A DNA stretch of 64,000 nucleotides from the NCBI RefSeq assembly GCF_963676685.1, contig NC_092348.1, positions 35,030,001 to 35,094,000 on the forward strand. The letters are read 5' to 3'. Origin of the DNA: Mytilus edulis. Its lineage: Eukaryota. Position 1 is the first letter of the stretch, and each line of letters starts with the position of its first letter. Position numbers and translations under genes: made by a program. The notes below the pieces were generated by a model. It ran no database searches. It was not told the DNA's origin and saw nothing but the letters and a program-made list of their open reading frames with translations. Below, piece by piece: positions 1-64,000 of this stretch.

Positions 1-623
1 GAAATGGCAATAGTCTATAAATAAAAGAGAAACAGGCCTTATCTTTTTTAATTTCAATTTTTGTTAAATAAATCTTATTAGAATAATTGAAATTGTGCAG
101 TTACATATACTGTGACATCTGACATTTTCATTAATATCTATCAAATGATTTGCATTTAAAAAGCAGCAATTAATTTTTTTAGAAAACTGGTAGCATACCT
201 ATTTTCTATCTTTAAAGAAGCACTTAATTCATTAAAAAACGAGTAGACATTTTTCATACTCTTATTCTTCAAGTTTTTATTTCAGTAATTATGCATAGTG
301 TAAACACATTTGTAATTCAAATTAAGAATATTGAAATGATACTTTTGTACTGTTGAAATAAATTTTCAATATACAATACTTAAAATTGGGGTCAGGATTA
401 ATAATATATTTAACAATTATCTTCAGGTTCAAAGATGTTTTAAGTCTGAACTAAAGCAAGAATGTGTACTACTGCCATTGTCATGAGTGGTCCTTAACTT
501 TCCATGAAATATTTTGTGAACTTTACATAATAAATATTCACCTATCAAAATATGTTTTTTTTCACAATTCAATGTTTGTAATACTCCTTCCCTACTTGTG
601 TACAGCTGAACAGATTAACATAC

Positions 624-3600
624 CTTTTCAAATACTGATTCTACAGTAGTATCTGGCTTAGTGTCACTTTCTTCTACCTCCATTGCTGAAGAGCTCCTAA
701 AATCATTTTTTTTTTTAGAAAATAACATATATATCATGTATATTGGATAAGTATAAAATTTGTTGCAACTTGTCATGATTTCGATAGCATCTTTTTTAGT
801 ATTTTCTCATTCTGATTAAAAGGAACTTAAATCATTCAAAACAACTATCAGTGGATGTCTTTGGTTAATGTCGGTCATATTTGTTTTTTCGTAAATTGTT
901 TTAAAATAGGCTGTTAGTTTTCTCGTTTGGATTATTTTACATTTTTCATGTCTGAGACTTTTTTAGTTGACTATAAAGAATGTTTTTTTACAATGTTGAA
1001 GTCCTTTAATTGATTATATTTACTTCATTTGAGTTTTGGTGGACAGTTGTCTCATTGGCAATCATAACATATCTCCATATTTTTATACTGATTCAAAACC
1101 TAGAACATATATATATAATATATATTTCTGTTTAATCTTCTCCTGGTTCATCAAAATAATTGTAGAAATTTTGTCACAGGTAATATAAAAGGTGTATTAG
1201 AAATTTCTTCTCCAAAAAATTGGGTTGAAAATATGAAGAACTATCATATGTTTTACAGATCAGATTTTTATCTGAAAAGTTCACTTTTGATGCTAAGTGG
1301 GTAAAATAAATACAAGCTGCAGCTCTTATGCCTATAGGTCATGATATCAAAGAATTCTTACTCGTCTTCCTTTACTTCCTCGTCCTGTGTTGATGTTGTT
1401 GACACAGCTTCCTCAACTTCCATTTTTGAAGGTATCTGAATCTGCAACAATAAATTATATGCTTCAAAAAATAAAAGACAAGTTCTTTCCAAACAGATTG
1501 TTGTTTATTAGGGTTATTGACAGGTGTTATATACTTGTTCCTTACCATAGCAATCAGTTTTATTATTAGGAGGCAATATTATGGGCAATCCCACAGGTAA
1601 AACTTAATTTTTTCTCAAGACTTCAATTTTTCCCCAAGATACTTACGAATGATAAAATACTGATTGACTTTTCTATTAGATAATTTTTTTAATAGTCTCC
1701 TTCTAACCCAAAACAGAAACTAACAACTGGTTGAAAGCTAAACTTTACAACTAAAGATGTGTTGGTGTTGTACATGTTTGTCCTTCAAGCTACGATTTTA
1801 ATAAATATTGAATCTGATATCTTTATAAATTTCAGATACAGTATAAGAACACTTATTGGCACGGATAAATACAAACTGTACGTAAAAATATTAACCTTTT
1901 CAGGCACTGGTGATGGTGACCTTGACTTGGAACTTGATGATCTGGATCTTCTTTTGGATGGTGGTGATCTTGACCTTGATGATGATCTATTACCTGGTGA
2001 TTTTGACCTAGATTTTCTTGGCAATTTTGGTTGGGTTGCTGCCCCTCTTGTTGGTGACTTAGATCTAGACTTTGACCTTGAACTTGAACTAGAAAAAAAG
2101 TAAAATAATAACTGATAGATTTATTTTTTCTGGAATTTTTGCATGTGGTTTGAAAGCCTACGAATATATTACAGAATATTCTTAGCATTAAAAAACATAG
2201 AAGTTGTAATTGCTCCAAACATTAAATACCATTAATCAATAACACCTCTTCATCTAGCTAAACAATTTTTCTGTTACCTTGAAGATGACCTAGATTTCCT
2301 TTTCGGTGGTGATCTTGACCTACTGCTGCTGCTGCTACTACTACTAGATGCCCTTGACCTTCTTGGTTTCTTTGACTTTTCCCTGTCACTACTGCCACTT
2401 TCAGATCGGCGACGCCCACTGGTCTTTTCCCTCTCCCTGCTGCCTTCATCTGATTTCTCAGCGGACATACTTCTTTCTTGTCTTTTCTTATCTTCAGGAG
2501 ATTTTGACCTTGACTTAACAGGTTCTGCAAAAATGAGTCATTATATCTGCTTTTAATACAAATAACAATGAAGTAAGATTTTCAATATACATCAATTAGA
2601 TAGCAAATCAACCAAAAACATTATTGTGTTAAAGGTTAACCCAGAAAAGTGCTTCAGCTACAGGAAATTTATAAGCTGTTGATTTCAATTAAAGGACTTA
2701 TGTTAGTATTGTGTAATTGACTAATAATTCCTATTTCATTTATAATGCAGCTTATACAGGGGTTATCTTGTTCAATTAAAAACAAGGATTTCCCTTGTAA
2801 TCCAATTAATATGTTCATATTAATACAAAACCATAATGCAAACAGTTAATAAATGCATTCTTAATAAATGTTTTTGTCTTCTAACCTTTAATCATGCAAA
2901 ATTCTAAAAGAAACAACTTAAGTTTATTATAAATATTTTAGAAATTACAAAACCGAATGTGTTTAAAATGGTTTGCATATATATTATATCAGAGTTTATT
3001 ACCCATCACCAATATTTTATATCAATTGAAATCATTACCATTTGAAGTTTCCTTTGATTCTTCAATACATATATTTTTGATTTCTGTTTTAATTTCACCT
3101 TTGCTTTTTTCTACTATTTTGGAATCCTCTGTTTTAGGTTGATCTGTATCAACAGCTTTTAAACTGATACTTGAATCCTTAGGTGTGCCTGATTCTGCAA
3201 CTTTTTCAGTTATACCTGAATCTTTGATTTCTTCAGCAACCTTGACTTTGTCTGTGATCTTATCTTCCTCAGCAACCTTGACCTTGTCTGTAACTTTATC
3301 TTCCTCAGGAACCTTGACCTTGTCTGTTACGTTTTCTTCTTCAGCAACCTTGACCTTGTCTGTAACCTTATCTTCCTCAGGAACCTTGACCTTGTCTGTT
3401 ACTTTATCTTCCTCAGGAACCTTGTCCTTGTCTGTGACTTTATCTTCCTCAGCAACATCGACCTTCTCTGAGACTTTTTCTTCAGCAACCTTGACATTGT
3501 CTGAGACCTCATCTTCCTCAGGTACCTTGACCTTCTCTGTGGTCTTATCCTCTTCTGTAGACTTTTCTACAATCTTAGCTGCTTGCTCGTCTGGTTGTGT

Positions 3601-6600
3601 TGCTTCTTCCTGTGGAACAGGACCATCTCTAGACTTTCTCCATCCTCTTTTAGGCCTTGGTTGAATTGGAGACGTCACCTCTGTCTGTGCTGTTTCCTCT
3701 GTATTGCTGTGGGTACTTGACCTTCTCCTTGAGGCCCTGGAATCACCAGCACCATCTTCTGAAGTTTTCTGAGAAAAAAAATATCTTACTCATACTTATA
3801 TGGTCACAATATGGGGCTTATTATTTTACCTAAAACAGACAATTGTAGCAAATGTTATGGTTACTATATGATGTTTCTATTTCTAAATGAATGTTTACTA
3901 CTGCATTGCTATCTCCCTTTCTTTGCAAATATAATGCATCAGTTGTTATCTGAATGAATATACTTAGTTAATTATTTTATTGAGAAAAATATTTACAATT
4001 CATCTCCCTCATTTTTTTCTAGCTTACTTTACAGTATAGGTTTTGCTCATTGTTGAATGCTGTAAAGTAACCTGTCTTTGTTACATCCTTGTTCATTGGT
4101 CTCTGGTAAACATTTGTCTCATTGGCAATCATATCAAATCTTATTTTTATATAACAAGACAAACAAAGTTTATACCAGCAAGCAATGATAGTCATGATTT
4201 AAAATATACTTGTCTCATTATGTCATTTTGCTTAATTAAAACATGTATAACACAAATAGGAGAAAAGTAAAGCCTCCTCCTAATACACATTGGCTCGCAG
4301 TAATTTATATCATGTTTTTTTCCTGAAGCTCACTAAGAATTGAAATTTAAATTCCTGACAAAACTCAGAAAAACAAAATTTTAGTCTCTGGTCTAACTGT
4401 GCAAACCATTCAAATTCAAATTTCAATGGCTACAGATTTTTAAAGAAAATATGCACAATGTGCAAGGCCTATGATCTCTACACTAAGTGCTCAACTTCAT
4501 ATGTTGAATTGCTTTTTTAAGAAACTATCATTTATATAGAATTTGTGTTTTATATTTTTTAAGGTCATTTTATCCCCTTTGAAATGATGACCTGGGGTCT
4601 TTTTGTTGATGATATTTATAAGTTCTTCTATTGATTTATAAATTCTAGCACTCAGTAAAGTTATAACAGTCATGGGCATATGAACAGATGTTGTAGGTTA
4701 TATCACCTTGAATTTGTCTACGGTGCTAACCAATTACAGTAACATTTGTGTAAGGTACAAAAGATTAGCTTTCACCATGACATCACAAGTTTTGACATGA
4801 TAAAAATACCTTTTCTCTTCAATAGACAATATCGAACAGTATCAACCACTTTGTCATTATGCATAAAATACAGTTGTAAAGTGTTAAAACCAAAGGAAGA
4901 GAATATTGCTGGTTTCGCTCTATAATAAGATACCTTTTGTTCTGGAGTTTTTCTAGCAGAAAGATCTGGTTTGTCTTTTTTGGTTGGACTTTGACATTCT
5001 TCTGATGCACTTTCATCTGTAAAATGCAACACAATTACTTAAATTACTAGTAAGAAATTAATTTACATTCTGTCATAACATTCAGTAAGGATTGGCTATT
5101 TGAATTGCATTTGTTTTCTTTCAGATTTTTGAAGTATTTTCTCATAACTGAGTTACTTATCTATTGAATTGTTGTACAATATTATTGAAGAAATTGATTT
5201 TTTGTTCTTTTCATACCTGATAATGAAAAATCTATGACATTTGTCGAGAAGGACAAGTTGGATAAAATATTTATTACAAACACAGTCTTTTAATCTCTAA
5301 TCTTACCTGAAAATCTTCTTATTTCTTCCTGTCTGTCTGCTAGTAACTTTTTCTGTTTTTCCAAATACAATTTAATAACATCACTCTTTTCTGATTCCTG
5401 TGAAATATATAAAGAGATATTTATTTTTTTGTGTATTAATAGTCTATAGTTTTTGTTTCGGGGCCAGTTGAAGAACGCCTCCAGCTTTGGGAATTAACAG
5501 CTGCATTGAAGACCCATTGGTGGTCTTCTGCTGTTATCTGCTCTTTGGTCAGGTTGTTCAGGGGTTGACACTAACTTTTGTAGGTGCATATTCAATTAGC
5601 CCTGTTCTGTGTCAGGTAGCCCGGTGAGTGGGCCAACGGCCCACGAGTGAGCTGGCCGTAGGCCAGCGAACTTGCTAGGGGGGTCTGAGGGCATGCCCCC
5701 CATAAATTTTTTGAAATTTAGATGCAAAATCCTGCATTCTGAGGCATTCTGAGGCCTTTTAAGAAGATGTTTTTAGTCTGAAAAATAACTATTCATACTT
5801 GTTTATATCTTCATAAAAAAAAAAAAAATTAAAAAAAAATTAACATGAAAAAAATCTAACGGCAGGAATTTGATGGATATTTTTCATAGTCATGTCCAAA
5901 TTGCATTAAAAGTCTTGTCTAATACCAAATAATTTAATTTACAAAAATTAATAAGACTAGATAGACATTTGTTTTTAAATATATAGTAGGAATCAATGAA
6001 TTGTTTTAACATTTTTTTTATTGTCATTTTTTAACAAGAGGTCTCATTAACCCCAAGATTGCATCCACTCTCGTTATGGAATAGGTACAATACCTCTTTC
6101 AGTTTGTCTTTATGAATAACAAGTTTGAATGTTTTCTCCAGTGTTTTTTTTTTTGTCAACATGTATAAAACATTTCATTGTTTTTAATTACAAATTGCTT
6201 GGCCTGCCTTCTAAATGATCTTCTTTCATTATTATAATATCAAACTCTAGAGGGTATTGACCATCACACAAAAAGTCATATAGCTGTTTATATTCACCAA
6301 TTTCCATTTTTGTTTACATCTCTGTTGTCCTGATTTAAATTTCAATTTAAAAATGTGTTATTCTGTCCCGTGAACGAAATTTCACAGAAGACACAATTTC
6401 ATGGGACACTTTTTTGGCTTACAAAAAACTCATCAACTAAAATAATCAAATTAAAACGATGTTTTTGTTTAATTTTATTTACATAAATAAGTTGACTTGT
6501 CCCCTATTTTACTTTTGGTTTCTGATGCTGAGTCATGTTCCAACTGATTTGTCTCATGACGAGTATTAACCCTGTTCTTGTTAATGCATTATGACATGCA

Positions 6601-9129
6601 TACATCCCGGTACGTGCAATGGACGCTTTCTGATACCAATGCCTTAGTCTTGTTATCATCATCACCCCTCAGCTCTCAAAAAGAAGCTAATCACATTTAA
6701 TATTATTACCGGAAATTTACTTTCGTTTCAGTCCATTGCAACTGTAATGATAAATCCCGAGCAATACGAAAAGAATTATGACGACATGACAAACGCTAAT
6801 TCTATAAAGACAGAGAAGATCGAAAAGTTTTCATCACCACGTGTACCTTTGGAGTAAAGGAAAATTTCAACAGGGAACCTTTCAATGCTCTATTTTAAGA
6901 ACGAAAGGGCATTTCCAATTTAAACTATTTACACGACGACTATGTAATAGATAAGGCTAAACTATGCACACGATTTATCAGGATCTCTGATGTGATTATT
7001 AATAAAATATAATAAAACCAAAATGTATATGCTGTATAATTAATGTTTATTTCAAAACGGATTATCTTGAAACGTGGTGCATTCTTACTTTATGGGCCGA
7101 GTAATCTTAGGCCGAGTTGACTATATATAGCGACTGGTTTACGGTAGAAAATTTACCCTCCAGTATCTGTATCTGTATGTAAATAAAGAGGTCATGGAAC
7201 CAGTGTAGACAAAATTCGACGAAGTTGTCAGATATGACCGGCGTTTGGACTGTATTTGCCGAAAGTACAACAGATTGATGTTCAATGACAAATAAATTTA
7301 CTAGCCCCTCGGGCTACCGCGCCACGGACATTTACTAGCCCCACACAAAAGTAACTAGTCTCGGGCTGTCGAACCCTGTTGTTGTCTTTTTCACACATTC
7401 CCCATTTCAATTTTCTATTTTATGAATTTTTTTTAAATGTCATATATATAATGGTTATTAATTAAAATGTGCAATCTCCCCATCCATGTTTGACTCAACA
7501 CCAACTTCAAGTCAAGAAAATTATTTTTAACTAAATCATGTTAAGAGTATTCCATAAAAAGATGATTGGAATCAGTTTGTGCAAATCAACATACATAATT
7601 TGTTATATTTCTGATATTACAGTTTTGTAGTTTTCATCTATATTTGATAATGAGAAAAGATGAACGTGTTTAGTCAGTTCGTTTGTTGATAATCATTTGT
7701 TTTTTGCAGTTATTGTTGTGTCTATGATTGAAAGATAGATCTGTTTCCACAAGATGACTTTGCGTGAAATAAATGAAAAAGTATGTTTGGATTTTCTCTA
7801 TATTTTAGCTCTATCCTTCAGACTTGTACTGAATTTGTTGATAATTGTTTTAATGATTATTAGAATTAATCCATTCACATCCACAACCATTAATTTCAAG
7901 GCAATAATAAGATATGAAGAATAAGTCCTTATGGTAACAGTAAACTTGTAGTTTTATTGGAGTACTGATTTTTCTTACCACTGCATTTATTGGCTCATTA
8001 TCATCTTGATCTAGAAAGAAAGAAAACAATACTTAAACAATATAATACATGTGGCATTCAACAAAATATAAATATACAATAAGAATCTGGATTTATTTCT
8101 GAGATTCTTATCATTGTACTGTCTTTTTCTAGAGGTTTCATTCCAGGACCTTTTTAGCTTTTTATTTGTACATGGCAAAATTTATGAACACTGTATGGTG
8201 ATATTTAGTTTTTTTACACCCTTTCCTGTGATGGACTGTTTTCTGATTGGAATCATCTAGTTATCTTTATTTTGGATAATACATTTGATGATCCATCTCA
8301 CTACATATTGTACATGTTATATGAGTATTGATTTGTGTAAAAGTAATAATCTAATTGTTGCTAATTGGTTCTGGTAAAAAAAAGTTTAATCAATGGAGTA
8401 AAATTTACATAATATACTGTATAAATCTCCTAATTCAAGCTGCCAGAAAGTTATTCTAAATGTTCTTTTGTATGCAAATAAAGAAAAGTCATTACAAACA
8501 ATCATTCTACCAGTTACTTACTTTCAGGATTTTCATCTGTCTCCTGTTCTTCTCGTAGGAACTGAAATAAACGAAGACAAATGAGCATGGTAGTAAACCA
8601 TATTATAAAGTGATTGTCACAAGTTCTAAAACCAAGAAAAAAACAACAGAATCAAGCCGACATTGTTAGTGCTTTGACTTTCTTTAAAAGAGATATTTAT
8701 TGTTTTTTTTTCCATTTTTTAGTCTATAATTTAAGAATTATCTCCCTTGGGTAACAATTTTGGCTTCGACTACAATTATTACTGACATTTTAAACTGTAC
8801 TTTAACAAGGTAAAAGTGTGACAGATATAGAATGATGAACATAGCTTTTTGAAATACCAAAAACTACAGGCTAGCCGCTACAGCAAATTATATTTTGATT
8901 TTTTTAATATTTTGTTTGAATCACTTTGATACACCTGATACATTTTTCAGATGCTATATTCATACGGTTTATTTTGCATTACCGTTCTGAGTCTCTCTAC
9001 AATATCTTCCTTTTTTCCACTCTTAGAAAGACCCCTTTTATCACATTCTTTCTTCAAATCTACCACGCGATAGTCATTTATGTCTTTTCCCCTTAAAGTC
9101 GGAGCATCAGTGTCCGCCATTGTTGACAT
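624..9129 (-). CDS. ACIN1: Acinus (apoptotic chromatin condensation inducer / ASAP complex subunit), 5' portion, 10 coding exons; continues beyond the left edge
   Basis: GT-AG exons that join in frame: 9129-8983, 8561-8522, 8010-7979, 5397-5307, 5016-4934, 3768-3039, 2524-2278, 2088-1896, 1441-1362, 696-624. N-terminal SAP domain (YRVVDLKKECDKRGLSKSGKKEDIVERLR). Exon 4 SDVIKLYLEKQKKLL resembles vertebrate Acinus FIKQYLEKQQELL. An acidic region and RS-rich exons follow. The start may be ATG 9129 or 9120. Confidence 0.88.
3229..3535 (-). repeat. Coding 36-bp (12-aa) tandem repeat KVKV(P/A)EEDKVTD in ACIN1 exon 6, about 9 copies
   Basis: Directly visible in the 3022..3678 ORF and as repeated tcttcctcag(c/g)aaccttgaccttgtctgt units. 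Confidence 0.9.
5559..7378. mobile_element. Non-autonomous hAT-like DNA transposon with 5-bp TSD (TTGTT), inserted into a high-copy repeat in ACIN1 intron 3
   Basis: Termini CAGGGGTTGACA ... TGTCGAACCCTG. TTGTT at 5554-5558 and 7379-7383. Removing the element and one TSD restores the ggttgttgtc of the intact repeat copies at 13008 and 15834. Confidence 0.75.
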
Positions 9130-9388
9130 GTGCTGTCGTTGATTTCCGTAATAGTGAAAATTACTGTTATTTTTTATTCATTATAAGTTTCAATTAAATT
9201 AAATAAAGTAAAAACACAGTGAATTCTTTATACAATTGTGCCTACTTAGAAAAAAATACTACATTTAAATTTCTTTTGTCTGTCGATAGTTTCCGTATCC
9301 CGGAAGTGACAAAAAGCTGTCTGCAAAATAAATGAAGCTGCAGGTGCCCTAAAACAATAATCTGTTTAAATACAAACGAATATTGAGG
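9130..9388. promoter_or_regulatory. Bidirectional promoter region between ACIN1 and VPS9D1 with an ETS/GABPA-type site
   Basis: Divergent start codons at 9129 (-) and 9389 (+); CCGGAAGTG at 9300-9308. Confidence 0.65.
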
Positions 9389-12300
9389 ATGACAGCTGTA
9401 AATACGACAATCACAACAGTGATGAGAACAGTAGCAGATGCGTTAAAGCTAGATGGAGACGGAAAAGTTCAAGTATATATGATAACTGTGAAGTTTGTGA
9501 TCATTTCCAAAGTTCAATTAGTAATCACAAACCAACTGTTGAACAGTTGAATGATTTATGAGGAAACATGTACATTGAATTTACAAAATTTAAAGTTTCT
9601 TTAAATTTCTGCCATGCTCTGTCAGTTTCAACTTGCCCCTGTTACTGCTGACACAGTCTAGACTATGCCATTCAAACCTTATGGCTTCAACAATAATAGT
9701 GGACATGGTGGAATATTACATATTCTGTTACACTTGACCATCATGACCATTGGCCTCATACAACAGCCAAAACTTCTTTGTGTCATCAGACATCTTGTCT
9801 TGTTACTTGAAAATTCTAAAGTCATATGAAACAAATTTCTGGTGATTTAGCATAAAGGTTTAGGAAAAGTGAAACCACAAAAATGCTGAACTTCGTGGGG
9901 ATTGTAGAGTGGTCAGTGGTCCAGACATACTTTTGATACAATTATCTCTGTGATAACATCTTACATTAATTTGTATGATCTTTTACAATAGATAAATCAG
10001 CTGTCAGATCTGTAACAATTCCATCTTCATGCCTTTTATATCATGTACTGTGTTACGACGCTAGATTAAAACTGACAAGGAAAGGTAACACCATGCCACC
10101 AAAAGCTTTATTATTTGTAGAGCCTAGGTGGTTGTGTGGTCTAGCCCTTATGGCATAGTGCAAGGCAAATTTGGTGCCACAATATCTCAGTGGCATGAAT
10201 TTCGAAATCCTGGCAAGGGAAGATAAAAAAAATTGTGAAAGTTAAATTTACAGATCTAACATTATTGGGCTGATGTTAAGAAGAGTTATACATACTTATA
10301 CATAAACATTTATATATTCATCATGTTCATTTAAAAGTATCAATGATTTTTTTTTAGGAATCATATATGAAGTATTTAGAATGTGTTTTGAGAATTAGTA
10401 CAAAGTTGCTACAAGATGCTAGACTTGGAGGTAGAGTTGATATATATGATCCCTGTATTCTATTTTATAAACTGTGATATGACAATGTATGATTGTTGAG
10501 TGTTACAGTATGGTTAGCATGAAGGCTTTACTAATATGCCCACCTTAGTCACCTAATCATATGGAAAAGAAGGAATATAATTCATGACATAAGACATTTG
10601 AAAATAAACAAAAGTGCTTTTATAAGTGTCCCTATCTTTAACAGGTCGAGAACTCTAGATTTCCTGACGTCCAAATATATTTGCATAGTAATTTCCAAAA
10701 CACAAGGCCAATACGGCCTTGAAAAACTGACCAATTGACTCAATGAACTACAATGCATTGTGGGCTACTATGAGTCTACACCATTTGAAAACATGTGGAA
10801 TTAGTGGAAAAACTGTCCACTAACATAGTGTCTGGGACTCTGAAAATAAATGTTTTTGGTCTACGAATATGTTTATTGTAAAATATATAACATAATCTTC
10901 AATTTGCATGCTCAGATTAAAAAAATATTGTTTACAGGCTTCATGATTCGACTTTCCTTTTCGCCTTGTAAAAGTAGTTGAACAGGTTTTTTCCATTGTT
11001 ATGCATTGTACTTGTGCAATAATTTCACGGCGTGAAACAGTGAAATTTTAGATGAATTGACCACTGTCTAGTATGAACAATTTTTGAGCTCTTTTAAACC
11101 TGTATAATGTCATTCCAAAAACATTTCTGTGTAGAAAAACATGAAAACTGGCACTGAAACACTTCTATCTGTACTGGATGTGTAAACTTTTTTTTATCAG
11201 GACCTGAACTAAAAGTAAGAGCACCATAATATTCAGTATGCTAGATATAAGTGTTATTAAAGCGGTGACGGTAAATAACTTAACATACATGTACTTTGTA
11301 TAGTTTCATCCATCGATAATGTCTGTCTGTTGCTTATTTAATCCCAAAATATACCTCAGAGGTATTCTTATCGTTTGGCTGCTGTCCAAACGACGTCAAA
11401 ATCTCCAATTATTTAAATCCTCTGGATCATAGTGGGTTCCATATTACCTATAAGTTTTTCTGAAACATGCCGTGCATATAGAACTAAGAAGATGAGGTAT
11501 GAGTGCCAAATGAGACATCTTTCCATCCAAGACACAATCTAGTAAAGTAAGCAACTATTGGTTCAATGTTGAAAAGTAAGCTATAAAGGGACCAAAATTT
11601 ACTTGTGTAAAAGAATGCAATTTTAACAAAACATATCAATGCTTCCACTTTGTCGCACATAAAATGAATAGCATCATTAATGGTTTTAATAAGGTTGGCA
11701 AATGTAAGAGTCCGTTAAAAAAAATCCAATGTTGCTATTAGAAAAAAATTGAACTTTGTAAAGACGAAAAACAAAATGAAACTCAGTTGCTGCTTCACTA
11801 CCTACAGAACAAAAGGAAAAGTTTGAAAGTCCCAAATACTGAAATATGTCAAAAATCAATTATACCTATAGTTTTTGTTAAAACTGTCAGACAAGAATTT
11901 AAAAAGATCTTGTGCAGTTTTAATGAAATATGATGGATCATATAGGTTTTGTGCATGTTCTGTATCGCTAAAATTCTCAATATGGAAATATTACTTAAGT
12001 GTTCTACAGACGTCAGTAAATATTTCATAAGGGAAAACCGAACTTTCTGAAAAATGTTTGTATACAAAAATAAGGAGATGTGGTATGATTGCCAATGGGA
12101 CAACTATACATTTAAGCTCAAATGAAATGGATGTAAGTAGTGATGGGCATCTGTAATGCCTTCAACAATGAGAAACACCCATACCGTATAATTGGTCCCT
12201 ATTCGGCCTATTGATGAATATTCGTTGTTGTTTCTTAAAGACAAAGGAATAAACACATGCTTTTCCTCGATTTAAATTACTTTTTAATCATAAAAGAAGG

Positions 12301-15300
12301 TACAATATCATAAAATAAATTTTGTGAAAACTTAGAAAGTTTTGTGATCTCATCAGATCTTTGACAAACTCCTAGTCTTCGCCTTTTTACGAACACAAAA
12401 TTCAAGGATCATATATTTTTCTTTAACTATCTTCCAGTATACAAAATTTGCTGCCCTCATGCATATTAGCACCGGCTAGTTTTGACGGCTTACTTTATAC
12501 TAGTAAGTTAGTCTGATGGGTAATTGTGTTTTTCACTGTTGTTTCGCTGCTGTCTGGTGGACGAATACCTGAAATCTCGGTGTCATCATCAAACATATTA
12601 ATGGCTGTACATCGGGTAATTCAAACACTTGTTTCTTGGCATAGAAACAACTCTTTGTTAATCTGAGCATTGAACGAATACTTTATATCCTGAACTATAA
12701 ATGTGGATACAAAAAATGAAAAACTAAGCGAAATTGTTAATCCCACATTGAACAAAAAATAAGTTGTATTTTAATAAATAACACGCATGTTTGGTTGATT
12801 GTAAACACGTAGTAGTCCATCATGCATTGTTACTCATTTAGTGGATTGGTCAAAAACCCAGGAAAAAATAAATTGCGTCACACGTAAATAAACAATAACA
12901 TTTGCTGCGTATTGCAAGGACATAAATATATATTCTCCGGGTGTGAGAATTTCTCGTTGCATTGAAGACCTGTTGGTAACCTTCTGCTGTAGTCTGCTCT
13001 ATGGTCGGGTTGTTGTCTCTTTGGCACATTCCCCATTTCCATTCTCAATTTTATGCTAATTAATTCATTTCTGTATAAGGTAGTGTTCCTGACCTGTTAA
13101 AGTCATTGTGAAAATTTCTTAAAATCATTATTTTAATATTCTATCTATGAATTTTGTTGAATGTGTAAATACAGTCTCATTTATTAAAAGTCAAACTGGG
13201 GATGTAAGATTATATTTATGAGGGATACTAGTAGTATGGTATATTCTTTGGAAGTTTTAACAACCATAAGGAGTTGTGCAATGTTCTTTAGATAAACAAA
13301 AACCAATATAAACAACCAATCTTTGTGCATCTATTGGACTGTGCTGGATGTATGAATACAGTTGTGTCAAATAAAGGGGTTTCTTGAAGAGCAGGCACAC
13401 TTCATTTAGGTTGAAAAACATTGAACATCTCAATATAGGTTTCTGTTTTCTAGTTTTTGTTTGCTTCAACCAAATGATATGAAACATATACAAAATGCTT
13501 ATTTCCATAATCACAGAGCAAGTTTAAATTTGGGGGATGTCACTTTTTTCAGTTTTCTAGTTATGTCCCTTTATAATTTTGTATGAACACAAACAATTTT
13601 TTTTTAGGTGGGTGGGGGGTGTAAATAGATTTCCATAAATTCCATGTGACAATAACTTAGCCTCAATCTTAGTATCATGATAGTTTTATGTTCAATTCAG
13701 CAGTTTTTTTTATACAAACTTTATATATATTGATACTGTTTTTGAAGTTAGCCTTAGAAGTTTTGAATATTATCAGCTTTGCTTTCCTGTTCATATTATC
13801 TTAGAGAATTAAGCTTCACCTAGGCTGTATGCCCTTTGTTCTTTGACCACTGGGCAAATTCATTGTGAAATTTACCAATAATCACATATAATTTTAGGTA
13901 ACTTGAATGTCATCATTGGAAAAGACACAGTGAAGATGGTAAGACTTGGTCAGCAGTGCATGGAAAGGGTTGCTGCAGTTGTTACTCAGATTGGTAGGTG
14001 AAGTATGTTGGTGGTTTATTATACTGGTCCACAGCCTCTTTATATGGTCTGACTTTATCACAAATTATTGTGTCTTTTTAGGTGCAAATATTAATAGTTT
14101 TAACTTTCTTTGACCATTTACACATGTTAGGAAAGGAATGTACATGTAATTAAGATATTGATATTCAGAATCAGATTAAAACTATCACAAACAATGATGA
14201 AATCAAAAATACATGTATAACTTCAGATGACATCAAAACATTTTTATTTAAGAGTAAACTATATAATGTTTACTACTCTTAACATTCATCATACACATTA
14301 TTTTTAAAGAATTGTTAAATATCTTTAGTTATTAACATGATTAATGAAATCTCCTTTACAATTAATTAAAAAAGAATCATTCAAGAATGAATATTGACTA
14401 AAAAGACTTTACTACTTCTTTTCATTTTAAAGGCAAAAAAGTCTTATGATGTGTATTTTTCAAACAATTAAAGCAATGATTAATTTTACAGATGCACAAA
14501 GCAGTTCATTAGAAAGTATACAGATACAACCATCATATAAACCAAGTGGTACCAAGTCTGAACCTTGTACTCCATCAGATCAATTCCAATCTTCTAAGTG
14601 TAACATGTTCCCTGATAATGTTCTTATGTAAGTAATTTGAAAAGGATATGTTGCTAGATTTAACATTTGGTTTCAAATAACTATAACACAGCCATTAAAG
14701 TCCCATGAAACCTTATTTTTATGCCCCACCTACGATAGTAGAGGGGCATTATGTTTTCTGGTCTGTGCCTCCGTTTGTCCGTCCATCCGTCTGTGCCTCC
14801 GTTCGTCCGTCCGCTTCAGGTTAAAGTTTTTGGTCAAGGTAGTTTTTGAAGAAGTTGAAGTCCAATCAACTTGAAACTTAGTACACTTGTTCCCCATGAT
14901 ATGATCTTTCTAATTTTAATGCCAAATTATAGTTTTGACCCCAATTTCATGGTCCACTGAACATAGAAAATGATAGTGCGAAGTTCAGGTTAAAGTTTTT
15001 GGTCAAGGTAGTTTTTGATGAAGTTAAAGTTACATCAACTTGAAACTTAGTACACATGTTCCCTATGATATGATCTTTCTAATTTTAATTCCAAATTAAA
15101 GTTTTGACCCCAATTTCACGGTCCACTGAACATAGAAAATGATAGTGCGAGTGGGACATTCATGTACTATGGACACATTCTTGTTGTAATTTTCTTTTAA
15201 ACAGTGAGTATTATTCTTATTCAAATATCTTTATGCTAATGCTATAAACAACATTTTTCAAATATAAGGTTAAAATACGTTCAGCTGTGGATATGTTTTA

Positions 15301-18300
15301 ACAGTTTTTACTGTTTTCTGCTTTAGAACATTACCACTCAGCATTAAACATGTTAAAAAAGTGGCCATTTGGGAACTAAGGGATTACATACATGATTAAA
15401 CTTATTTGAAACTTGTGGGTGATTTAAGACCATGCTTTTCAAACTGTTTTGCTTGTGACCATTCCGTATTCTCGTAATCTGATGTTCTATAAATAGAAAA
15501 GTTATATCATTCATAGGATACCAATTTTAGTGGATTTCAAAGATACAGACAAACCAAGAATTTAAATATTTAATGAAGTACAAACTTTTCTGTTTGAACT
15601 ATTGGAAACAATGACTTTACAATTATCATGATTATACTTCAATCCATGAACATTGTCAATCCACAGTACTTGATTTGGCAATGTATGGATTTGGAGTTTA
15701 GTATGGTGTTTATTATCACTGAACCAGTATATATTTGTTTAGGGGCCAGCTGAAGGACGCCTCCGGGTTTGAGAATTTCTCGTTGCATTGAAGACCTGTT
15801 GGTGACCTTCTGCTGTTGTCTGCTCTATGGTCGGGTTGTTGTCTCTTTGGCACATTCCCCATTTCCATTCTCAATTTTATCCTATTTTAAGAATGACATA
15901 CAATAAGTCATCAAGTCACCCAAGACTCTGATGGACACATCTGTAGTTTGAATACAAAATCTTTTCACACATAATGTTTTCTTCTTCAATTTTCTTTTCC
16001 TTGAAACTTAATTTGATGATTTATTACTGTAAATTCAGAAATTATTGCGAGGTTTTTATTATTGCGAAAATTGCGACAGAGTTGTAAACGCAATAATTTA
16101 AACTCGCATTTTGAAATATTTTATAGAAATTAAACAGGACTTTTCTCAAAATCGTAAAAATTAAAATCGCATTTAAGTCTAAAATGACAAAATCACAATA
16201 ATAAATGCATGCAATAATTTGTGAATTTACTGTATATCACTGTTCATCATAAAAAGTGCTATAACAGGTGTATAAGTTATGGTTATAAAAGTGCTATAAC
16301 AGGTGTATAAGTTATGGTTATAAAAGTGCTATAACAGGTGTATAAGTTATGGTTATAAAAGTGCTATAACAGGTGTATAAGTTATGGTTATAAAAGTGCT
16401 ATAACAGGTGTATAAGTTATGGTTATAAAAGTGCTATAACAGGTGTATAAGTTATGGTTATAAAAGTGCTATAACAGGTGTATAAGTTATGGTTATAAAA
16501 GTGCTATAACAGGTGTATAAGTTATGGTTATAAAAGTGCTATAACAGGTGTATAAGTTATGGTTATTATTTGATAAAATGGTTACTAATAATATTTCACT
16601 TAATTACAGTCCAAAGGAACAGTCTCCACTAGAATTAGCCTACAAACAGAACCAACAATTAATGATGGCCTACAAAGCAAGGTTGGCTAGATTGGACCCC
16701 AAGAGAAGAATGGCCACTGACTATGTAATTCTTGTTTACTAAAGATATTAGTGGAAAATATGCATCAGAGCTTTATATTTTCGAAAACTTCTGTTTTATC
16801 TTAAATTTTCTAACAACCCATTCAAATTATACATTAAATACCAGATTTTTAACAGACACCAGTGTCAGCGTACCCCTCGTATCATAACCTTTTTCTTGCT
16901 GTTGATTGCAATTATTAAAATGCCATTGTCAGATGTAAAAAATATTTCTTTGAATCCATATGTAATAAATTTGTCGCCCCTTATTTAACATGTTTAAGAT
17001 TCTACCAACTAATATTCATTGTAAAAGTGCCATCTTCGGGTATGAAGTATCTTTAAATGAAACAGGATGGCCGGTTTTATTTGTGCCATTTTATATATAA
17101 AATATATCATATGAAGTAATGTTGGGGTTTTTGTTTCAGAGTTTGACCGTTCAAAGGAAAATGGCCGAAAATTTAGCAGTTGCAAAAGTACAAGAAGAAG
17201 CAGTATCCTTGTTCTACAAATGTAAAATTAAACACATTACGATTGTCATAGCAAGAAAAAGTTTTGCATATAATGTTAACTGTTAATTCAGATATTAATG
17301 TGAGCATTTATTAATGTAAATAAACAACAATCAACAGTAATGCAGGATTAATTGTGTGATTTTTATTTCAAATTTATGAATTATTATTGCATTGATAATT
17401 ATTTTGAAGCATGTGAAATAATGTTATGTTGTCACTAAAGTTACAAAAAATTATAATGTAGTAATTATTGTTTGCTTAAATATTTCATGGAATTTATACT
17501 TTTTTATGCTCTGCCTACTATAGTATGAAGGACAATCTGATCTGTTTTCCAGGTTAACATCCACCTGTTGTCTGTCAGGTGTCTCATAAAAGATAAGGTT
17601 TTAAATAGTTTCCATGCTGATGAGGTCACATAAACTTGAAACTTTTTTGTTGTCAGTTCAGGGCATGGTGTCCAAATGGACATATCCCTTTCAAGGAGGC
17701 TCGAGGGTATAAAAATTTCAGAAAAAAATCAAACATTTGTTTTTCATTACAAATTTTATTTATTTCCTTTTGTAGTTGTTACTTTATCATATGGTACAAA
17801 AATCATTCAAAACAATCAATTCTTGTTGGCCCCAGATGACTTTCAAAATGTATACATCATTGAAAAATTTCCAAATTATCTCCCTTTGGTGGAAAAAAGG
17901 CCATTTTTTTGGCTCTAAAATTGAAATATCTTTTTCAACTCATCGGTGACCTATCTTTTTTAATATAATTTCCATATAAGCTGTACTTAAACTAAATTAT
18001 TGTAAAATTTTAGCGATTTCTGTAATAAATTTCTTTTTTTTATTTCGATATTACCTTTATTTCTCCTCTTACTTCAACAGAAAAAAAACACCTTTACAAA
18101 AATGTATGCTTCTTTCGAAGGCAGATTGTGAGCGCAAATGATCGGTGACCCCACTTTTTATTTTATTTTTCTATTAACTATAAGATAAAGTTCATTTATA
18201 GAAAAATATAGAGAAATCCTATATAAATGATTTAGACCCGCGAACCCCATTGAGGCTTATTGTTTTCTATTATATAAATTTTAGTTGCTTTACTTTTTTT

Positions 18301-21300
18301 ATTACAATGATACATGTATTTAGCCATAACTTTGCATAGCTGAAGAAGAAAATGAATGAAAGACAACAAAGATTAGAAGAACAAGCTGCAAGGTATAGCT
18401 TGATTTTTTTAATAAGTCGTCCATGTCCTTTAACTACAGGTCTGTAGAAATCTACAGAAATAGTTCCACCTTATTTCCTGTACTTGGCATAGTGGATCAA
18501 ACAATTTTATGCTACATAAATGTTTAAAATCTTTTTAGCAAAGAAGTTTGCCACAAAAGAAACACATTTAAATGTCTATTTTGTATTAAAAAAAAACAAG
18601 GAAAATACAAACACATTGTTTTATCCATCTCTGTTGGTACCAAAGTACAGGGTAGTCTCCTTTCAGATCACAAAACACTTCCCTTTGTTTGTCTGCGCTC
18701 TCGACCTTAACATTGTATTGATTCATTCATTTATGTACTTTGAGTGTTTAACATCTAAAGAAAAGACTGGATCTCACTTTTTGTTTAAACATATTTATTC
18801 ATCAACATACAAAAATAAGTTAACAGTAAAATTCAGAAACTAGCTGTACATAACTTATGTTATATAAAAAAGAAGATGTGGTATGATTGCCATTGAGACA
18901 ACTCTCCACAAGAGACCAAATGCTACAGAAATTAACAGCTATAGGTCACCATACGAACTACTACAATTAGCAAAGCCCATACCTCATAGTCAGCCTTTGT
19001 TTTCTCAACCTGGACCTCAGTTTTGTAAATTAATGAGACACTTTTAAAGGAACAAACACAGTGACATGTCAAAATATAGGAAAAAATCATTAAAAATGAT
19101 TTATCATTGGTTTGGTTTCAGGAGATTTGGAACACCAACAGGATTAACAGATGATGATAAAGAACAAAGATTAATCTACAAAAAAGTCCTCGAATTCGAA
19201 CAAGAGCATGTAAATATTTATATAAATATATAAGTGCTGCTTTTGTATGGGATTCAGAAGTGTGTGCATTCTGGTGAGAAAATGGGCAGATCCAACCATT
19301 TTATGAGTACCATTAGTGAGAGGTCTTAAAGAAAAAAATCCAATCTTATGAGAAAGAACCCCACTTTTGCATGTTTAGGTACTACATTGATAAAAATGTT
19401 ATGAACAACTTTTAGAACTAGAAATAGTTATTCATTATATCCCACAAAATACTGTTTATTTTTGTTATTTGACTTGTGTGTGTGAAACCTCAAATTAAGG
19501 TAACACGATACCGAATGACGTTACACCATGAGTTATCGTTCCTGACGTTATCGAATAACGTTCACACATATAAGCCAATGCAGCGGGTTTTGTGTGGCAT
19601 TTTTAACGGTAACTTTCCCTAGATGCAGAGTGCCGAGAGTTTTGATGCAATACGTAGCGGTTATTTGACATAGATTGTTTTATCGTTTTCCGGCAATCAT
19701 TCTGCTCATTCGGTTAATCTTTAAAAAGTATTACTTTACTTTTTAAATATTCTGTTTCTTTGATATTTAAGCATCTTCACGCTTTATCTATATATGTTCT
19801 TATGCATAACAGACACAGTTTTATCACTTTATTTTTATTCTTGGTATAGATATAGGAAGATGTGGTGTGAGTGCCAACGAGACAACTCTCCATCCAAATA
19901 ACAATTTATAAAAGTAAACCTTGGTTTATTTTTGCAATAAGTTCTTATTCATGATTCGCGCTGTATCCCCATGAAATTTTGTTTTGAAAGTAGAAATCTA
20001 ATTTATAGCACAGGTATTTGGGGCATGGACCCCCCTTTTTTGGACCTCACTAAAAAAAAATTGTTTGGTGTTTTTTTTATTTATTTACAATTTTCTACAA
20101 TGTATAAACATATATCAAGTCTCAAAAATCCATTGCTAGTCGATTACAATAATTTTTTTACTATCCATACGAGCCCTTCTTTTTTCACTTGGGGCTCGTA
20201 TGGATAGTAAAAATTTATTGTAATCGACTAGCAATGGATTGTTGAGACTTGATATATGTTTATACATTGTAGAAAATTGTAAATAAATAAAAAAAAAACA
20301 CCAAAAATTTTTTTTTTTTTTTTAGTGAGGTCCAAAAAAGGGGGTCCATGCCCCAAATACCTGTGGTCTACTCAGGACGGACAGCAACATCGGAATGAAG
20401 CATTAGAAAGTTAACGAAGGCTGAGAAATACATGGGCACTTGATTCGGCAGAAATAAAATAACAAAATTAAGGTTCCGTTAGAGTCTGAATAAAGCCCGC
20501 CCCGAGTATCCACTTGCCTCTACAAACGCAAGTTGGTAGTTGGGGCTGGCTGTAGTCAGACCGGTTCCATGTTCCCTGATTCCGTTATAATTTTTTTCTC
20601 GAAATTTACATGCAAACGACTGACTTTTTATTAATCAAACGGCAAGAGACTGTAAAAAAGCTAGATCTTGAAATCATTTAGATTTTATATTCGTGTTAAT
20701 TTACGCTTGCATGGGTATTCGGTGTTTTTTTAGTTTTGAATTGGAAAGAATGTACATGTACAAGTTGGGAGACAAAACGACTGAAAGAAAATTAACAAAG
20801 TTACCTTTTAGGGCTCTGGGGGCCATATTGCTCGCATACTAGGCGTCGGAAAAGGTCCGAAAAGTTTCTTTCTTAAAATTAGTTTTTAGAACGAGTATAC
20901 AAGTATATATATACATGTATAGCGTCAATTAAAATTTTCCCGACCATCATCGCGGATGCCCTGCCTCTATTGCAAAACCTACCTATTGTATTTATTGTTA
21001 ACTTGTTCTCGTCCTGAGCATGCATGAAATATTTTCCACTGGACGTTAACCAACCAATAATCAAAGCAATCAATCCTACAATTTACACCCGTCACTTGGA
21101 ACTTTAGTTGTTAAAACTTAAATCATTGCCTCTATTTTTTTCAAAAAATTCGAAAAAGTTTAAACGCAGACCGCGAGGAAGACCAAAATTGAACAGTTAC
21201 GCAAAACTAAATATCTACGTTACCGCTTGCTCATTTTGGAAGTGGGGTAACATGAGACTTTATTTGTGAAAGTACTAGTACAAATATTTTTTTTTTTGTG

Positions 21301-24300
21301 TACATGTACATGTTATTTGTACAAAAGTTGGCTGATAGAATGATAAATGGAGATATGTGATATGCAATATATAAGATAGCAACAGCTGGGCATTTATTAA
21401 CTGACATCTACACCTTGAAGACATCAAGAAAATCGTAATTAATGCTAATTGGAATAGTATCTTTACACTTCTTATTTGTAGTTTTAGTAAAAGTTGGAAA
21501 ATTTTGAGTATGTGTAGTATAATTGTCACAGTAACATTTCAGTCTCTTGGTTAATATTAGTTTAAGTCTTTTAAAACTTTTGCCCTTCTCTAGAAAATTC
21601 AAACCATTATGAAATATAAGGAGATGCGGTAAAATTTCCAATTAATCAACTTTCCACCAAAGACGAAATGACGGAAATGCTAGCCTTCTTACATTGCTAC
21701 TACATTTCAGATCTCCAAATTACCATTCCATTATATGAACTGCATATTCAAAAATATGCATTGTCACCAAATTACTTATAGAGCACGTTTCATCATATTG
21801 TTTTACATTTGTCCGTTTGACCGTTAATCCCGCACTTAGTATATATAGGGTTAATTCGGCTAATTATTTAGGACTACAGTAGTTTTGCTTCAGCTTTAAA
21901 ACTATGTACCTGGTGTTACTACTCATATTATAGGTGCGCATATCGTCTGGAGTTTCTTTTTTGTTTCATGACAGGTTGCTGGATTAGGCATTTTGATAAA
22001 ATACAAAGGCACACAGAGTACAGACCCCGGCTTACATCTGATACAGGTTGAATTTCAAGCTGGAACTTTTAAATTTCGCAGTTGTTTTACTTATATAAAG
22101 AATGCATATATGATTTCAAGATTTGTTATGTAAATAATTTTTCACAAATGACAGAATGTTGAAATTTGTGAAATTTTGCATACAGTTTGCTAACCCGAAT
22201 AATTCAGTCCCTCCCCGTAATCGATCTCTCCTACTTACTTAATGTAGTAAGCGGAATATAACGACTGAATTAATTCGGGTTAACAGTTTGCAAGGTTTGT
22301 CCGACTTGCTGAGCAAACAAGTAACACATTTACACCACGCAGAGTACACTATACTACATGTATTGTATGTACCAAGTCAAGAATATGACAGCTGTTTATC
22401 ATTCTTTTGATGTTTTTCAGCTTTTGATTTCGTCATTTGAAAAGGGATTTTTTTCGTTTTGAATTTTTCTTGGAGCTTTGTTATTCTATTGTTATTCTAT
22501 TTTTTGGAATGTGTATTTTATCATGATTATTATTTTTCCTCATAATTTTCACTAATAACAGAATGTTTAATCTTTTTTGACTGGTACATCAAATGTGTAT
22601 TTTATAAACAACTGTTTTCAAAATTGTATTGTATCGTCCCGAACATACATGAACTATTTGCCACTGAACGTTAAACAACCATCAAACCGAGCAATTAAAA
22701 AACAGTTAAATGAATCAATTTTTTTGAAATACTATATTTATGCATCACGGGATGCAGTGATGATACCACCATTGTCTAATATGATGGAGTTAAAAATCAG
22801 TAATGATGAATCTCACGTGAAATATTTCATTTAATTTTCACGTAAACTTAACAAAAATCTGAAGGAATTTTTTATGGTTTTAATCAAATTTTAGAACAAA
22901 GATATTATTTAAATAATTTTATTTCAAATATTTACGTGAATTTAACGTGTACAAAATTCCGGTGATTTATGCATGAACTATTATCATACGATTCACATGG
23001 AACCTGTTCACGCAAGTTTCAAGTATATGCTCGTTTGATGTGAAAATCAGACGATATTGATATTAATTCATATGAGTGAAATTCCATGTGCAGGACGAAA
23101 TAAAATTATATCTGATTCAGTAGAATTTTATATTGCATTACTAGGAACTTTACGACAGTCGACAGGGGAAATGAAAATAAAATATACTCATTCAGATCCC
23201 GACACATATTTTTTTCTCCATTTCTCTGAGAAGGAATAACGTTATATTCCGTACACCATAACGTCACACGTTTTTGGTCAAATTCTAGGCCTATCGATCA
23301 ACTTTGAAGCCATTTATTTCAAAAACAAGGATGGTGACATATGAGTTTCTATACGTGTATGGATTCACTATGCAATCCTGGATATTATGTTAGTTTTTTG
23401 TTTTTCTCCGTATATAAGAAAATAGCCATCCATTCGAAAATCTAAAAAGGTAAGCCGAAAAAAAGGCATTTCCCCTATATACCTAAGTAAATTTGTCGCC
23501 AAAATTGACGTTTTCTTATGAAAATTACAAAAAAACAAAAATGGTGACCCCCATTTTTTATTACATATTCCGATGTAACTCGATACAAAGAACATGTATG
23601 CCAAAAATTTGGGAAATCGGGAGATATGCCATTCGGTATCGTGTTACCTTAAGGGACAACTTATTAAAATCCATAAATAAAAAAACAAATTGTATAGATT
23701 GCAATATAGATAGCAAGTTCAAGGGATATAAGTAAAAAGAACTATGTACAGAAAAACAATTGTTTTAGTTCCTTTCTTGTATATTATAACTGAAAATATT
23801 ACAATAACTCAAAATGATTTTAAAAGTCAATATTGTTTTCAAGAGTTTCAAAGTTCTTGTGTTGAATTTTATAAAAAGATCATGAATATGCAAATCTATA
23901 TACTAAAACATCATTTCTGAATAAAAAAACAAGCAACCACTTTTATGTCTGTTAGGATTCATCTGACCTCGACCTGATTTTATTGGTTCATTGACCTAGT
24001 TAAAGCTGTGAAACATGTAGTTAGACCCTGAATTCTAAAACTTCAACATATTCATTCATAATCAGCAAAGCAGGTGAGACATTTAAGTGTGTCTCATATA
24101 ATATACTGCAATACTGGTCAAAATGAATTCCATGGAGACTATTCAGATGAGATGGTAGTTTGGTATACACACATTAAATTACAACAGAATATCTTTAGAT
24201 TGATAATTACGCTTTATATATTTGGTGTGACAGCAGGAAAGCCCAAACTTGAAATTGTGAAAGACAAAGATGTATAAACAAATGCTTGATTATTTGAGGA

Positions 24301-26976
24301 GCTTAAGCACAAAGTCAACTTTGTCTGATGGAGTTGGGACCTCACTTAATTATTTTAATTCATCAACAAAGAATTAAAGAAAGGAATTTCTTTTTAAAGT
24401 GTCTGAATCAAAAGGTTTGTATTTAAAAAACATATTTACAAAAAACATGCATTGATTTATTTTCCAGCTTGCTTTTAATAGTTGGAGGAAAAAGCTTGAG
24501 GAAAAACCAGATGATTCAGAACTTATAAATAAACTGATACAAGAAATAACAAGGTATTTATAAATATTCACTGTAGTGATACTGTATTTGATCTGAAATA
24601 TCAGCAAAGACTAGTGTTTATACAGATATAAGTTTAACTGCATGTAGTGCATATTCTCAAAGAAGTACTGTGGACCATTATTATTTGTGAGATACCAAAT
24701 TTTCATGTATTTCGTGCATCAACATTGTTAGCAACACCTATAATAGCCAGCTATTATACCATGATCAGATTATCTAAGAAAATTTAAGGGTATAAAATAT
24801 TGAAGAAAAGTTATAAAACTGAGTCTGCAAACAACAATAAGCTGAATACATTAACTTTGTGCAATTTGCAGCCTTTATGCTGTCAATAACCAGCCTTAAA
24901 GACAGTTTTGATCTAGAAATGTGTTCTCCCAATTTGGTCATATTATTGAGATTAATCAAAAGTCGGGATTTTTTTTAAAAACTGTTGAAATTATTCACAC
25001 TAGATTTGTAACATCAATGAACTTGTATTGAGTCTATTGACTAGTTTTTGGCTCTTTAAGATTGATTTAATGTTACTACCAAACAGGTTCAGTCATTTAG
25101 GTAACACTTTACTTTATTTTTGCTGTACTAAAATCAGCAGTTTATTTTCGACTTATGAGTTTGAATGTCATACTGTTATTGTCCCTTTGGTATCTTTTAC
25201 CTTATTTGTACTGCCCCATGGTTATTTTTTCTGACATAATACCAATGATCAAGATAGTTTGTTAAAGTGCTTCTGTTTTCTTCTTCATTATTTTCAGATC
25301 TAATGAGCATCCATTAACAATGAAGATGAAGTCACTACAGAAAAGACTGTATGATAAGTTACAACACATTGTCAATGAGAAAATTAATATTGTTGATCAA
25401 ATTAAAGTTCCATTGTCAAAGTCATTGTATCCTACACATCACTGGAACAAAAGCAAAGAGCAGGATAACAGTAGTGAAGACTCCAAAGATACCAGTTTAA
25501 AAAGGGAAGGTAAGATAAAGGGTCATGAAAATGAAAGTGAAAAGAGAACTGACAATGAAAATGACAGTACAGGTGATAAATGCCAAAGTGAAAATAAGAC
25601 AGACATAATAAATGATGATGAAGTGAAAGATACACATGTTCCACAGGAGATGGACAATGAAAGAGAAAGTAAGCTAGAAGTTAAAGAGGAAAATTCAGAT
25701 GAGGATGAAAAAAAAGATAAATGGGAACCAAATTATACCGCAGAAACACGTGACCTTTCTGAAGTACAAACTGAAGTCGAGAATGATTTGGAAAAAGCCA
25801 TTGACATGGGAGAGAAAGAGAGAGAAAAATTGAGGGACAGTATCAGAGAAACAAAAGGCATTCTTCATCAAATTTCACAAGAATATGACCAATATAATCA
25901 AGATAATATGGATGAATTATTTGATGATGAAAATTCGGATGAAAGTACAGATGGTGGGAAAGATAGTGAAAATACTGAAAAGAAAAGTATTGAAATTGAT
26001 GAAGAAGATCAGAAGGACAGTGGTAAATCTTTGAAGTCATCTGCTTCTTTGTCAGATTTAAAGTCGATAGAAATGAAAATTAAAAATCTTAAAAATGAGG
26101 CTTATCAGAGACATATTAAAGCAATATCACAGGATATTCACATGTACCTTGAGAAGATGTTAGTGTTGTTTACAATATGTTACGAACAATTAGACTGTAT
26201 TGAAGGCAAGGACCAATGTTATGCTTGTTTGGAGAAATCCATATTTAAACCAGTCTGGAGATATTTATTGGGACTTTTCAGGTAATTGACTATTATTTTA
26301 CGTTCCTCGTTAAAAAGATATGTGCTCTTACTATTCACAAAGGTCTAAATCATACTTAGTGTAGACAAAAGGGAAATTAATACAATAGAGACTACCAAAG
26401 AGTGGCAACAAAACCCATTATTTTACAAAAATGATCATAAGTGACAATGACTTATAAGATTCATGGACTTGTACAGGTACAAGGTATGTTTAAATGTGAC
26501 AGGATTATCTTTGCTATTTAGTCAATCTGTCAACAGTTTAGTTGTAAAACATGTAAAATGTATAGCTTTGTTTTGGCTGAGTTGCACAATAAACTTTATA
26601 AAATGTTTGTATTTATGTAAGGTGCACTGTATACTTTCGGCATACATCAGGAGACAATAGGTTTCCATAAGTTTTTTTTAATTTCATATCTGTCATCCTC
26701 AGATTTGATATGCTTTGATATATATTATTCATAGACCATGAGTAAAAGTTAGATGTTATATTCTTTTGAGTATTTCTAATTATAGATTAGCTAATGAACC
26801 AAAAGAGTTGACCTTAGCCTATGTGATGACAGAGAGACAGACTTGTTTACCAGCAGACTGTAGTGTCAAACTTAAGCTTCAGATGACAGATTGCGAGGAA
26901 CCATATAATATTGCAGTGAAACATCTAAAAATGTTTCCAAATCAGCAAACACTTCTGGATAAACTGGAATGTCTAG
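9389..26976 (+). CDS. VPS9D1: VPS9 domain-containing protein 1, exons 1-11 (about 656 aa); the remaining VPS9-domain exons are not in the window
   Basis: In-frame GT-AG exons: 9389-9472, 10358-10430, 13898-13993, 14492-14627, 16610-16724, 17140-17202, 18340-18392, 19122-19209, 24468-24553, 25298-26281, 26786-26976. Peptides ESYMKYLECV, DTVKMVRLGQQCMERV, SPLELAYKQNQQLMMAYKARLARLDP, LTVQRKMAENLAVAK and EQRLIYKKVLEFEQEH match recalled human VPS9D1 motifs ([52 protein letters not shown]). The model ends at the start of the VPS9 domain (LLDKLECL). Confidence 0.9.
10120..10300 (+). mobile_element. Degenerate tRNA-related SINE-like repeat
   Basis: A-box-like GGTGGTTGTGTGGTCTAG at about 10127 and degenerate B-box gaatttcgaaatcc at about 10197, followed by an AT-rich tail. 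Confidence 0.35.
12937..13053. repeat. High-copy interspersed repeat family A (gcattgaagacctgttggtgaccttctgctgttgtc...cacattccccatttccattctcaatttta)
   Basis: Near-identical copies at about 5455-5558/7379-7420, 12937-13053, 15690-15878 and 31226-31337, and inverted at 35673-35840. Confidence 0.85.
14716..15185 (+). mobile_element. Helentron-associated non-autonomous (DINE-1/HINE-like) element with GTCC microsatellite and two 169-bp internal repeats
   Basis: Starts ttttatgcccc...ggggcatt; (GTCC)n-like tract at 14760-14812; tandem units start at 14815 and 14984; ends acattcttgtt. Similar reverse-oriented remnants near 38460-38770, 49940-50215, 53300-53500 and 53830-53975. Confidence 0.6.
16027..16232. 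mobile_element. MITE with TA target duplication
   Basis: TA|ctgtaaattcagaaattattgc ... gcaataatttgtgaatttactg|TA. Confidence 0.65.
16252..16566. repeat. Perfect 35-bp minisatellite, 9 copies
   Basis: Unit aaaagtgctataacaggtgtataagttatggttat repeated identically 9 times, with no spacers. Confidence 0.97.
17695..18250. mobile_element. MITE-like element with imperfect TIRs
   Basis: aggaggctcgagggtataaa ... tttagacccgcgaacccc are imperfect inverted termini. Confidence 0.5.
18873..18995. repeat. High-copy interspersed repeat family B (agatgtggtatgattgccaatgagacaactctcc...)
   Basis: Copies or fragments at about 11488, 12075, 18873, 19850, 27985, 33405, 36857, 38195, 43240, 45893 and 52633, and inverted at about 1040, 57530 and 60420. 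Confidence 0.85.
19499..23648. mobile_element. Non-autonomous Kolobok-like DNA transposon (4150 bp) in VPS9D1 intron 8
   Basis: Perfect 19-bp TIR GGTAACACGATACCGAATG; TTAA on both sides (19495-19498, 23649-23652). Purine-purine termini with a TTAA TSD are Kolobok hallmarks. No intact ORF. Confidence 0.8.
20009..20365. repeat. 357-bp near-perfect palindrome (foldback/MITE) with CACAG...CTGTG ends
   Basis: Arm 20009-20176 is the reverse complement of about 20192-20365 apart from homopolymer lengths and a few substitutions; loop about 15 nt. Confidence 0.92.
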
Positions 26977-27296
26977 GTAAATACATATACCATGACATAC
27001 TTTCAGTTTAATAATGACACATCTGAAAGCGCTGTCATTTGACACGTTGTATACAGACATGACAGATCAGTTAATACTTGTTATGATTCATAAGCTATAT
27101 CCAAGAACTGTCTAGGTAAATACTGTATGTGACTAAAGAATCCCATCCGTAAAAGCACCAAAGAAATATATGTGCACTACTAACAAAAAGACTATATTTA
27201 CTGGTAAATACTACTCAAACTAGTTCCACTGTTTCAAAAGGTTGAAAAAGAAAAATCTAAATATAACAAAATAGAAATAAATTTCATTGGTACTAA

Positions 27297-27561
27297 CACT
27301 AGTAGCACGATTTCAGTCTGAAACGGTCATTTTGGTCTGATCGCATCTTGATTGACTGGATTTACCGCTAGAGAAATTCGTCAAGATATTTAAGGTCGTT
27401 CAGTCGTCGTTCAGATCGATAGCCTCACCAGGTAAATCAGTTCGTTAAGGCATGTCAAGACGGAAAAGACTGAATCGTCTAGCGGCTTGTTTAGATCCGT
27501 TAAGAGCGTGTCAGACCAAAACAGACCATGGATACAAAATTACGTTCAAAATTTTCAGACC
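27297..27561 (+). repeat. Left terminal inverted repeat of the CACTA element
   Basis: The first 189 bp match the reverse complement of 59027-59215 with one mismatch; a further ~75 bp is more diverged. Confidence 0.95.
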
Positions 27562-30500
27562 CTGTTTAGATCGTTCAGTATACCGGTTTGATACCACGAG
27601 TTGCGCCCCTTCTACTCGATAATGAATTTTAGATTAATATGTATATATGTATTTTAATATTAGAATTTGAAGTATATTTTGCCGGATTATTTAATAAAAA
27701 AGATTAAATCTTCTGTTGATTCTTTATTTCTTTTCTTGTTCTGTTGAGGAACAAATAAATTATTCGTCTATACATGTTGTTTATTTTTTAATATAAAATG
27801 TTAGTTTATATAAATATATATTGAAAATAAATTAAATGCAAGGGCGTATGTTAATTGTATACACTCCAATATGTATGCCATAAATTTAACCTTAAAATGT
27901 TGTGAACACCGGTGAAATAGTTTTTCGTATTTGAATATTAGTAACGGAAAATCCTTAACGTAACCTAAAAAAAGTTACTTCAGGAGATGTGGTATGATTG
28001 CCAATGAGACAATCCACAGAAATGCAGCGGAGGCAAATTAACACATGCATATTTTTGTTTTATGTATATGACAGTTGCTTTAATTCGTTGTCTGTTGATT
28101 AATCCTAGTTTACCGTATGTTTTGTTTTTTTTTCGTGCGAGTTACTCTATTAAACTTGGAAAAAAATATTCCCGACATCCGGAAATTCGAAAAAGACTTT
28201 CCGGATTCCGAAAGCTGATCATAATACTGCAGTCAGTCTCTGTCGGGACGGTGTTAAAGTATCACCGTATACAAATTTTCATTCGAACAATGTTTCCTTC
28301 TAATATTTATTTTCTAATCTATATAATATATATACAGTACTTAGTATAAATATAAATATATATATATATATATGGCGTTAATTTAAAAAACAAAATCTGT
28401 TTTGGTTAAAATGGTCGAGTTCAATGGCACGTGCTAGTAATCAACCGGGTCAACAGGTAACAAAATCATTGATCCATAACGTAAGAAAGTACATACCTAT
28501 TTTATTACTCTCATCATCATTCTTAATAAAAAGGTGCCGTAGGGCTAAACGTTAATAAAGAATTAATTAATGTGTGTATACACGTATTAGTGATGTCTGA
28601 CCGTCAGTTTTTAATATACATGCTTGTTTTTTTTTATTGAGGAAAATAACGAATTTGAATCTATTATACGTTAAAGGTTCTTACAATATCATATATGTCT
28701 AAACACTATAGTACCCAAAGACCATGCAAAATATTTGAGCGCCGCATGGAAACCCATTAAAACATGTGCTGTTTCGAAAGGTTGTTTAGTATTCACAGGA
28801 AACTTTTCGCTTCTCTACTTATATAGTTTAGAGAGTGTGTCAGTTATATAAAGTAGTGTGTATTTGTATTCTATTTATTTGGCTAATTGTATCATTATAA
28901 TATACATTTTGTATTTCACAACTATAGTATACTATAAGTTGTAGTGTGATTGATTGTTGTTTAAAGTCCAGTGGCAAATGCTTCATGCATGTTCAGGACC
29001 AGCTGTAAGTTTATGACATATATGGTCTCACCGGTGTGGTTTTCACGTGTTATGATAGATAAAAAGAATAATTAAGTTTTGAAATATCGAAACATAAATA
29101 AAGGAGGCAAGCTAAAAAGCGCATGGATAACCCGCACTTATCAGTTCTTTTCTCTTTTTGTCTAAAAAAATAATGTTTTTTTGTTCGATTTTTTTTTTAT
29201 ATGTTTATATAATTTACGATAACTGTGGTGTGTACGTGCTGTCAGACGAAAGATAAATATGTGCCTTCTAAAATTCTTCTTTAATGGATTGTTTGCTTTC
29301 GCATTGACGTTTAACACACAACTTTCATTACTTTCTGTGATGTATGTAGAAATTCAAACGTACTGGAGAATGAAGGATTCAAATCCAAGCTTTGAATTAA
29401 AATGGTAATTAAATAGCCCGGCACTCAAATAAAAGAACAAGTGTAAGTGTTGGAATGACCTATACAATATATATATCAACATGTGCATTGCCGGAGAATT
29501 AAAGTTTGATTTTACTTTAGTAACTAGACAAAATTGCAGAGAGGCAGCCCAATCTTTTCTCCTTTTTGTTACGAGTACAAATAAACCGATCTTAGTTATT
29601 TCGTACAGCATTTCCTTAAAGCTTTAAATAATAAAATCGCGCGTGATTATCTAACAAATACTCACAGTGCAGTGTACTGCTTTCGAGACAAATTACGTCA
29701 AATTATAGAGCAGTTTAATGGCTCCAACTCAAAATTTTAACCATTCTATGTTGGGGGTCGGGTCTACCATTTAGTTTGAAAGCCCTTTTTATTGTGATGA
29801 TTGGGAATTTGCATTAAGCCGTTGGTGACGTGCCGAGTGGCACACGCTGATTGAAAAGTCTTTTTACTTCACAATTACTATATCTATTGATACCATTAAT
29901 ATGAGTTATATACTAATATTCTCTTTTATCCTGGCATGTTCTTTGGGGCCTTAAAAGGTCGTTTTTTTTAGAGTCCTGAGTGCTTAAACTTTCTTCTTAG
30001 TGCACTAAGAAATCCTTTGCGGTATATACACAACGGACGCGTTGGTCTTAGTCACTACTTTACCTTAGATTTATCACCTTAATTTTCACATGTATAATAC
30101 TACTTTTTATTTGATGCATGACATATAAAGGAAGAAATTTGAAAGATTACAGCCTGCATTATACACTAGTATGTCATCGAATCATTTCAGACACTCATAC
30201 ACAAAATATTCTCACTGTCGTTTGCTAAATATGGACTATGATATATAGAAGCGACGTATTCGTAAAGACAGATTAAGAAGATGTGCATTGTGGTATGAGA
30301 GCCAAAGAGTCAAAAATAGTATTTAGTTGTACAATAATTGTCTGATTGGCAATAACATAGTTCCATGTTTTTAAATTCAAAGGCTCCTGGAGTAAAACAA
30401 TCCCTGACTAGTCTCTCGAGCCCTGACTATACCGAACGTTGACTTATTATACGAACTAACCACTATCACACAGTTTTTACAAGCATGGCCCGTGTTATTA

Positions 30501-31439
30501 CTTATAATGTCATACAGCCAGTTTTGTATTATCTACAATTATGTATCATATATTCGTTAATTTTTTTTTTTTATCTATTTAGTTATTAAAAATAAATCAA
30601 CCTCACAACACACGTGTCAAGAAATATAAAAGGTGAATCTGGTTACAGTAAATCTAACTATTATATATATGTTCCTGCTTGGGTAATTTATACAGTTATA
30701 CATATATAGATTTGGTGCCACAGATTTAATGGTTATACAAAATGCATTCATGTACACGTAATAAACGAATTTGGTAATTGTCATTGTTTGTCGGGAATAC
30801 ACGTACTTGTCATAATTATCCCTATATTAATTTTGAATGTTTTTCCCCGAGGGCTAATCATAACCTACGCCATACGGCATGGATAAATTACTAGAATAGT
30901 TTGAAAGGTTTTAAGCTATTATTTCGTACCAAACTGCATTTGACACAAAATCGGTTATATTGTATTCATTCTTTACACAAAAAAATAGAAATAGTCTTAG
31001 AGAACGAAGTCGACCTATGCACAAATAACACTAATTTTCAAAGAAAATTTTGTCATGATCAAGTGTTTATTTTATCTTGAATTAAATCAAAATACCCAAA
31101 AAAGTTTTTATGTCGTAGGGTTACGTATTTTGTCACGTATTTGACAATTACATTTGAAATTTTACTGGAAAATCGCCGTTTTTAGCGTCGTAAGAATATA
31201 TATGCATCAACTGATGCAGACATTATTTCTCGCTGCATTGAAGACCTGTTGGTGACCTTCTGCTGTTGTCTTCTCTATGGTCGGGTTGTTGTCTCTTTGA
31301 CACATTCTCCATAAATGATTTCCATTCTCAATTTTATTATAATGACTTTTGTGTGTATGAATGATATTCTTAAAAATTGTTATATATTTCAATGATTTCT
31401 AACGAAATGTTAACATAACGTTTGCCTTGAATTTTTATA

Positions 31440-32110
31440 ATCAAATACTTTTATTGTCATATAAATAAATAAAAAACTGATCTCTGACAAACATAACATA
31501 TATACAAAAATATACAGTACAATATTAAAATACAAAATGTAGCAGTTGAAATTATTGTTTTGGGTCTCCCGTCCTCAGTTCTAAAGACTCATATTAAGGA
31601 AACTGTATTTTTAATTTGACTGCGAGATGTGGCGTTTAGTAATATCCTAAGTTTAAGTGTATCATCTTTTGCAGTGTTTTTTCCACTCCGAATTGATTTT
31701 CGTTGAGTCAAAAAAAAAATGTTATAAAAATTATATTTAGAGCATTTGAGACAGAAGTGTTTTTCGTCCTCAATCTCATTACAGAATTTGCATATCTCTG
31801 ATATCTAGGAATGTTTGACCTTTTCTATTAAAAGAGTGAGTTCGCTAATAATAAATTTTGTTCATAGTTTTCTGGAGTCAGAATGGTTATGTTTTAGGTA
31901 AAATTCTTGTTTCAAGTTAATCTTAATATTTTTGTATAGGAGAATTTTATTACTTTCATTTAAGTCCTTAATTTATCTTTTTTTCTAATATATTATTGAA
32001 AAAGACATTGCAATTAGATTTAATTTGCTTTATAGACATCGAATAGAATTCAGGTCATAACATTACGGAATATGATCTTCAAAATATATAATTTTATACC
32101 AAAAACATGT
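31440..32110 (-). pseudogene. Decayed LINE ORF2 3' fragment (C-terminal CCHC motif)
   Basis: The reverse strand reads ISELTLLIEK...CKFCNEIEDEKHFCLKCSKYN with frameshifts. Confidence 0.6.
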
Positions 32111-32848
32111 AACAAATACATTGTTTTTATATATATATATATTAAAGTAATTTTTCGGTCATCAGTGAAAGCAGTAGCGTTTATTTGATTTTAAAACACG
32201 AATCGATCTATACTATTCAAAATTACAATACACAAGCTGAAACCGTACCAAGTAATTATTATTTTTGCACACGACATCTAGGCTGTCGTCCCTCCTCTAA
32301 CAGTAGACAGTTTTCTTGGTGGGGATATTGTGCATTCAACCGTGGATATGATAAAATATCTGTAATAAACAAAATTGTAATGTTTTGTTCGTGTAATGTC
32401 CTAATTTTAAGGTTACGCGGGTTTGGTATAAAGCGGGACAATTGGTATGAACACATTTCGATATACGTGTAAAATATATTAAAAGAGCTTTCAAACGCAA
32501 AGATATTTTCGAGGATATTCAAATATACAAATAAAGATCCTTTTTATGTTTTTAAATAAGCCTTTTAATTTAATAAATACATTTAAAGTACATGTAATTA
32601 TTTATGCTAGCTAGCCCACCAATAAGGTCTCAAAACGAAGATTGCCAAACCAAATCTATTATACTATTTTGTTCGCCATTCGATTTTTCATCATTTAATT
32701 TATAAGTTCACTTGAATTGTTTAGGTTTTATGTGGTTTGCAATTGAAGGATGGAAGAGTTATCATTGATATGTTCATAATTATAAATTTAAAGTTAACAA
32801 TTTTTTTTTTATTTTTGAACAAGAGGCTTTTCTATCTTAGGAATAGAT

Positions 32849-32971
32849 CAGAGGCGGATTTAGAGGGCCCCCCCCCCCTTTTTGGGAAAAAATTTTGTTG
32901 CTTATATAGGGAATCACTGAAGCGTGACTGGAGCGGGCCCCCACTTATGAAAAATTCTTGATCCGCCACTG
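32849..32971. mobile_element. Short GC-rich MITE
   Basis: cagaggcggatt ... gatccgccactg inverted termini. Confidence 0.55.
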
Positions 32972-33959
32972 TAGATGACCTTACGGTGGATGTAATTGGG
33001 AATACGTATGTTTGTCCTCAATCCTCTTCAACTTCGAACTTTATTTTGCCTTTTTAAATTTTTTATTCGAGCGCACTAATGAGTCTTATTTTTTTTAGAC
33101 GAAACGCACGTCTTCCGTCAATATAAAATGTCAATCATGGTATATATGATGAGTTTATATACCATAGTGTCAATAGAGAGAACATTCTTCGATTAAAACA
33201 CACCCGGAAATAGCAAGAAAGTTTACAAAAAGAGTAGTGGGAACTTTGCTAAATTTTTTTTATCATACTATATTTCTGATAGTTTTCCCGAGCTATTCAC
33301 ATATTTTTAAACTTGAAAGGAGACCTCTTTCAGCGACACGAGCCTGGAACATGTACACATAACATGCAGTTGTAAGAAATATAGCTATATAAATATAAAA
33401 GAAAAGATGTGGTATGAATGCGAATTAGACCACTGTCTACAAGAGACCAAAATGACACAGATATTAACAACTACATGTCACCGTACGGCCGTCAACAATG
33501 AGCAAATCTCAAACCGCATAGTCAGCTATAAAATGCATTTCAAAGATACTAGAATAAGAATAAAAGGTTAACGTACTTACAAAATATGTCATCTTGTAGA
33601 ATGTGATTTCACAAAGATATGATTTTCAAATTCGCAGTCCAAGTCAATGCAAGGATTTGTAGAGTAAGACCTTGGTCAATGTAAAATCGGTTACACACAT
33701 TTTTCATGCTATAAATCCATTCCAACAATATCATTTTAAACACAAACTAGCTTGCCTTTTCATTAATTGAATAATACAAATTCAGCTAAATTTTGTTTAT
33801 TTCCATCAACAGAGATTTCTCACACTCATCCCAGACGTTAATAATACTCATGCACTTCAATTTTGATATGAAACAATTTATTGATACGGATGACTACGTT
33901 TTACAAGTACGGTTATGCATCAGGGTGTAAACAATGTGAATTTGTTTTTAATTGAGTTC

Positions 33960-34320
33960 AAAGATAGATTAAACGGTAGCTTTAATAGTGAAATGAACTA
34001 ATTTTTTTGAAATCTCGCCTAAATGTATGTTGCATAGATGTATTTGACAACAACAATTTATTTAGATCAAGCTGTTTTAAAATTATATTGATAAAACCAT
34101 TTATTGGTAAATACCGCATATATCTGCTCACTGTTTGAATATAGAAACTTGTCGATTTCATAATATTGAGAGATGTCCGAGATTTTGTAATATGTGTGAT
34201 AAACGAGTAATTGAAGATGATTATCATTTTATTTTAGTATGTGAAAAGTATAATGAACTTCGAAAGAAATTTATCAAACCATATTGTTGAAGAAAACCGT
34301 CGAATCTTAAACTGTTTAGA
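33960..34320 (+). pseudogene. Decayed LINE ORF2 3' fragment (C-terminal CCHC motif)
   Basis: KYRISAHCLNIETCRFHNIERCPRFCNMCDKRVIEDDYHFILVCEKYNELRKKF. A third smaller remnant (CHFCGSIDIGDEYHYIMTC) is at about 37045-37110. Confidence 0.7.
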
Positions 34321-36459
34321 CGATAATGTATTTGAATGGGGACATATAGTTGGAACTCGCCCCTTTTTTTGTGCTGGGATGGGACCCCCTTTTAAAGTGG
34401 CTGGGTGCTCACCAGTATCTGTTCATAATATAAAGCAACTTAACAATTCAAGGGAGGTTATTATTTCTGACTGAGAAGGCACGAAATTAAATTCATTTAA
34501 AAATGTGTTACATTTGATCATACTCTGCTGTACTGTTATATGCATGGGTATACTTACTTATATGATTATTTGACTAATTGTTTAAATGTAAATATATTTC
34601 ACTGATGTAACTGAATATTTGTAATAATTATTTTTTGTAAGTTGTATTGCTTAGGAATACAAGATTATATTATTAATAAAATAAATATTATGACTTTCCT
34701 TTTTTCATTGGATGAGCATGCAGTGGTGTTGAAACGCCAAAGAACTGGAAATAGAAAGCTATTTTAATTTGATACATAGGACAATGAATCTTAACAAAAG
34801 GTTCTATAAATTCAATTGTGAAAAAAAAATTCACAATACCGTGCATTAACTCAACAACCGTCCATCGACAAATATTACTTGATATTCATTGAAATGATAA
34901 CAAGTAAACAGTTATTGTAAAAACAGGGCAGCCTTAAATTCTAATAGTTTTTGTCAAAAAAGATTCAAAGTTTTACTGATGCAACGATATCTTATATATT
35001 TTGAGTTGAAATGGCCTAGCGGTAGTCGGATACGTCTAAACACCGCTCAGGACCTCCTGAGTGCACTCAGAACATACAAAGTGCACTCAGGACCCTTTAT
35101 AGTCGTCGCATTTGCACACAGGATGTATGTATATATTCCTTACATGCTGCTTATATAAGAATTAAATTTTGGTAGAATTTGAAATCGAACTTAGATAGAT
35201 ATGTTAACTTTTTTTTAAATAATGAGGGCACGTGTCACTGATTACACAACTACTGAGCCGTGAATTATCCAATCAACAAAATTAATTGGATTATCTTTAT
35301 TGATGTTTATGAATTGTGTTGTTTGTACAATGTTGCGTTTAAAATAGTTGAGATTGTTTAACATGTTTAATGTAGTTAAATTTAAATTATGCACTGTGAA
35401 AATAGTGAATTGTATGTTCATGGAAAAAAAATAAGATAACCCATTCGATGTTCTTTTTCAATTTACTTTTCATTTTGACGGCTAAATTTATATTTTGTAT
35501 TCTGCAGTTTATGAATAAAGAAAATAAAAAAAAATCTGTAACAAGTTCTATTTTTGTTTTTCTTTGTTATTTTTTCTTTCTCTCCATTTCAACATAATAA
35601 ACACAAACAATGTTTACTAAATATCAAATTTTATTCTCAATAAACAATACACATAGTTAAAGGGATGACATTTAAAATTGAGAATGGAAATGGGGAATGT
35701 GTCAAAGAGACAACAACCCGACCAAATAAAAAACAACAGCAGAGGGTCACCAACAGGTCTTCAATGTAGCGAGAAATTCCCGCACCCGGAGGCGTCCTTC
35801 AGCTGGCCCCTAAACAAATATATACTAGTCCAGTGATAATGTACATGTATGTACAATATTTACAATAATAATATTTACAATTTTAAAATAAGTCTAATAT
35901 CTTGGCTGTGTGCGTGCTGTCCTTGGTCTTTTCCTGTTGTTAGGCTTACGAGCAAGCTTCTGGGGTTATGGCACTTCAAAATCTGAGCATGAAGACTTAG
36001 TCGTGGTTTGGATGGATTTTGTGCCGATCAACAGTCTCCGAAATAGTCTTTCTCGCTGTTCTTGTGCTTTCGAAAACCAACATTGGTACGATACGACATG
36101 TCTTCTGTACGGACCGAAAAGTTCATAATTTCCCATTCCATACATGGAACGCTTCAAATCGATTAGTTGTACATGTGCAATGTCCATTAGTTTGGTTGCA
36201 AATTTATTTTCACATCGTAATTCGTTCAAGGATTGTATTACTGGACAAGAACGACTTTAATGAGAAATAAAATCTTACTAAATGCGGATTTGTTCAAACA
36301 TTCGTATTACTCGGGAATTAAATTACTGGACAAGTCCGATAAAAATGAGAAATAGAATCTAACTTTATGAGATTTTTTATTGTTTGAAAAATTTATTTTG
36401 GTCAGTACGCTTTCTATACTTAAAAACGGGCTCTATATACAAAACTAATTAACTTCATG

Positions 36460-36835
36460 AAAAGTAAATTTAATCTAACGCCAAACGATAGCCGGACCAG
36501 AGGTAAAAACCGCTTCTTCCAAGAAAGGGCCACAACAGACGCCTTCGGACAATCATTTTTTCCAAGGACCATTCGGACTGGAACCAACTGCCAACATCCG
36601 CAACATCATCTGACACAGTTGATGGATTCAGAGCTGCCCTGAAGGCATGCTCTGCTAAAATTTAGACAGTAACATCCTGTACATAGTTAAAATTGTATAT
36701 ATATAGAGAACGTTTTATCCTGTAAATAGCCAAGAGAAAACTTTCTGTGTTGTCCGACATTGCGTTAGTTTTCGCGGGATTCATACATTCAAGATTTGAA
36801 TTCGGTTCCTTACCTGGAAGAAGAAGAAGAAGATA
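36460..36835 (+). mobile_element. 5'-truncated CR1/L2-group LINE fragment
   Basis: TRG...SFFPRTIR, then a frameshift into WNQLP (typical CR1/L2 ORF2 C-terminus); 3' UTR and (GAA)n tail at about 36817-36833. Confidence 0.72.
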
Positions 36836-37621
36836 AAAAAAATTAAAAAAAAATCGAGATGTGGTATTATTGCCAAAGAGACAACTCCCCAAAAGCATGA
36901 AACGAGATTAACTTAACTGAAACAGAAATTAACAACTATAGTCACGTACGGCCTTCAACAATTTGCAAAATCCCTACTTTAAATTCTCTTTAATATTCAG
37001 TATAATTTCCTAAAGTTATTATAACCAACCCCTTTCAAGACAGACTTTGTCATTTCTGCGGCTCAATAGATATCGGTGACGAATATCATTATATCATGAC
37101 ATGTAAAGCGTTGGATGTAGCTATAGATAGACATTCTATACTATTCTGTACTATATTAATACACACTTAATCATGTTTTTAAAGTTAAAACTCTGAATTG
37201 AGACAGCACTATCGGTCATCTTATATACAAAAAATAATCTAAGTTCCTACAAATGTTACAGGTAAATCAGTCCTGCAAGCTACATGCAAGTTAAATCAAG
37301 TTTTTTTCAACCTAAGTGCATGGTATTAATAATTGTAAATATATATTTTCTTTGTTACTATGAAATGTAGTTTATTAAAAGTATTCTTTTTTAGAATGTC
37401 CGATTAATATGTGTACACAAACACAAGGTAATAGTTACAACAACACAAAGTATATTAATTAGGGTTGACATCTACTGACAGGTAAGTGTTCCATAGTTCC
37501 AGAGAATTTATGACAATACCCTGCACCCCTTGCCGTACACTCAGACAGAGGTATGGCCTCCCTGATGTAAGCCCCCCTCATATATAAACAATCATTTTCA
37601 AACGTGATTATTTCATAAATC

Positions 37622-40600
37622 ATGGATACTAGCTTCAGCCAACCCGGTTCTCAACCTGCTCATTATAATCGCGCTATATGTACTATTGGATGTTTATGTT
37701 GTGCCAAACTTATCGCCCACAATGAGCCATGCAGCTGTTGGAAACCAGTCGCCACAGCAACAATCTCAACACAAACAGATCCAGGCATTAGCTACGGATA
37801 CAGTTCCGACAGTTACTTCACCAGGGGCAATGTTGCCCATTCATTGCTTCATGTGAGTACACCACATAAAATATAAATGTATATAAGTTTAAGGTGGTAC
37901 ACACCACTTTCACTAAAATTAATTTGGCTCGTTTAATTTTCACAAAGTTTTGAAGTATTTACTTCGACCTTTTGACAAAAATATAAAAAAAATTGAACCA
38001 ACCATTTTATCAGAAAAATTACACTGGTTATATAGCAGTTTGACAGACAGTAATTTTGATCATTCAGAAGCTGAATTTCCCCTTAACAAAACAACGTAAT
38101 TAAAACGTTTAGCTGATTTTACAGAGCTATCTCCCTGTAGTGTTAGGTACCACATTAATAGGAAATATCTGAAATTACTGGTATTTAGAGGAATGTGGAA
38201 TGCATGCCAATGAGACAACTCTCATTCATTGTTTTACATCCTGTTTTACCATGTGAGATTTGTGTTGAATTGCGTGCATATTAAATATGTGTATTTGTTC
38301 CATATTTGATTGTGAATCTCGTATTGACTTATTAGTTGTTTGCTTTACTTACAGTGGAAATGTGTTCATGCATATTCATGATGCATCATGGTAATGAATC
38401 TTGTGAAAAAAATTAAAGATGTTGCCTTATTTGTATGAGTTAACTTGTTGAAGATGGTTATTTGAAAGTCCTCCTTGTGTTTAAATTTCATTGATTTCTA
38501 TTTACTTATACTAAAGTTATTGTGCGAAAACCAAGAATAATGCTTAATTAGGCCCTTTTGGACCCTAATTTCTTAACTGTTGGGACCAAAACTTCCAAAA
38601 TCAATCTGAACCTTCCTTTTGTGGTCATAAACCTTGTGTTCAAATTTCAAAGATACTTATTTACTTATACTAAAGTTATAGTGCGAAAAGCAAATGTCTT
38701 CAGACGACGAAGCCAACGTGATACCAATAATTGACAAATTTTTTTTCAATTTTTGCGGTTGTATAAAAATACAAAGAATTTGAAGCAACCGTTTTTTCAA
38801 AAAAATACACTGGTTATATATATATAGCAGTTTGACAAACACTAATTTTTCCCTTAACAACACAACATAACTCAAATTTTACAGAGTTATCTCCCTGTTG
38901 GGTTAGGTACCACCTTAACTGTTTTCTTTCATATAAAAACATATGTTAGGCTTGTTCTGTCATTTTTATACATGTCCAGAGTATATTTATTCATGTGGTT
39001 TTGAAAAAAAAACAAACAATTTAACGCTCAATAAGTGTGCAGGTATGCTTAAGAGTGACTGAAAACATTATTGACCTGTAACTGATGCCAATATAACTTC
39101 TTACTTGTTTAAAAACGTTTCAGCTATATGGAAGAAGGACATATTTGTGTACAAGAATATTTTTATTCATACTATATGAACACAATGTAACAAATTACAC
39201 ATCTGAAAGTCAGTCAATACAGCAAGATCAAATATATAAGCTATCACATGTAAAACTACCCTTGCAAATTAAGAAATAATAATTATCAATGATCATATGA
39301 TACACTTTTATAAACTTTCAATAACAAAAAACATGTTCTTCCTTACAAATAAGTTAAACTTCAAAATTTATTGTGTCAAAAATGTGAACTAGTAACCTAT
39401 CTATAAATTTTTATCATCTTTATTTCAATTCAGAAAAAAACTAACTTTATATAAAATTATAAGTGTGTGATTTTGTGGATAAGTATAAAATACATGAGCT
39501 AGTTTGAAAACGTTTTTTAATACACACTGTTACAACAGTATTCACTTAAAATACAAGTAAGTACAAGTCAGCCTGATAAGCCAACTTTTATACTTATATA
39601 TCCTTTAAATTTGTTTGGCTTGGCATTAATTTCAATCTTAAGAGATCACTTGAATTTATTTATAATTATGTACAGGTTCAAAGGATGTGTGACTCTCAAG
39701 ATAAAATAGATTTATTTAGGTATATTATATTGTATGTACAGTTTGTACTGACAAATAGTTAAAATTCTTTAATACAAAGAATTAAAAAAAAATCTATGTA
39801 CACAAAATCTGTATAGAAACAGTCAAACTCTCTGACCAAGCATGTATCATTTGTACATGTAAGAAAGAATACACACGGTCTAAATTATTTTGAAGATAAA
39901 TACTCGAAAACCCTATCTTTCTAAATAGCTTTAATAGTTTAAGATTTAATTATTTAATTAACCTTACATTCCAATATATAATAAATAAAGAACTACTCAT
40001 ATATAAACATATCATGAATACTGTCAGGACTGTATATTATGAAATTATTTTATTTTTGCTAAAAGTCATTCCAATAATTAAAACTCCCATTTTGAAATTT
40101 TTCTTTAAATCAATAGGAAATTTCTGAATATACCATTTTATTCTTAAATGATAAAATATCAGTAATAAATGCACGCAATAATTTCTGAATATACAGTATT
40201 CAGACAGTTATATATGTGTAAATATGAACAGAATATTCTGTTTCATGTAAAAATATTGACTTTGCAGTCTGAAATAAAGATTCTTATGGTATCTTATAAG
40301 AAAAGGAGCTTTTATTTAACATTCATACACATTGGTATCAAAAAAGTTAAATTTAAACAGCAGTTTTGGAGAAATTTAAAACATTGTCTATATACATATA
40401 CTTTGTCAAATAAGAAAACTGATCAATTACAAGTTAGATACATGTACGGACATAATGAAGTCTATCATTTTCTCTCCCAACAATCTGTGGAGCACTGACA
40501 TCTTTCAACATAACAGCTTTCTGTGAGGTTTTATGCTCTAACACACTCCAGAATCCATCTTCATATCTTACATCATCAAATATATCAAGCAAAACCCAGG

Positions 40601-43600
40601 TGTATGTTTGTCCTCTCCAAACGTGCTCAAAAATCTTACAAATTGAACCAAATATTATACTGTCAACTAAAGAATCTGTTGAATTTTCATCTACAGTATA
40701 CACATATGAATTTGAAGATCTGTTATTGGAAAAAGGTGAAAAATTAATTTTCCTGCCAGTGTTTCCATATGTAGTGTTTCCATAGGACCTTGTGCATGAA
40801 GCAAGTTCTTTGCCTTCCTTACTCATTCTTGCTACCAAACAAAAGTCATAAACATTGGACATTTCTCTCAAAATGTTATCATCAATAGAGAACGTTTTCT
40901 CATTTGTACTACAACTGTCATCTTTTTCATCTTCTAAAAGCAGTCTCTCTAGTTTACCAATGTCAATACCATCTTGTTTGACCTTTCCAGACATTATCAT
41001 GTAGACACACCAATCGTAAATCTAAAAAATAAAGAAATGACCATGAGAAACAATTTAAAAAATGGATATTCCATTTTGCGATTTACATGCAAGAACTGAA
41101 CAGAAACACTGGATTTGAGATATAAAATATAAAATAAGATTATGAATTTATATAATTGCTTTCCAGATCCTGCTTTATTATAAACCAAAGTGAAAACAGT
41201 AAAAACCAAACTTGCTGACTATTTTGTAATCAAAACACAATTCTTTAATCATGTTAATAATATTAACCATGAAATAAAATCAAGTCTAAGAATGTTCCTT
41301 GCTTTTGAATGTTTGCCTGTTATTCTGAATCCTCTGGTTTTTCTGATGTAGTGAGTGCGATTAACACATTCTGTTACCAAAACCCTTTCTTTTCCTTTTA
41401 TATCTTATTAAAACATATATTGATTAAGATGCCTTATTAAAATAAAAATCCTTTAATTTTAAAGTTTCTGAAGGAAAACTGATGCTATTCATCCATTGTT
41501 AAATGCATAAAAATCTAGAGGTATTCACTTCCCACCAAATTGCTAAACGGTTAATATCTTGAAAGCAACCACAAAGACCCTACATGTTTCATGTTTTCTA
41601 TTAATTCCTTGATTCATATACATTGTAATTTATAATAGTATTTTAAATAGCTTCTTAAGTAGACATCATTAAAACAGAAATTGACATGAAAATCTTGTGA
41701 CAAAATTTTTCATGGTGGACTCGAGTAAAGATCTGGTGTTGAGACTGAAATATAACTATATATATATATATGATAAAGTTGCCTTATATGGCATATACTT
41801 ACAGCATAAGTCTCCATGATTGTGGCTTCAATCTTATTTTTATTTAAAGCTTGACGGGTTATCCAACTGTTTACTCTTTCAAATGGAAACAGCCACCTCC
41901 CATAAAGAGGACCAAAATTTGCAAATCCTTCTGGTATATGATGAAGTAGATGTGTTGTAATAGTCTATAACACAAATAAATAACAATGTATCAGTAATGG
42001 TTAAAATTAATATGACATACACTTCAGTAAACCACAAAACACTGCAAATACAATTTTCTCAAAAAAATACTTGTAGAAGTAACTTTTTTCTTACAATCCC
42101 ACAAAAGTGTTTAAGTTTTAAAAAGTAAATTCATGCCTTTAATAATTCTTCCCCAAGTTTTCTCAATTTTTGTATTAGAGTCCAATGTTTCGTCTCATTA
42201 ATTCAACAAATAAACTGATTGTGCAAAGATCTTAATCATGTATTGGATTTTCCATGAAATTACACTTAAATGATTAGTAAAGACATCTGCAAAATTCTAT
42301 TAGAGCAAAGAAATCATTAGAATTCAAAAAAAGAAGATAGGATGATTTTTTTTACTTCTACAAGTAAAAAAATCTGAATGTCTAAGGGACATAACTCAGC
42401 CAATATTGTTTTACCTACATGAGTACAAGTAAATAAAATTCACCTGTATAAGTATCCTACAAATTTACTTATATAAGAATATTAATATTACTTCCCCAAG
42501 TCATTAAAAATAACATGTACAAGTAGTACCCCCTGACTGTAAGCTAACATAAGCAATTTTGACAATTATCTTTTTGTGTACTGATAAAACGAAATGCACA
42601 TACTAATTAAGTTTGTCTCATACCTGTAATGCAATAGGGAAATCTCTTTCCACCAATGAAACAGCTTCACTTGTAGATTCAATAATGAATTCCAATTCGT
42701 TTTCATGATAAGATTCACTGGTCAGCAACTCAATCACATTAAAAAGCTTCCCTAATGTTGTCTCTTGTTTACTGGGCAATAGTCCTCGTAGACACCAAAG
42801 TGCAGCTCCACTGGTTACAAACTGAAAATGTCAAATAAATGGTCAAATACTTCAGTGAATCTATTGTTTTGTGTTGTGCATGCATGAATACATTGTACAT
42901 GTGGGTACAGAAAAAACTTTTTTTATATAAAATTGGAAGAATGTACTGTAATTATCAAATTGACAAGAAAATTCACAAATCGTACTACAGTATTACAGCA
43001 TTAAAATTGAACATCCAACAACAAATTATAATTGTCTCATTTTTTTAAATTTGCAATGAAGACCATTACAAACAAACATTCTGTTAGACATAGCCCCCTA
43101 CCTGTTCATTGTACATTGTATTTGAACAAAATTCTAACTTAATCTATAACTTGTCAAGGTGTAAACATAATACATCAAGGATCATAGCTCTATACAAAAT
43201 CACTAGACTAAACCAATATTAAACTTGACCTGTAACTTAGAAGATGTGGTATGATTGCCGATGCAGTGAAACAACTCTCAACAAGAGACCAAACATGCCA
43301 AATGACACAGAAATTAACAACTATAGGTCAATGAAACCTGAAGCAGGACAAACAAAAGGAGGAACAGAATGAAAAACACACTGTTCATAATTGGGGCATA
43401 AACAACATGTGTGCCAGTCAAAGACCCACATCATATACATGTTATCATTCTCCTAACAAGAACAACAAAATCAAAAGTCAAAATGTATACCTGATGTTTT
43501 CCATGCATAGTCCTCAGTGTCCATGGCTTTGAAAAATGCTGGTCTGGGTGGTAGTCATATCCTGTTGGATACACCAATGACATGGCTCTTTGATCAGCAA

Positions 43601-46600
43601 TTTTAACACTTGATCTATCAAGTCTCCATGGAGCTGGGGGTAGTTCATTTTCTGCTGTCATTGATTCTACTCTTGCTTTTTTAGCTTTTCTCCCGTCTTC
43701 TGTATTTGATTTTCTTTTGTTGCTTCCTACAACTGTTTCCTCGTCATTGATGATGGTTCTGCTGTTCCATGAATCCTTAAATCGTTGAAACTCTTCTTCT
43801 CCACTCCGTACCTTTTTCCCATCATCTTTTCCTGTTATGAGGCCAAAGAGATTGCCAATTACATCTGCAATGGTGTGCATACCGTCAGGTTGCATTTGTT
43901 CTTGACGATTATGGTAAGGCAGTCTCATGAAGCTATATTTTCCTTTCAGTCCTGTTTTTTTCTGTAAAAGAGATTTTCTGTTTTGATTTGGAAGTTGATC
44001 ATAGCTGTTTCTGATTTCTAATTCTTCTTCTTTTGTATAAGACTCTGGTTTACTTGCTCTGTCCTCACCTTTGATAGCAAAATCATTCTTTTCTTTTCTC
44101 AATGGATGATTTTCTGGTAAAAAAGCTCTATTGTTGATATGAACCACTTTGTGTAAAGACTTACAATAGAATCCTTCTTCCTTACAATAAGGACATCCAC
44201 GGAGTGCAGCCTGGCTTGAAACATGTAAAATCTTGCTGAATGCGGGAATGTCACACATGTAATGCAGGAGTGCTATTCGGACTGATGTAGGGGCTCCTCT
44301 GTAGGCATTAAACATTGTGCACTCTGTCAGTTCTAGCAATTCATCTACTAAAAGGTCCAAATATGGATCGAGGTTTTTTGTCTCTTCTGTCTTTGTACCT
44401 GGAACAATGCCAACCAACATCATTGGTCCTAAAATATTTCGGACATTTACAGGCAAATTGAGCCAGGTGAGGATTAATGGCCACATCGACTTCTGAGTTG
44501 CCATACTTTTGTGAGGATTAAGCCCATCACAAAAAAGTGCCAATGGAACTGTACAGCTTTCCTCCATGTCCTGAAAGACTCCTCCATCTTCATACCAAGA
44601 TTTATATATCTTTCCATCAGTTATGTCAGTTAACTTTCCATTGCAAAGATCTTGTCTGGAATAAAGAATCTTACATATATTGTCACTTCCAAAAATCCTT
44701 GAAAGTCTTGGTCCAATAGGCATATACGTAAAAGTTTTTCGTGCACTTAAGGACTCTGCTTTGTATCTTGGCTCTCCACATTTTGTACATTCTCTGTCTA
44801 ATGAGTGGTCATTGTCACTTGTTTTGCAGAAAAGTAAGCAGTCATTGACACATGCATCATATCTTTTTGTTTCTATAATCATCGGTTTTATCATTTGATA
44901 TGCTTCCTTATAAGATTCAGGGAGGCAGTTGGGAGTTGGTAATACTGTCTTCTCATTTTTTAGGCACATGCTCAGTGCTGTTTTAGACATTCCATTGTTA
45001 GCGCTGAAATTTATGAAGTGTCTAAACAAGGAGTCAAGTAGTGTTGTACGACAACCTGGATATAGTGGTTCTTGAAGTTTTTCGCTAAGTGAATCATCAT
45101 TATTCTCTATCGGTAAAAAGTTTGGCTTCAGATATGAAGATTCCTTGATTGAATTACTGATGGTTTTAAAATAATTCTGTTGTTGTCTTCTTTGAGTCCT
45201 TTTACTTTTCCCAAGTTCTGAAAGAAAAGACAGATTTTAGTGAATTTGGAATTGTGTGATTGATATTAACTCAGATCATTATAACGAAAAATTAATATAT
45301 AAACATTTAGCATTCTGATTTCTGTGAGTATTGCAAATCACTACATGTACCTCAGGGATCTCCATGGCCTGTTTAATGATAGCGCCCCGCCAACATTCAA
45401 ATGTCTTGCGCAATCGTCAAATGACTTGTGCCATCGTTCAATTGTCTTCTGCCATGGTTCAAAACTGGAAAGTTTTAATAGCCTGACACCATTTTATTAG
45501 CAATTTTAATCAAATGCATGTTATTGCATAACCCTCAGGCTGTTTTTATAGTATAATCCATTAGGGATAACCAGATTAAGATCGCTAATCACTTGTACCT
45601 GAGCTTGCACAGATAGATCAACAAAACAGACAGGAGAATATTATCTGAAGATAAACGATTTATTTGTCGAATTATCTAACTAAGTTTCCGCAAATGCTTA
45701 TGAAAATTCAGAGATCAAATAAATAAATTGATAATCCAGTTACAAAGTTTTAACAAGATGAACACATGCTTTTATTTTGACTTGCGCAATCAGCATCCCC
45801 CTTTTTTAAGAAGTACAAAATAAGGCGTAGAACAGTAATTGTTATTTCATCAGAAATAACTTGAGTACTGCTGTATTGTAACAATAATATATAGATATAG
45901 GAAGATGTGGTGTGAGTGCCAATGAGACAACTCTCCATCCAAATGACAATTTAAAAAGTAAACCATTATAGATTAAAGTACGGCCTTCAACACGGAGCCT
46001 TGGCTCACACCGAACAACAAGCTATAAAGGGCCCCAAAATTACTAGTGTAAAACCATTCAAACAGGAAAACCAACGGTCTAATCTATATAAACAAAACGA
46101 GAAACGAGAAACACGTATATATTACATAAACAAACGACAACTACTGTACATCAGATTCCTGACTTAGGACAGGTGCAAACATTTCGTATTTTATAATCAA
46201 ATTGATACATCCGCACTACTGCAAACCAGCCATACTGGTAATGGGTTCATGACTACTGAATTTGACAGTGTCCGTGAAAAATAAGCTCCACATAATTTTT
46301 AACCCCCATAACGATTACCAAAAAATAGCAAGAAAAATGCATTGGGACCTTCGTGACAGCTATTGGTTATTCTCGACTTAGGGAAAGGTAGGGGCATGAG
46401 GGCTTGGCCTTTGAAGGGTTAATAAAAACGGCAATCATTGAAAATATATACTTCTATATAGTATTTATAATGAAAATTCAAATAAATATAATTCAAATAA
46501 AATAAATTAGCATGTTCACCCATACTTATGTGGAGGGATGAAATACATTACATCGTGCTACACTGTACGGCGTATGATACAGTTTATGATGATGAAAGTT

Positions 46601-49600
46601 CCTCCATGGTTCAATTTTCATCCATGGAGATCCCTGGTACCTGTTACAAATTCATTTTATTGGAACAAAATCCGAACTTGATTTATAACTTGTCACAGTG
46701 TATACTTTTTGACAAATTATATCAAATCAACATCCTCAAGAAAGAAGACCAAAAGTGTTGAAAATTTATCATTTAAGTGACTATTTTTAGTCCAAAAATC
46801 ATATCTCTGAAAAAAGTAATCCTACTGCACTATTCCTGGGGTATAAAAAAAAACCGCCATTTGTTTAGTAGTCATTCATTTTTTCTCCAATTTGTTTTTA
46901 GTTTAAATTAAATTAAAATCATTTTACACTTGCAGAGAGCCATAAGAACCCTAGATGAAGTGTCGGACAATAGACACAAGACAATTGGAATTGTTAGAGA
47001 GATGTTTCCAGAGATACGCTCATCACCAAAAACCAACAAAAAGTTAAACCGTGCTATTAGAAGGTCAAAAGTCAACAGACAATACTATGGTAACCTCAAG
47101 TACGTAATTTTATTTTTTTCATGAATAGTTTTGGTTTAATGACAGTCAATGGACTCTCATCATTTGATGTGTTTTATTGTTCCATGCAAGAATATATATG
47201 GTTTAAGGGTGGGGACTGTTTACAACTTTTTAACCAAGAGGGGATGGGTATGACCCCAAGGGGCTTCCCTTTTATTTCATTTCATTTGTTTTATTACCCA
47301 ATATTTCTTGGTTAGGGGTGGGGATCTCGTCTGATTACAAGATAAAAGCACATTATTAAATTGAATAGGGTGAGGTGACCCCCAGGGACTTCCCTTTTTT
47401 ATCATTTAATTTGTTTTATTGTCCCATACAAGACAGGGTTGGCAAAGTATTACCCGCCCGGGAATTCCCGGGTTTTCCCGGGCTGGGCAATACTCCCAGA
47501 AATAGGTAATAGTGGGCAATACTGGGCAATATGATTTTCTAAGCTTATTTTAACACTAAATAGTAAAGACTTGGTACAGTTTCATAGTATAACAGCTAAA
47601 TATATACTTTTTATACAGATAACCATTGACAGTCATTTCTAGAAATATATCATTCTCAATTTCATTCTCTTCTCTATTAATTCTATATGTAGGCAGAACA
47701 GAAGATTTGTACATTTAAAGATACCTTTTTAATTACCAAACATTATTTTAATAATCCAAACTTTGAAACATGCATTTTATTGCAGTGTTGAAGTGACTTG
47801 TTAATTTTATTTGTTATACATTCATATTGCTAAATAAACACCCTAAGGGGTCATGCCAATAAAACTTATAGAATTATAAGGGCTGATTATTGTTACATAA
47901 ACAAATCTGTGTTCTAATCTGAATAATTACTAATTAATTAGTGACATTATTTAATTGTAATTTTTCTTACAAAGTAATTGTTAATTCTTAAATTAGGAGT
48001 TATATCTATTTGAAAGAAAACAATTGTTTTGCTTTATATTTACAGTTTGACAATCTAGACAAATGCTAGACAAACAAAATAGGGTATAAATATCCTATTA
48101 AATATATTAAATTTGTGTATCACTGAATCTTCTTTAAAATTCAGACAAGTATTTTATATTACCCAGTATTGCCCATTATTACCCACTAAAACCCAGTAAA
48201 ACCTGGGTTTTCCCAGTATATCCCACTGGGATGGGCAATACTCATAAAACCAGGGTTTTTGCAAACCCTGATACAAGAATATATATGGTTTAGGGGTGGG
48301 GATCTAGAGGGTTTACAAGATAATAGCACATTCTCAAATTGAATTTTGAATCAAAACCAAAAATATACAGATCCTTAGATTAATATAACAAAGAAGTGTG
48401 TAAAGTTTTATGCACTAATCCTAATTTTTTTTTTTGAGATATGGCATGACATGTAAAAAAAACTTCCCCTTTTTTACAAAATACTAAATAACTGAAAAAT
48501 AAAATTTTGAATCATCACAAAAAAGTATATCGATCTTAAGATTAAATTATAACTTAGAAGTGTGTAAAGTTTTAAGCAATAATCTAAATCGTTTTAGATC
48601 TACAGTATGACATGTGAAAAACACACACCTGTTTTAGTAACAAAGTGCCGTAACTCAAAAAAAGTTTTAATCTTGTTTTCACCAAAAAGTATACGGATCA
48701 TTTGACCCTCATAATAAACAACTATAATAAGTTTCATGAAATTTGGATAAGTCGTTCTTGACTGACACCTGACATTTTTATTACAAAATACATGTACATC
48801 TCCTCAAAATTTTGACGGGCGTTTAAAAATTGTTCTGGAAGGTCTTATCACCAAAAACATGTATTCAAATATGACAATGTATGAAGGAAGAAAATAAGTT
48901 TAAAGTGTCATTTCAATTGTCAAAAGGTCACCTTGAGATATATTTCAAGGTTATCATGGTTATAAACTAATACCTCAAATCAAAAGACCATGATTGGTCT
49001 TAATTATATTAATTTGATTTATGATAAATTTGTCTTAATCTGTTTCGATTGCGATTTGTTTTATATTTTACTTTTTTAATTACAGGCAAAGAGCTGAAAC
49101 ACAGGGACAAACAGTGCGTCAGATGCTTAATAAGACAAAAAGGTAGGGCATCCTTAAATCAAAATCAATGACGGACTAAAATAAAATGCATCCTAAAAAA
49201 AGCTCAACACTATAAGTGGCACTTTTTTACATTATTGAAGGTTCATTATCCCCTATTACAAACTAGAGGCTTAAAAATAGCCTACCCTAAAGATTTTATT
49301 GTCATTTTTCAGTAAGCACTGTTAAAGTCAGAATGTTGCTCCCATAGACTCAATGTAAAAAAAAACCCATAAAATAAAAAAAAATCCCTACCTACCTACC
49401 CTAACTTTTTTCAGATCTAACTGGAACCACACATACTTCTTTATTTGGCCTTAATATCCTGGTGGCCATCTTGAACAGTAAATCGACAACTAAGTTGCAA
49501 ATAATGATCAGCATCCCATAAGGAACATTTATAAATGTAATGTTTGGTTTCATTCCATAATTAAGAGGTTATCTAGATGAAGACATGTGTATATATTTCG

Positions 49601-50774
49601 CATACAGGGTGCTTTTTAAACTAAGTTCCCCATTGTCAGCCATTTTGGTTGCTGGATTGCTTCAGAGTACAATCACCTCATTTGGAACATTCATTCCATA
49701 CACATGATACAGTGGTTCTCTAACAGAAGACATTCTAATGTATTGTCCATAGGGTCTTATATGGTTAATCAAGTCCTCAACTAGCAGCCATCTTAGATAG
49801 CACAGACTCATCATAATTTCTATCATCCATATAAGATCATATTTTAGACCATTACTTCTGGACAATGGGGTATAAAATATTCAACATGAACATATTAATT
49901 CATGGAATATATTTGCCTGTTAATAATAGATATATTGTTATGTCTTAAACTAAAGTTATGGTGTGAAAACCAAGAAATGCTTATTTGGGCCCTTTTTGGC
50001 CCCTAATTCCTAAACTGTTAGGACCAAAACTTCCAAAATCAATCCAAACCTTCCTTTTGTGGTCATTAACCTTGTGTTCAAGTTTCATAGATTTCTATTG
50101 ACTTAAACTAAAGTTAGAAGGCGAAAACTTAAAGTACTCTGACGACGCAGATAACAACGCCAACGTGATATCAATACGACCAAAATTTTTAGAATTTTTG
50201 CGATCGTATAAAAATCATTGTAATAAATGGGCCCTTTAATTGGAATACAATTATCTTTAATATCTTATCTTATTAATTAGGATTTTTTAATTTCAGACTT
50301 GAATCAACTTGTCCCCTTGATGACCAAACAAGCACAGACCTGATGACAATCGATCCTGACCGAGAACCAGAATTCAACCAGCAAGATGATTCTGATACCA
50401 ACAACACAGACCTTGAAGCCAACACACCGGTTGAAGCAAACAAAACTGCTGGAGCCAACATAACAATTAGAGCAGAAATTCATCACAAGTCCAATGATAC
50501 AGATCATCATGATCATATAATATATGAAGCAACACCCATTCAAGACTTAGATGCTGCAAAGCCAACTGATGAAATATCAACTGTTCCAACTGAAGAAAAA
50601 TCAACTGTTCCAACTGATGAAATATCAACTGTTCCAACTGACGAAATATCAACTGTTCCAACTGACGAAATATCAACTGTTCCAACTGAGGAAAAATCAA
50701 CTGTTCCAACTGATGAGATACCAGCCGATGAAGCTTGGGAAAAAAAACTGATCCATTATTGTCAACATTTTTAA
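37622..50774 (+). CDS. Putative second (accessory/cargo) gene of the CACTA element, about 309 aa, unknown function
   Basis: Exons 37622-37852, 46936-47099, 49086-49142 and 50297-50774 have canonical GT-AG sites and phases 0, 2, 2 that join into one 930-nt open frame. The last three exons are better supported than the first. Confidence 0.5.
37890..38158. mobile_element. TTAA-flanked MITE (ggtggtac...gtaccac), with a second partial copy at about 38780-38917
   Basis: ttaaggtggtac ... ggtaccacattaa; the second copy ends ggtaccaccttaa. Confidence 0.6.
40434..45217 (-). CDS. CACTA/EnSpm (TnpD-like, Transposase_21/DUF4218-type) DDE transposase, at least 890 aa; first exon(s) not securely located
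   Basis: In-frame exons 45217-43491, 42821-42624, 41964-41803 and 41021-40434, with no stops. Motifs EPLYPGC, DACVNDC...CTKCGEPRY, LFCDGLNP (D), WPLILTWLNLP, GIVPG, DPYLDLLVDEL, CDIPA (D), GCPYC, RAFLPENHPLR, DGMH, HLLHH, GPLYGRWLFPFER (E). Confidence 0.93.
45353..46636. mobile_element. Non-autonomous CAGGG-terminal element with 6-bp TSD (GTACCT), hAT-like
   Basis: Perfect 15-bp TIR CAGGGATCTCCATGG; GTACCT at 45347-45352 and 46637-46642; contains a nested family-B repeat at 45893-46185. Confidence 0.8.
47434..48270. mobile_element. Non-autonomous hAT element with 8-bp TSD (ATACAAGA)
   Basis: CAGGGTTGGCAAA ... TTTGCAAACCCTG; ATACAAGA at 47426-47433 and 48271-48278; subterminal tgggcaata/acccagta repeats. 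Confidence 0.88.
50562..50720 (+). repeat. Coding 24-bp (8-aa) tandem repeat PT(D/E)E(I/K)STV, about 6.5 copies
   Basis: Repeated ccaactga(t/a/c/g)gaaa(t/a)atcaactgtt within ORF 50343..50774. Confidence 0.92.
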
Positions 50775-51332
50775 ATTATATTTCTGTTATCATGGTTATC
50801 ACATGTTATTTATTATAAAATAATATATATATCAAAAATTGAAAACCTATCAAACTGTCCCTGTTTACTTGGTATGAGCAACTTTGAGAATGTTTAAGAA
50901 TTTTTTTAATTGAAATATATAACTCAAATTGTTTGTGTAACCAGAACAGTTTTTTTTTATAAACCTTGTACTTTGTTCATAACGATTTTTTATTGACATA
51001 TCTTATCATCATCAAGTCATCCCTAAATTAGCTAAAAAAAAAAAAACAAATGAAAGAATATTACTTTAAAACCCAAAAGACTGATATCATCAAAACCTAA
51101 CTGTATGAAATTGTATGAACATTAAAGATAAATTATAGGCCTAGTTTAATGATTACAGCACCTAAAATTGTGGCATTATATTTCTCATGTTTCTACATTG
51201 TAAATGTCTAAAATAGAATGCCCAAAACTTTCATGTATTGATCTTTTGTAAATTCAACAAAACACGATACATGCATGTATGATTAAATGAGTGAGGAAGG
51301 ATAAATTAGGATATACATATTTTTATATTTTT

Positions 51333-51368
<36 letters not shown>

Positions 51369-52104
51369 TTTTTTCATTCATGTATGATCATCAATATACA
51401 TGTATATTCCACATTGTATTTATTAAAAGAAATGCCAAAGGCAAATATAACATCATCAAGTCTTTCTTTAAATATTTTTTATCTACCAGCTCAGCCATAG
51501 AAATAGAGGTTTGGCATTCACAGCACCGAATTAATACTTCACATTTTGCTTACTTACGAATGAACATATGTACTACAAACTTAACAGAAATTGACAGAAC
51601 CAAATGTACATGTATATCTACACATGTTACAGAACAAGGACTGTATGTGGTTTTCTAATTTCAAGATCAGTAGTTAATAATATTATAAAACATAAAATTT
51701 GGTATGAAACTTCTCAACAAAGACTGAAATGGTGTTGAAGTTATTAGGTATAGGCCACCATACAGGTTTCAACAATGAGCAAAAAACCATACAGAATACA
51801 TTGTAGTAATACTGTTCCTAATGGTTAGGTAGACTTTGTTTTACCAAGTACACAAGAGACCAAGTGCAGCATCGGTATTGAGAATCTGGTTTATAAAACA
51901 ACCAATATTGAATAATAGAAATAATGCCAGAAATATCTATACTATTTAACCAGATGTGTGTCAATTCTCTTCTTTCCACAATAAATTAATCATCATGCCT
52001 CTGTGTCCTATAGGTACAGTGCATAATTGTATTTGTCATCCATTCATATAATTATTCAGATTTAGTTTTTTGGGGAGAAAAACGAGAAAAAGGCGTCCTG
52101 ATAT

Positions 52105-52472
52105 GTCAGATTAGACTTCCAGTATGTGTTTTTCTGTATACTATAAACATACATATACTACGAATGAAGTGTATTTGCTGTCTGATATTCGTCGTTAGAT
52201 AATTTAAGGTCAGATTAGACTTCCAGTATGTGTTTTCCTGTATACTATAAACATACATGTACTACGAATGAAGTGTATTTGCTGTCTGATATTCGTCGTT
52301 AGATAATTTTAAGTCAGATTAGACTTCCAGTATGTGTTTTTCTGTATACTATAAACATACATATACTACGAATGAAGTGTATTTGCTGTCTGATATTCGT
52401 CGTTAGATGAAATTCTAAGTCAGATTAGACTTCCAGTTAGCGGTTTTCTGTATACTTTTGAACATACATATG
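52105..52472. repeat. 104-bp tandem repeat, about 3.5 copies
   Basis: gtcagattagacttccag units start at 52105, 52209, 52313 and 52419. Confidence 0.93.
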
Positions 52473-54442
52473 AAAGTTATTCATGTATTATTAAAATCAA
52501 TAGCAAACAAAAAAAACTTATTTTTTTGTGAAAAAAGCATGAGCCGGGCTATAAAAACAATAATCCTGTCCCAAATCACCTATGATTTGTTGTTCTGAAA
52601 TTCTTCAGTTATCAAATTTTTTTACAAAAAAAAAGATGTGGTATGAGTGACAATGAGACAACTCTCCACAAGAGACCAAAATGACACAGAAATCAACAAT
52701 GAGTAAAGCCGATACGGCATAGTCAGATATAAAAGGCCCTAAAATGACAATGTAAAACAATTCAAAGGAGAAAGCTAACGGCCTTATTTATGTACAAAAA
52801 ATGAACGAAAAACAAATATGAAACACTTAAACAAACAACAACCACAAAATCCTTCCTATGACACTTTACATACTTTCAAACACGCTTTGAATGCCTGCAA
52901 TTTCGCGGGTTTGTTCTAGTTAATTAATAGATGTAAACTCAAGTCGCTAGACACTGACTGAGGGGTGGATGCAATTAATACTTGCATTGTCATTGAATTG
53001 TGCGATAGCATTAAATAATATACAACATTTCCCACAACTGCACTCACTATTATCAGGATACATGTAAAAAAATGTACATGTATATATCAATGTTTTTTTT
53101 TAACAATCAATAAATAGTTACACAAATGTAGTTTCATCACAAGTAATTACTGGATATCATTTGATATATCATGGTATTTAATTTCAATATAATAATGACA
53201 CTATCAATACTCATGATACTGTGATACAGGAAATATCTCTTCATGCAAGATTAAACAACCTCACATACCCCACATCCACACATTGTCTTTATAGGAGAAA
53301 TTAAATAATGGTAAGAAAAATATAAAAAAAAATCCTGTCTTTATGCACATCTACGTAGTATGTCCTTATTATCTTCAAAAAGCTTCATTAAATTCTGTTA
53401 CAGTGTAGTTTCAGAGGAGTTGCTATGACAAGAAACAGGACTGACGGATGGATGGGTCAAAAACATTATACTCTCTGTGTCTTCTTTCCATGGGGTATAA
53501 AAATGATAACAGGCCAGCCCCAGGACCATAAAAAAATACAGTTGTACGAATTAACATTTTTAATTATTTGTATATTGTACTTACCACATATATCAAAATA
53601 ACCAGAAAAATCCATATTCATCTAAGGTAATGTAACCATCACTTTGTACACGTACAATGTATTAACCTAAATGAGACAAAAGTTAGGAATTAATTTTACA
53701 TATATTTAGACAAATTTCTTTTTATGTTGTTATTCAACATAATGTTATGATCTACAAATATCCCCCCTAACCCCCTATCATATTACAAGAGTTTATGTGA
53801 GTTAATTTAACATACAAAAAATAGATATTTAACCCCTCTTTTGTGGTTATAAACATTGTGTTAAAATTTTTTGATTTCTTTTTACTTATATAAATACAAA
53901 AGTTATAATTCGAAAACAATCCGTCTTCGGACGATGTGATATACAACCATATTTTTTTTTTTGCGGACGTATAAAAAAGAATGAAGTCAGTGGGATTAAG
54001 AAAAGCATGAAATGTCCATAGACTCGAACTGGTCTTACCTTTTTAGCTTGCCAATATTTCATTATGTTTTAAATCATTGTCTTATTGGTCAATGTTTACA
54101 AACTCCTGATGTACAAAATTCCAATTAGGATGTGTATTCGAAAGTTGACTTTGCGCATGTGTGTACATGGTGAAAATAGAAGAAAACTTACAGAGGCTTG
54201 AAATGGGGAAAATGGTCCTGATTTTATGTTTGGTGATGAAATAAAGTTTATTTGAGACTTGATTTACTGATGTTAACTTATTCTATAATTCAAAGGAGTA
54301 CATGTAACACTTCTTTGTGATGAAAATACAAGACTCTTATGGTAACCTTATAAGAGATGGTGAAATTGCATCACTCTTTATCTTAGCTGTAACTAAAGCT
54401 AGGAACGTGGCCATAGTTTGATAAAATACAATATTGTCTTAA

Positions 54443-54737
54443 GGGAGCTACCATTTGATTTTTATGGGGGGGGGGGGGGGGGGCTAGGATGAAAAATTTT
54501 GTCCTGCATTTTTTTTTAGTTGTAATCTCTGTCCTGCCTTTTTATTTTTCACTCTATTCGGTCCTGCCTTTTTTTTTATTATAGTTTATCCTGACTTTTT
54601 TTTACCTAAATTGTCATCCTGCCTTTTTTTTTGCAAAGTGTCTCATCCTGCCTTTTTTTTTACGCAAAACTCCTGTCCTGCCTATTTCTTTCAAATTTCA
54701 TCCTAGCCCCCTCCATAAAAATCAAATGGTAGCTCCC
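54443..54737. mobile_element. PIF/Harbinger-type MITE
   Basis: TIR GGGAGCTACCATTTGATTTTTATGG, 3-bp TAA TSD, internal tcctgcctttt tandem units. Confidence 0.8.
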
Positions 54738-57050
54738 TAAATGACTGCCATGCATAAATAGATTTCCAGAAGATTTTTGCTAATTGACTAGAAGTAAATC
54801 TTAGTCATATGTCATGTACATGTATGTCAGATTCTAAAATAAATAAAATACAATGTCTAATTAATGGCTCATGCTAGCAGGCGACATCAGTGTTCAAGTC
54901 GCTTTCCAATCAATTCCTTTTGCCTAACCATCAAAAGTGAAATCTAGTCATGCTGTTGTCACCTGACCATTCTCTATTTAGTTGCTTTCATGGATCATTC
55001 TTAACAAGTCAATGAAACATAATTTATTTTTATGATAATTAAAAGATTTGGACTTAAATTGTATACTCCAACTTGAATTGAACAATATAAAAAGAACATT
55101 ATTTACATATATAAACTCATCATACCGGTAGACACTTAATACTATAGTACTAGAGCACTTCTCTCTCAAATCTCCACTTCTCCCTATCTGTTTCAACTAG
55201 AGTCACTTGCAATGTATCCCTATGATTCTGAAGCATGTGAGCCCTGTCTCCATGCCAGCTATTAAATTTTATCAGTGTGTTTAAATTTTATAGTTAAAAG
55301 ATATCTAGTATGATTTACAATATGACAATGCCATCACAGACCAAAGGACATTGAATATAAATCAGGTAAATGTAAAGGTGAACAGCATACAACCATAAAC
55401 GAGCAAACTTTTGTTCATCTTTCTATAGTTACTCACAGTGTTCTCCCAAGGGCCTTTTAACTTCATGGTAATGTGATTTTACAATTTTTAATGTGATGCT
55501 ATCTGAAGTGGTTTTCTTATAAATTATGCTATGGATGTGTTGCTATACATTTTAATAACTAGATGGTTTTTCAATTTCCCCTTATTACCACGAAACAACT
55601 ACATGCACTATACATACAAAAATATGTAAATTGCTCTGACTATGGTCATTGCAATTCATTTCCTTAATGACCACTCTACACCTACATGTACATTTGTATC
55701 TCCAGTACAGTCCGGTTTTATCAGACTCTAAATAAATCTTAATTTAAGGTCTTACAATGACAATGTTTGTCTCTCATGTTCCATAACTAAATGGCCAGCT
55801 ATTTTTAATATATTAATTACGTGGTACGTGTACATGTACACAAATGTATATGTATGATTACTATTGATACAAGTCTCCACTAGATCAAATATTGTAGCAG
55901 TTAGCAAATATAGGTGAACATGGTAAACAGCCTTCAATAATGAGCATTTATACACCTTTTTTTCTTGGTTGAAATTTCAGGTATAAATTGCTGTTGTATA
56001 TTAGTGAAATCCTTCATATAACAACAAAATTATTGGCCTAAATTATGTACAAAAAAATAACAAACAAATATACACATGATACATGGCACAGACACCATAC
56101 AGAAATTGAGAATGTGGCGGGGTTAAACATCTAAGCCGGATCCTAACCATTCCTCTAACCATAGGTCAATGTAATACATAGAAACCACTTAAAATTTAAA
56201 TCTGAGAAAATCTTGCTACTAAATTATCAATGCATGTACAAATATATATCAACAATATTTTCTCAACTGAGTGATGGTGCTAATCTGTAACATTTTAATT
56301 TGCATAAGGACAGTACTGGTTTATATGAAGCTGGGTGTGATTTAGATGTTAGTTACAAAAATGTAACTTGTTATAATTATTATTACTGATATCTATACAT
56401 GTAAATCAACTATCAGTCATGTCAGTGTCACCAAATGAATATTACATGTACAAAAAAGCTGAGATGAATAAAATAGTTTAAAATTGAACACAATTGAGTA
56501 ATAGCTAAGTATTTAAGACTCTGCTATTAAATTCCCAATTTTTCCTTTCTTAAATTAAAGAAAATAATGATTTTCATATACATGTATGACGATATTTTAC
56601 AGCTTTCTGAAAGGGATTTTTTTATTTAGGCAAGCACTTTCTACTGCTTTTTATGCTTCTTATAATGTAATATAAAGGGTAGAAAAAAGTTAATAATCAA
56701 ACTTCAGAACTAGAAACCCCTTGACCACCAAACTGTGAAAAGTCAACCTCCACCAATGAAACTTCAGGAAAAATTGAAAGTCTGTGTTAATGCATGTACT
56801 TTTAAGAATACATTTTTCATGTTTTTCAAAATACATTAAGTTTTAAGTAGAAGTACAGATTAGTTATTTTTCAAATAATTTATTCATATTCATTGCCTTG
56901 TCACGCATATGTTCTGAATTACACTTGCACCTTAAGAAAGTTTCTTATTCAAATATTGTAAAAAATTATCAATGACAGTGGACAATACTTCCTTTCATTC
57001 TTTTAATGTCAACAAGGCTCCCAGTTGAATGCCATAATTTGACCTTCTTA

Positions 57051-57504
57051 GGCCCGAGAACACAGTTATTTTGTAGTGCATTTCTTTTAGACAATAAATT
57101 CAAATTAAAAAAATCTGCACCTGCTCTTTCTCAAAATGATTTTACAGTGTAGTGTACTACCAAGTGAGACAAATAATATCAAAATTATACAAACTTCTAC
57201 CAGCTCTAACTCAAAATATTGACAAATCTGTGTTAAGGGGATGTAAAATTCAGTTTGACAGCTTCAGACGTGCTAAAATTTGACCTTTTAGAACTGGACT
57301 AATTTACTTCTTAACATAAAGATTCAGCACCCAATTTTTTTTAACATGTAATTACATCCCCCTACTTAATATTGCATGCATTTAATATCAAGAAATAAAT
57401 TGGGAAAGTGTATCAAATAAAACATGCAAGTTATACACTGTTTACACTAGGGACTATATTCGTAGACAACGAAAACCAAAGGACGATAACTGTGTCCTTG
57501 GACC
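57051..57504. mobile_element. MITE-like element
   Basis: ggcccgagaacacagttat ... ataactgtgtccttggacc imperfect TIRs. Confidence 0.55.
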
Positions 57505-58949
57505 ACATGTATAATGGTTTACTTTTATAAATTGTTATTTGGACGGATAGTTGTCTCATTGGCAAACACACCACATCTTCCTATATATCTATGTATAACA
57601 GTGTGTAGAAAAATATTCAATACACTACTTTGTGAATTCTGTCAGTGAATATTTCATCAGGGGGGGGGGGGGGGGGGGCAATAGGGGTCTGTTAACAGGT
57701 TAACAACACCTAGATTTTGGCAAAAACAGGTCACAAAAAATGCTGATAACATTTAACGAACAACTTGATCTGAAATAACAGTTACCAGCACCTTGAAAAG
57801 GGCCATAACAGGTGAACACAAAAAGGTATATTTCCCCCACCCCATCCCCACCCCCTCATTCCATATATTTTTTTTAAAATAGAAAGTTCAGAAATATACT
57901 TTTGTGTGAATACAAGGGATTTTCAAGTCAGACTGAGGTGGTGATGTTTCAAACATTTATTAGCACGGAATTCACTGCCAAGTTATCAATTTTAATTTGT
58001 TATGATGGAGTGCGGAAACTGAGAGCCTCTAGGCTCTTACTCTGCAAATTGCAATATATCTATACATTTTTACATTTATAAATGATATTATAAGGCCGGT
58101 GGCAATATAAGATAGTTTTCTATTAGAAAAATCTACTTACGGGTGTCTACTATTTCCGATGTAATTTACAGGTTGTAGTTTGTTCGGCTTCAGCATCTAA
58201 AATGGCGCCAACGATAGCGTGCCTCAATCGATACTCCTCTGGGGTCACCTTAAACTACGTAGAGTATTGCAAGAGTCTTCCGAATAATTTGTGCACTGCG
58301 AGATTGATTGGCAACTTTCGTTATTTAATAGATTTTTCCTGCCTCAAATTTACCCAAAATGAAATTTATATGGAAAACATAAAGAAAATAAGTGATAATG
58401 TTTTTTTTTCATTTCCAATATTAAAAAAAAATACATCAAAATTTAATTAAACATGATTACACGTTTTCAAGTCACTATGATCATCCCGACATCCCGTATT
58501 TTTTTAAGAACATCTGTAATTCTTTAATTTATAACTGATAAGTCAAGTTGACAAATTTTTCACCACGGCACCAGTCAGTAATTGCACAAATGTATTTGCA
58601 ATCACTTATAAAGTTTCAGATGCTTTAATATTCAATAAATAAATAATACTTCGGCAATCTGTTGATTTTTAACTCAAGTCGCAGCGGTTTGTGCAGCAGT
58701 TTGACTTTGAGCTACTTATTTTTTTTAATATCAAAAATATTAATTAATTAAATAGGAAGAAGCAAGAATTAAAGTTGATTATTTTTTCTATTTAATTAAG
58801 GGGACGTCATGGTACACTTTCAGTTAACATAAACCGTCTTCTTTCTAATTTTTATTTTATTCTTAAAAGGGGAGCAACCCCTGATAATCACTGTGAAAGT
58901 TTCACCCGTTTTTTATCCAAATTTTAAAAATCTGAACATGCCTTGACAT

Positions 58950-59215
58950 GGTCTGACAACATCTTAACGTAATTTTCTATCCGTAGTCTGTTTTGGTCTG
59001 ACACAGTCGTAACGGATCTTAACAGCCCGCTAGACGATTCAGTCTTTTCCGTCTTGACATGCCTTAACGAACTGATTTACCTGATGAGGCTATCGATCTG
59101 AACGACGACTGAACGACCTTAAATATCTTGACGAATTTCTCTAGCGGTAAATCCAGTCAATCAAGATGCGATCAGACCAAAATGACCGTTTCAGACTGAA
59201 ATCGTGCTACTAGTG
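58950..59215 (-). repeat. Right terminal inverted repeat of the CACTA element
   Basis: Reverse complement of 27297-27561; ends TAGTG followed by the TAA TSD. Confidence 0.95.
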
Positions 59216-59326
59216 TAATTTTAATGGATTGAGAAAAAAGAGTATTTTCATTGATATTTCAATTAGTGGTTTTGCCAGATTCTTTTCACAAATAGTATAG
59301 AAAATGATTTGTTCGTTGAACATTAA

Positions 59327-62300
59327 CCCTTTAATGTTCCTACCGGTCAATTTGACCGGTAAGCGTTTTTTAAGTCATATTTTTTATGAAAAGCATTATT
59401 ATGTCACACATACTAAACGTATTTTAGCCAGGAAAGACTTATTTTAAAGGCCAGAGTCTGCCCTTTCGTCTGAATATTTTTGTTAATAGAATATTTTTAT
59501 TATTTAATGCGTTTTATGAGTTTAATGCAGAGTCATTCTGTTTCAAAATTCATACGTTATTTTCAAACGGGAACCAATCTATTCATTGCCGAAATAGCGT
59601 ATTTTAATGGCTTTCTAACATTAGCAATGCAAAATAAAAATATGCATTTAAAACACCAAACAAAGAGCTTTCCAATAGTTATCGATTATTGAAAGAAAAC
59701 GGTATGGTATGTGTACCAGCAGAAGAAATGCGTAGCGAAAAAGACAAGGACTCACAATGCAAAAAAAAAAAGTTTTTGAGGTCTACGTAAATTATAGGAA
59801 AACGTATCTCGAAATAGGAAAATCTAAATCGAGTATTTTTTTAATTAATTTCCAAGCTTTCCAAAACACTTTTCCTTTCAAGTTTTGATACTGGAATGAG
59901 TGAGCAATTAGCGTGTGAAATTTGACAAAAATAGACTGAAAATTACGGGTTTTGGAAGCGGATTGTTTCTTACATTATCGCGACGTCCTGATTGTTGAAC
60001 TTATTTTCCAACATGTTTGCGACTTGAAATTTTAACGAGACAAACTACTCATTGCTTCTTAACCTGTACACATGGATGATGAGAATGAATCTGACTATCC
60101 TCTGTCGGAGGACGAGGAGGAATATCTTGATTTGCTCCTAAATAACCAATTAGAAGAGGAAAATGGGCGGGAATATGACTTTGTGCCAGTTCTTTCTAGT
60201 CAAGGGTAAATTTGTTTCTTTGTATTTAAGATTATTATTTGTTCCCATATTTTATCTGTGTGGTAGCGAGCACAAATTTTGTTCATATGAAATTTAATAT
60301 CTATGTATAATTTGCTTTTGAATTGCTGTTGATGGAATAAATAAATGAATAGAAGTGGTATGATCTGATTGTCAATGACCAAACTGTTCAAAAAGATTTT
60401 GATGTATTGCAATAAATTGTTACTTGGATAGAGAGTTGTCTCATTAGCACTCATACCACATCTTACTATATCTATTGAAATATATAATTGGTCGGTTTTG
60501 GTCATTACAGAGTTAAAAGTAAGGGAAAATATCAATAACAAAGGAATGAACATGAATATATGATTATAGATTATTAGATAAGATACACATGTATTTGGGC
60601 AATAAAGATGTCATTTTCAACCGGATTTTTGTGTCATTTTTTTCATATCAAATATATGGACTGAGGAACCAGATGAAGTTTCAATCATTTTAGCTTTCAT
60701 GCAATAATGAACATTTTAACATATCTTCCATTAGATCATGTGAGGATGGTTCACAATCAACAGTCAGTACATCTGCATCCCAGGATCCCTTAGCTACATC
60801 TCTGTATTGGAAAGATGATAAAGATTTTGATGATGGAATGAAAGACCCAAGGACTTTTTCTTTTAAGCCAGAGAAGGCACCTGTCTTACAGTTTGGTTTT
60901 TTAACAAGGTTATTAAATAAAAAGTTATATATAAAATAATGTAATGAGAAAGGTGCAGTTAAATGAGAAACAAATTTTATATAACATATGCATACAAATG
61001 TACTTGTATCTCAATCATTCTAATTTGGATATATATATGGCAACTGTTATTCTGGAATGACAAGAAAGAAATATTCCATTTTTATAACTATCTCTAAATA
61101 CTAGTTACATGTTACATGTATTTTTAAAGTACTTATTTGTATAAAAAACAAAAATTATAGTAATGAGTTCAAGGTTTAGAATAGGAATGTTCTTGCATTT
61201 CTTGAAACAACTAGTATTCAGATATTGAAAATATTATTTTCTAGGCAATCTTTAAAGGCATTTAAGAAACCAGTAGATTTTCTGTACCTGTTTCTCACCC
61301 ATCAGATAGTACTTCAGATATGTATTGCAACTAATCACCATGCAGAACAACTAATAGCTAAGGGACAAAACTTATCCTATTCTGACAGTGATGGAGGCTG
61401 GAACCAAGTGACTGTAGCAGAAATGTATAGGTATTTAACAAATATCCATATATCTATGTTTAAAATTGATGAGTAAATTTATTTTCTGCATTTCTTTAAT
61501 TTGCAGGTTAAAATATATTACCGCTGTCATTAGGTTTATCTTGTAGTACACGTACATGTATATTGACTACTACTCTTTAAGTACTCCTAGTATCAAAAGC
61601 GTGCAAGCAAGGATGGACATTATAAAAATTGGAATTGGTTTTTAGGCTTAAACTGATTAGAATAAAGAGCCAAAACAATACTTTTAATACATTGTATTAA
61701 TTGCTTATTTCTAGAGCTAAATGTATTTAAATGCAGTTTGAGTAAGACACCTGCAGTATCAACGTTCGCCCTAAGGTGCAATTCATTTTCATTGAAATTC
61801 TTTATTTCACCTGGTAAAAAATATTTTCCATTTGATTTTTCCAATATTTTTTTATTTTAGGTTTTTTGGTATTGTTATATACATGTCTATTGTAAATCTT
61901 CCAAATCTTGAAAAGTACTGGTCAAGGAGTCCTTTGTATGATGCAAGTGTGGTTGACAAAGTCATGCCAATAATAAGATTTAAGGCTTTACTGTCATTTC
62001 TACAGATTAACTGTGATCCAGATAAAGGTTAGCTATGAGTATGATAATGATTTTCACTTTTCATAATAGTTATATGTCATGCAAATTGAAACCAACAACA
62101 TATGTACAAAAATTTTCTAGAGGTCAACATACTGTATACATTAGTTATGTGTATATGTCTATTTTAAAGCTTAATTTGGGAACAACATTTTAAATATGTG
62201 AATAACTGCATTGCAAAGTATCACTAATCTGCAATTGGTAACAACATGAACAAAATCTGCAAAAAGAAGAAAAAAAAACATGAATAAAGAATGACAAAAA

Positions 62301-64000
62301 TACAAATTGACATGTTTATTAAAGGTTGCATGCTATTGAAAACTCAAAAGAGTAGAACTATGTTTTTTTTATCTCAAAATACCCCTTTCAGCCTCAAAGA
62401 GGGAAACCGTCATAAAGAGTCTAGATTGTGAATAAGTGCAGGGAGAATTCATCATATTACTGTTACCAAAGTTATTTCAGTTAAGGTCGAAGGGTTGGTA
62501 CCATCTTAACATTTAGTCCACCTTCCTTATCATTATTATCTATTTCAGATGACAAGCTGACAAGAATAGGTTTGCTACTTGATCATGTTCAAAATGTATC
62601 CCAGTCCATGTATCACCCTTATGAAGCAGTATCTGTAGATGAAAGGATGGTTTCTTCAAAACATCAGTACTCTGGAATCCGTCAATTTATACGTGACAAA
62701 CCTATACGATTCGGTATAAAGCTGTGGGTATTAGCAGATGCCTTGTCTGGATACACATATGCTTTTTATGTATATTTAGGGAAAAAAAGAACGGTTATAT
62801 GCCAAAAAAGTAAAGGTCTCGCATACAATGTTGTCATGGAAATTGGAAAAAACATTTTTCAACAGGGATATAGGATTTACACTGACTCTTTCTATACAAC
62901 ACAGCATTTGGCTGATGACCTTCTTACTAAGAGGACATTTTTAATTGGTGCAGTAAGGAGAACAAGTAGTGCAATGCCTAAACAGTTTAAGGACATTGAA
63001 CAATTTGAAAAATGCTCTGCTAGGGGTGATTTTAGATGGCATAGGGCTAATTGCTTTGCATATGTTCAATGGAGAGATTGCAAAACAGTGACAGTCATTT
63101 CACCGATTCATCGTGGGTCTGATGTTAGTTATTGTCATAGGACTGTCAATGAAAGAAAGGGATTTAAAAAGAAGAAAGTAGTGCAGCCGTCAGTCATTCA
63201 TGATTATAATACAAATATGGGGGGTGTCGATAAATCAAACCAGATGTTGAACAAGTACCCGTGTTACATAAAGTCTAAGTTCCATTGGTGGAAAGTTATT
63301 TTCTTTCACTGTATTGACATAATGATTGTTAACTCTTTTATCATACTCACAGAATTTAATCAGAAAACTTCAAACAAAGTAGAAAATATCAGTAATCAGT
63401 TAGAATATAGAGAAGCTTTAGCCTTATCTCTGATGGATATACATTCAAGTGATGAAACTGAAAAACAAACTTGTATGCCTGCATGTTTAGACAAAAGAAT
63501 TGATTGTTCTTATTGCAATGCAAAAGCGTCTTTGAAGGGAAATAAGACTCCAAGCACAAAAACTAACATATATTGTTCAAAATGTGAAGTACCATTATGT
63601 TTGAGGAAAGACAGAAATTGTTTTACGAAATGGCATTCTGTTGGTGGAGAGGAAGCAAAACAGTGGGTGAAGGAAAGGGGAAGGAAAAGAAGCTTTATAA
63701 ATTTGCATTAAATTTACATTATTTCTTTGATTTCTTGAAATATGTTTTTTTCTTCAAAGATATCATCAATTAATTCCAATTTCATAACTTTCATGCCTTT
63801 TGATCTTTAACAATAAGGAAATGTTGTATGTTTGTCATAGAGATTAACACAAATACACCCCTCCCCCCCCCCAAAAAAAAAAATAAATAAAAAAAATAAA
63901 ACAAATACAATATACCAAAAAAAACAAAACAAACAACACATGAACAACAGAAACCTTTCTAAGGTCAAAGGGTAATATCATATGATGATTATTATTGTGC
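59327..64000 (+). mobile_element. piggyBac DNA transposon (left end visible, right end not in the window)
   Basis: TTAA (59323-59326) followed by CCCTTT, the canonical piggyBac junction; subterminal palindrome TACCGGTCAATTTGACCGGTA (59341-59361); transposase downstream. Confidence 0.8.
60072..63711 (+). CDS. piggyBac transposase (PGBD-like, DDD), 607 aa, five exons
   Basis: Exons 60072-60205, 60735-60908, 61245-61430, 61861-62027 and 62549-63711 total 1824 nt in frame. Acidic N-terminus, PVDFLYLF...TN, KYWS, SVDERM, KPIRFGIKLW, YTDSFY, YNTNMGGVD, and a C-terminal Cys-rich domain CSYC...CSKC...LC...CF..WH. Confidence 0.92.

Follow-up and report, generated by a model that had tools for sequence, protein, structure and literature searches.

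The stretch of Mytilus edulis DNA analyzed here (64,000 nt; hereafter the window) contains, at 27297-59215, what is very probably one autonomous CACTA/EnSpm (CMC) DNA transposon, as judged from its sequence. We place this 31,919 bp element, the chromosome C5 copy of its family, in the CACTA/EnSpm superfamily as a new, giant member. Among animal DNA transposons it stands out by its unusual size. The host locus is a VPS9-domain gene with exons on the + strand outside the element (25806-26976; exon sequence ends at 26282 and resumes at 26787-26976). The next exon of the M. edulis protein of this gene (P0223) is absent from the window, and the element sits in the intron after exon 26787-26976, in agreement with the intronic location given in an initial annotation of this DNA.

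The ends are those of a CACTA element. The sequence CACTAGTAGCACG begins at 27297 on the + strand and at 59215 on the - strand. Just external to it, on either side, is a 3 bp target-site duplication, TAA (27294-27296 and 59216-59218). The left terminal inverted repeat (TIR; 27297-27546, + strand) opens with CACTAGTAGCACG, and the right TIR (58966-59215, - strand) closes the element with CTAGTG. The arms of the inverted repeat (27296-27546 and 58966-59216) are 96% complementary across 251 nt, and position 132 is the sole left-right mismatch in the outermost 189 nt. The initial annotation had described these CACTA...TAGTG ends, the TAA duplication and 189 bp TIRs with a single mismatch, and all are found as described. 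The internal region between the TIRs is 31.4 kb, above the >20 kb used as a size limit for giant transposons (PMC6431247). Nine of the 12 CGTTMAG sites in the 64 kb window sit in the terminal ~300 nt of the element and all nine point inward, a count made after the motif had been chosen by eye and thus post hoc. Five are in the left subterminal region, which extends to 27578 just past the TIR, and four are in the right TIR.

A genome-wide search with the TIR gave at least 423 candidate matches, of which the best 40 were scored, at 94-100%. With a TIR family this abundant, chance pairs are conceivable, and the element could be two small elements bracketing 31 kb, or could owe its length to later nested insertions. 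Later insertions do distinguish the copies (12 kb in the C4 copy; 2.4 and 1.0 kb in the C14 copy). We consider either version very improbable, given the other copies in the genome. A full-length paralogue at C14:68010982-68046070 (35.1 kb) is collinear with the element from end to end, and a second at C4:87149578-87191189 (41.6 kb) is homologous end to end apart from its 12 kb insert. The collinear homology is 96.6-99% and covers ~31.5 kb of the C5 element for C14 and ~29 kb for C4. It runs from the first to the last TIR base and ends exactly at the termini, and no internal TIR copies were found within the element. An internal-deletion derivative on C7 (17.1 kb) and two older derivatives (14.6 and 5.9 kb) each have their own 3 bp duplication. 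The duplications are perfect in all six copies (TAA here; TAT, TTA, TTT, TTA, and AGA in the others), the flanks are unrelated among the six, and the CACTA termini are exact in five, one old copy having TACTA at one end. Shared termini together with perfect, differing duplications in five other copies indicate that these ends are not a chance pairing. The C14 and C4 paralogues, each with its own duplication, are the further full-length copies with different duplications that the initial annotation proposed looking for, and they bear out its suggestion of a mobile unit of 30+ kb, half of the window.

The transposase gene is on the - strand and consists of five exons with GT-AG borders and matching phases: a first coding exon (53585-53621; 12 codons plus 1 nt, donor GTAAGT), exon 2 (43491-45217; 1727 nt, entered in phase 1), exon 3 (42624-42821; 66 codons), exon 4 (41803-41964; 54 codons), and exon 5 (40434-41021; 195 codons plus the stop at 40434-40436, 100% to P0206). 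The coding sequence is 2709 nt, or 903 codons. This is 8.5% of the 31,919 bp, within the figure of under 10% estimated earlier. The five exons match the RefSeq protein XP_071173751.1 (903 aa) at 100%, barring alignment spill-over at the borders. The first exon, 8.4 kb upstream of exon 2, recurs in models from M. galloprovincialis and M. californianus. An AG acceptor just upstream of the first coding exon makes an additional 5′ UTR exon possible. Exon 2 contains the Transposase_21 domain (E 2.9e-28) with D243 and D335, a CxxC pair, and a D457-x-x-H460 motif. Exon 4 contains part of DUF4218 and a PFER motif with E683. The DUF4218 match of exon 4 alone (E 1e-4) is under the gathering score because the exon holds just half of the domain; full-length relatives pass. 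In an alignment of 12 sequences (A1), D335, E683, and D457/H460 are invariant and D243 is nearly so. On the pattern known for CMC transposases, D243, D335, and E683 are the putative DDE triad, accompanied by the D/C-x-x-H motif. The uninterrupted spliced transposase with three catalytic residues was correctly recognized in the initial annotation, as was a genuine, apparently intact CACTA/EnSpm element. A 21 bp tandem repeat (3.6 copies, 45389-45463) adjoins exon 2 in intron 1, and its unit includes CGTTCAA, which is similar to the subterminal motif CGTTMAG.

A second gene, ORF2, is on the + strand, opposite to the transposase, and encodes isoforms of 221, 210, and 202 aa. RefSeq models of these three lengths map at 99-100% with canonical splice sites. 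The 221 and 202 aa isoforms use a distal first coding exon (37722-37852; ATG at 37722, donor GTGAGT, phase 2; P0168/P0169 at 100%), and the 210 aa isoform uses a proximal alternative first exon (47002-47099; ATG at 47002, donor GTACGT, phase 2; P0211 at 100%). These are followed by exon 2 (49086-49142; 57 nt), which is left out of the 202 aa isoform, and by the last exon, exon 3 (50297-50774), which includes the stop and an acidic region with 24 nt (8 aa) tandem repeats (50562-50720). The predicted protein is small, basic-plus-acidic, and no known domain was found in it, nor was any homology detectable to plant ORF2/TnpA or to anything outside Mytilus. The M. edulis gene model P0171 joins ORF2 exons to a helicase domain. 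The layout of the two genes is unusual in that each is inside the first intron of the other: the short form of ORF2 is wholly within transposase intron 1, and transposase exons 2-5 are within intron 1 of the long form of ORF2. The RefSeq models of the element genes imply, without showing, transcript support. RefSeq loci labelled "uncharacterized protein" or "nibrin-like" can now be identified as genes of this element.

The family transposed very recently. Substitution divergence from the C5 element is 0.6% for C14, 0.7% for C7, and 1.2% for C4, as against 7.5% for the old derivatives, and a between-copy divergence of ~1% would compare with the level of allelic variation. These young copies agree with the recent mobility claimed for the element at the outset. 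The family also gave rise to hundreds of older non-autonomous derivatives. It is possible, if doubtful, that the family has since stopped moving and that its intact copies are merely young, or that its genes have been co-opted by the host. Of about seven young copies, only two retain an unbroken transposase (in C14 all transposase exons are intact, and in C4 exon 2 is frameshifted). No excision footprints or empty alleles were observed, and no empty-site haplotig is present in the M. edulis assembly. Against this stand the 0.6-1.2% divergence between copies, the perfect 3 bp duplications, the single mismatch in the 189 nt TIR, and the C5 and C14 copies, in which both genes are unbroken and every splice site is kept. 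The element genes are also present in multiple copies on different chromosomes, in M. galloprovincialis as well as in M. edulis, which is the opposite of what is expected of a domesticated single-copy gene.

What fills the rest of the element is a separate question. More than 85% of it is neither transposase nor ORF2 coding sequence, and its base composition is that of the surrounding genome. The initial annotation took this remainder for ordinary genome and possible cargo. The element could have captured host sequence, genes or fragments, and now shuttle it in the manner of Pack-type elements. ORF2, having no TE-related domain, could in principle be a captured gene, and the joining of its exons to a helicase domain in P0171 can be read the same way. 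We regard this explanation as improbable, since the searches point to sequence belonging to the family. Among the best 40 candidates, the only loci with ORF2 exon 3 are five young copies and three dead ones on C8. The transposase and ORF2 lie next to each other on one contig of M. californianus, with the same first exons. The candidate second gene noted earlier is real, but it belongs to the element and is not ordinary genome.

The arms lead to a similar reading. The left arm (27547-37721) and the right arm (53622-58965) are apparently non-coding. Ten ORFs in the arms have no credible match in Pfam, the element has no match in Rfam, and no genes beyond the transposase and ORF2 were found within it. 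Among the best 40 matches per segment, the arm segments match family copies and a few short high-copy repeats only, and no lower-identity single-copy parent locus in the host was seen for any arm segment or for ORF2. Hundreds of non-autonomous derivatives contain positions 27547-35031 of the left arm (82-91% identity), and the left 7.7 kb of the element recurs in them; the left arm has been within the family since before the 7.5% divergence. Positions 36834-37721 are found in a few young copies only (best 40 matches scored), as is the right arm in young copies only, apart from its last ~0.7-0.9 kb (best 40 matches scored). Nested repeats had been claimed and are present, but only about 4 kb of them is recognizable. 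This total is a lower bound (at least about 4 kb) because each genome search scored the best 40 candidates. The repeats include a young high-copy 360 bp repeat in the left arm (36473-36833), an older interspersed repeat of ~840 bp (47434-48270; 85-91% to many genomic copies), and a high-copy 460 bp repeat in the right arm (57046-57508). A 104 bp tandem repeat (3.5 copies, 52105-52471) varies in copy number between element copies. The long arms, about 19 kb in all, we take to be non-coding sequence of the element itself and not host cargo.

In the mechanism we propose for this autonomous transposon, the whole element would have moved as a single unit by DDE cut-and-paste, making the 3 bp target duplications. 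The transposase would bind the CACTA termini and the inward CGTTMAG motifs, which are putative binding sites. The ORF2 protein may have an accessory role like that of ORF2/TnpA in plant CACTA elements, a role suggested by analogy only since the proteins have no detectable homology. Overlapping in antisense, the two transcription units may hold down transposase expression. A bolder and quite tentative version is that present-day mussels still harbor an active family, which would be the largest simple DDE cut-and-paste transposon with two genes known to move in an animal. The transposase with ORF2 would then mobilize 30-42 kb between 250 nt ends, the interleaved antisense pair would be a self-regulating switch, and the arms would have a function in cis. 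Such a function of the long conserved arms would explain why the non-autonomous derivatives stay at 6-15 kb.

Mussel genomes are known for presence/absence variation. Within about 1% divergence, a CACTA element with two genes and a length of 32-42 kb has jumped whole at least twice, which suggests that its transposase tolerates very long substrates in the animal germ line. Such tolerance bears on the transfer of genes as large cargo and on the reshaping of mussel genomes. By comparison, En/Spm elements of 16-20 kb are regarded as notably enlarged (PMC6431247).

The element is close to the plant CACTA elements (such as maize En/Spm, Caspar, Tam1, Tgm). The mussel element shares with these the CACTA...TAGTG ends, the 3 bp duplication, the subterminal short repeats, a Transposase_21 plus DUF4218 transposase, and the presence of two genes, the transposase and ORF2. 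The plant elements, too, have four transposase exons downstream, with an intron border near the catalytic E (PMC4158355), and Spm likewise has a transcription unit with a very long first intron spanning much of the element (PMC1636069). The mussel element differs in its animal host and in its size of 32-42 kb. Plant CACTA TIRs are 10-28 bp (PMC7139988), and those of the mussel element are far longer, at 189-250 nt; a short TIR is not a condition of membership in the superfamily. The mussel ORF2 runs opposite to the transposase and interleaves with it, and it is unrelated in sequence to plant TnpA/ORF2, whereas the plant ORF2 comes from the same transcript by alternative splicing.

In animals, SmTRC1 of Schistosoma and elements of Tribolium and Aedes have CCC-type ends, 2 bp duplications, and lengths up to 9.2 kb (PMC1636069). 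Like them, the mussel element has an animal Transposase_21 transposase and multiple spliced products, and its CACTAGTAGCACG is almost identical to the Tribolium terminus CCCTAGTAGCACC. Unlike them, it has true CACTA ends, 3 bp duplications, and a length of 32 kb. [quoted passage not shown] Both are CACTA lineages grown far past the usual size. The algal elements grew by added ORFs, and the mussel element, about 1.5-2 times longer, has only two genes and owes its extra length to long introns and non-coding arms. Giant transposons are further marked by genes additional to the core machinery (PMC6431247), and the mussel element carries the transposase and ORF2 only. Pack-type CACTA elements are recognized by host gene fragments with a parent locus, and the mussel element has none among the best 40 matches per segment. 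Teratorn (piggyBac plus herpesvirus; 41-182 kb) and the Mavericks/Polintons (15-40 kb) (PMC6431247) are virus-like with many genes, unlike the two-gene mussel element, which is without viral or replication genes. What the mussel element shares with both is that it is a TIR-bounded, DDE-integrated mobile unit of more than 30 kb in an animal.

The 31.9-kb element at 27297-59215 adds a giant to the CACTA superfamily: it is new, was mobile recently and has two genes in an unusual, interleaved layout. Its terminus, CACTAGTAGCACG, starts at 27297 on the forward strand and at 59215 on the reverse strand, and each terminus is preceded by TAA (27294-27296 and 59216-18). An inverted-repeat finder returned terminal inverted repeat (TIR) arms of 251 nt at 96% identity. 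Base by base, the first 189 nt differ by one mismatch, at position 132, followed by scattered differences to ~250 nt. Direct reading and this comparison thus bear out the CACTA ends, TAA target-site duplication (TSD) and 189-nt TIR with a single mismatch described in the initial annotation. The element contains no runs of N. The left flank ends in ...GGTACTAA and the right flank begins with TTTTAATGG...; joined directly, they would give the sequence of an empty allele or an excision. The degenerate heptamer CGTTMAG, which was picked by eye and counted afterwards, has 12 sites in the 64-kb window. Nine lie within the terminal ~300 nt of the ends (five left, four right), all pointing inward. These clusters look like candidate CACTA subterminal repeats. 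A search for exact 9-mer subterminal repeats found none. A 21-bp tandem repeat (3.6 copies, 45389-45463) adjoins transposase exon 2 and has a core similar to CGTTMAG.

At least 423 candidate matches to the 250-nt end occur in the M. edulis genome, and the best 40 scored are 94-100% identical. Several pair in inverted orientation; five such pairs were fetched and compared with the window element by BLAST. On contig C14 (68,010,982-68,046,070), a 35.1-kb copy is collinear with it over its entire length, at 96.6-99% identity, and is flanked by TAT. A 41.6-kb copy on C4 (87,149,578-87,191,189) is collinear with one extra 12-kb insertion and has a TSD of TTT. These are the full-length copies with different 3-bp TSDs that the initial annotation had proposed to look for. 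The copy on C7 (63,566,396-63,583,517; 17.1 kb; TSD TTA) is the window element without 34431-49756. Two deletion derivatives lie at 61.70 Mb on C14 (14.6 kb, 81-93% identical, TSD TTA) and at 59.06 Mb on C9 (5.9 kb, 84-92% identical, TSD AGA). Counting the window copy on C5 (TSD TAA), six of six copies have the same terminal sequence, unrelated flanks and their own perfect 3-bp duplication. A chance pairing of two small elements and a segmental duplication are therefore both excluded. The C14 copy shares ~31.5 kb with the window element and the C4 copy ~29 kb, and therefore the unit was already ~30 kb when it jumped. Substitution divergence from the window element is 0.6% for the C14 copy, 0.7% for C7 and 1.2% for C4, and reaches 7.5% in the old derivatives. 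Divergence of ~1% is probably about the level of allelic variation in mussels. Recent mobility at giant size is upheld by the whole-length C14 and C4 copies and their 0.6-1.2% divergence. We did not find a second near-identical copy of the left flank (an empty site) in the assembly, and the repeats flanking the two sides do not co-occur at other loci.

The transposase gene is on the reverse strand. An ORF of 532 aa (43431-45029) carries a Pfam Transposase_21 match (E 2.9e-28), and three downstream exons were placed via relatives, after which the splice sites were read directly. An upstream exon is required because no ATG lies in the conserved 5′ portion of the large exon, whose acceptor is in phase 1. 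A candidate near exon 2 (ATG at 45365) was rejected, as its phases do not fit, and a scan for the short N-terminal peptide of M. coruscus gave no match for a first exon. The exon was located with the 903-aa RefSeq M. edulis protein XP_071173751.1 (P0206), residues 1-12 of which map at 100% to 53621-53586. Exon 1 extends one base further, to 53585, and is followed by a GTAAGT donor. The remainder of the protein maps at 100% to exon 2 (45217-43491), exon 3 (42821-42624), exon 4 (41964-41803) and exon 5 (41021-40437, stop 40436-40434), bar alignment spill-over at exon borders. Together the exons make up 2709 nt (903 codons), or 8.5% of the element, in agreement with the earlier estimate of under 10%. 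Exon 4 matches DUF4218. Across 12 aligned sequences that include mussel, oyster and scallop relatives, D243 (CDG), D335 (CDIP), D457-x-x-H460 and E683 (PFER) show no or almost no variation. The uninterrupted spliced transposase with three catalytic residues (D243, D335 and E683) therefore stands. All transposase and second-gene searches used single exons or natural database proteins, and exons were compared individually rather than as a joined spliced sequence. Close protein matches are all from Mytilus. All five exons are open in the 35.1-kb C14 copy, exon 2 is frameshifted in the C4 copy, and the C7 copy keeps exon 1 alone. A 96% identical transposase copy with a stop is on C11, and a partial copy is on the unplaced contig C2357.

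The transposase has further relatives in the genome. At least two more CACTA families, 50-54% identical to the window transposase, have several copies with open main exons of 577 or 650 aa (C7:29.618 Mb, C10:58.267 Mb, C14:34.940 Mb, C9:39.479 Mb, C7:71.227 Mb, C13:51.869 Mb and others). One arm of C11 (~26-44 Mb) looks like a transposon graveyard, with a cluster of dozens of short window-family fragments riddled with stops.

The candidate second gene of the initial annotation, here called ORF2, is real and supported by RefSeq; another candidate, an 84-aa ORF at 37622, does not share the frame of the supported first exon at 37722. RefSeq entries that match a 143-aa ORF at 50343-50774 come from M. 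galloprovincialis (99%; 221 and 202 aa) and M. californianus (175 aa). Mapping proteins back to the forward strand gave a distal first exon (37722-37852), a proximal alternative first exon (47002-47099), exon 2 (49086-49142) and exon 3 (50297-50771, stop to 50774), with all splice sites canonical and matching phases. The element encodes the 210-aa M. edulis protein XP_071173754.1 (P0211) with 100% identity. The N-terminal third of the ORF2 protein is strongly basic and the remainder is acidic with 8-aa tandem repeats. A Pfam search found no FHA, BRCT or other domain, and the ESM Atlas held no look-alike. The name 'nibrin-like', which some M. edulis RefSeq entries give to ORF2, therefore looks unfounded. 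P0171, an M. edulis gene model labelled 'DNA2', has an AAA_12 helicase domain fused to ORF2 exons 2-3; it probably reflects an element insertion within or next to a helicase gene, or two genes wrongly merged into one model.

The two genes are interleaved on opposite strands. The proximal form of ORF2 lies entirely within the 8.4-kb first intron of the transposase, and the distal form's 11.2-kb first intron holds transposase exons 2-5. The two units overlap in antisense at 37.7-45.2 kb and 47.0-53.6 kb. ORF2 exon 3 is restricted to five young copies, open in all of them, and three degenerate copies on C8. ORF2 is a gene of the element family rather than of the host. The M. californianus transposase, LOC127717236, is internally deleted but keeps the 12-aa first exon and has 93% identity across the C-terminal exons common to both; the ORF2 protein of that species, LOC127717238, matches at 155/174 ungapped positions. 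The two are adjacent loci on a single contig. Therefore the two-gene layout is older than the species split, or was transferred between species.

The remaining question is whether the arms carry cargo, as had been suggested. Six arm segments were searched against the genome. The left arm (27547-35031) recurs at 82-91% identity at a great many sites, a first pass giving candidates in the thousands; the recurrences are non-autonomous derivatives of 6-15 kb each. The segments 36834-40430 and 45240-58300 are confined, among the best 40 matches scored per genome search, to a handful of young copies, with older fragments on C8 and C2 that are 78-87% identical. Nested repeats include a 360-bp interspersed unit (36473-36833) whose high-copy, SINE/MITE-like family is very young, because many genomic copies are 95-98% identical. 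It is missing from the C4 copy along with 2 kb of surrounding sequence. The others are an ~840-bp repeat (47434-48270), a high-copy repeat that forms tandem arrays elsewhere in the genome (49930-50215), a 104-bp tandem array (52105-52471) and a 460-bp repeat in the right arm (57046-57508). Dozens of 97%-identical copies of the 460-bp repeat, spaced 1.7-7 kb apart at 43.84-43.91 Mb on C8, suggest a large tandem or satellite-like array. Comparison with 78 kb of unrelated local sequence added ~1.5 kb of short MITE/SINE-like pieces, and nested repeats total at least ~4 kb. The retained, apparently non-coding arm sequence is ~19 kb. The arms are family-specific, nested repeats are few, and the cargo reading is rejected because ten arm ORFs gave no credible Pfam match and nothing reached the Rfam threshold. 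What survives of the earlier interpretation is a giant, recently mobile CACTA element.

The insertion is in a host intron, as first described. Two exons of a VPS9-domain gene lie upstream on the forward strand, one ending at 26282 and the other spanning 26787-26976 between an AG acceptor and a GT donor, and the element begins 320 bp into the intron. The M. edulis protein P0223 spans both exons and then runs into the GADDLLP stretch of the VPS9 domain. This continuation was not found anywhere in the window; the next part of P0223 lies outside it. A PDB search with the host exon gave no match. Directly after the element is a 108-bp repeat (59217-59324) from a family with many copies at ~75% identity. 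Copies elsewhere start exactly at the CACTA insertion point, and at those loci the repeat is not preceded by the left-flank sequence. A piggyBac-type transposase gene (59327-63711) is in the same intron, ~110 bp past the right end; its last ORF (62572-63711) matches Pfam DDE_Tnp_1_7 (E 3e-45), and the first 500 bp of the 59327-63711 stretch recur at 79-85% on C12, C7 and C2. At the left of the window, 3022-3678 (reverse strand) and 1759-2530 hold long acidic ORFs rich in repeats of the KVTDKVKVPEED type; Pfam gave no match for these ORFs, and they have no relation to the element.

We found no description of this element in the literature on CACTA or EnSpm in mussels; both genes are already in RefSeq as uncharacterised proteins. 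Animal CACTA-related elements have been described with CCC termini, 2-bp TSDs and lengths of no more than 9.2 kb (PMC1636069), and a review treats red-alga En/Spm elements of 16-20 kb as notably enlarged (PMC6431247). The terminus of a Tribolium element is nearly identical to that of the mussel element (PMC1636069). The mussel element resembles plant CACTA elements in its termini, TSD, transposase domains, subterminal repeats, two genes and an intron border adjoining the catalytic E (PMC4158355, PMC7139988), and Spm in a long first intron covering much of the element (PMC1636069). It differs from the plant elements in its animal host, its size, its TIR length and its opposite-strand, interleaved ORF2.

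What the first reader, a model, noticed from the sequence alone, without database searches (positions are those of the whole stretch)
37622..50774. Unknown 309-aa gene on the opposite strand, with exons on both sides of the CACTA transposase
Seen: four plus-strand exons with canonical splice sites join into one open frame. The product has a Cys-rich N-terminus (CTIGCLCC...CSCW), a basic central segment (KTNKKLNRAIRRSKVNRQYYGNLKQRA) and an acidic repeat tail. Under this model all identified transposase coding exons lie antisense within its 9-kb first intron. Established: plant En/Spm encodes TnpA and TnpD from one alternatively spliced transcript on one strand. Inference: a two-gene nested antisense design, where the protein may be a DNA-binding or regulatory partner, or captured cargo. 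I recognise no domain in it.
Basis: partly seen in the sequence, partly recalled or inferred. Interest (0 to 1): 0.75.

Follow-up and report, generated by a model that had tools for sequence, protein, structure and literature searches.

The report
Mussel transposon with two interlocked genes
A cut-and-paste jumping gene of mussels carries, besides its transposase, a second conserved spliced gene of no known family on the opposite strand; gene models place the body of each gene inside an intron of the other, and the second protein is likely a DNA-binding helper of the transposase.

Summary
The 309-aa gene is real. It lies in a 31.9-kb CACTA (En/Spm) element (27297-59215, TSD TAA) with complete copies at three other sites. 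RNA contigs fit the four-exon model to the base; the frame is under purifying selection against a sister subfamily with the same intron phases. It is not simple nesting: RefSeq models from three Mytilus species start the 903-aa transposase in an exon at 53621-53585, beyond the partner's last exon. Partner exons 2-4 thus lie in a transposase intron and transposase exons 2-5 in partner intron 1, with no exon overlap. Subfamily A2 has the same interlock; other subfamilies have the coding exons head-to-head. Homologues occur in oysters (next to the same transposase lineage by gene numbering) and a brittle star, and partner and transposase trees largely agree, so it is an old integral gene, not fresh cargo. 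Conserved: Cys cluster, TQT (LC8-type) motif, basic helical bundle without a clear fold match; some relatives add a BAH-like barrel. Function is inferred, not shown: a TnpA/Myb-like DNA-binding accessory. The scan held no sequence look-alike.

The parts
27297..59215 (.). CACTA (En/Spm) element, subfamily A, 31.9 kb including many nested small repeats
   Evidence: TIRs and TSD; complete copies with other flanks and TSDs TTT, TAT, TTA
27297..27546 (+). left TIR, starts CACTAGT; preceded by TSD TAA (27294-27296)
58966..59215 (-). right TIR, 96% complementary to the left; followed by TSD TAA (59216-59218)
37622..37852 (+). partner gene coding exon 1 (77 codons): Cys cluster, TQT motif, start of helical domain
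37679..37738 (+). Cys cluster C-x3-C-x-C-C-x9-C-x-C (residues 20-39)
   Evidence: C20, C24, C26, C27, C37 invariant in 6 of 6 rows
37769..37777 (+). TQT anchor (ATISTQTDP), LC8-type motif
   Evidence: [TSIV]QT in 30 of 30 homologues examined, exact TQT in 25; motif features from PMC6607443 passages
40434..41021 (-). transposase coding exon 5 (last)
41803..41964 (-). transposase coding exon 4
42624..42821 (-). transposase coding exon 3
43491..45217 (-). transposase coding exon 2 (Transposase_21 domain)
46936..47099 (+). partner exon 2: basic helical bundle
49086..49142 (+). partner exon 3: end of long helix and short last helix
   Evidence: contig arithmetic; P0016, P0020
50297..50774 (+). partner exon 4: acidic low-complexity tail with a 24-bp repeat (50562-50720) and a short C-terminal motif shared with A2
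53585..53621 (-). transposase first coding exon (12 codons + 1 base), downstream of the partner gene; has an acceptor-like site upstream, so the promoter is probably further right
   Evidence: 5 RefSeq models P0086, P0111, P0112, P0113, P0116 begin with it; open 903-aa model; present in copies C4, C7, C14; upstream context

Best explanation
This CACTA element carries two spliced genes on opposite strands, a 903-aa transposase and a conserved 309-aa partner, which gene models show interlocked in each other's introns; the partner is likely a DNA-binding accessory, predicted to be dimerised by the host hub protein LC8, that would help the transposase find the element's ends and would regulate the element, as TnpA does in plants. 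Shown: element, exons, splicing, selection, co-inheritance, interlock in subfamilies A and A2. Inferred: the basic helical bundle (residues about 58-151) binds DNA, probably the family-specific subterminal repeats; TQT recruits LC8 to pair two chains; the Cys cluster binds zinc; the acidic tail is an activation or interaction region. Also inferred: the two converging transcripts overlap over about 10 kb without sharing exon sequence, so transcription of one would damp the other while the mature mRNAs would form no double strand.
For: Inside TIRs in all five subfamilies with TIRs found; 17 of 19 exon-1 loci in the genome are within 21 kb of a transposase hit (16) or in a deletion copy (1). Purifying selection A vs A2: 131 codons, pN 0.35, pS 0.84, 0 of 1000 bootstraps with pN>=pS; intron phases 0,2,2 in both. 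Partner and transposase distances correlate over 11 pairs (rho 0.53, p 0.0005) and clades A/A2, C/D and oysters recur in both trees. Oyster neighbours by gene number: LOC134273910/11 and LOC134246058/59. Core pI 11.0, 21 K/R vs 7 D/E; confident helical model of an oyster homologue, pLDDT 93-97 over residues 81-180. BAH-like barrel in relatives, Z 8.1, rmsd 2.7, 74 aligned, points to a nuclear chromatin role. Family-specific terminal 7-mers (no shuffle control). Interlock. Analogy: TnpA binds subterminal repeats (PMC2613891 passages); Harbinger Myb-like protein binds TIRs and transposase and co-evolves with it (PMC9179366 passages).
Against: No Pfam family (0 relevant of 35 members) and no clear fold match for the core (best Z 5.9, rmsd 5.1, 70 aligned, DEK C-terminal domain), so DNA binding rests on charge, shape and context. 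Many TQT peptides do not bind LC8 (PMC6607443), and the homologue set was found with a profile that includes the motif. Several database models of A/A2 partners begin at the Met in exon 2 (P0015, P0016, P0117, P0119) or use another first exon (P0121), so shorter isoforms may exist. The transposase first exon rests on RefSeq models plus 28 unplaced letters in contig X1-5, not on a junction I saw; P0112 is identical to the window's protein and may not be independent. One homologue has no CACTA transposase within 110 kb. Pairings outside this genome are by accession adjacency or contig length, two with stand-in proteins, and kinship inflates the Mantel p.
Confidence: 0.55

Rival explanations
1. 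The partner is mainly an anti-silencing or chromatin factor: it reads or shields repressive marks on the element, or soaks up LC8 needed by host silencing complexes, and is not needed for cutting and pasting.
For: The seven best structural rows for the barrel of subfamily C are BAH-containing chains, several of them methyl-lysine readers; a brittle-star homologue has the barrel region too. LC8 dimerises the fly piRNA silencing complex (PMC7861614, listing and abstract start only). Fungal EnSpm carry TET/JBP genes proposed to escape silencing (PMC12730594 passages).
Against: The window's protein, A2, B and the oyster proteins lack the barrel; Foldseek E only 0.02 and Z 8 is middling; the fly complex is not known to me in molluscs (recalled).
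Confidence: 0.25
2. The protein is a real accessory, but the interlock is a neutral leftover of a rearrangement in the ancestor of A and A2 and has no regulatory role.
For: Subfamilies B, C/E and D spread with head-to-head coding exons; both genes gave contigs in the same run X1.
Against: The layout has lasted while synonymous sites saturated (pS 0.79-0.89) and is modelled in three to four species; persistence can however also reflect that it is hard to undo.
Confidence: 0.4
3. The gene is captured host cargo with no role for the element.
For: A transposase-free homologue exists at G000:C7:25.99-26.00 Mb, 86-93% identical in core exons to M. californianus LOC127704450.
Against: That gene nests beside subfamily B (98/98) and a clade of element-borne partners without it is rejected at p-AU 0.035 (group named after seeing an earlier tree), which suggests domestication from the element; selection and co-inheritance across mussels and oysters.
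Confidence: 0.07

Closest known systems
Maize En/Spm TnpA + TnpD (also Tam1 Tnp1/Tnp2, soybean Tgmt*)
   Same: CACTA ends, 3-bp TSD, Transposase_21; two products; the transposase ORF sits in intron 1 of the accessory product (PMC2613891 passages).
   Different: In plants both come from one strand by alternative splicing; here two genes on opposite strands, mutually interlocked; no sequence or fold link to TnpA was found or could be tested directly. A 2026 preprint finds TnpA-like proteins restricted to flowering plants and the DNA-binding domain typically fused to the transposase in animals (10.64898/2026.08.24.746577, section 6).
PIF/Harbinger transposase + Myb/SANT-like protein
   Same: Separate, fast-evolving, helical accessory gene co-evolving with a DDE transposase (PMC9179366 passages).
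   Different: Other superfamily; no Myb Pfam hit and no profile match to a mussel Harbinger Myb-like ORF (probability 0.4%); Cys cluster and TQT motif are extra.
Schistosoma SmTRC1 (animal CACTA)
   Same: Animal CACTA with a second product lacking Transposase_21, proposed as TnpA analogue (PMC1636069 passages).
   Different: SmTRC products are alternative splice forms of the element's transcripts and had no detectable relatives in other animals; this partner is a separate antisense gene conserved from mussels to a brittle star.
Fungal EnSpm/Plavaka elements carrying TET/JBP genes
   Same: CMC-type elements with a separate extra gene linked to chromatin (PMC12730594 passages).
   Different: Those genes are enzymes passed between superfamilies; this one has no enzyme match and follows its transposase tree.

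Membership tests
CACTA / EnSpm superfamily (the element) | Termini 5'-CAC..GTG-3' (CACTA) in TIRs | tested here: met
   CACTAGT...ACTAGTG, about 250-bp TIRs; definition in PMC12730594
CACTA / EnSpm superfamily (the element) | 3-bp target site duplication | tested here: met
   TAA here; TTT, TAT, TTA in 3 of 3 other copies with both ends found
CACTA / EnSpm superfamily (the element) | Transposase_21 (+DUF4218) transposase with C(2)C and H(3-4)H motifs | tested here: met
   PF02992 E 2.3e-28, PF13960 E 4.9e-07; CPYC and HLLHH in the 903-aa model
CACTA / EnSpm superfamily (the element) | Subterminal repeats | tested here: inconclusive
   Repeated 7-mers in the terminal 500 bp (6 in A, 11 in B, 22-24 in C/E), no shuffle control, both TIR arms counted
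TnpA-like proteins | Made by alternative splicing or a separate gene on the transposase's element, same strand in the prototype | tested here: not met
   Opposite strand in every subfamily mapped
TnpA-like proteins | DNA-binding domain of two tandem tri-helical HTH motifs, related to a transposase domain | tested here: inconclusive
   Model shows one helical bundle plus a long and a short helix; no clear fold match; no profile match to its own transposase; no TnpA sequence was at hand to compare
TnpA-like proteins | Binds subterminal repeats; required for transposition | not testable with these tools
   needs binding and transposition assays
Harbinger Myb/SANT-like partner | Myb/SANT domain with conserved aromatic residues | tested here: not met
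   No Myb/SANT Pfam match in 35 members at E<=0.5; hhalign to a Harbinger Myb-like ORF 0.4%
BEN domain (recalled lead) | BEN fold / Pfam BEN | tested here: inconclusive
   BEND6 row at Z 4.3, rank 48 of 50; no Pfam hit
LC8 (DYNLL) clients | TQT anchor with H-bonding residue at -4 and strand breaker at +2 in a disordered stretch | tested here: met
   ATISTQTDP: T at -4, D at +2, I rather than a basic residue at -3; linker pLDDT about 58-61 in the homologue model
LC8 (DYNLL) clients | Measured binding to LC8 | not tested
   no assay or prediction was run for this pair
BAH domain (C-terminal barrel of relatives C/D/E) | BAH fold with methyl-lysine aromatic cage | tested here: inconclusive
   Z 8.1, rmsd 2.7, 74 aligned to Rsc2 BAH; Foldseek E 0.02; cage not examined; absent from the window's protein

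The most novel reading that the evidence does not exclude
An old animal lineage of CACTA transposons runs on a dedicated second protein of a new family (zinc cluster, LC8-dimerised new helical DNA-binding domain, optional histone reader), and subfamilies A and A2 have turned gene layout into a switch: each gene is transcribed through the whole body of the other from the opposite side, so one copy makes either transposase or partner at a time while its spliced mRNAs share no complementary sequence.
Probability: 0.25. Interest if true: 0.85.

Novelty: new variant of a known kind. Interest (0 to 1): 0.66.

Why it matters
Animal CACTA elements are usually described as carrying their DNA-binding part inside the transposase. 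A separate accessory gene kept with the transposase across mussels and oysters would show an independent route to the plant TnpA/TnpD division of labour, and give a new protein family to test for DNA binding, LC8 use and anti-silencing. Related subfamilies with interlocked versus head-to-head layouts of the same two genes, with young intact copies in one genome, make a natural experiment on transcriptional interference in a mobile element. One homologue looks domesticated.

Tried and rejected
Partner-transposase complex prediction (A2 pair): no verdict, score 0.00, alignments not used; no evidence either way. Pfam on exons and homologues, PDB sequences, Foldseek PDB and viral on the core model, ESM Atlas: nothing usable; this does not prove a new fold. 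A BEN or ribbon-helix-helix reading recalled from memory was not supported beyond Z 4.3. Searching for a transposase first exon by A-A2 DNA conservation failed; protein models solved it. A Harbinger transposase lies head-to-head with the transposase-free homologue, but its second copy at C7:40.96 Mb has its own Myb-like ORF and shares no sequence with the homologue: treated as an independent insertion. One search used wrong coordinates and is not used. No DNA around oyster or brittle-star homologues could be fetched, so their layout is unknown and whether the brittle-star gene is in an element is open. The root of the transposase tree is unresolved, so which layout is older is not shown; loss of the N-terminal C.C..C..H motif in 6 of 6 A/A2-type transposases (present in 6 of 18 others, many of them truncated) hints that A/A2 is derived. 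Strand of the RNA and transcription starts were not obtained. Literature searches listed no description of this gene or layout; Repbase, most subscription journals and the supplements of the 2026 preprint (962 Spm-encoded structures) were not seen and may hold such a protein.

Full report
Observation. The four plus-strand exons have GT-AG introns and give one open frame of 309 aa. The long minus-strand ORF is a Transposase_21 protein. Both lie in one element, 27297-59215, with about 250-bp TIRs starting CACTAGT and a TAA duplication. The own genome holds 93-99% identical copies on C4, C14 and C2357 and deletion copies on C7 and C9; the three other copies with both ends found have other flanks and TSDs TTT, TAT and TTA. 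The 309-aa frame and splice sites are intact in 2 of 2 other complete copies, C4 and C14; the C9 deletion copy has a stop in exon 1. Near-identical named proteins place the genome in the mussel genus Mytilus.

Splicing. Of four runs laid, contig X1-1 ends its first piece exactly at 37852 and resumes at 50295 after 219 letters, and X8-18 (on record as RNA) covers exon 2 exactly and resumes at 50295 after 55 letters; both fit the model to the base. X2 has a contig entering exon 4 with 28 letters before it. Raw run X21 had low depth on exon 4 and listed no joint at these places. X1 also holds transposase contigs that break at 41021, 43491 and 45218. Contigs give no strand, and X1 is only guessed to be RNA. 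Independent models agree: M. californianus P0016 (89% identical over residues 100-309) joins exons 2-3-4, and M. trossulus P0118 joins exon 1 to exon 2 across the transposase in the sister subfamily A2. Against: several A/A2 models start at the Met in exon 2 or use another first exon.

The layout is interlocked. The transposase exon at 45217 starts with an acceptor. Five RefSeq models from three species (P0086, P0111, P0112, P0113, P0116) begin with an exon that maps to 53621-53585, and the five exons give an open 903-aa protein. That exon lies 2.8 kb beyond the partner's stop. On the + strand the order is partner 1, transposase 5-4-3-2, partner 2-3-4, transposase 1, with no exon overlap. In A2 (C11 copy, 35.6 kb, TSD CTA; also C12) three models with a distinct first exon (P0134, P0138, P0139; P0137 starts the same way) place it beyond the partner's last exon as well. 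P0112 is identical to the window's protein and may annotate this same genome; the M. galloprovincialis, M. californianus and M. trossulus models are the independent ones. In B, C/E and D the coding exons are head-to-head (in B about 350 bp between start codons, by one isoform model); 5' untranslated exons were not mapped, so some overlap there is not excluded.

An integral gene. Homologous exons were found in all subfamilies examined (transposases 48-67% identical), inside TIRs where TIRs with TSD were found (A, A2, B, C, E). Two exon-1 searches gave 19 loci; 16 are within 21 kb of a transposase hit, 1 is in a deletion copy, 2 are one transposase-free locus present twice. A against A2: same intron phases, 131 core codons, pN 0.35, pS 0.84, 0 of 1000 bootstraps reversing this; transposase exons give pN 0.23-0.37 at pS 0.79-0.84. 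A profile search found 47 proteins at E<=0.001; of 10 looked up, 4 are oyster, 2 brittle star, 1 mussel, 2 unnamed and 1 a probably spurious fluke repeat. Oyster partners have gene numbers adjacent to transposases of the same lineage in two cases. Over 11 pairs, distances correlate (rho 0.53, p 0.0005) and the main clades recur in both trees, though B and S. echinata are placed differently or weakly; pairs outside this genome rest on accession adjacency or contig length, and two use stand-in proteins.

The protein. Conserved parts: a Cys cluster, a TQT-type anchor in 30 of 30 homologues examined (25 exact), then a basic helical region (pI 11.0) and a variable low-complexity tail (acidic here, pI 4.1). 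An AlphaFold2 model of an oyster homologue built on 35 rows is confident for residues 81-180 but matches nothing clearly: best Z 5.9 (DEK C-terminal domain), with capicua C1, homeodomain, GARP and BEN rows at 4.3-5.1 among unrelated ones. It shows no profile similarity to its transposase. Subfamilies C/D/E and one brittle-star protein add a C-terminal barrel whose best matches are BAH domains (Z 8.1, rmsd 2.7, 74 aligned); the window's protein lacks it. The TQT context fits LC8 binders in most positions, but many such peptides do not bind (PMC6607443, passages).

How it most likely works. Shown: two genes, opposite strands, co-inherited, under selection. Inferred: the partner is a DNA-binding accessory paired by LC8, acting at the family-specific terminal repeats to assist and regulate the transposase, like plant TnpA (PMC2613891 and PMC1636069, passages) or the Harbinger Myb-like protein (PMC9179366, passages). 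Confidence 0.55; a mainly anti-silencing role gets 0.25, cargo 0.07. On the separate question of layout, converging transcripts that overlap from about 40.4 to 50.8 kb would interfere, yet mature mRNAs would not pair; whether this is used or is a leftover (0.4) is open. One speculative route between layouts: in a head-to-tail pair of interlocked elements the junction puts the two first exons head-to-head, and two intronic deletions give the B-type order; the tree root does not settle direction.

Comparison and novelty. The element passes the CACTA tests. The partner is not shown to be TnpA or Myb. A 2026 preprint (10.64898/2026.08.24.746577; abstract, section 6 and searched passages read) reports TnpA-like proteins only in flowering plants and the DNA-binding domain typically fused in animals, while noting other accessory proteins; its supplements were not seen. 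PMC12730594 (passages) gives the superfamily definition and fungal extra genes. PMC7861614 was seen as a listing with abstract start only. Eight searches aimed at this gene or layout listed no description; Repbase was not available. The scan's index had no sequence look-alike and one loosely similar note in another genome. Verdict: new variant of a known kind; interest 0.66.

Noticed in passing
G000:C7:25994260-26004470 (L062-L063); also C1614, C307: Transposase-free homologue of the partner with two extra 5' exons, orthologue-like to M. californianus LOC127704450, nested beside subfamily B in the tree: candidate domesticated gene.
   Followed up: partly
G000:C14:40.001-40.003 Mb (L084): B-type partner exons with no transposase hit in 40 kb: probably a non-autonomous copy that kept the partner.
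   Followed up: partly
L062:814-3347 and L080: Harbinger transposase (PF13359 E 6.5e-29) with copies at C7:25.98 Mb and C7:40.96 Mb; the latter has a convergent Myb-like ORF.
   Followed up: partly
window 62485-63711 (+): 408-aa ORF matching DDE_Tnp_1_7 (PF13843 E 8.9e-48), piggyBac-like by recall, outside the CACTA element.
   Followed up: no
window about 1700-9200 (-): Exons of a probable host gene with RS-rich stretches, a 36-bp acidic repeat and a SAP-like motif near 9000 (label recalled).
   Followed up: no
window 25266-26285 (+): 339-aa acidic ORF without Pfam match, 1 kb left of the element; may be an exon of a host gene into whose intron the element inserted.
   Followed up: no
window 16252-16566: Nine perfect copies of a 35-bp unit.
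   Followed up: no
window 52105-52471: 104-bp tandem repeat inside the element, between the partner's 3' end and transposase exon 1; much expanded in the C9 copy.
   Followed up: no
P0021, P0025, P0033, P0011, P0012: Database models fuse partner exons to other sequence (a transposase-like piece on the same strand in an oyster, a THAP-like gene by recall, a HEPN domain, host enzymes): chimeric annotation or real exon capture.
   Followed up: no
G000:C8:46.81-47.05 Mb (L014, L016, L017): Three older remnants of exon 4 at 83-90% identity.
   Followed up: no
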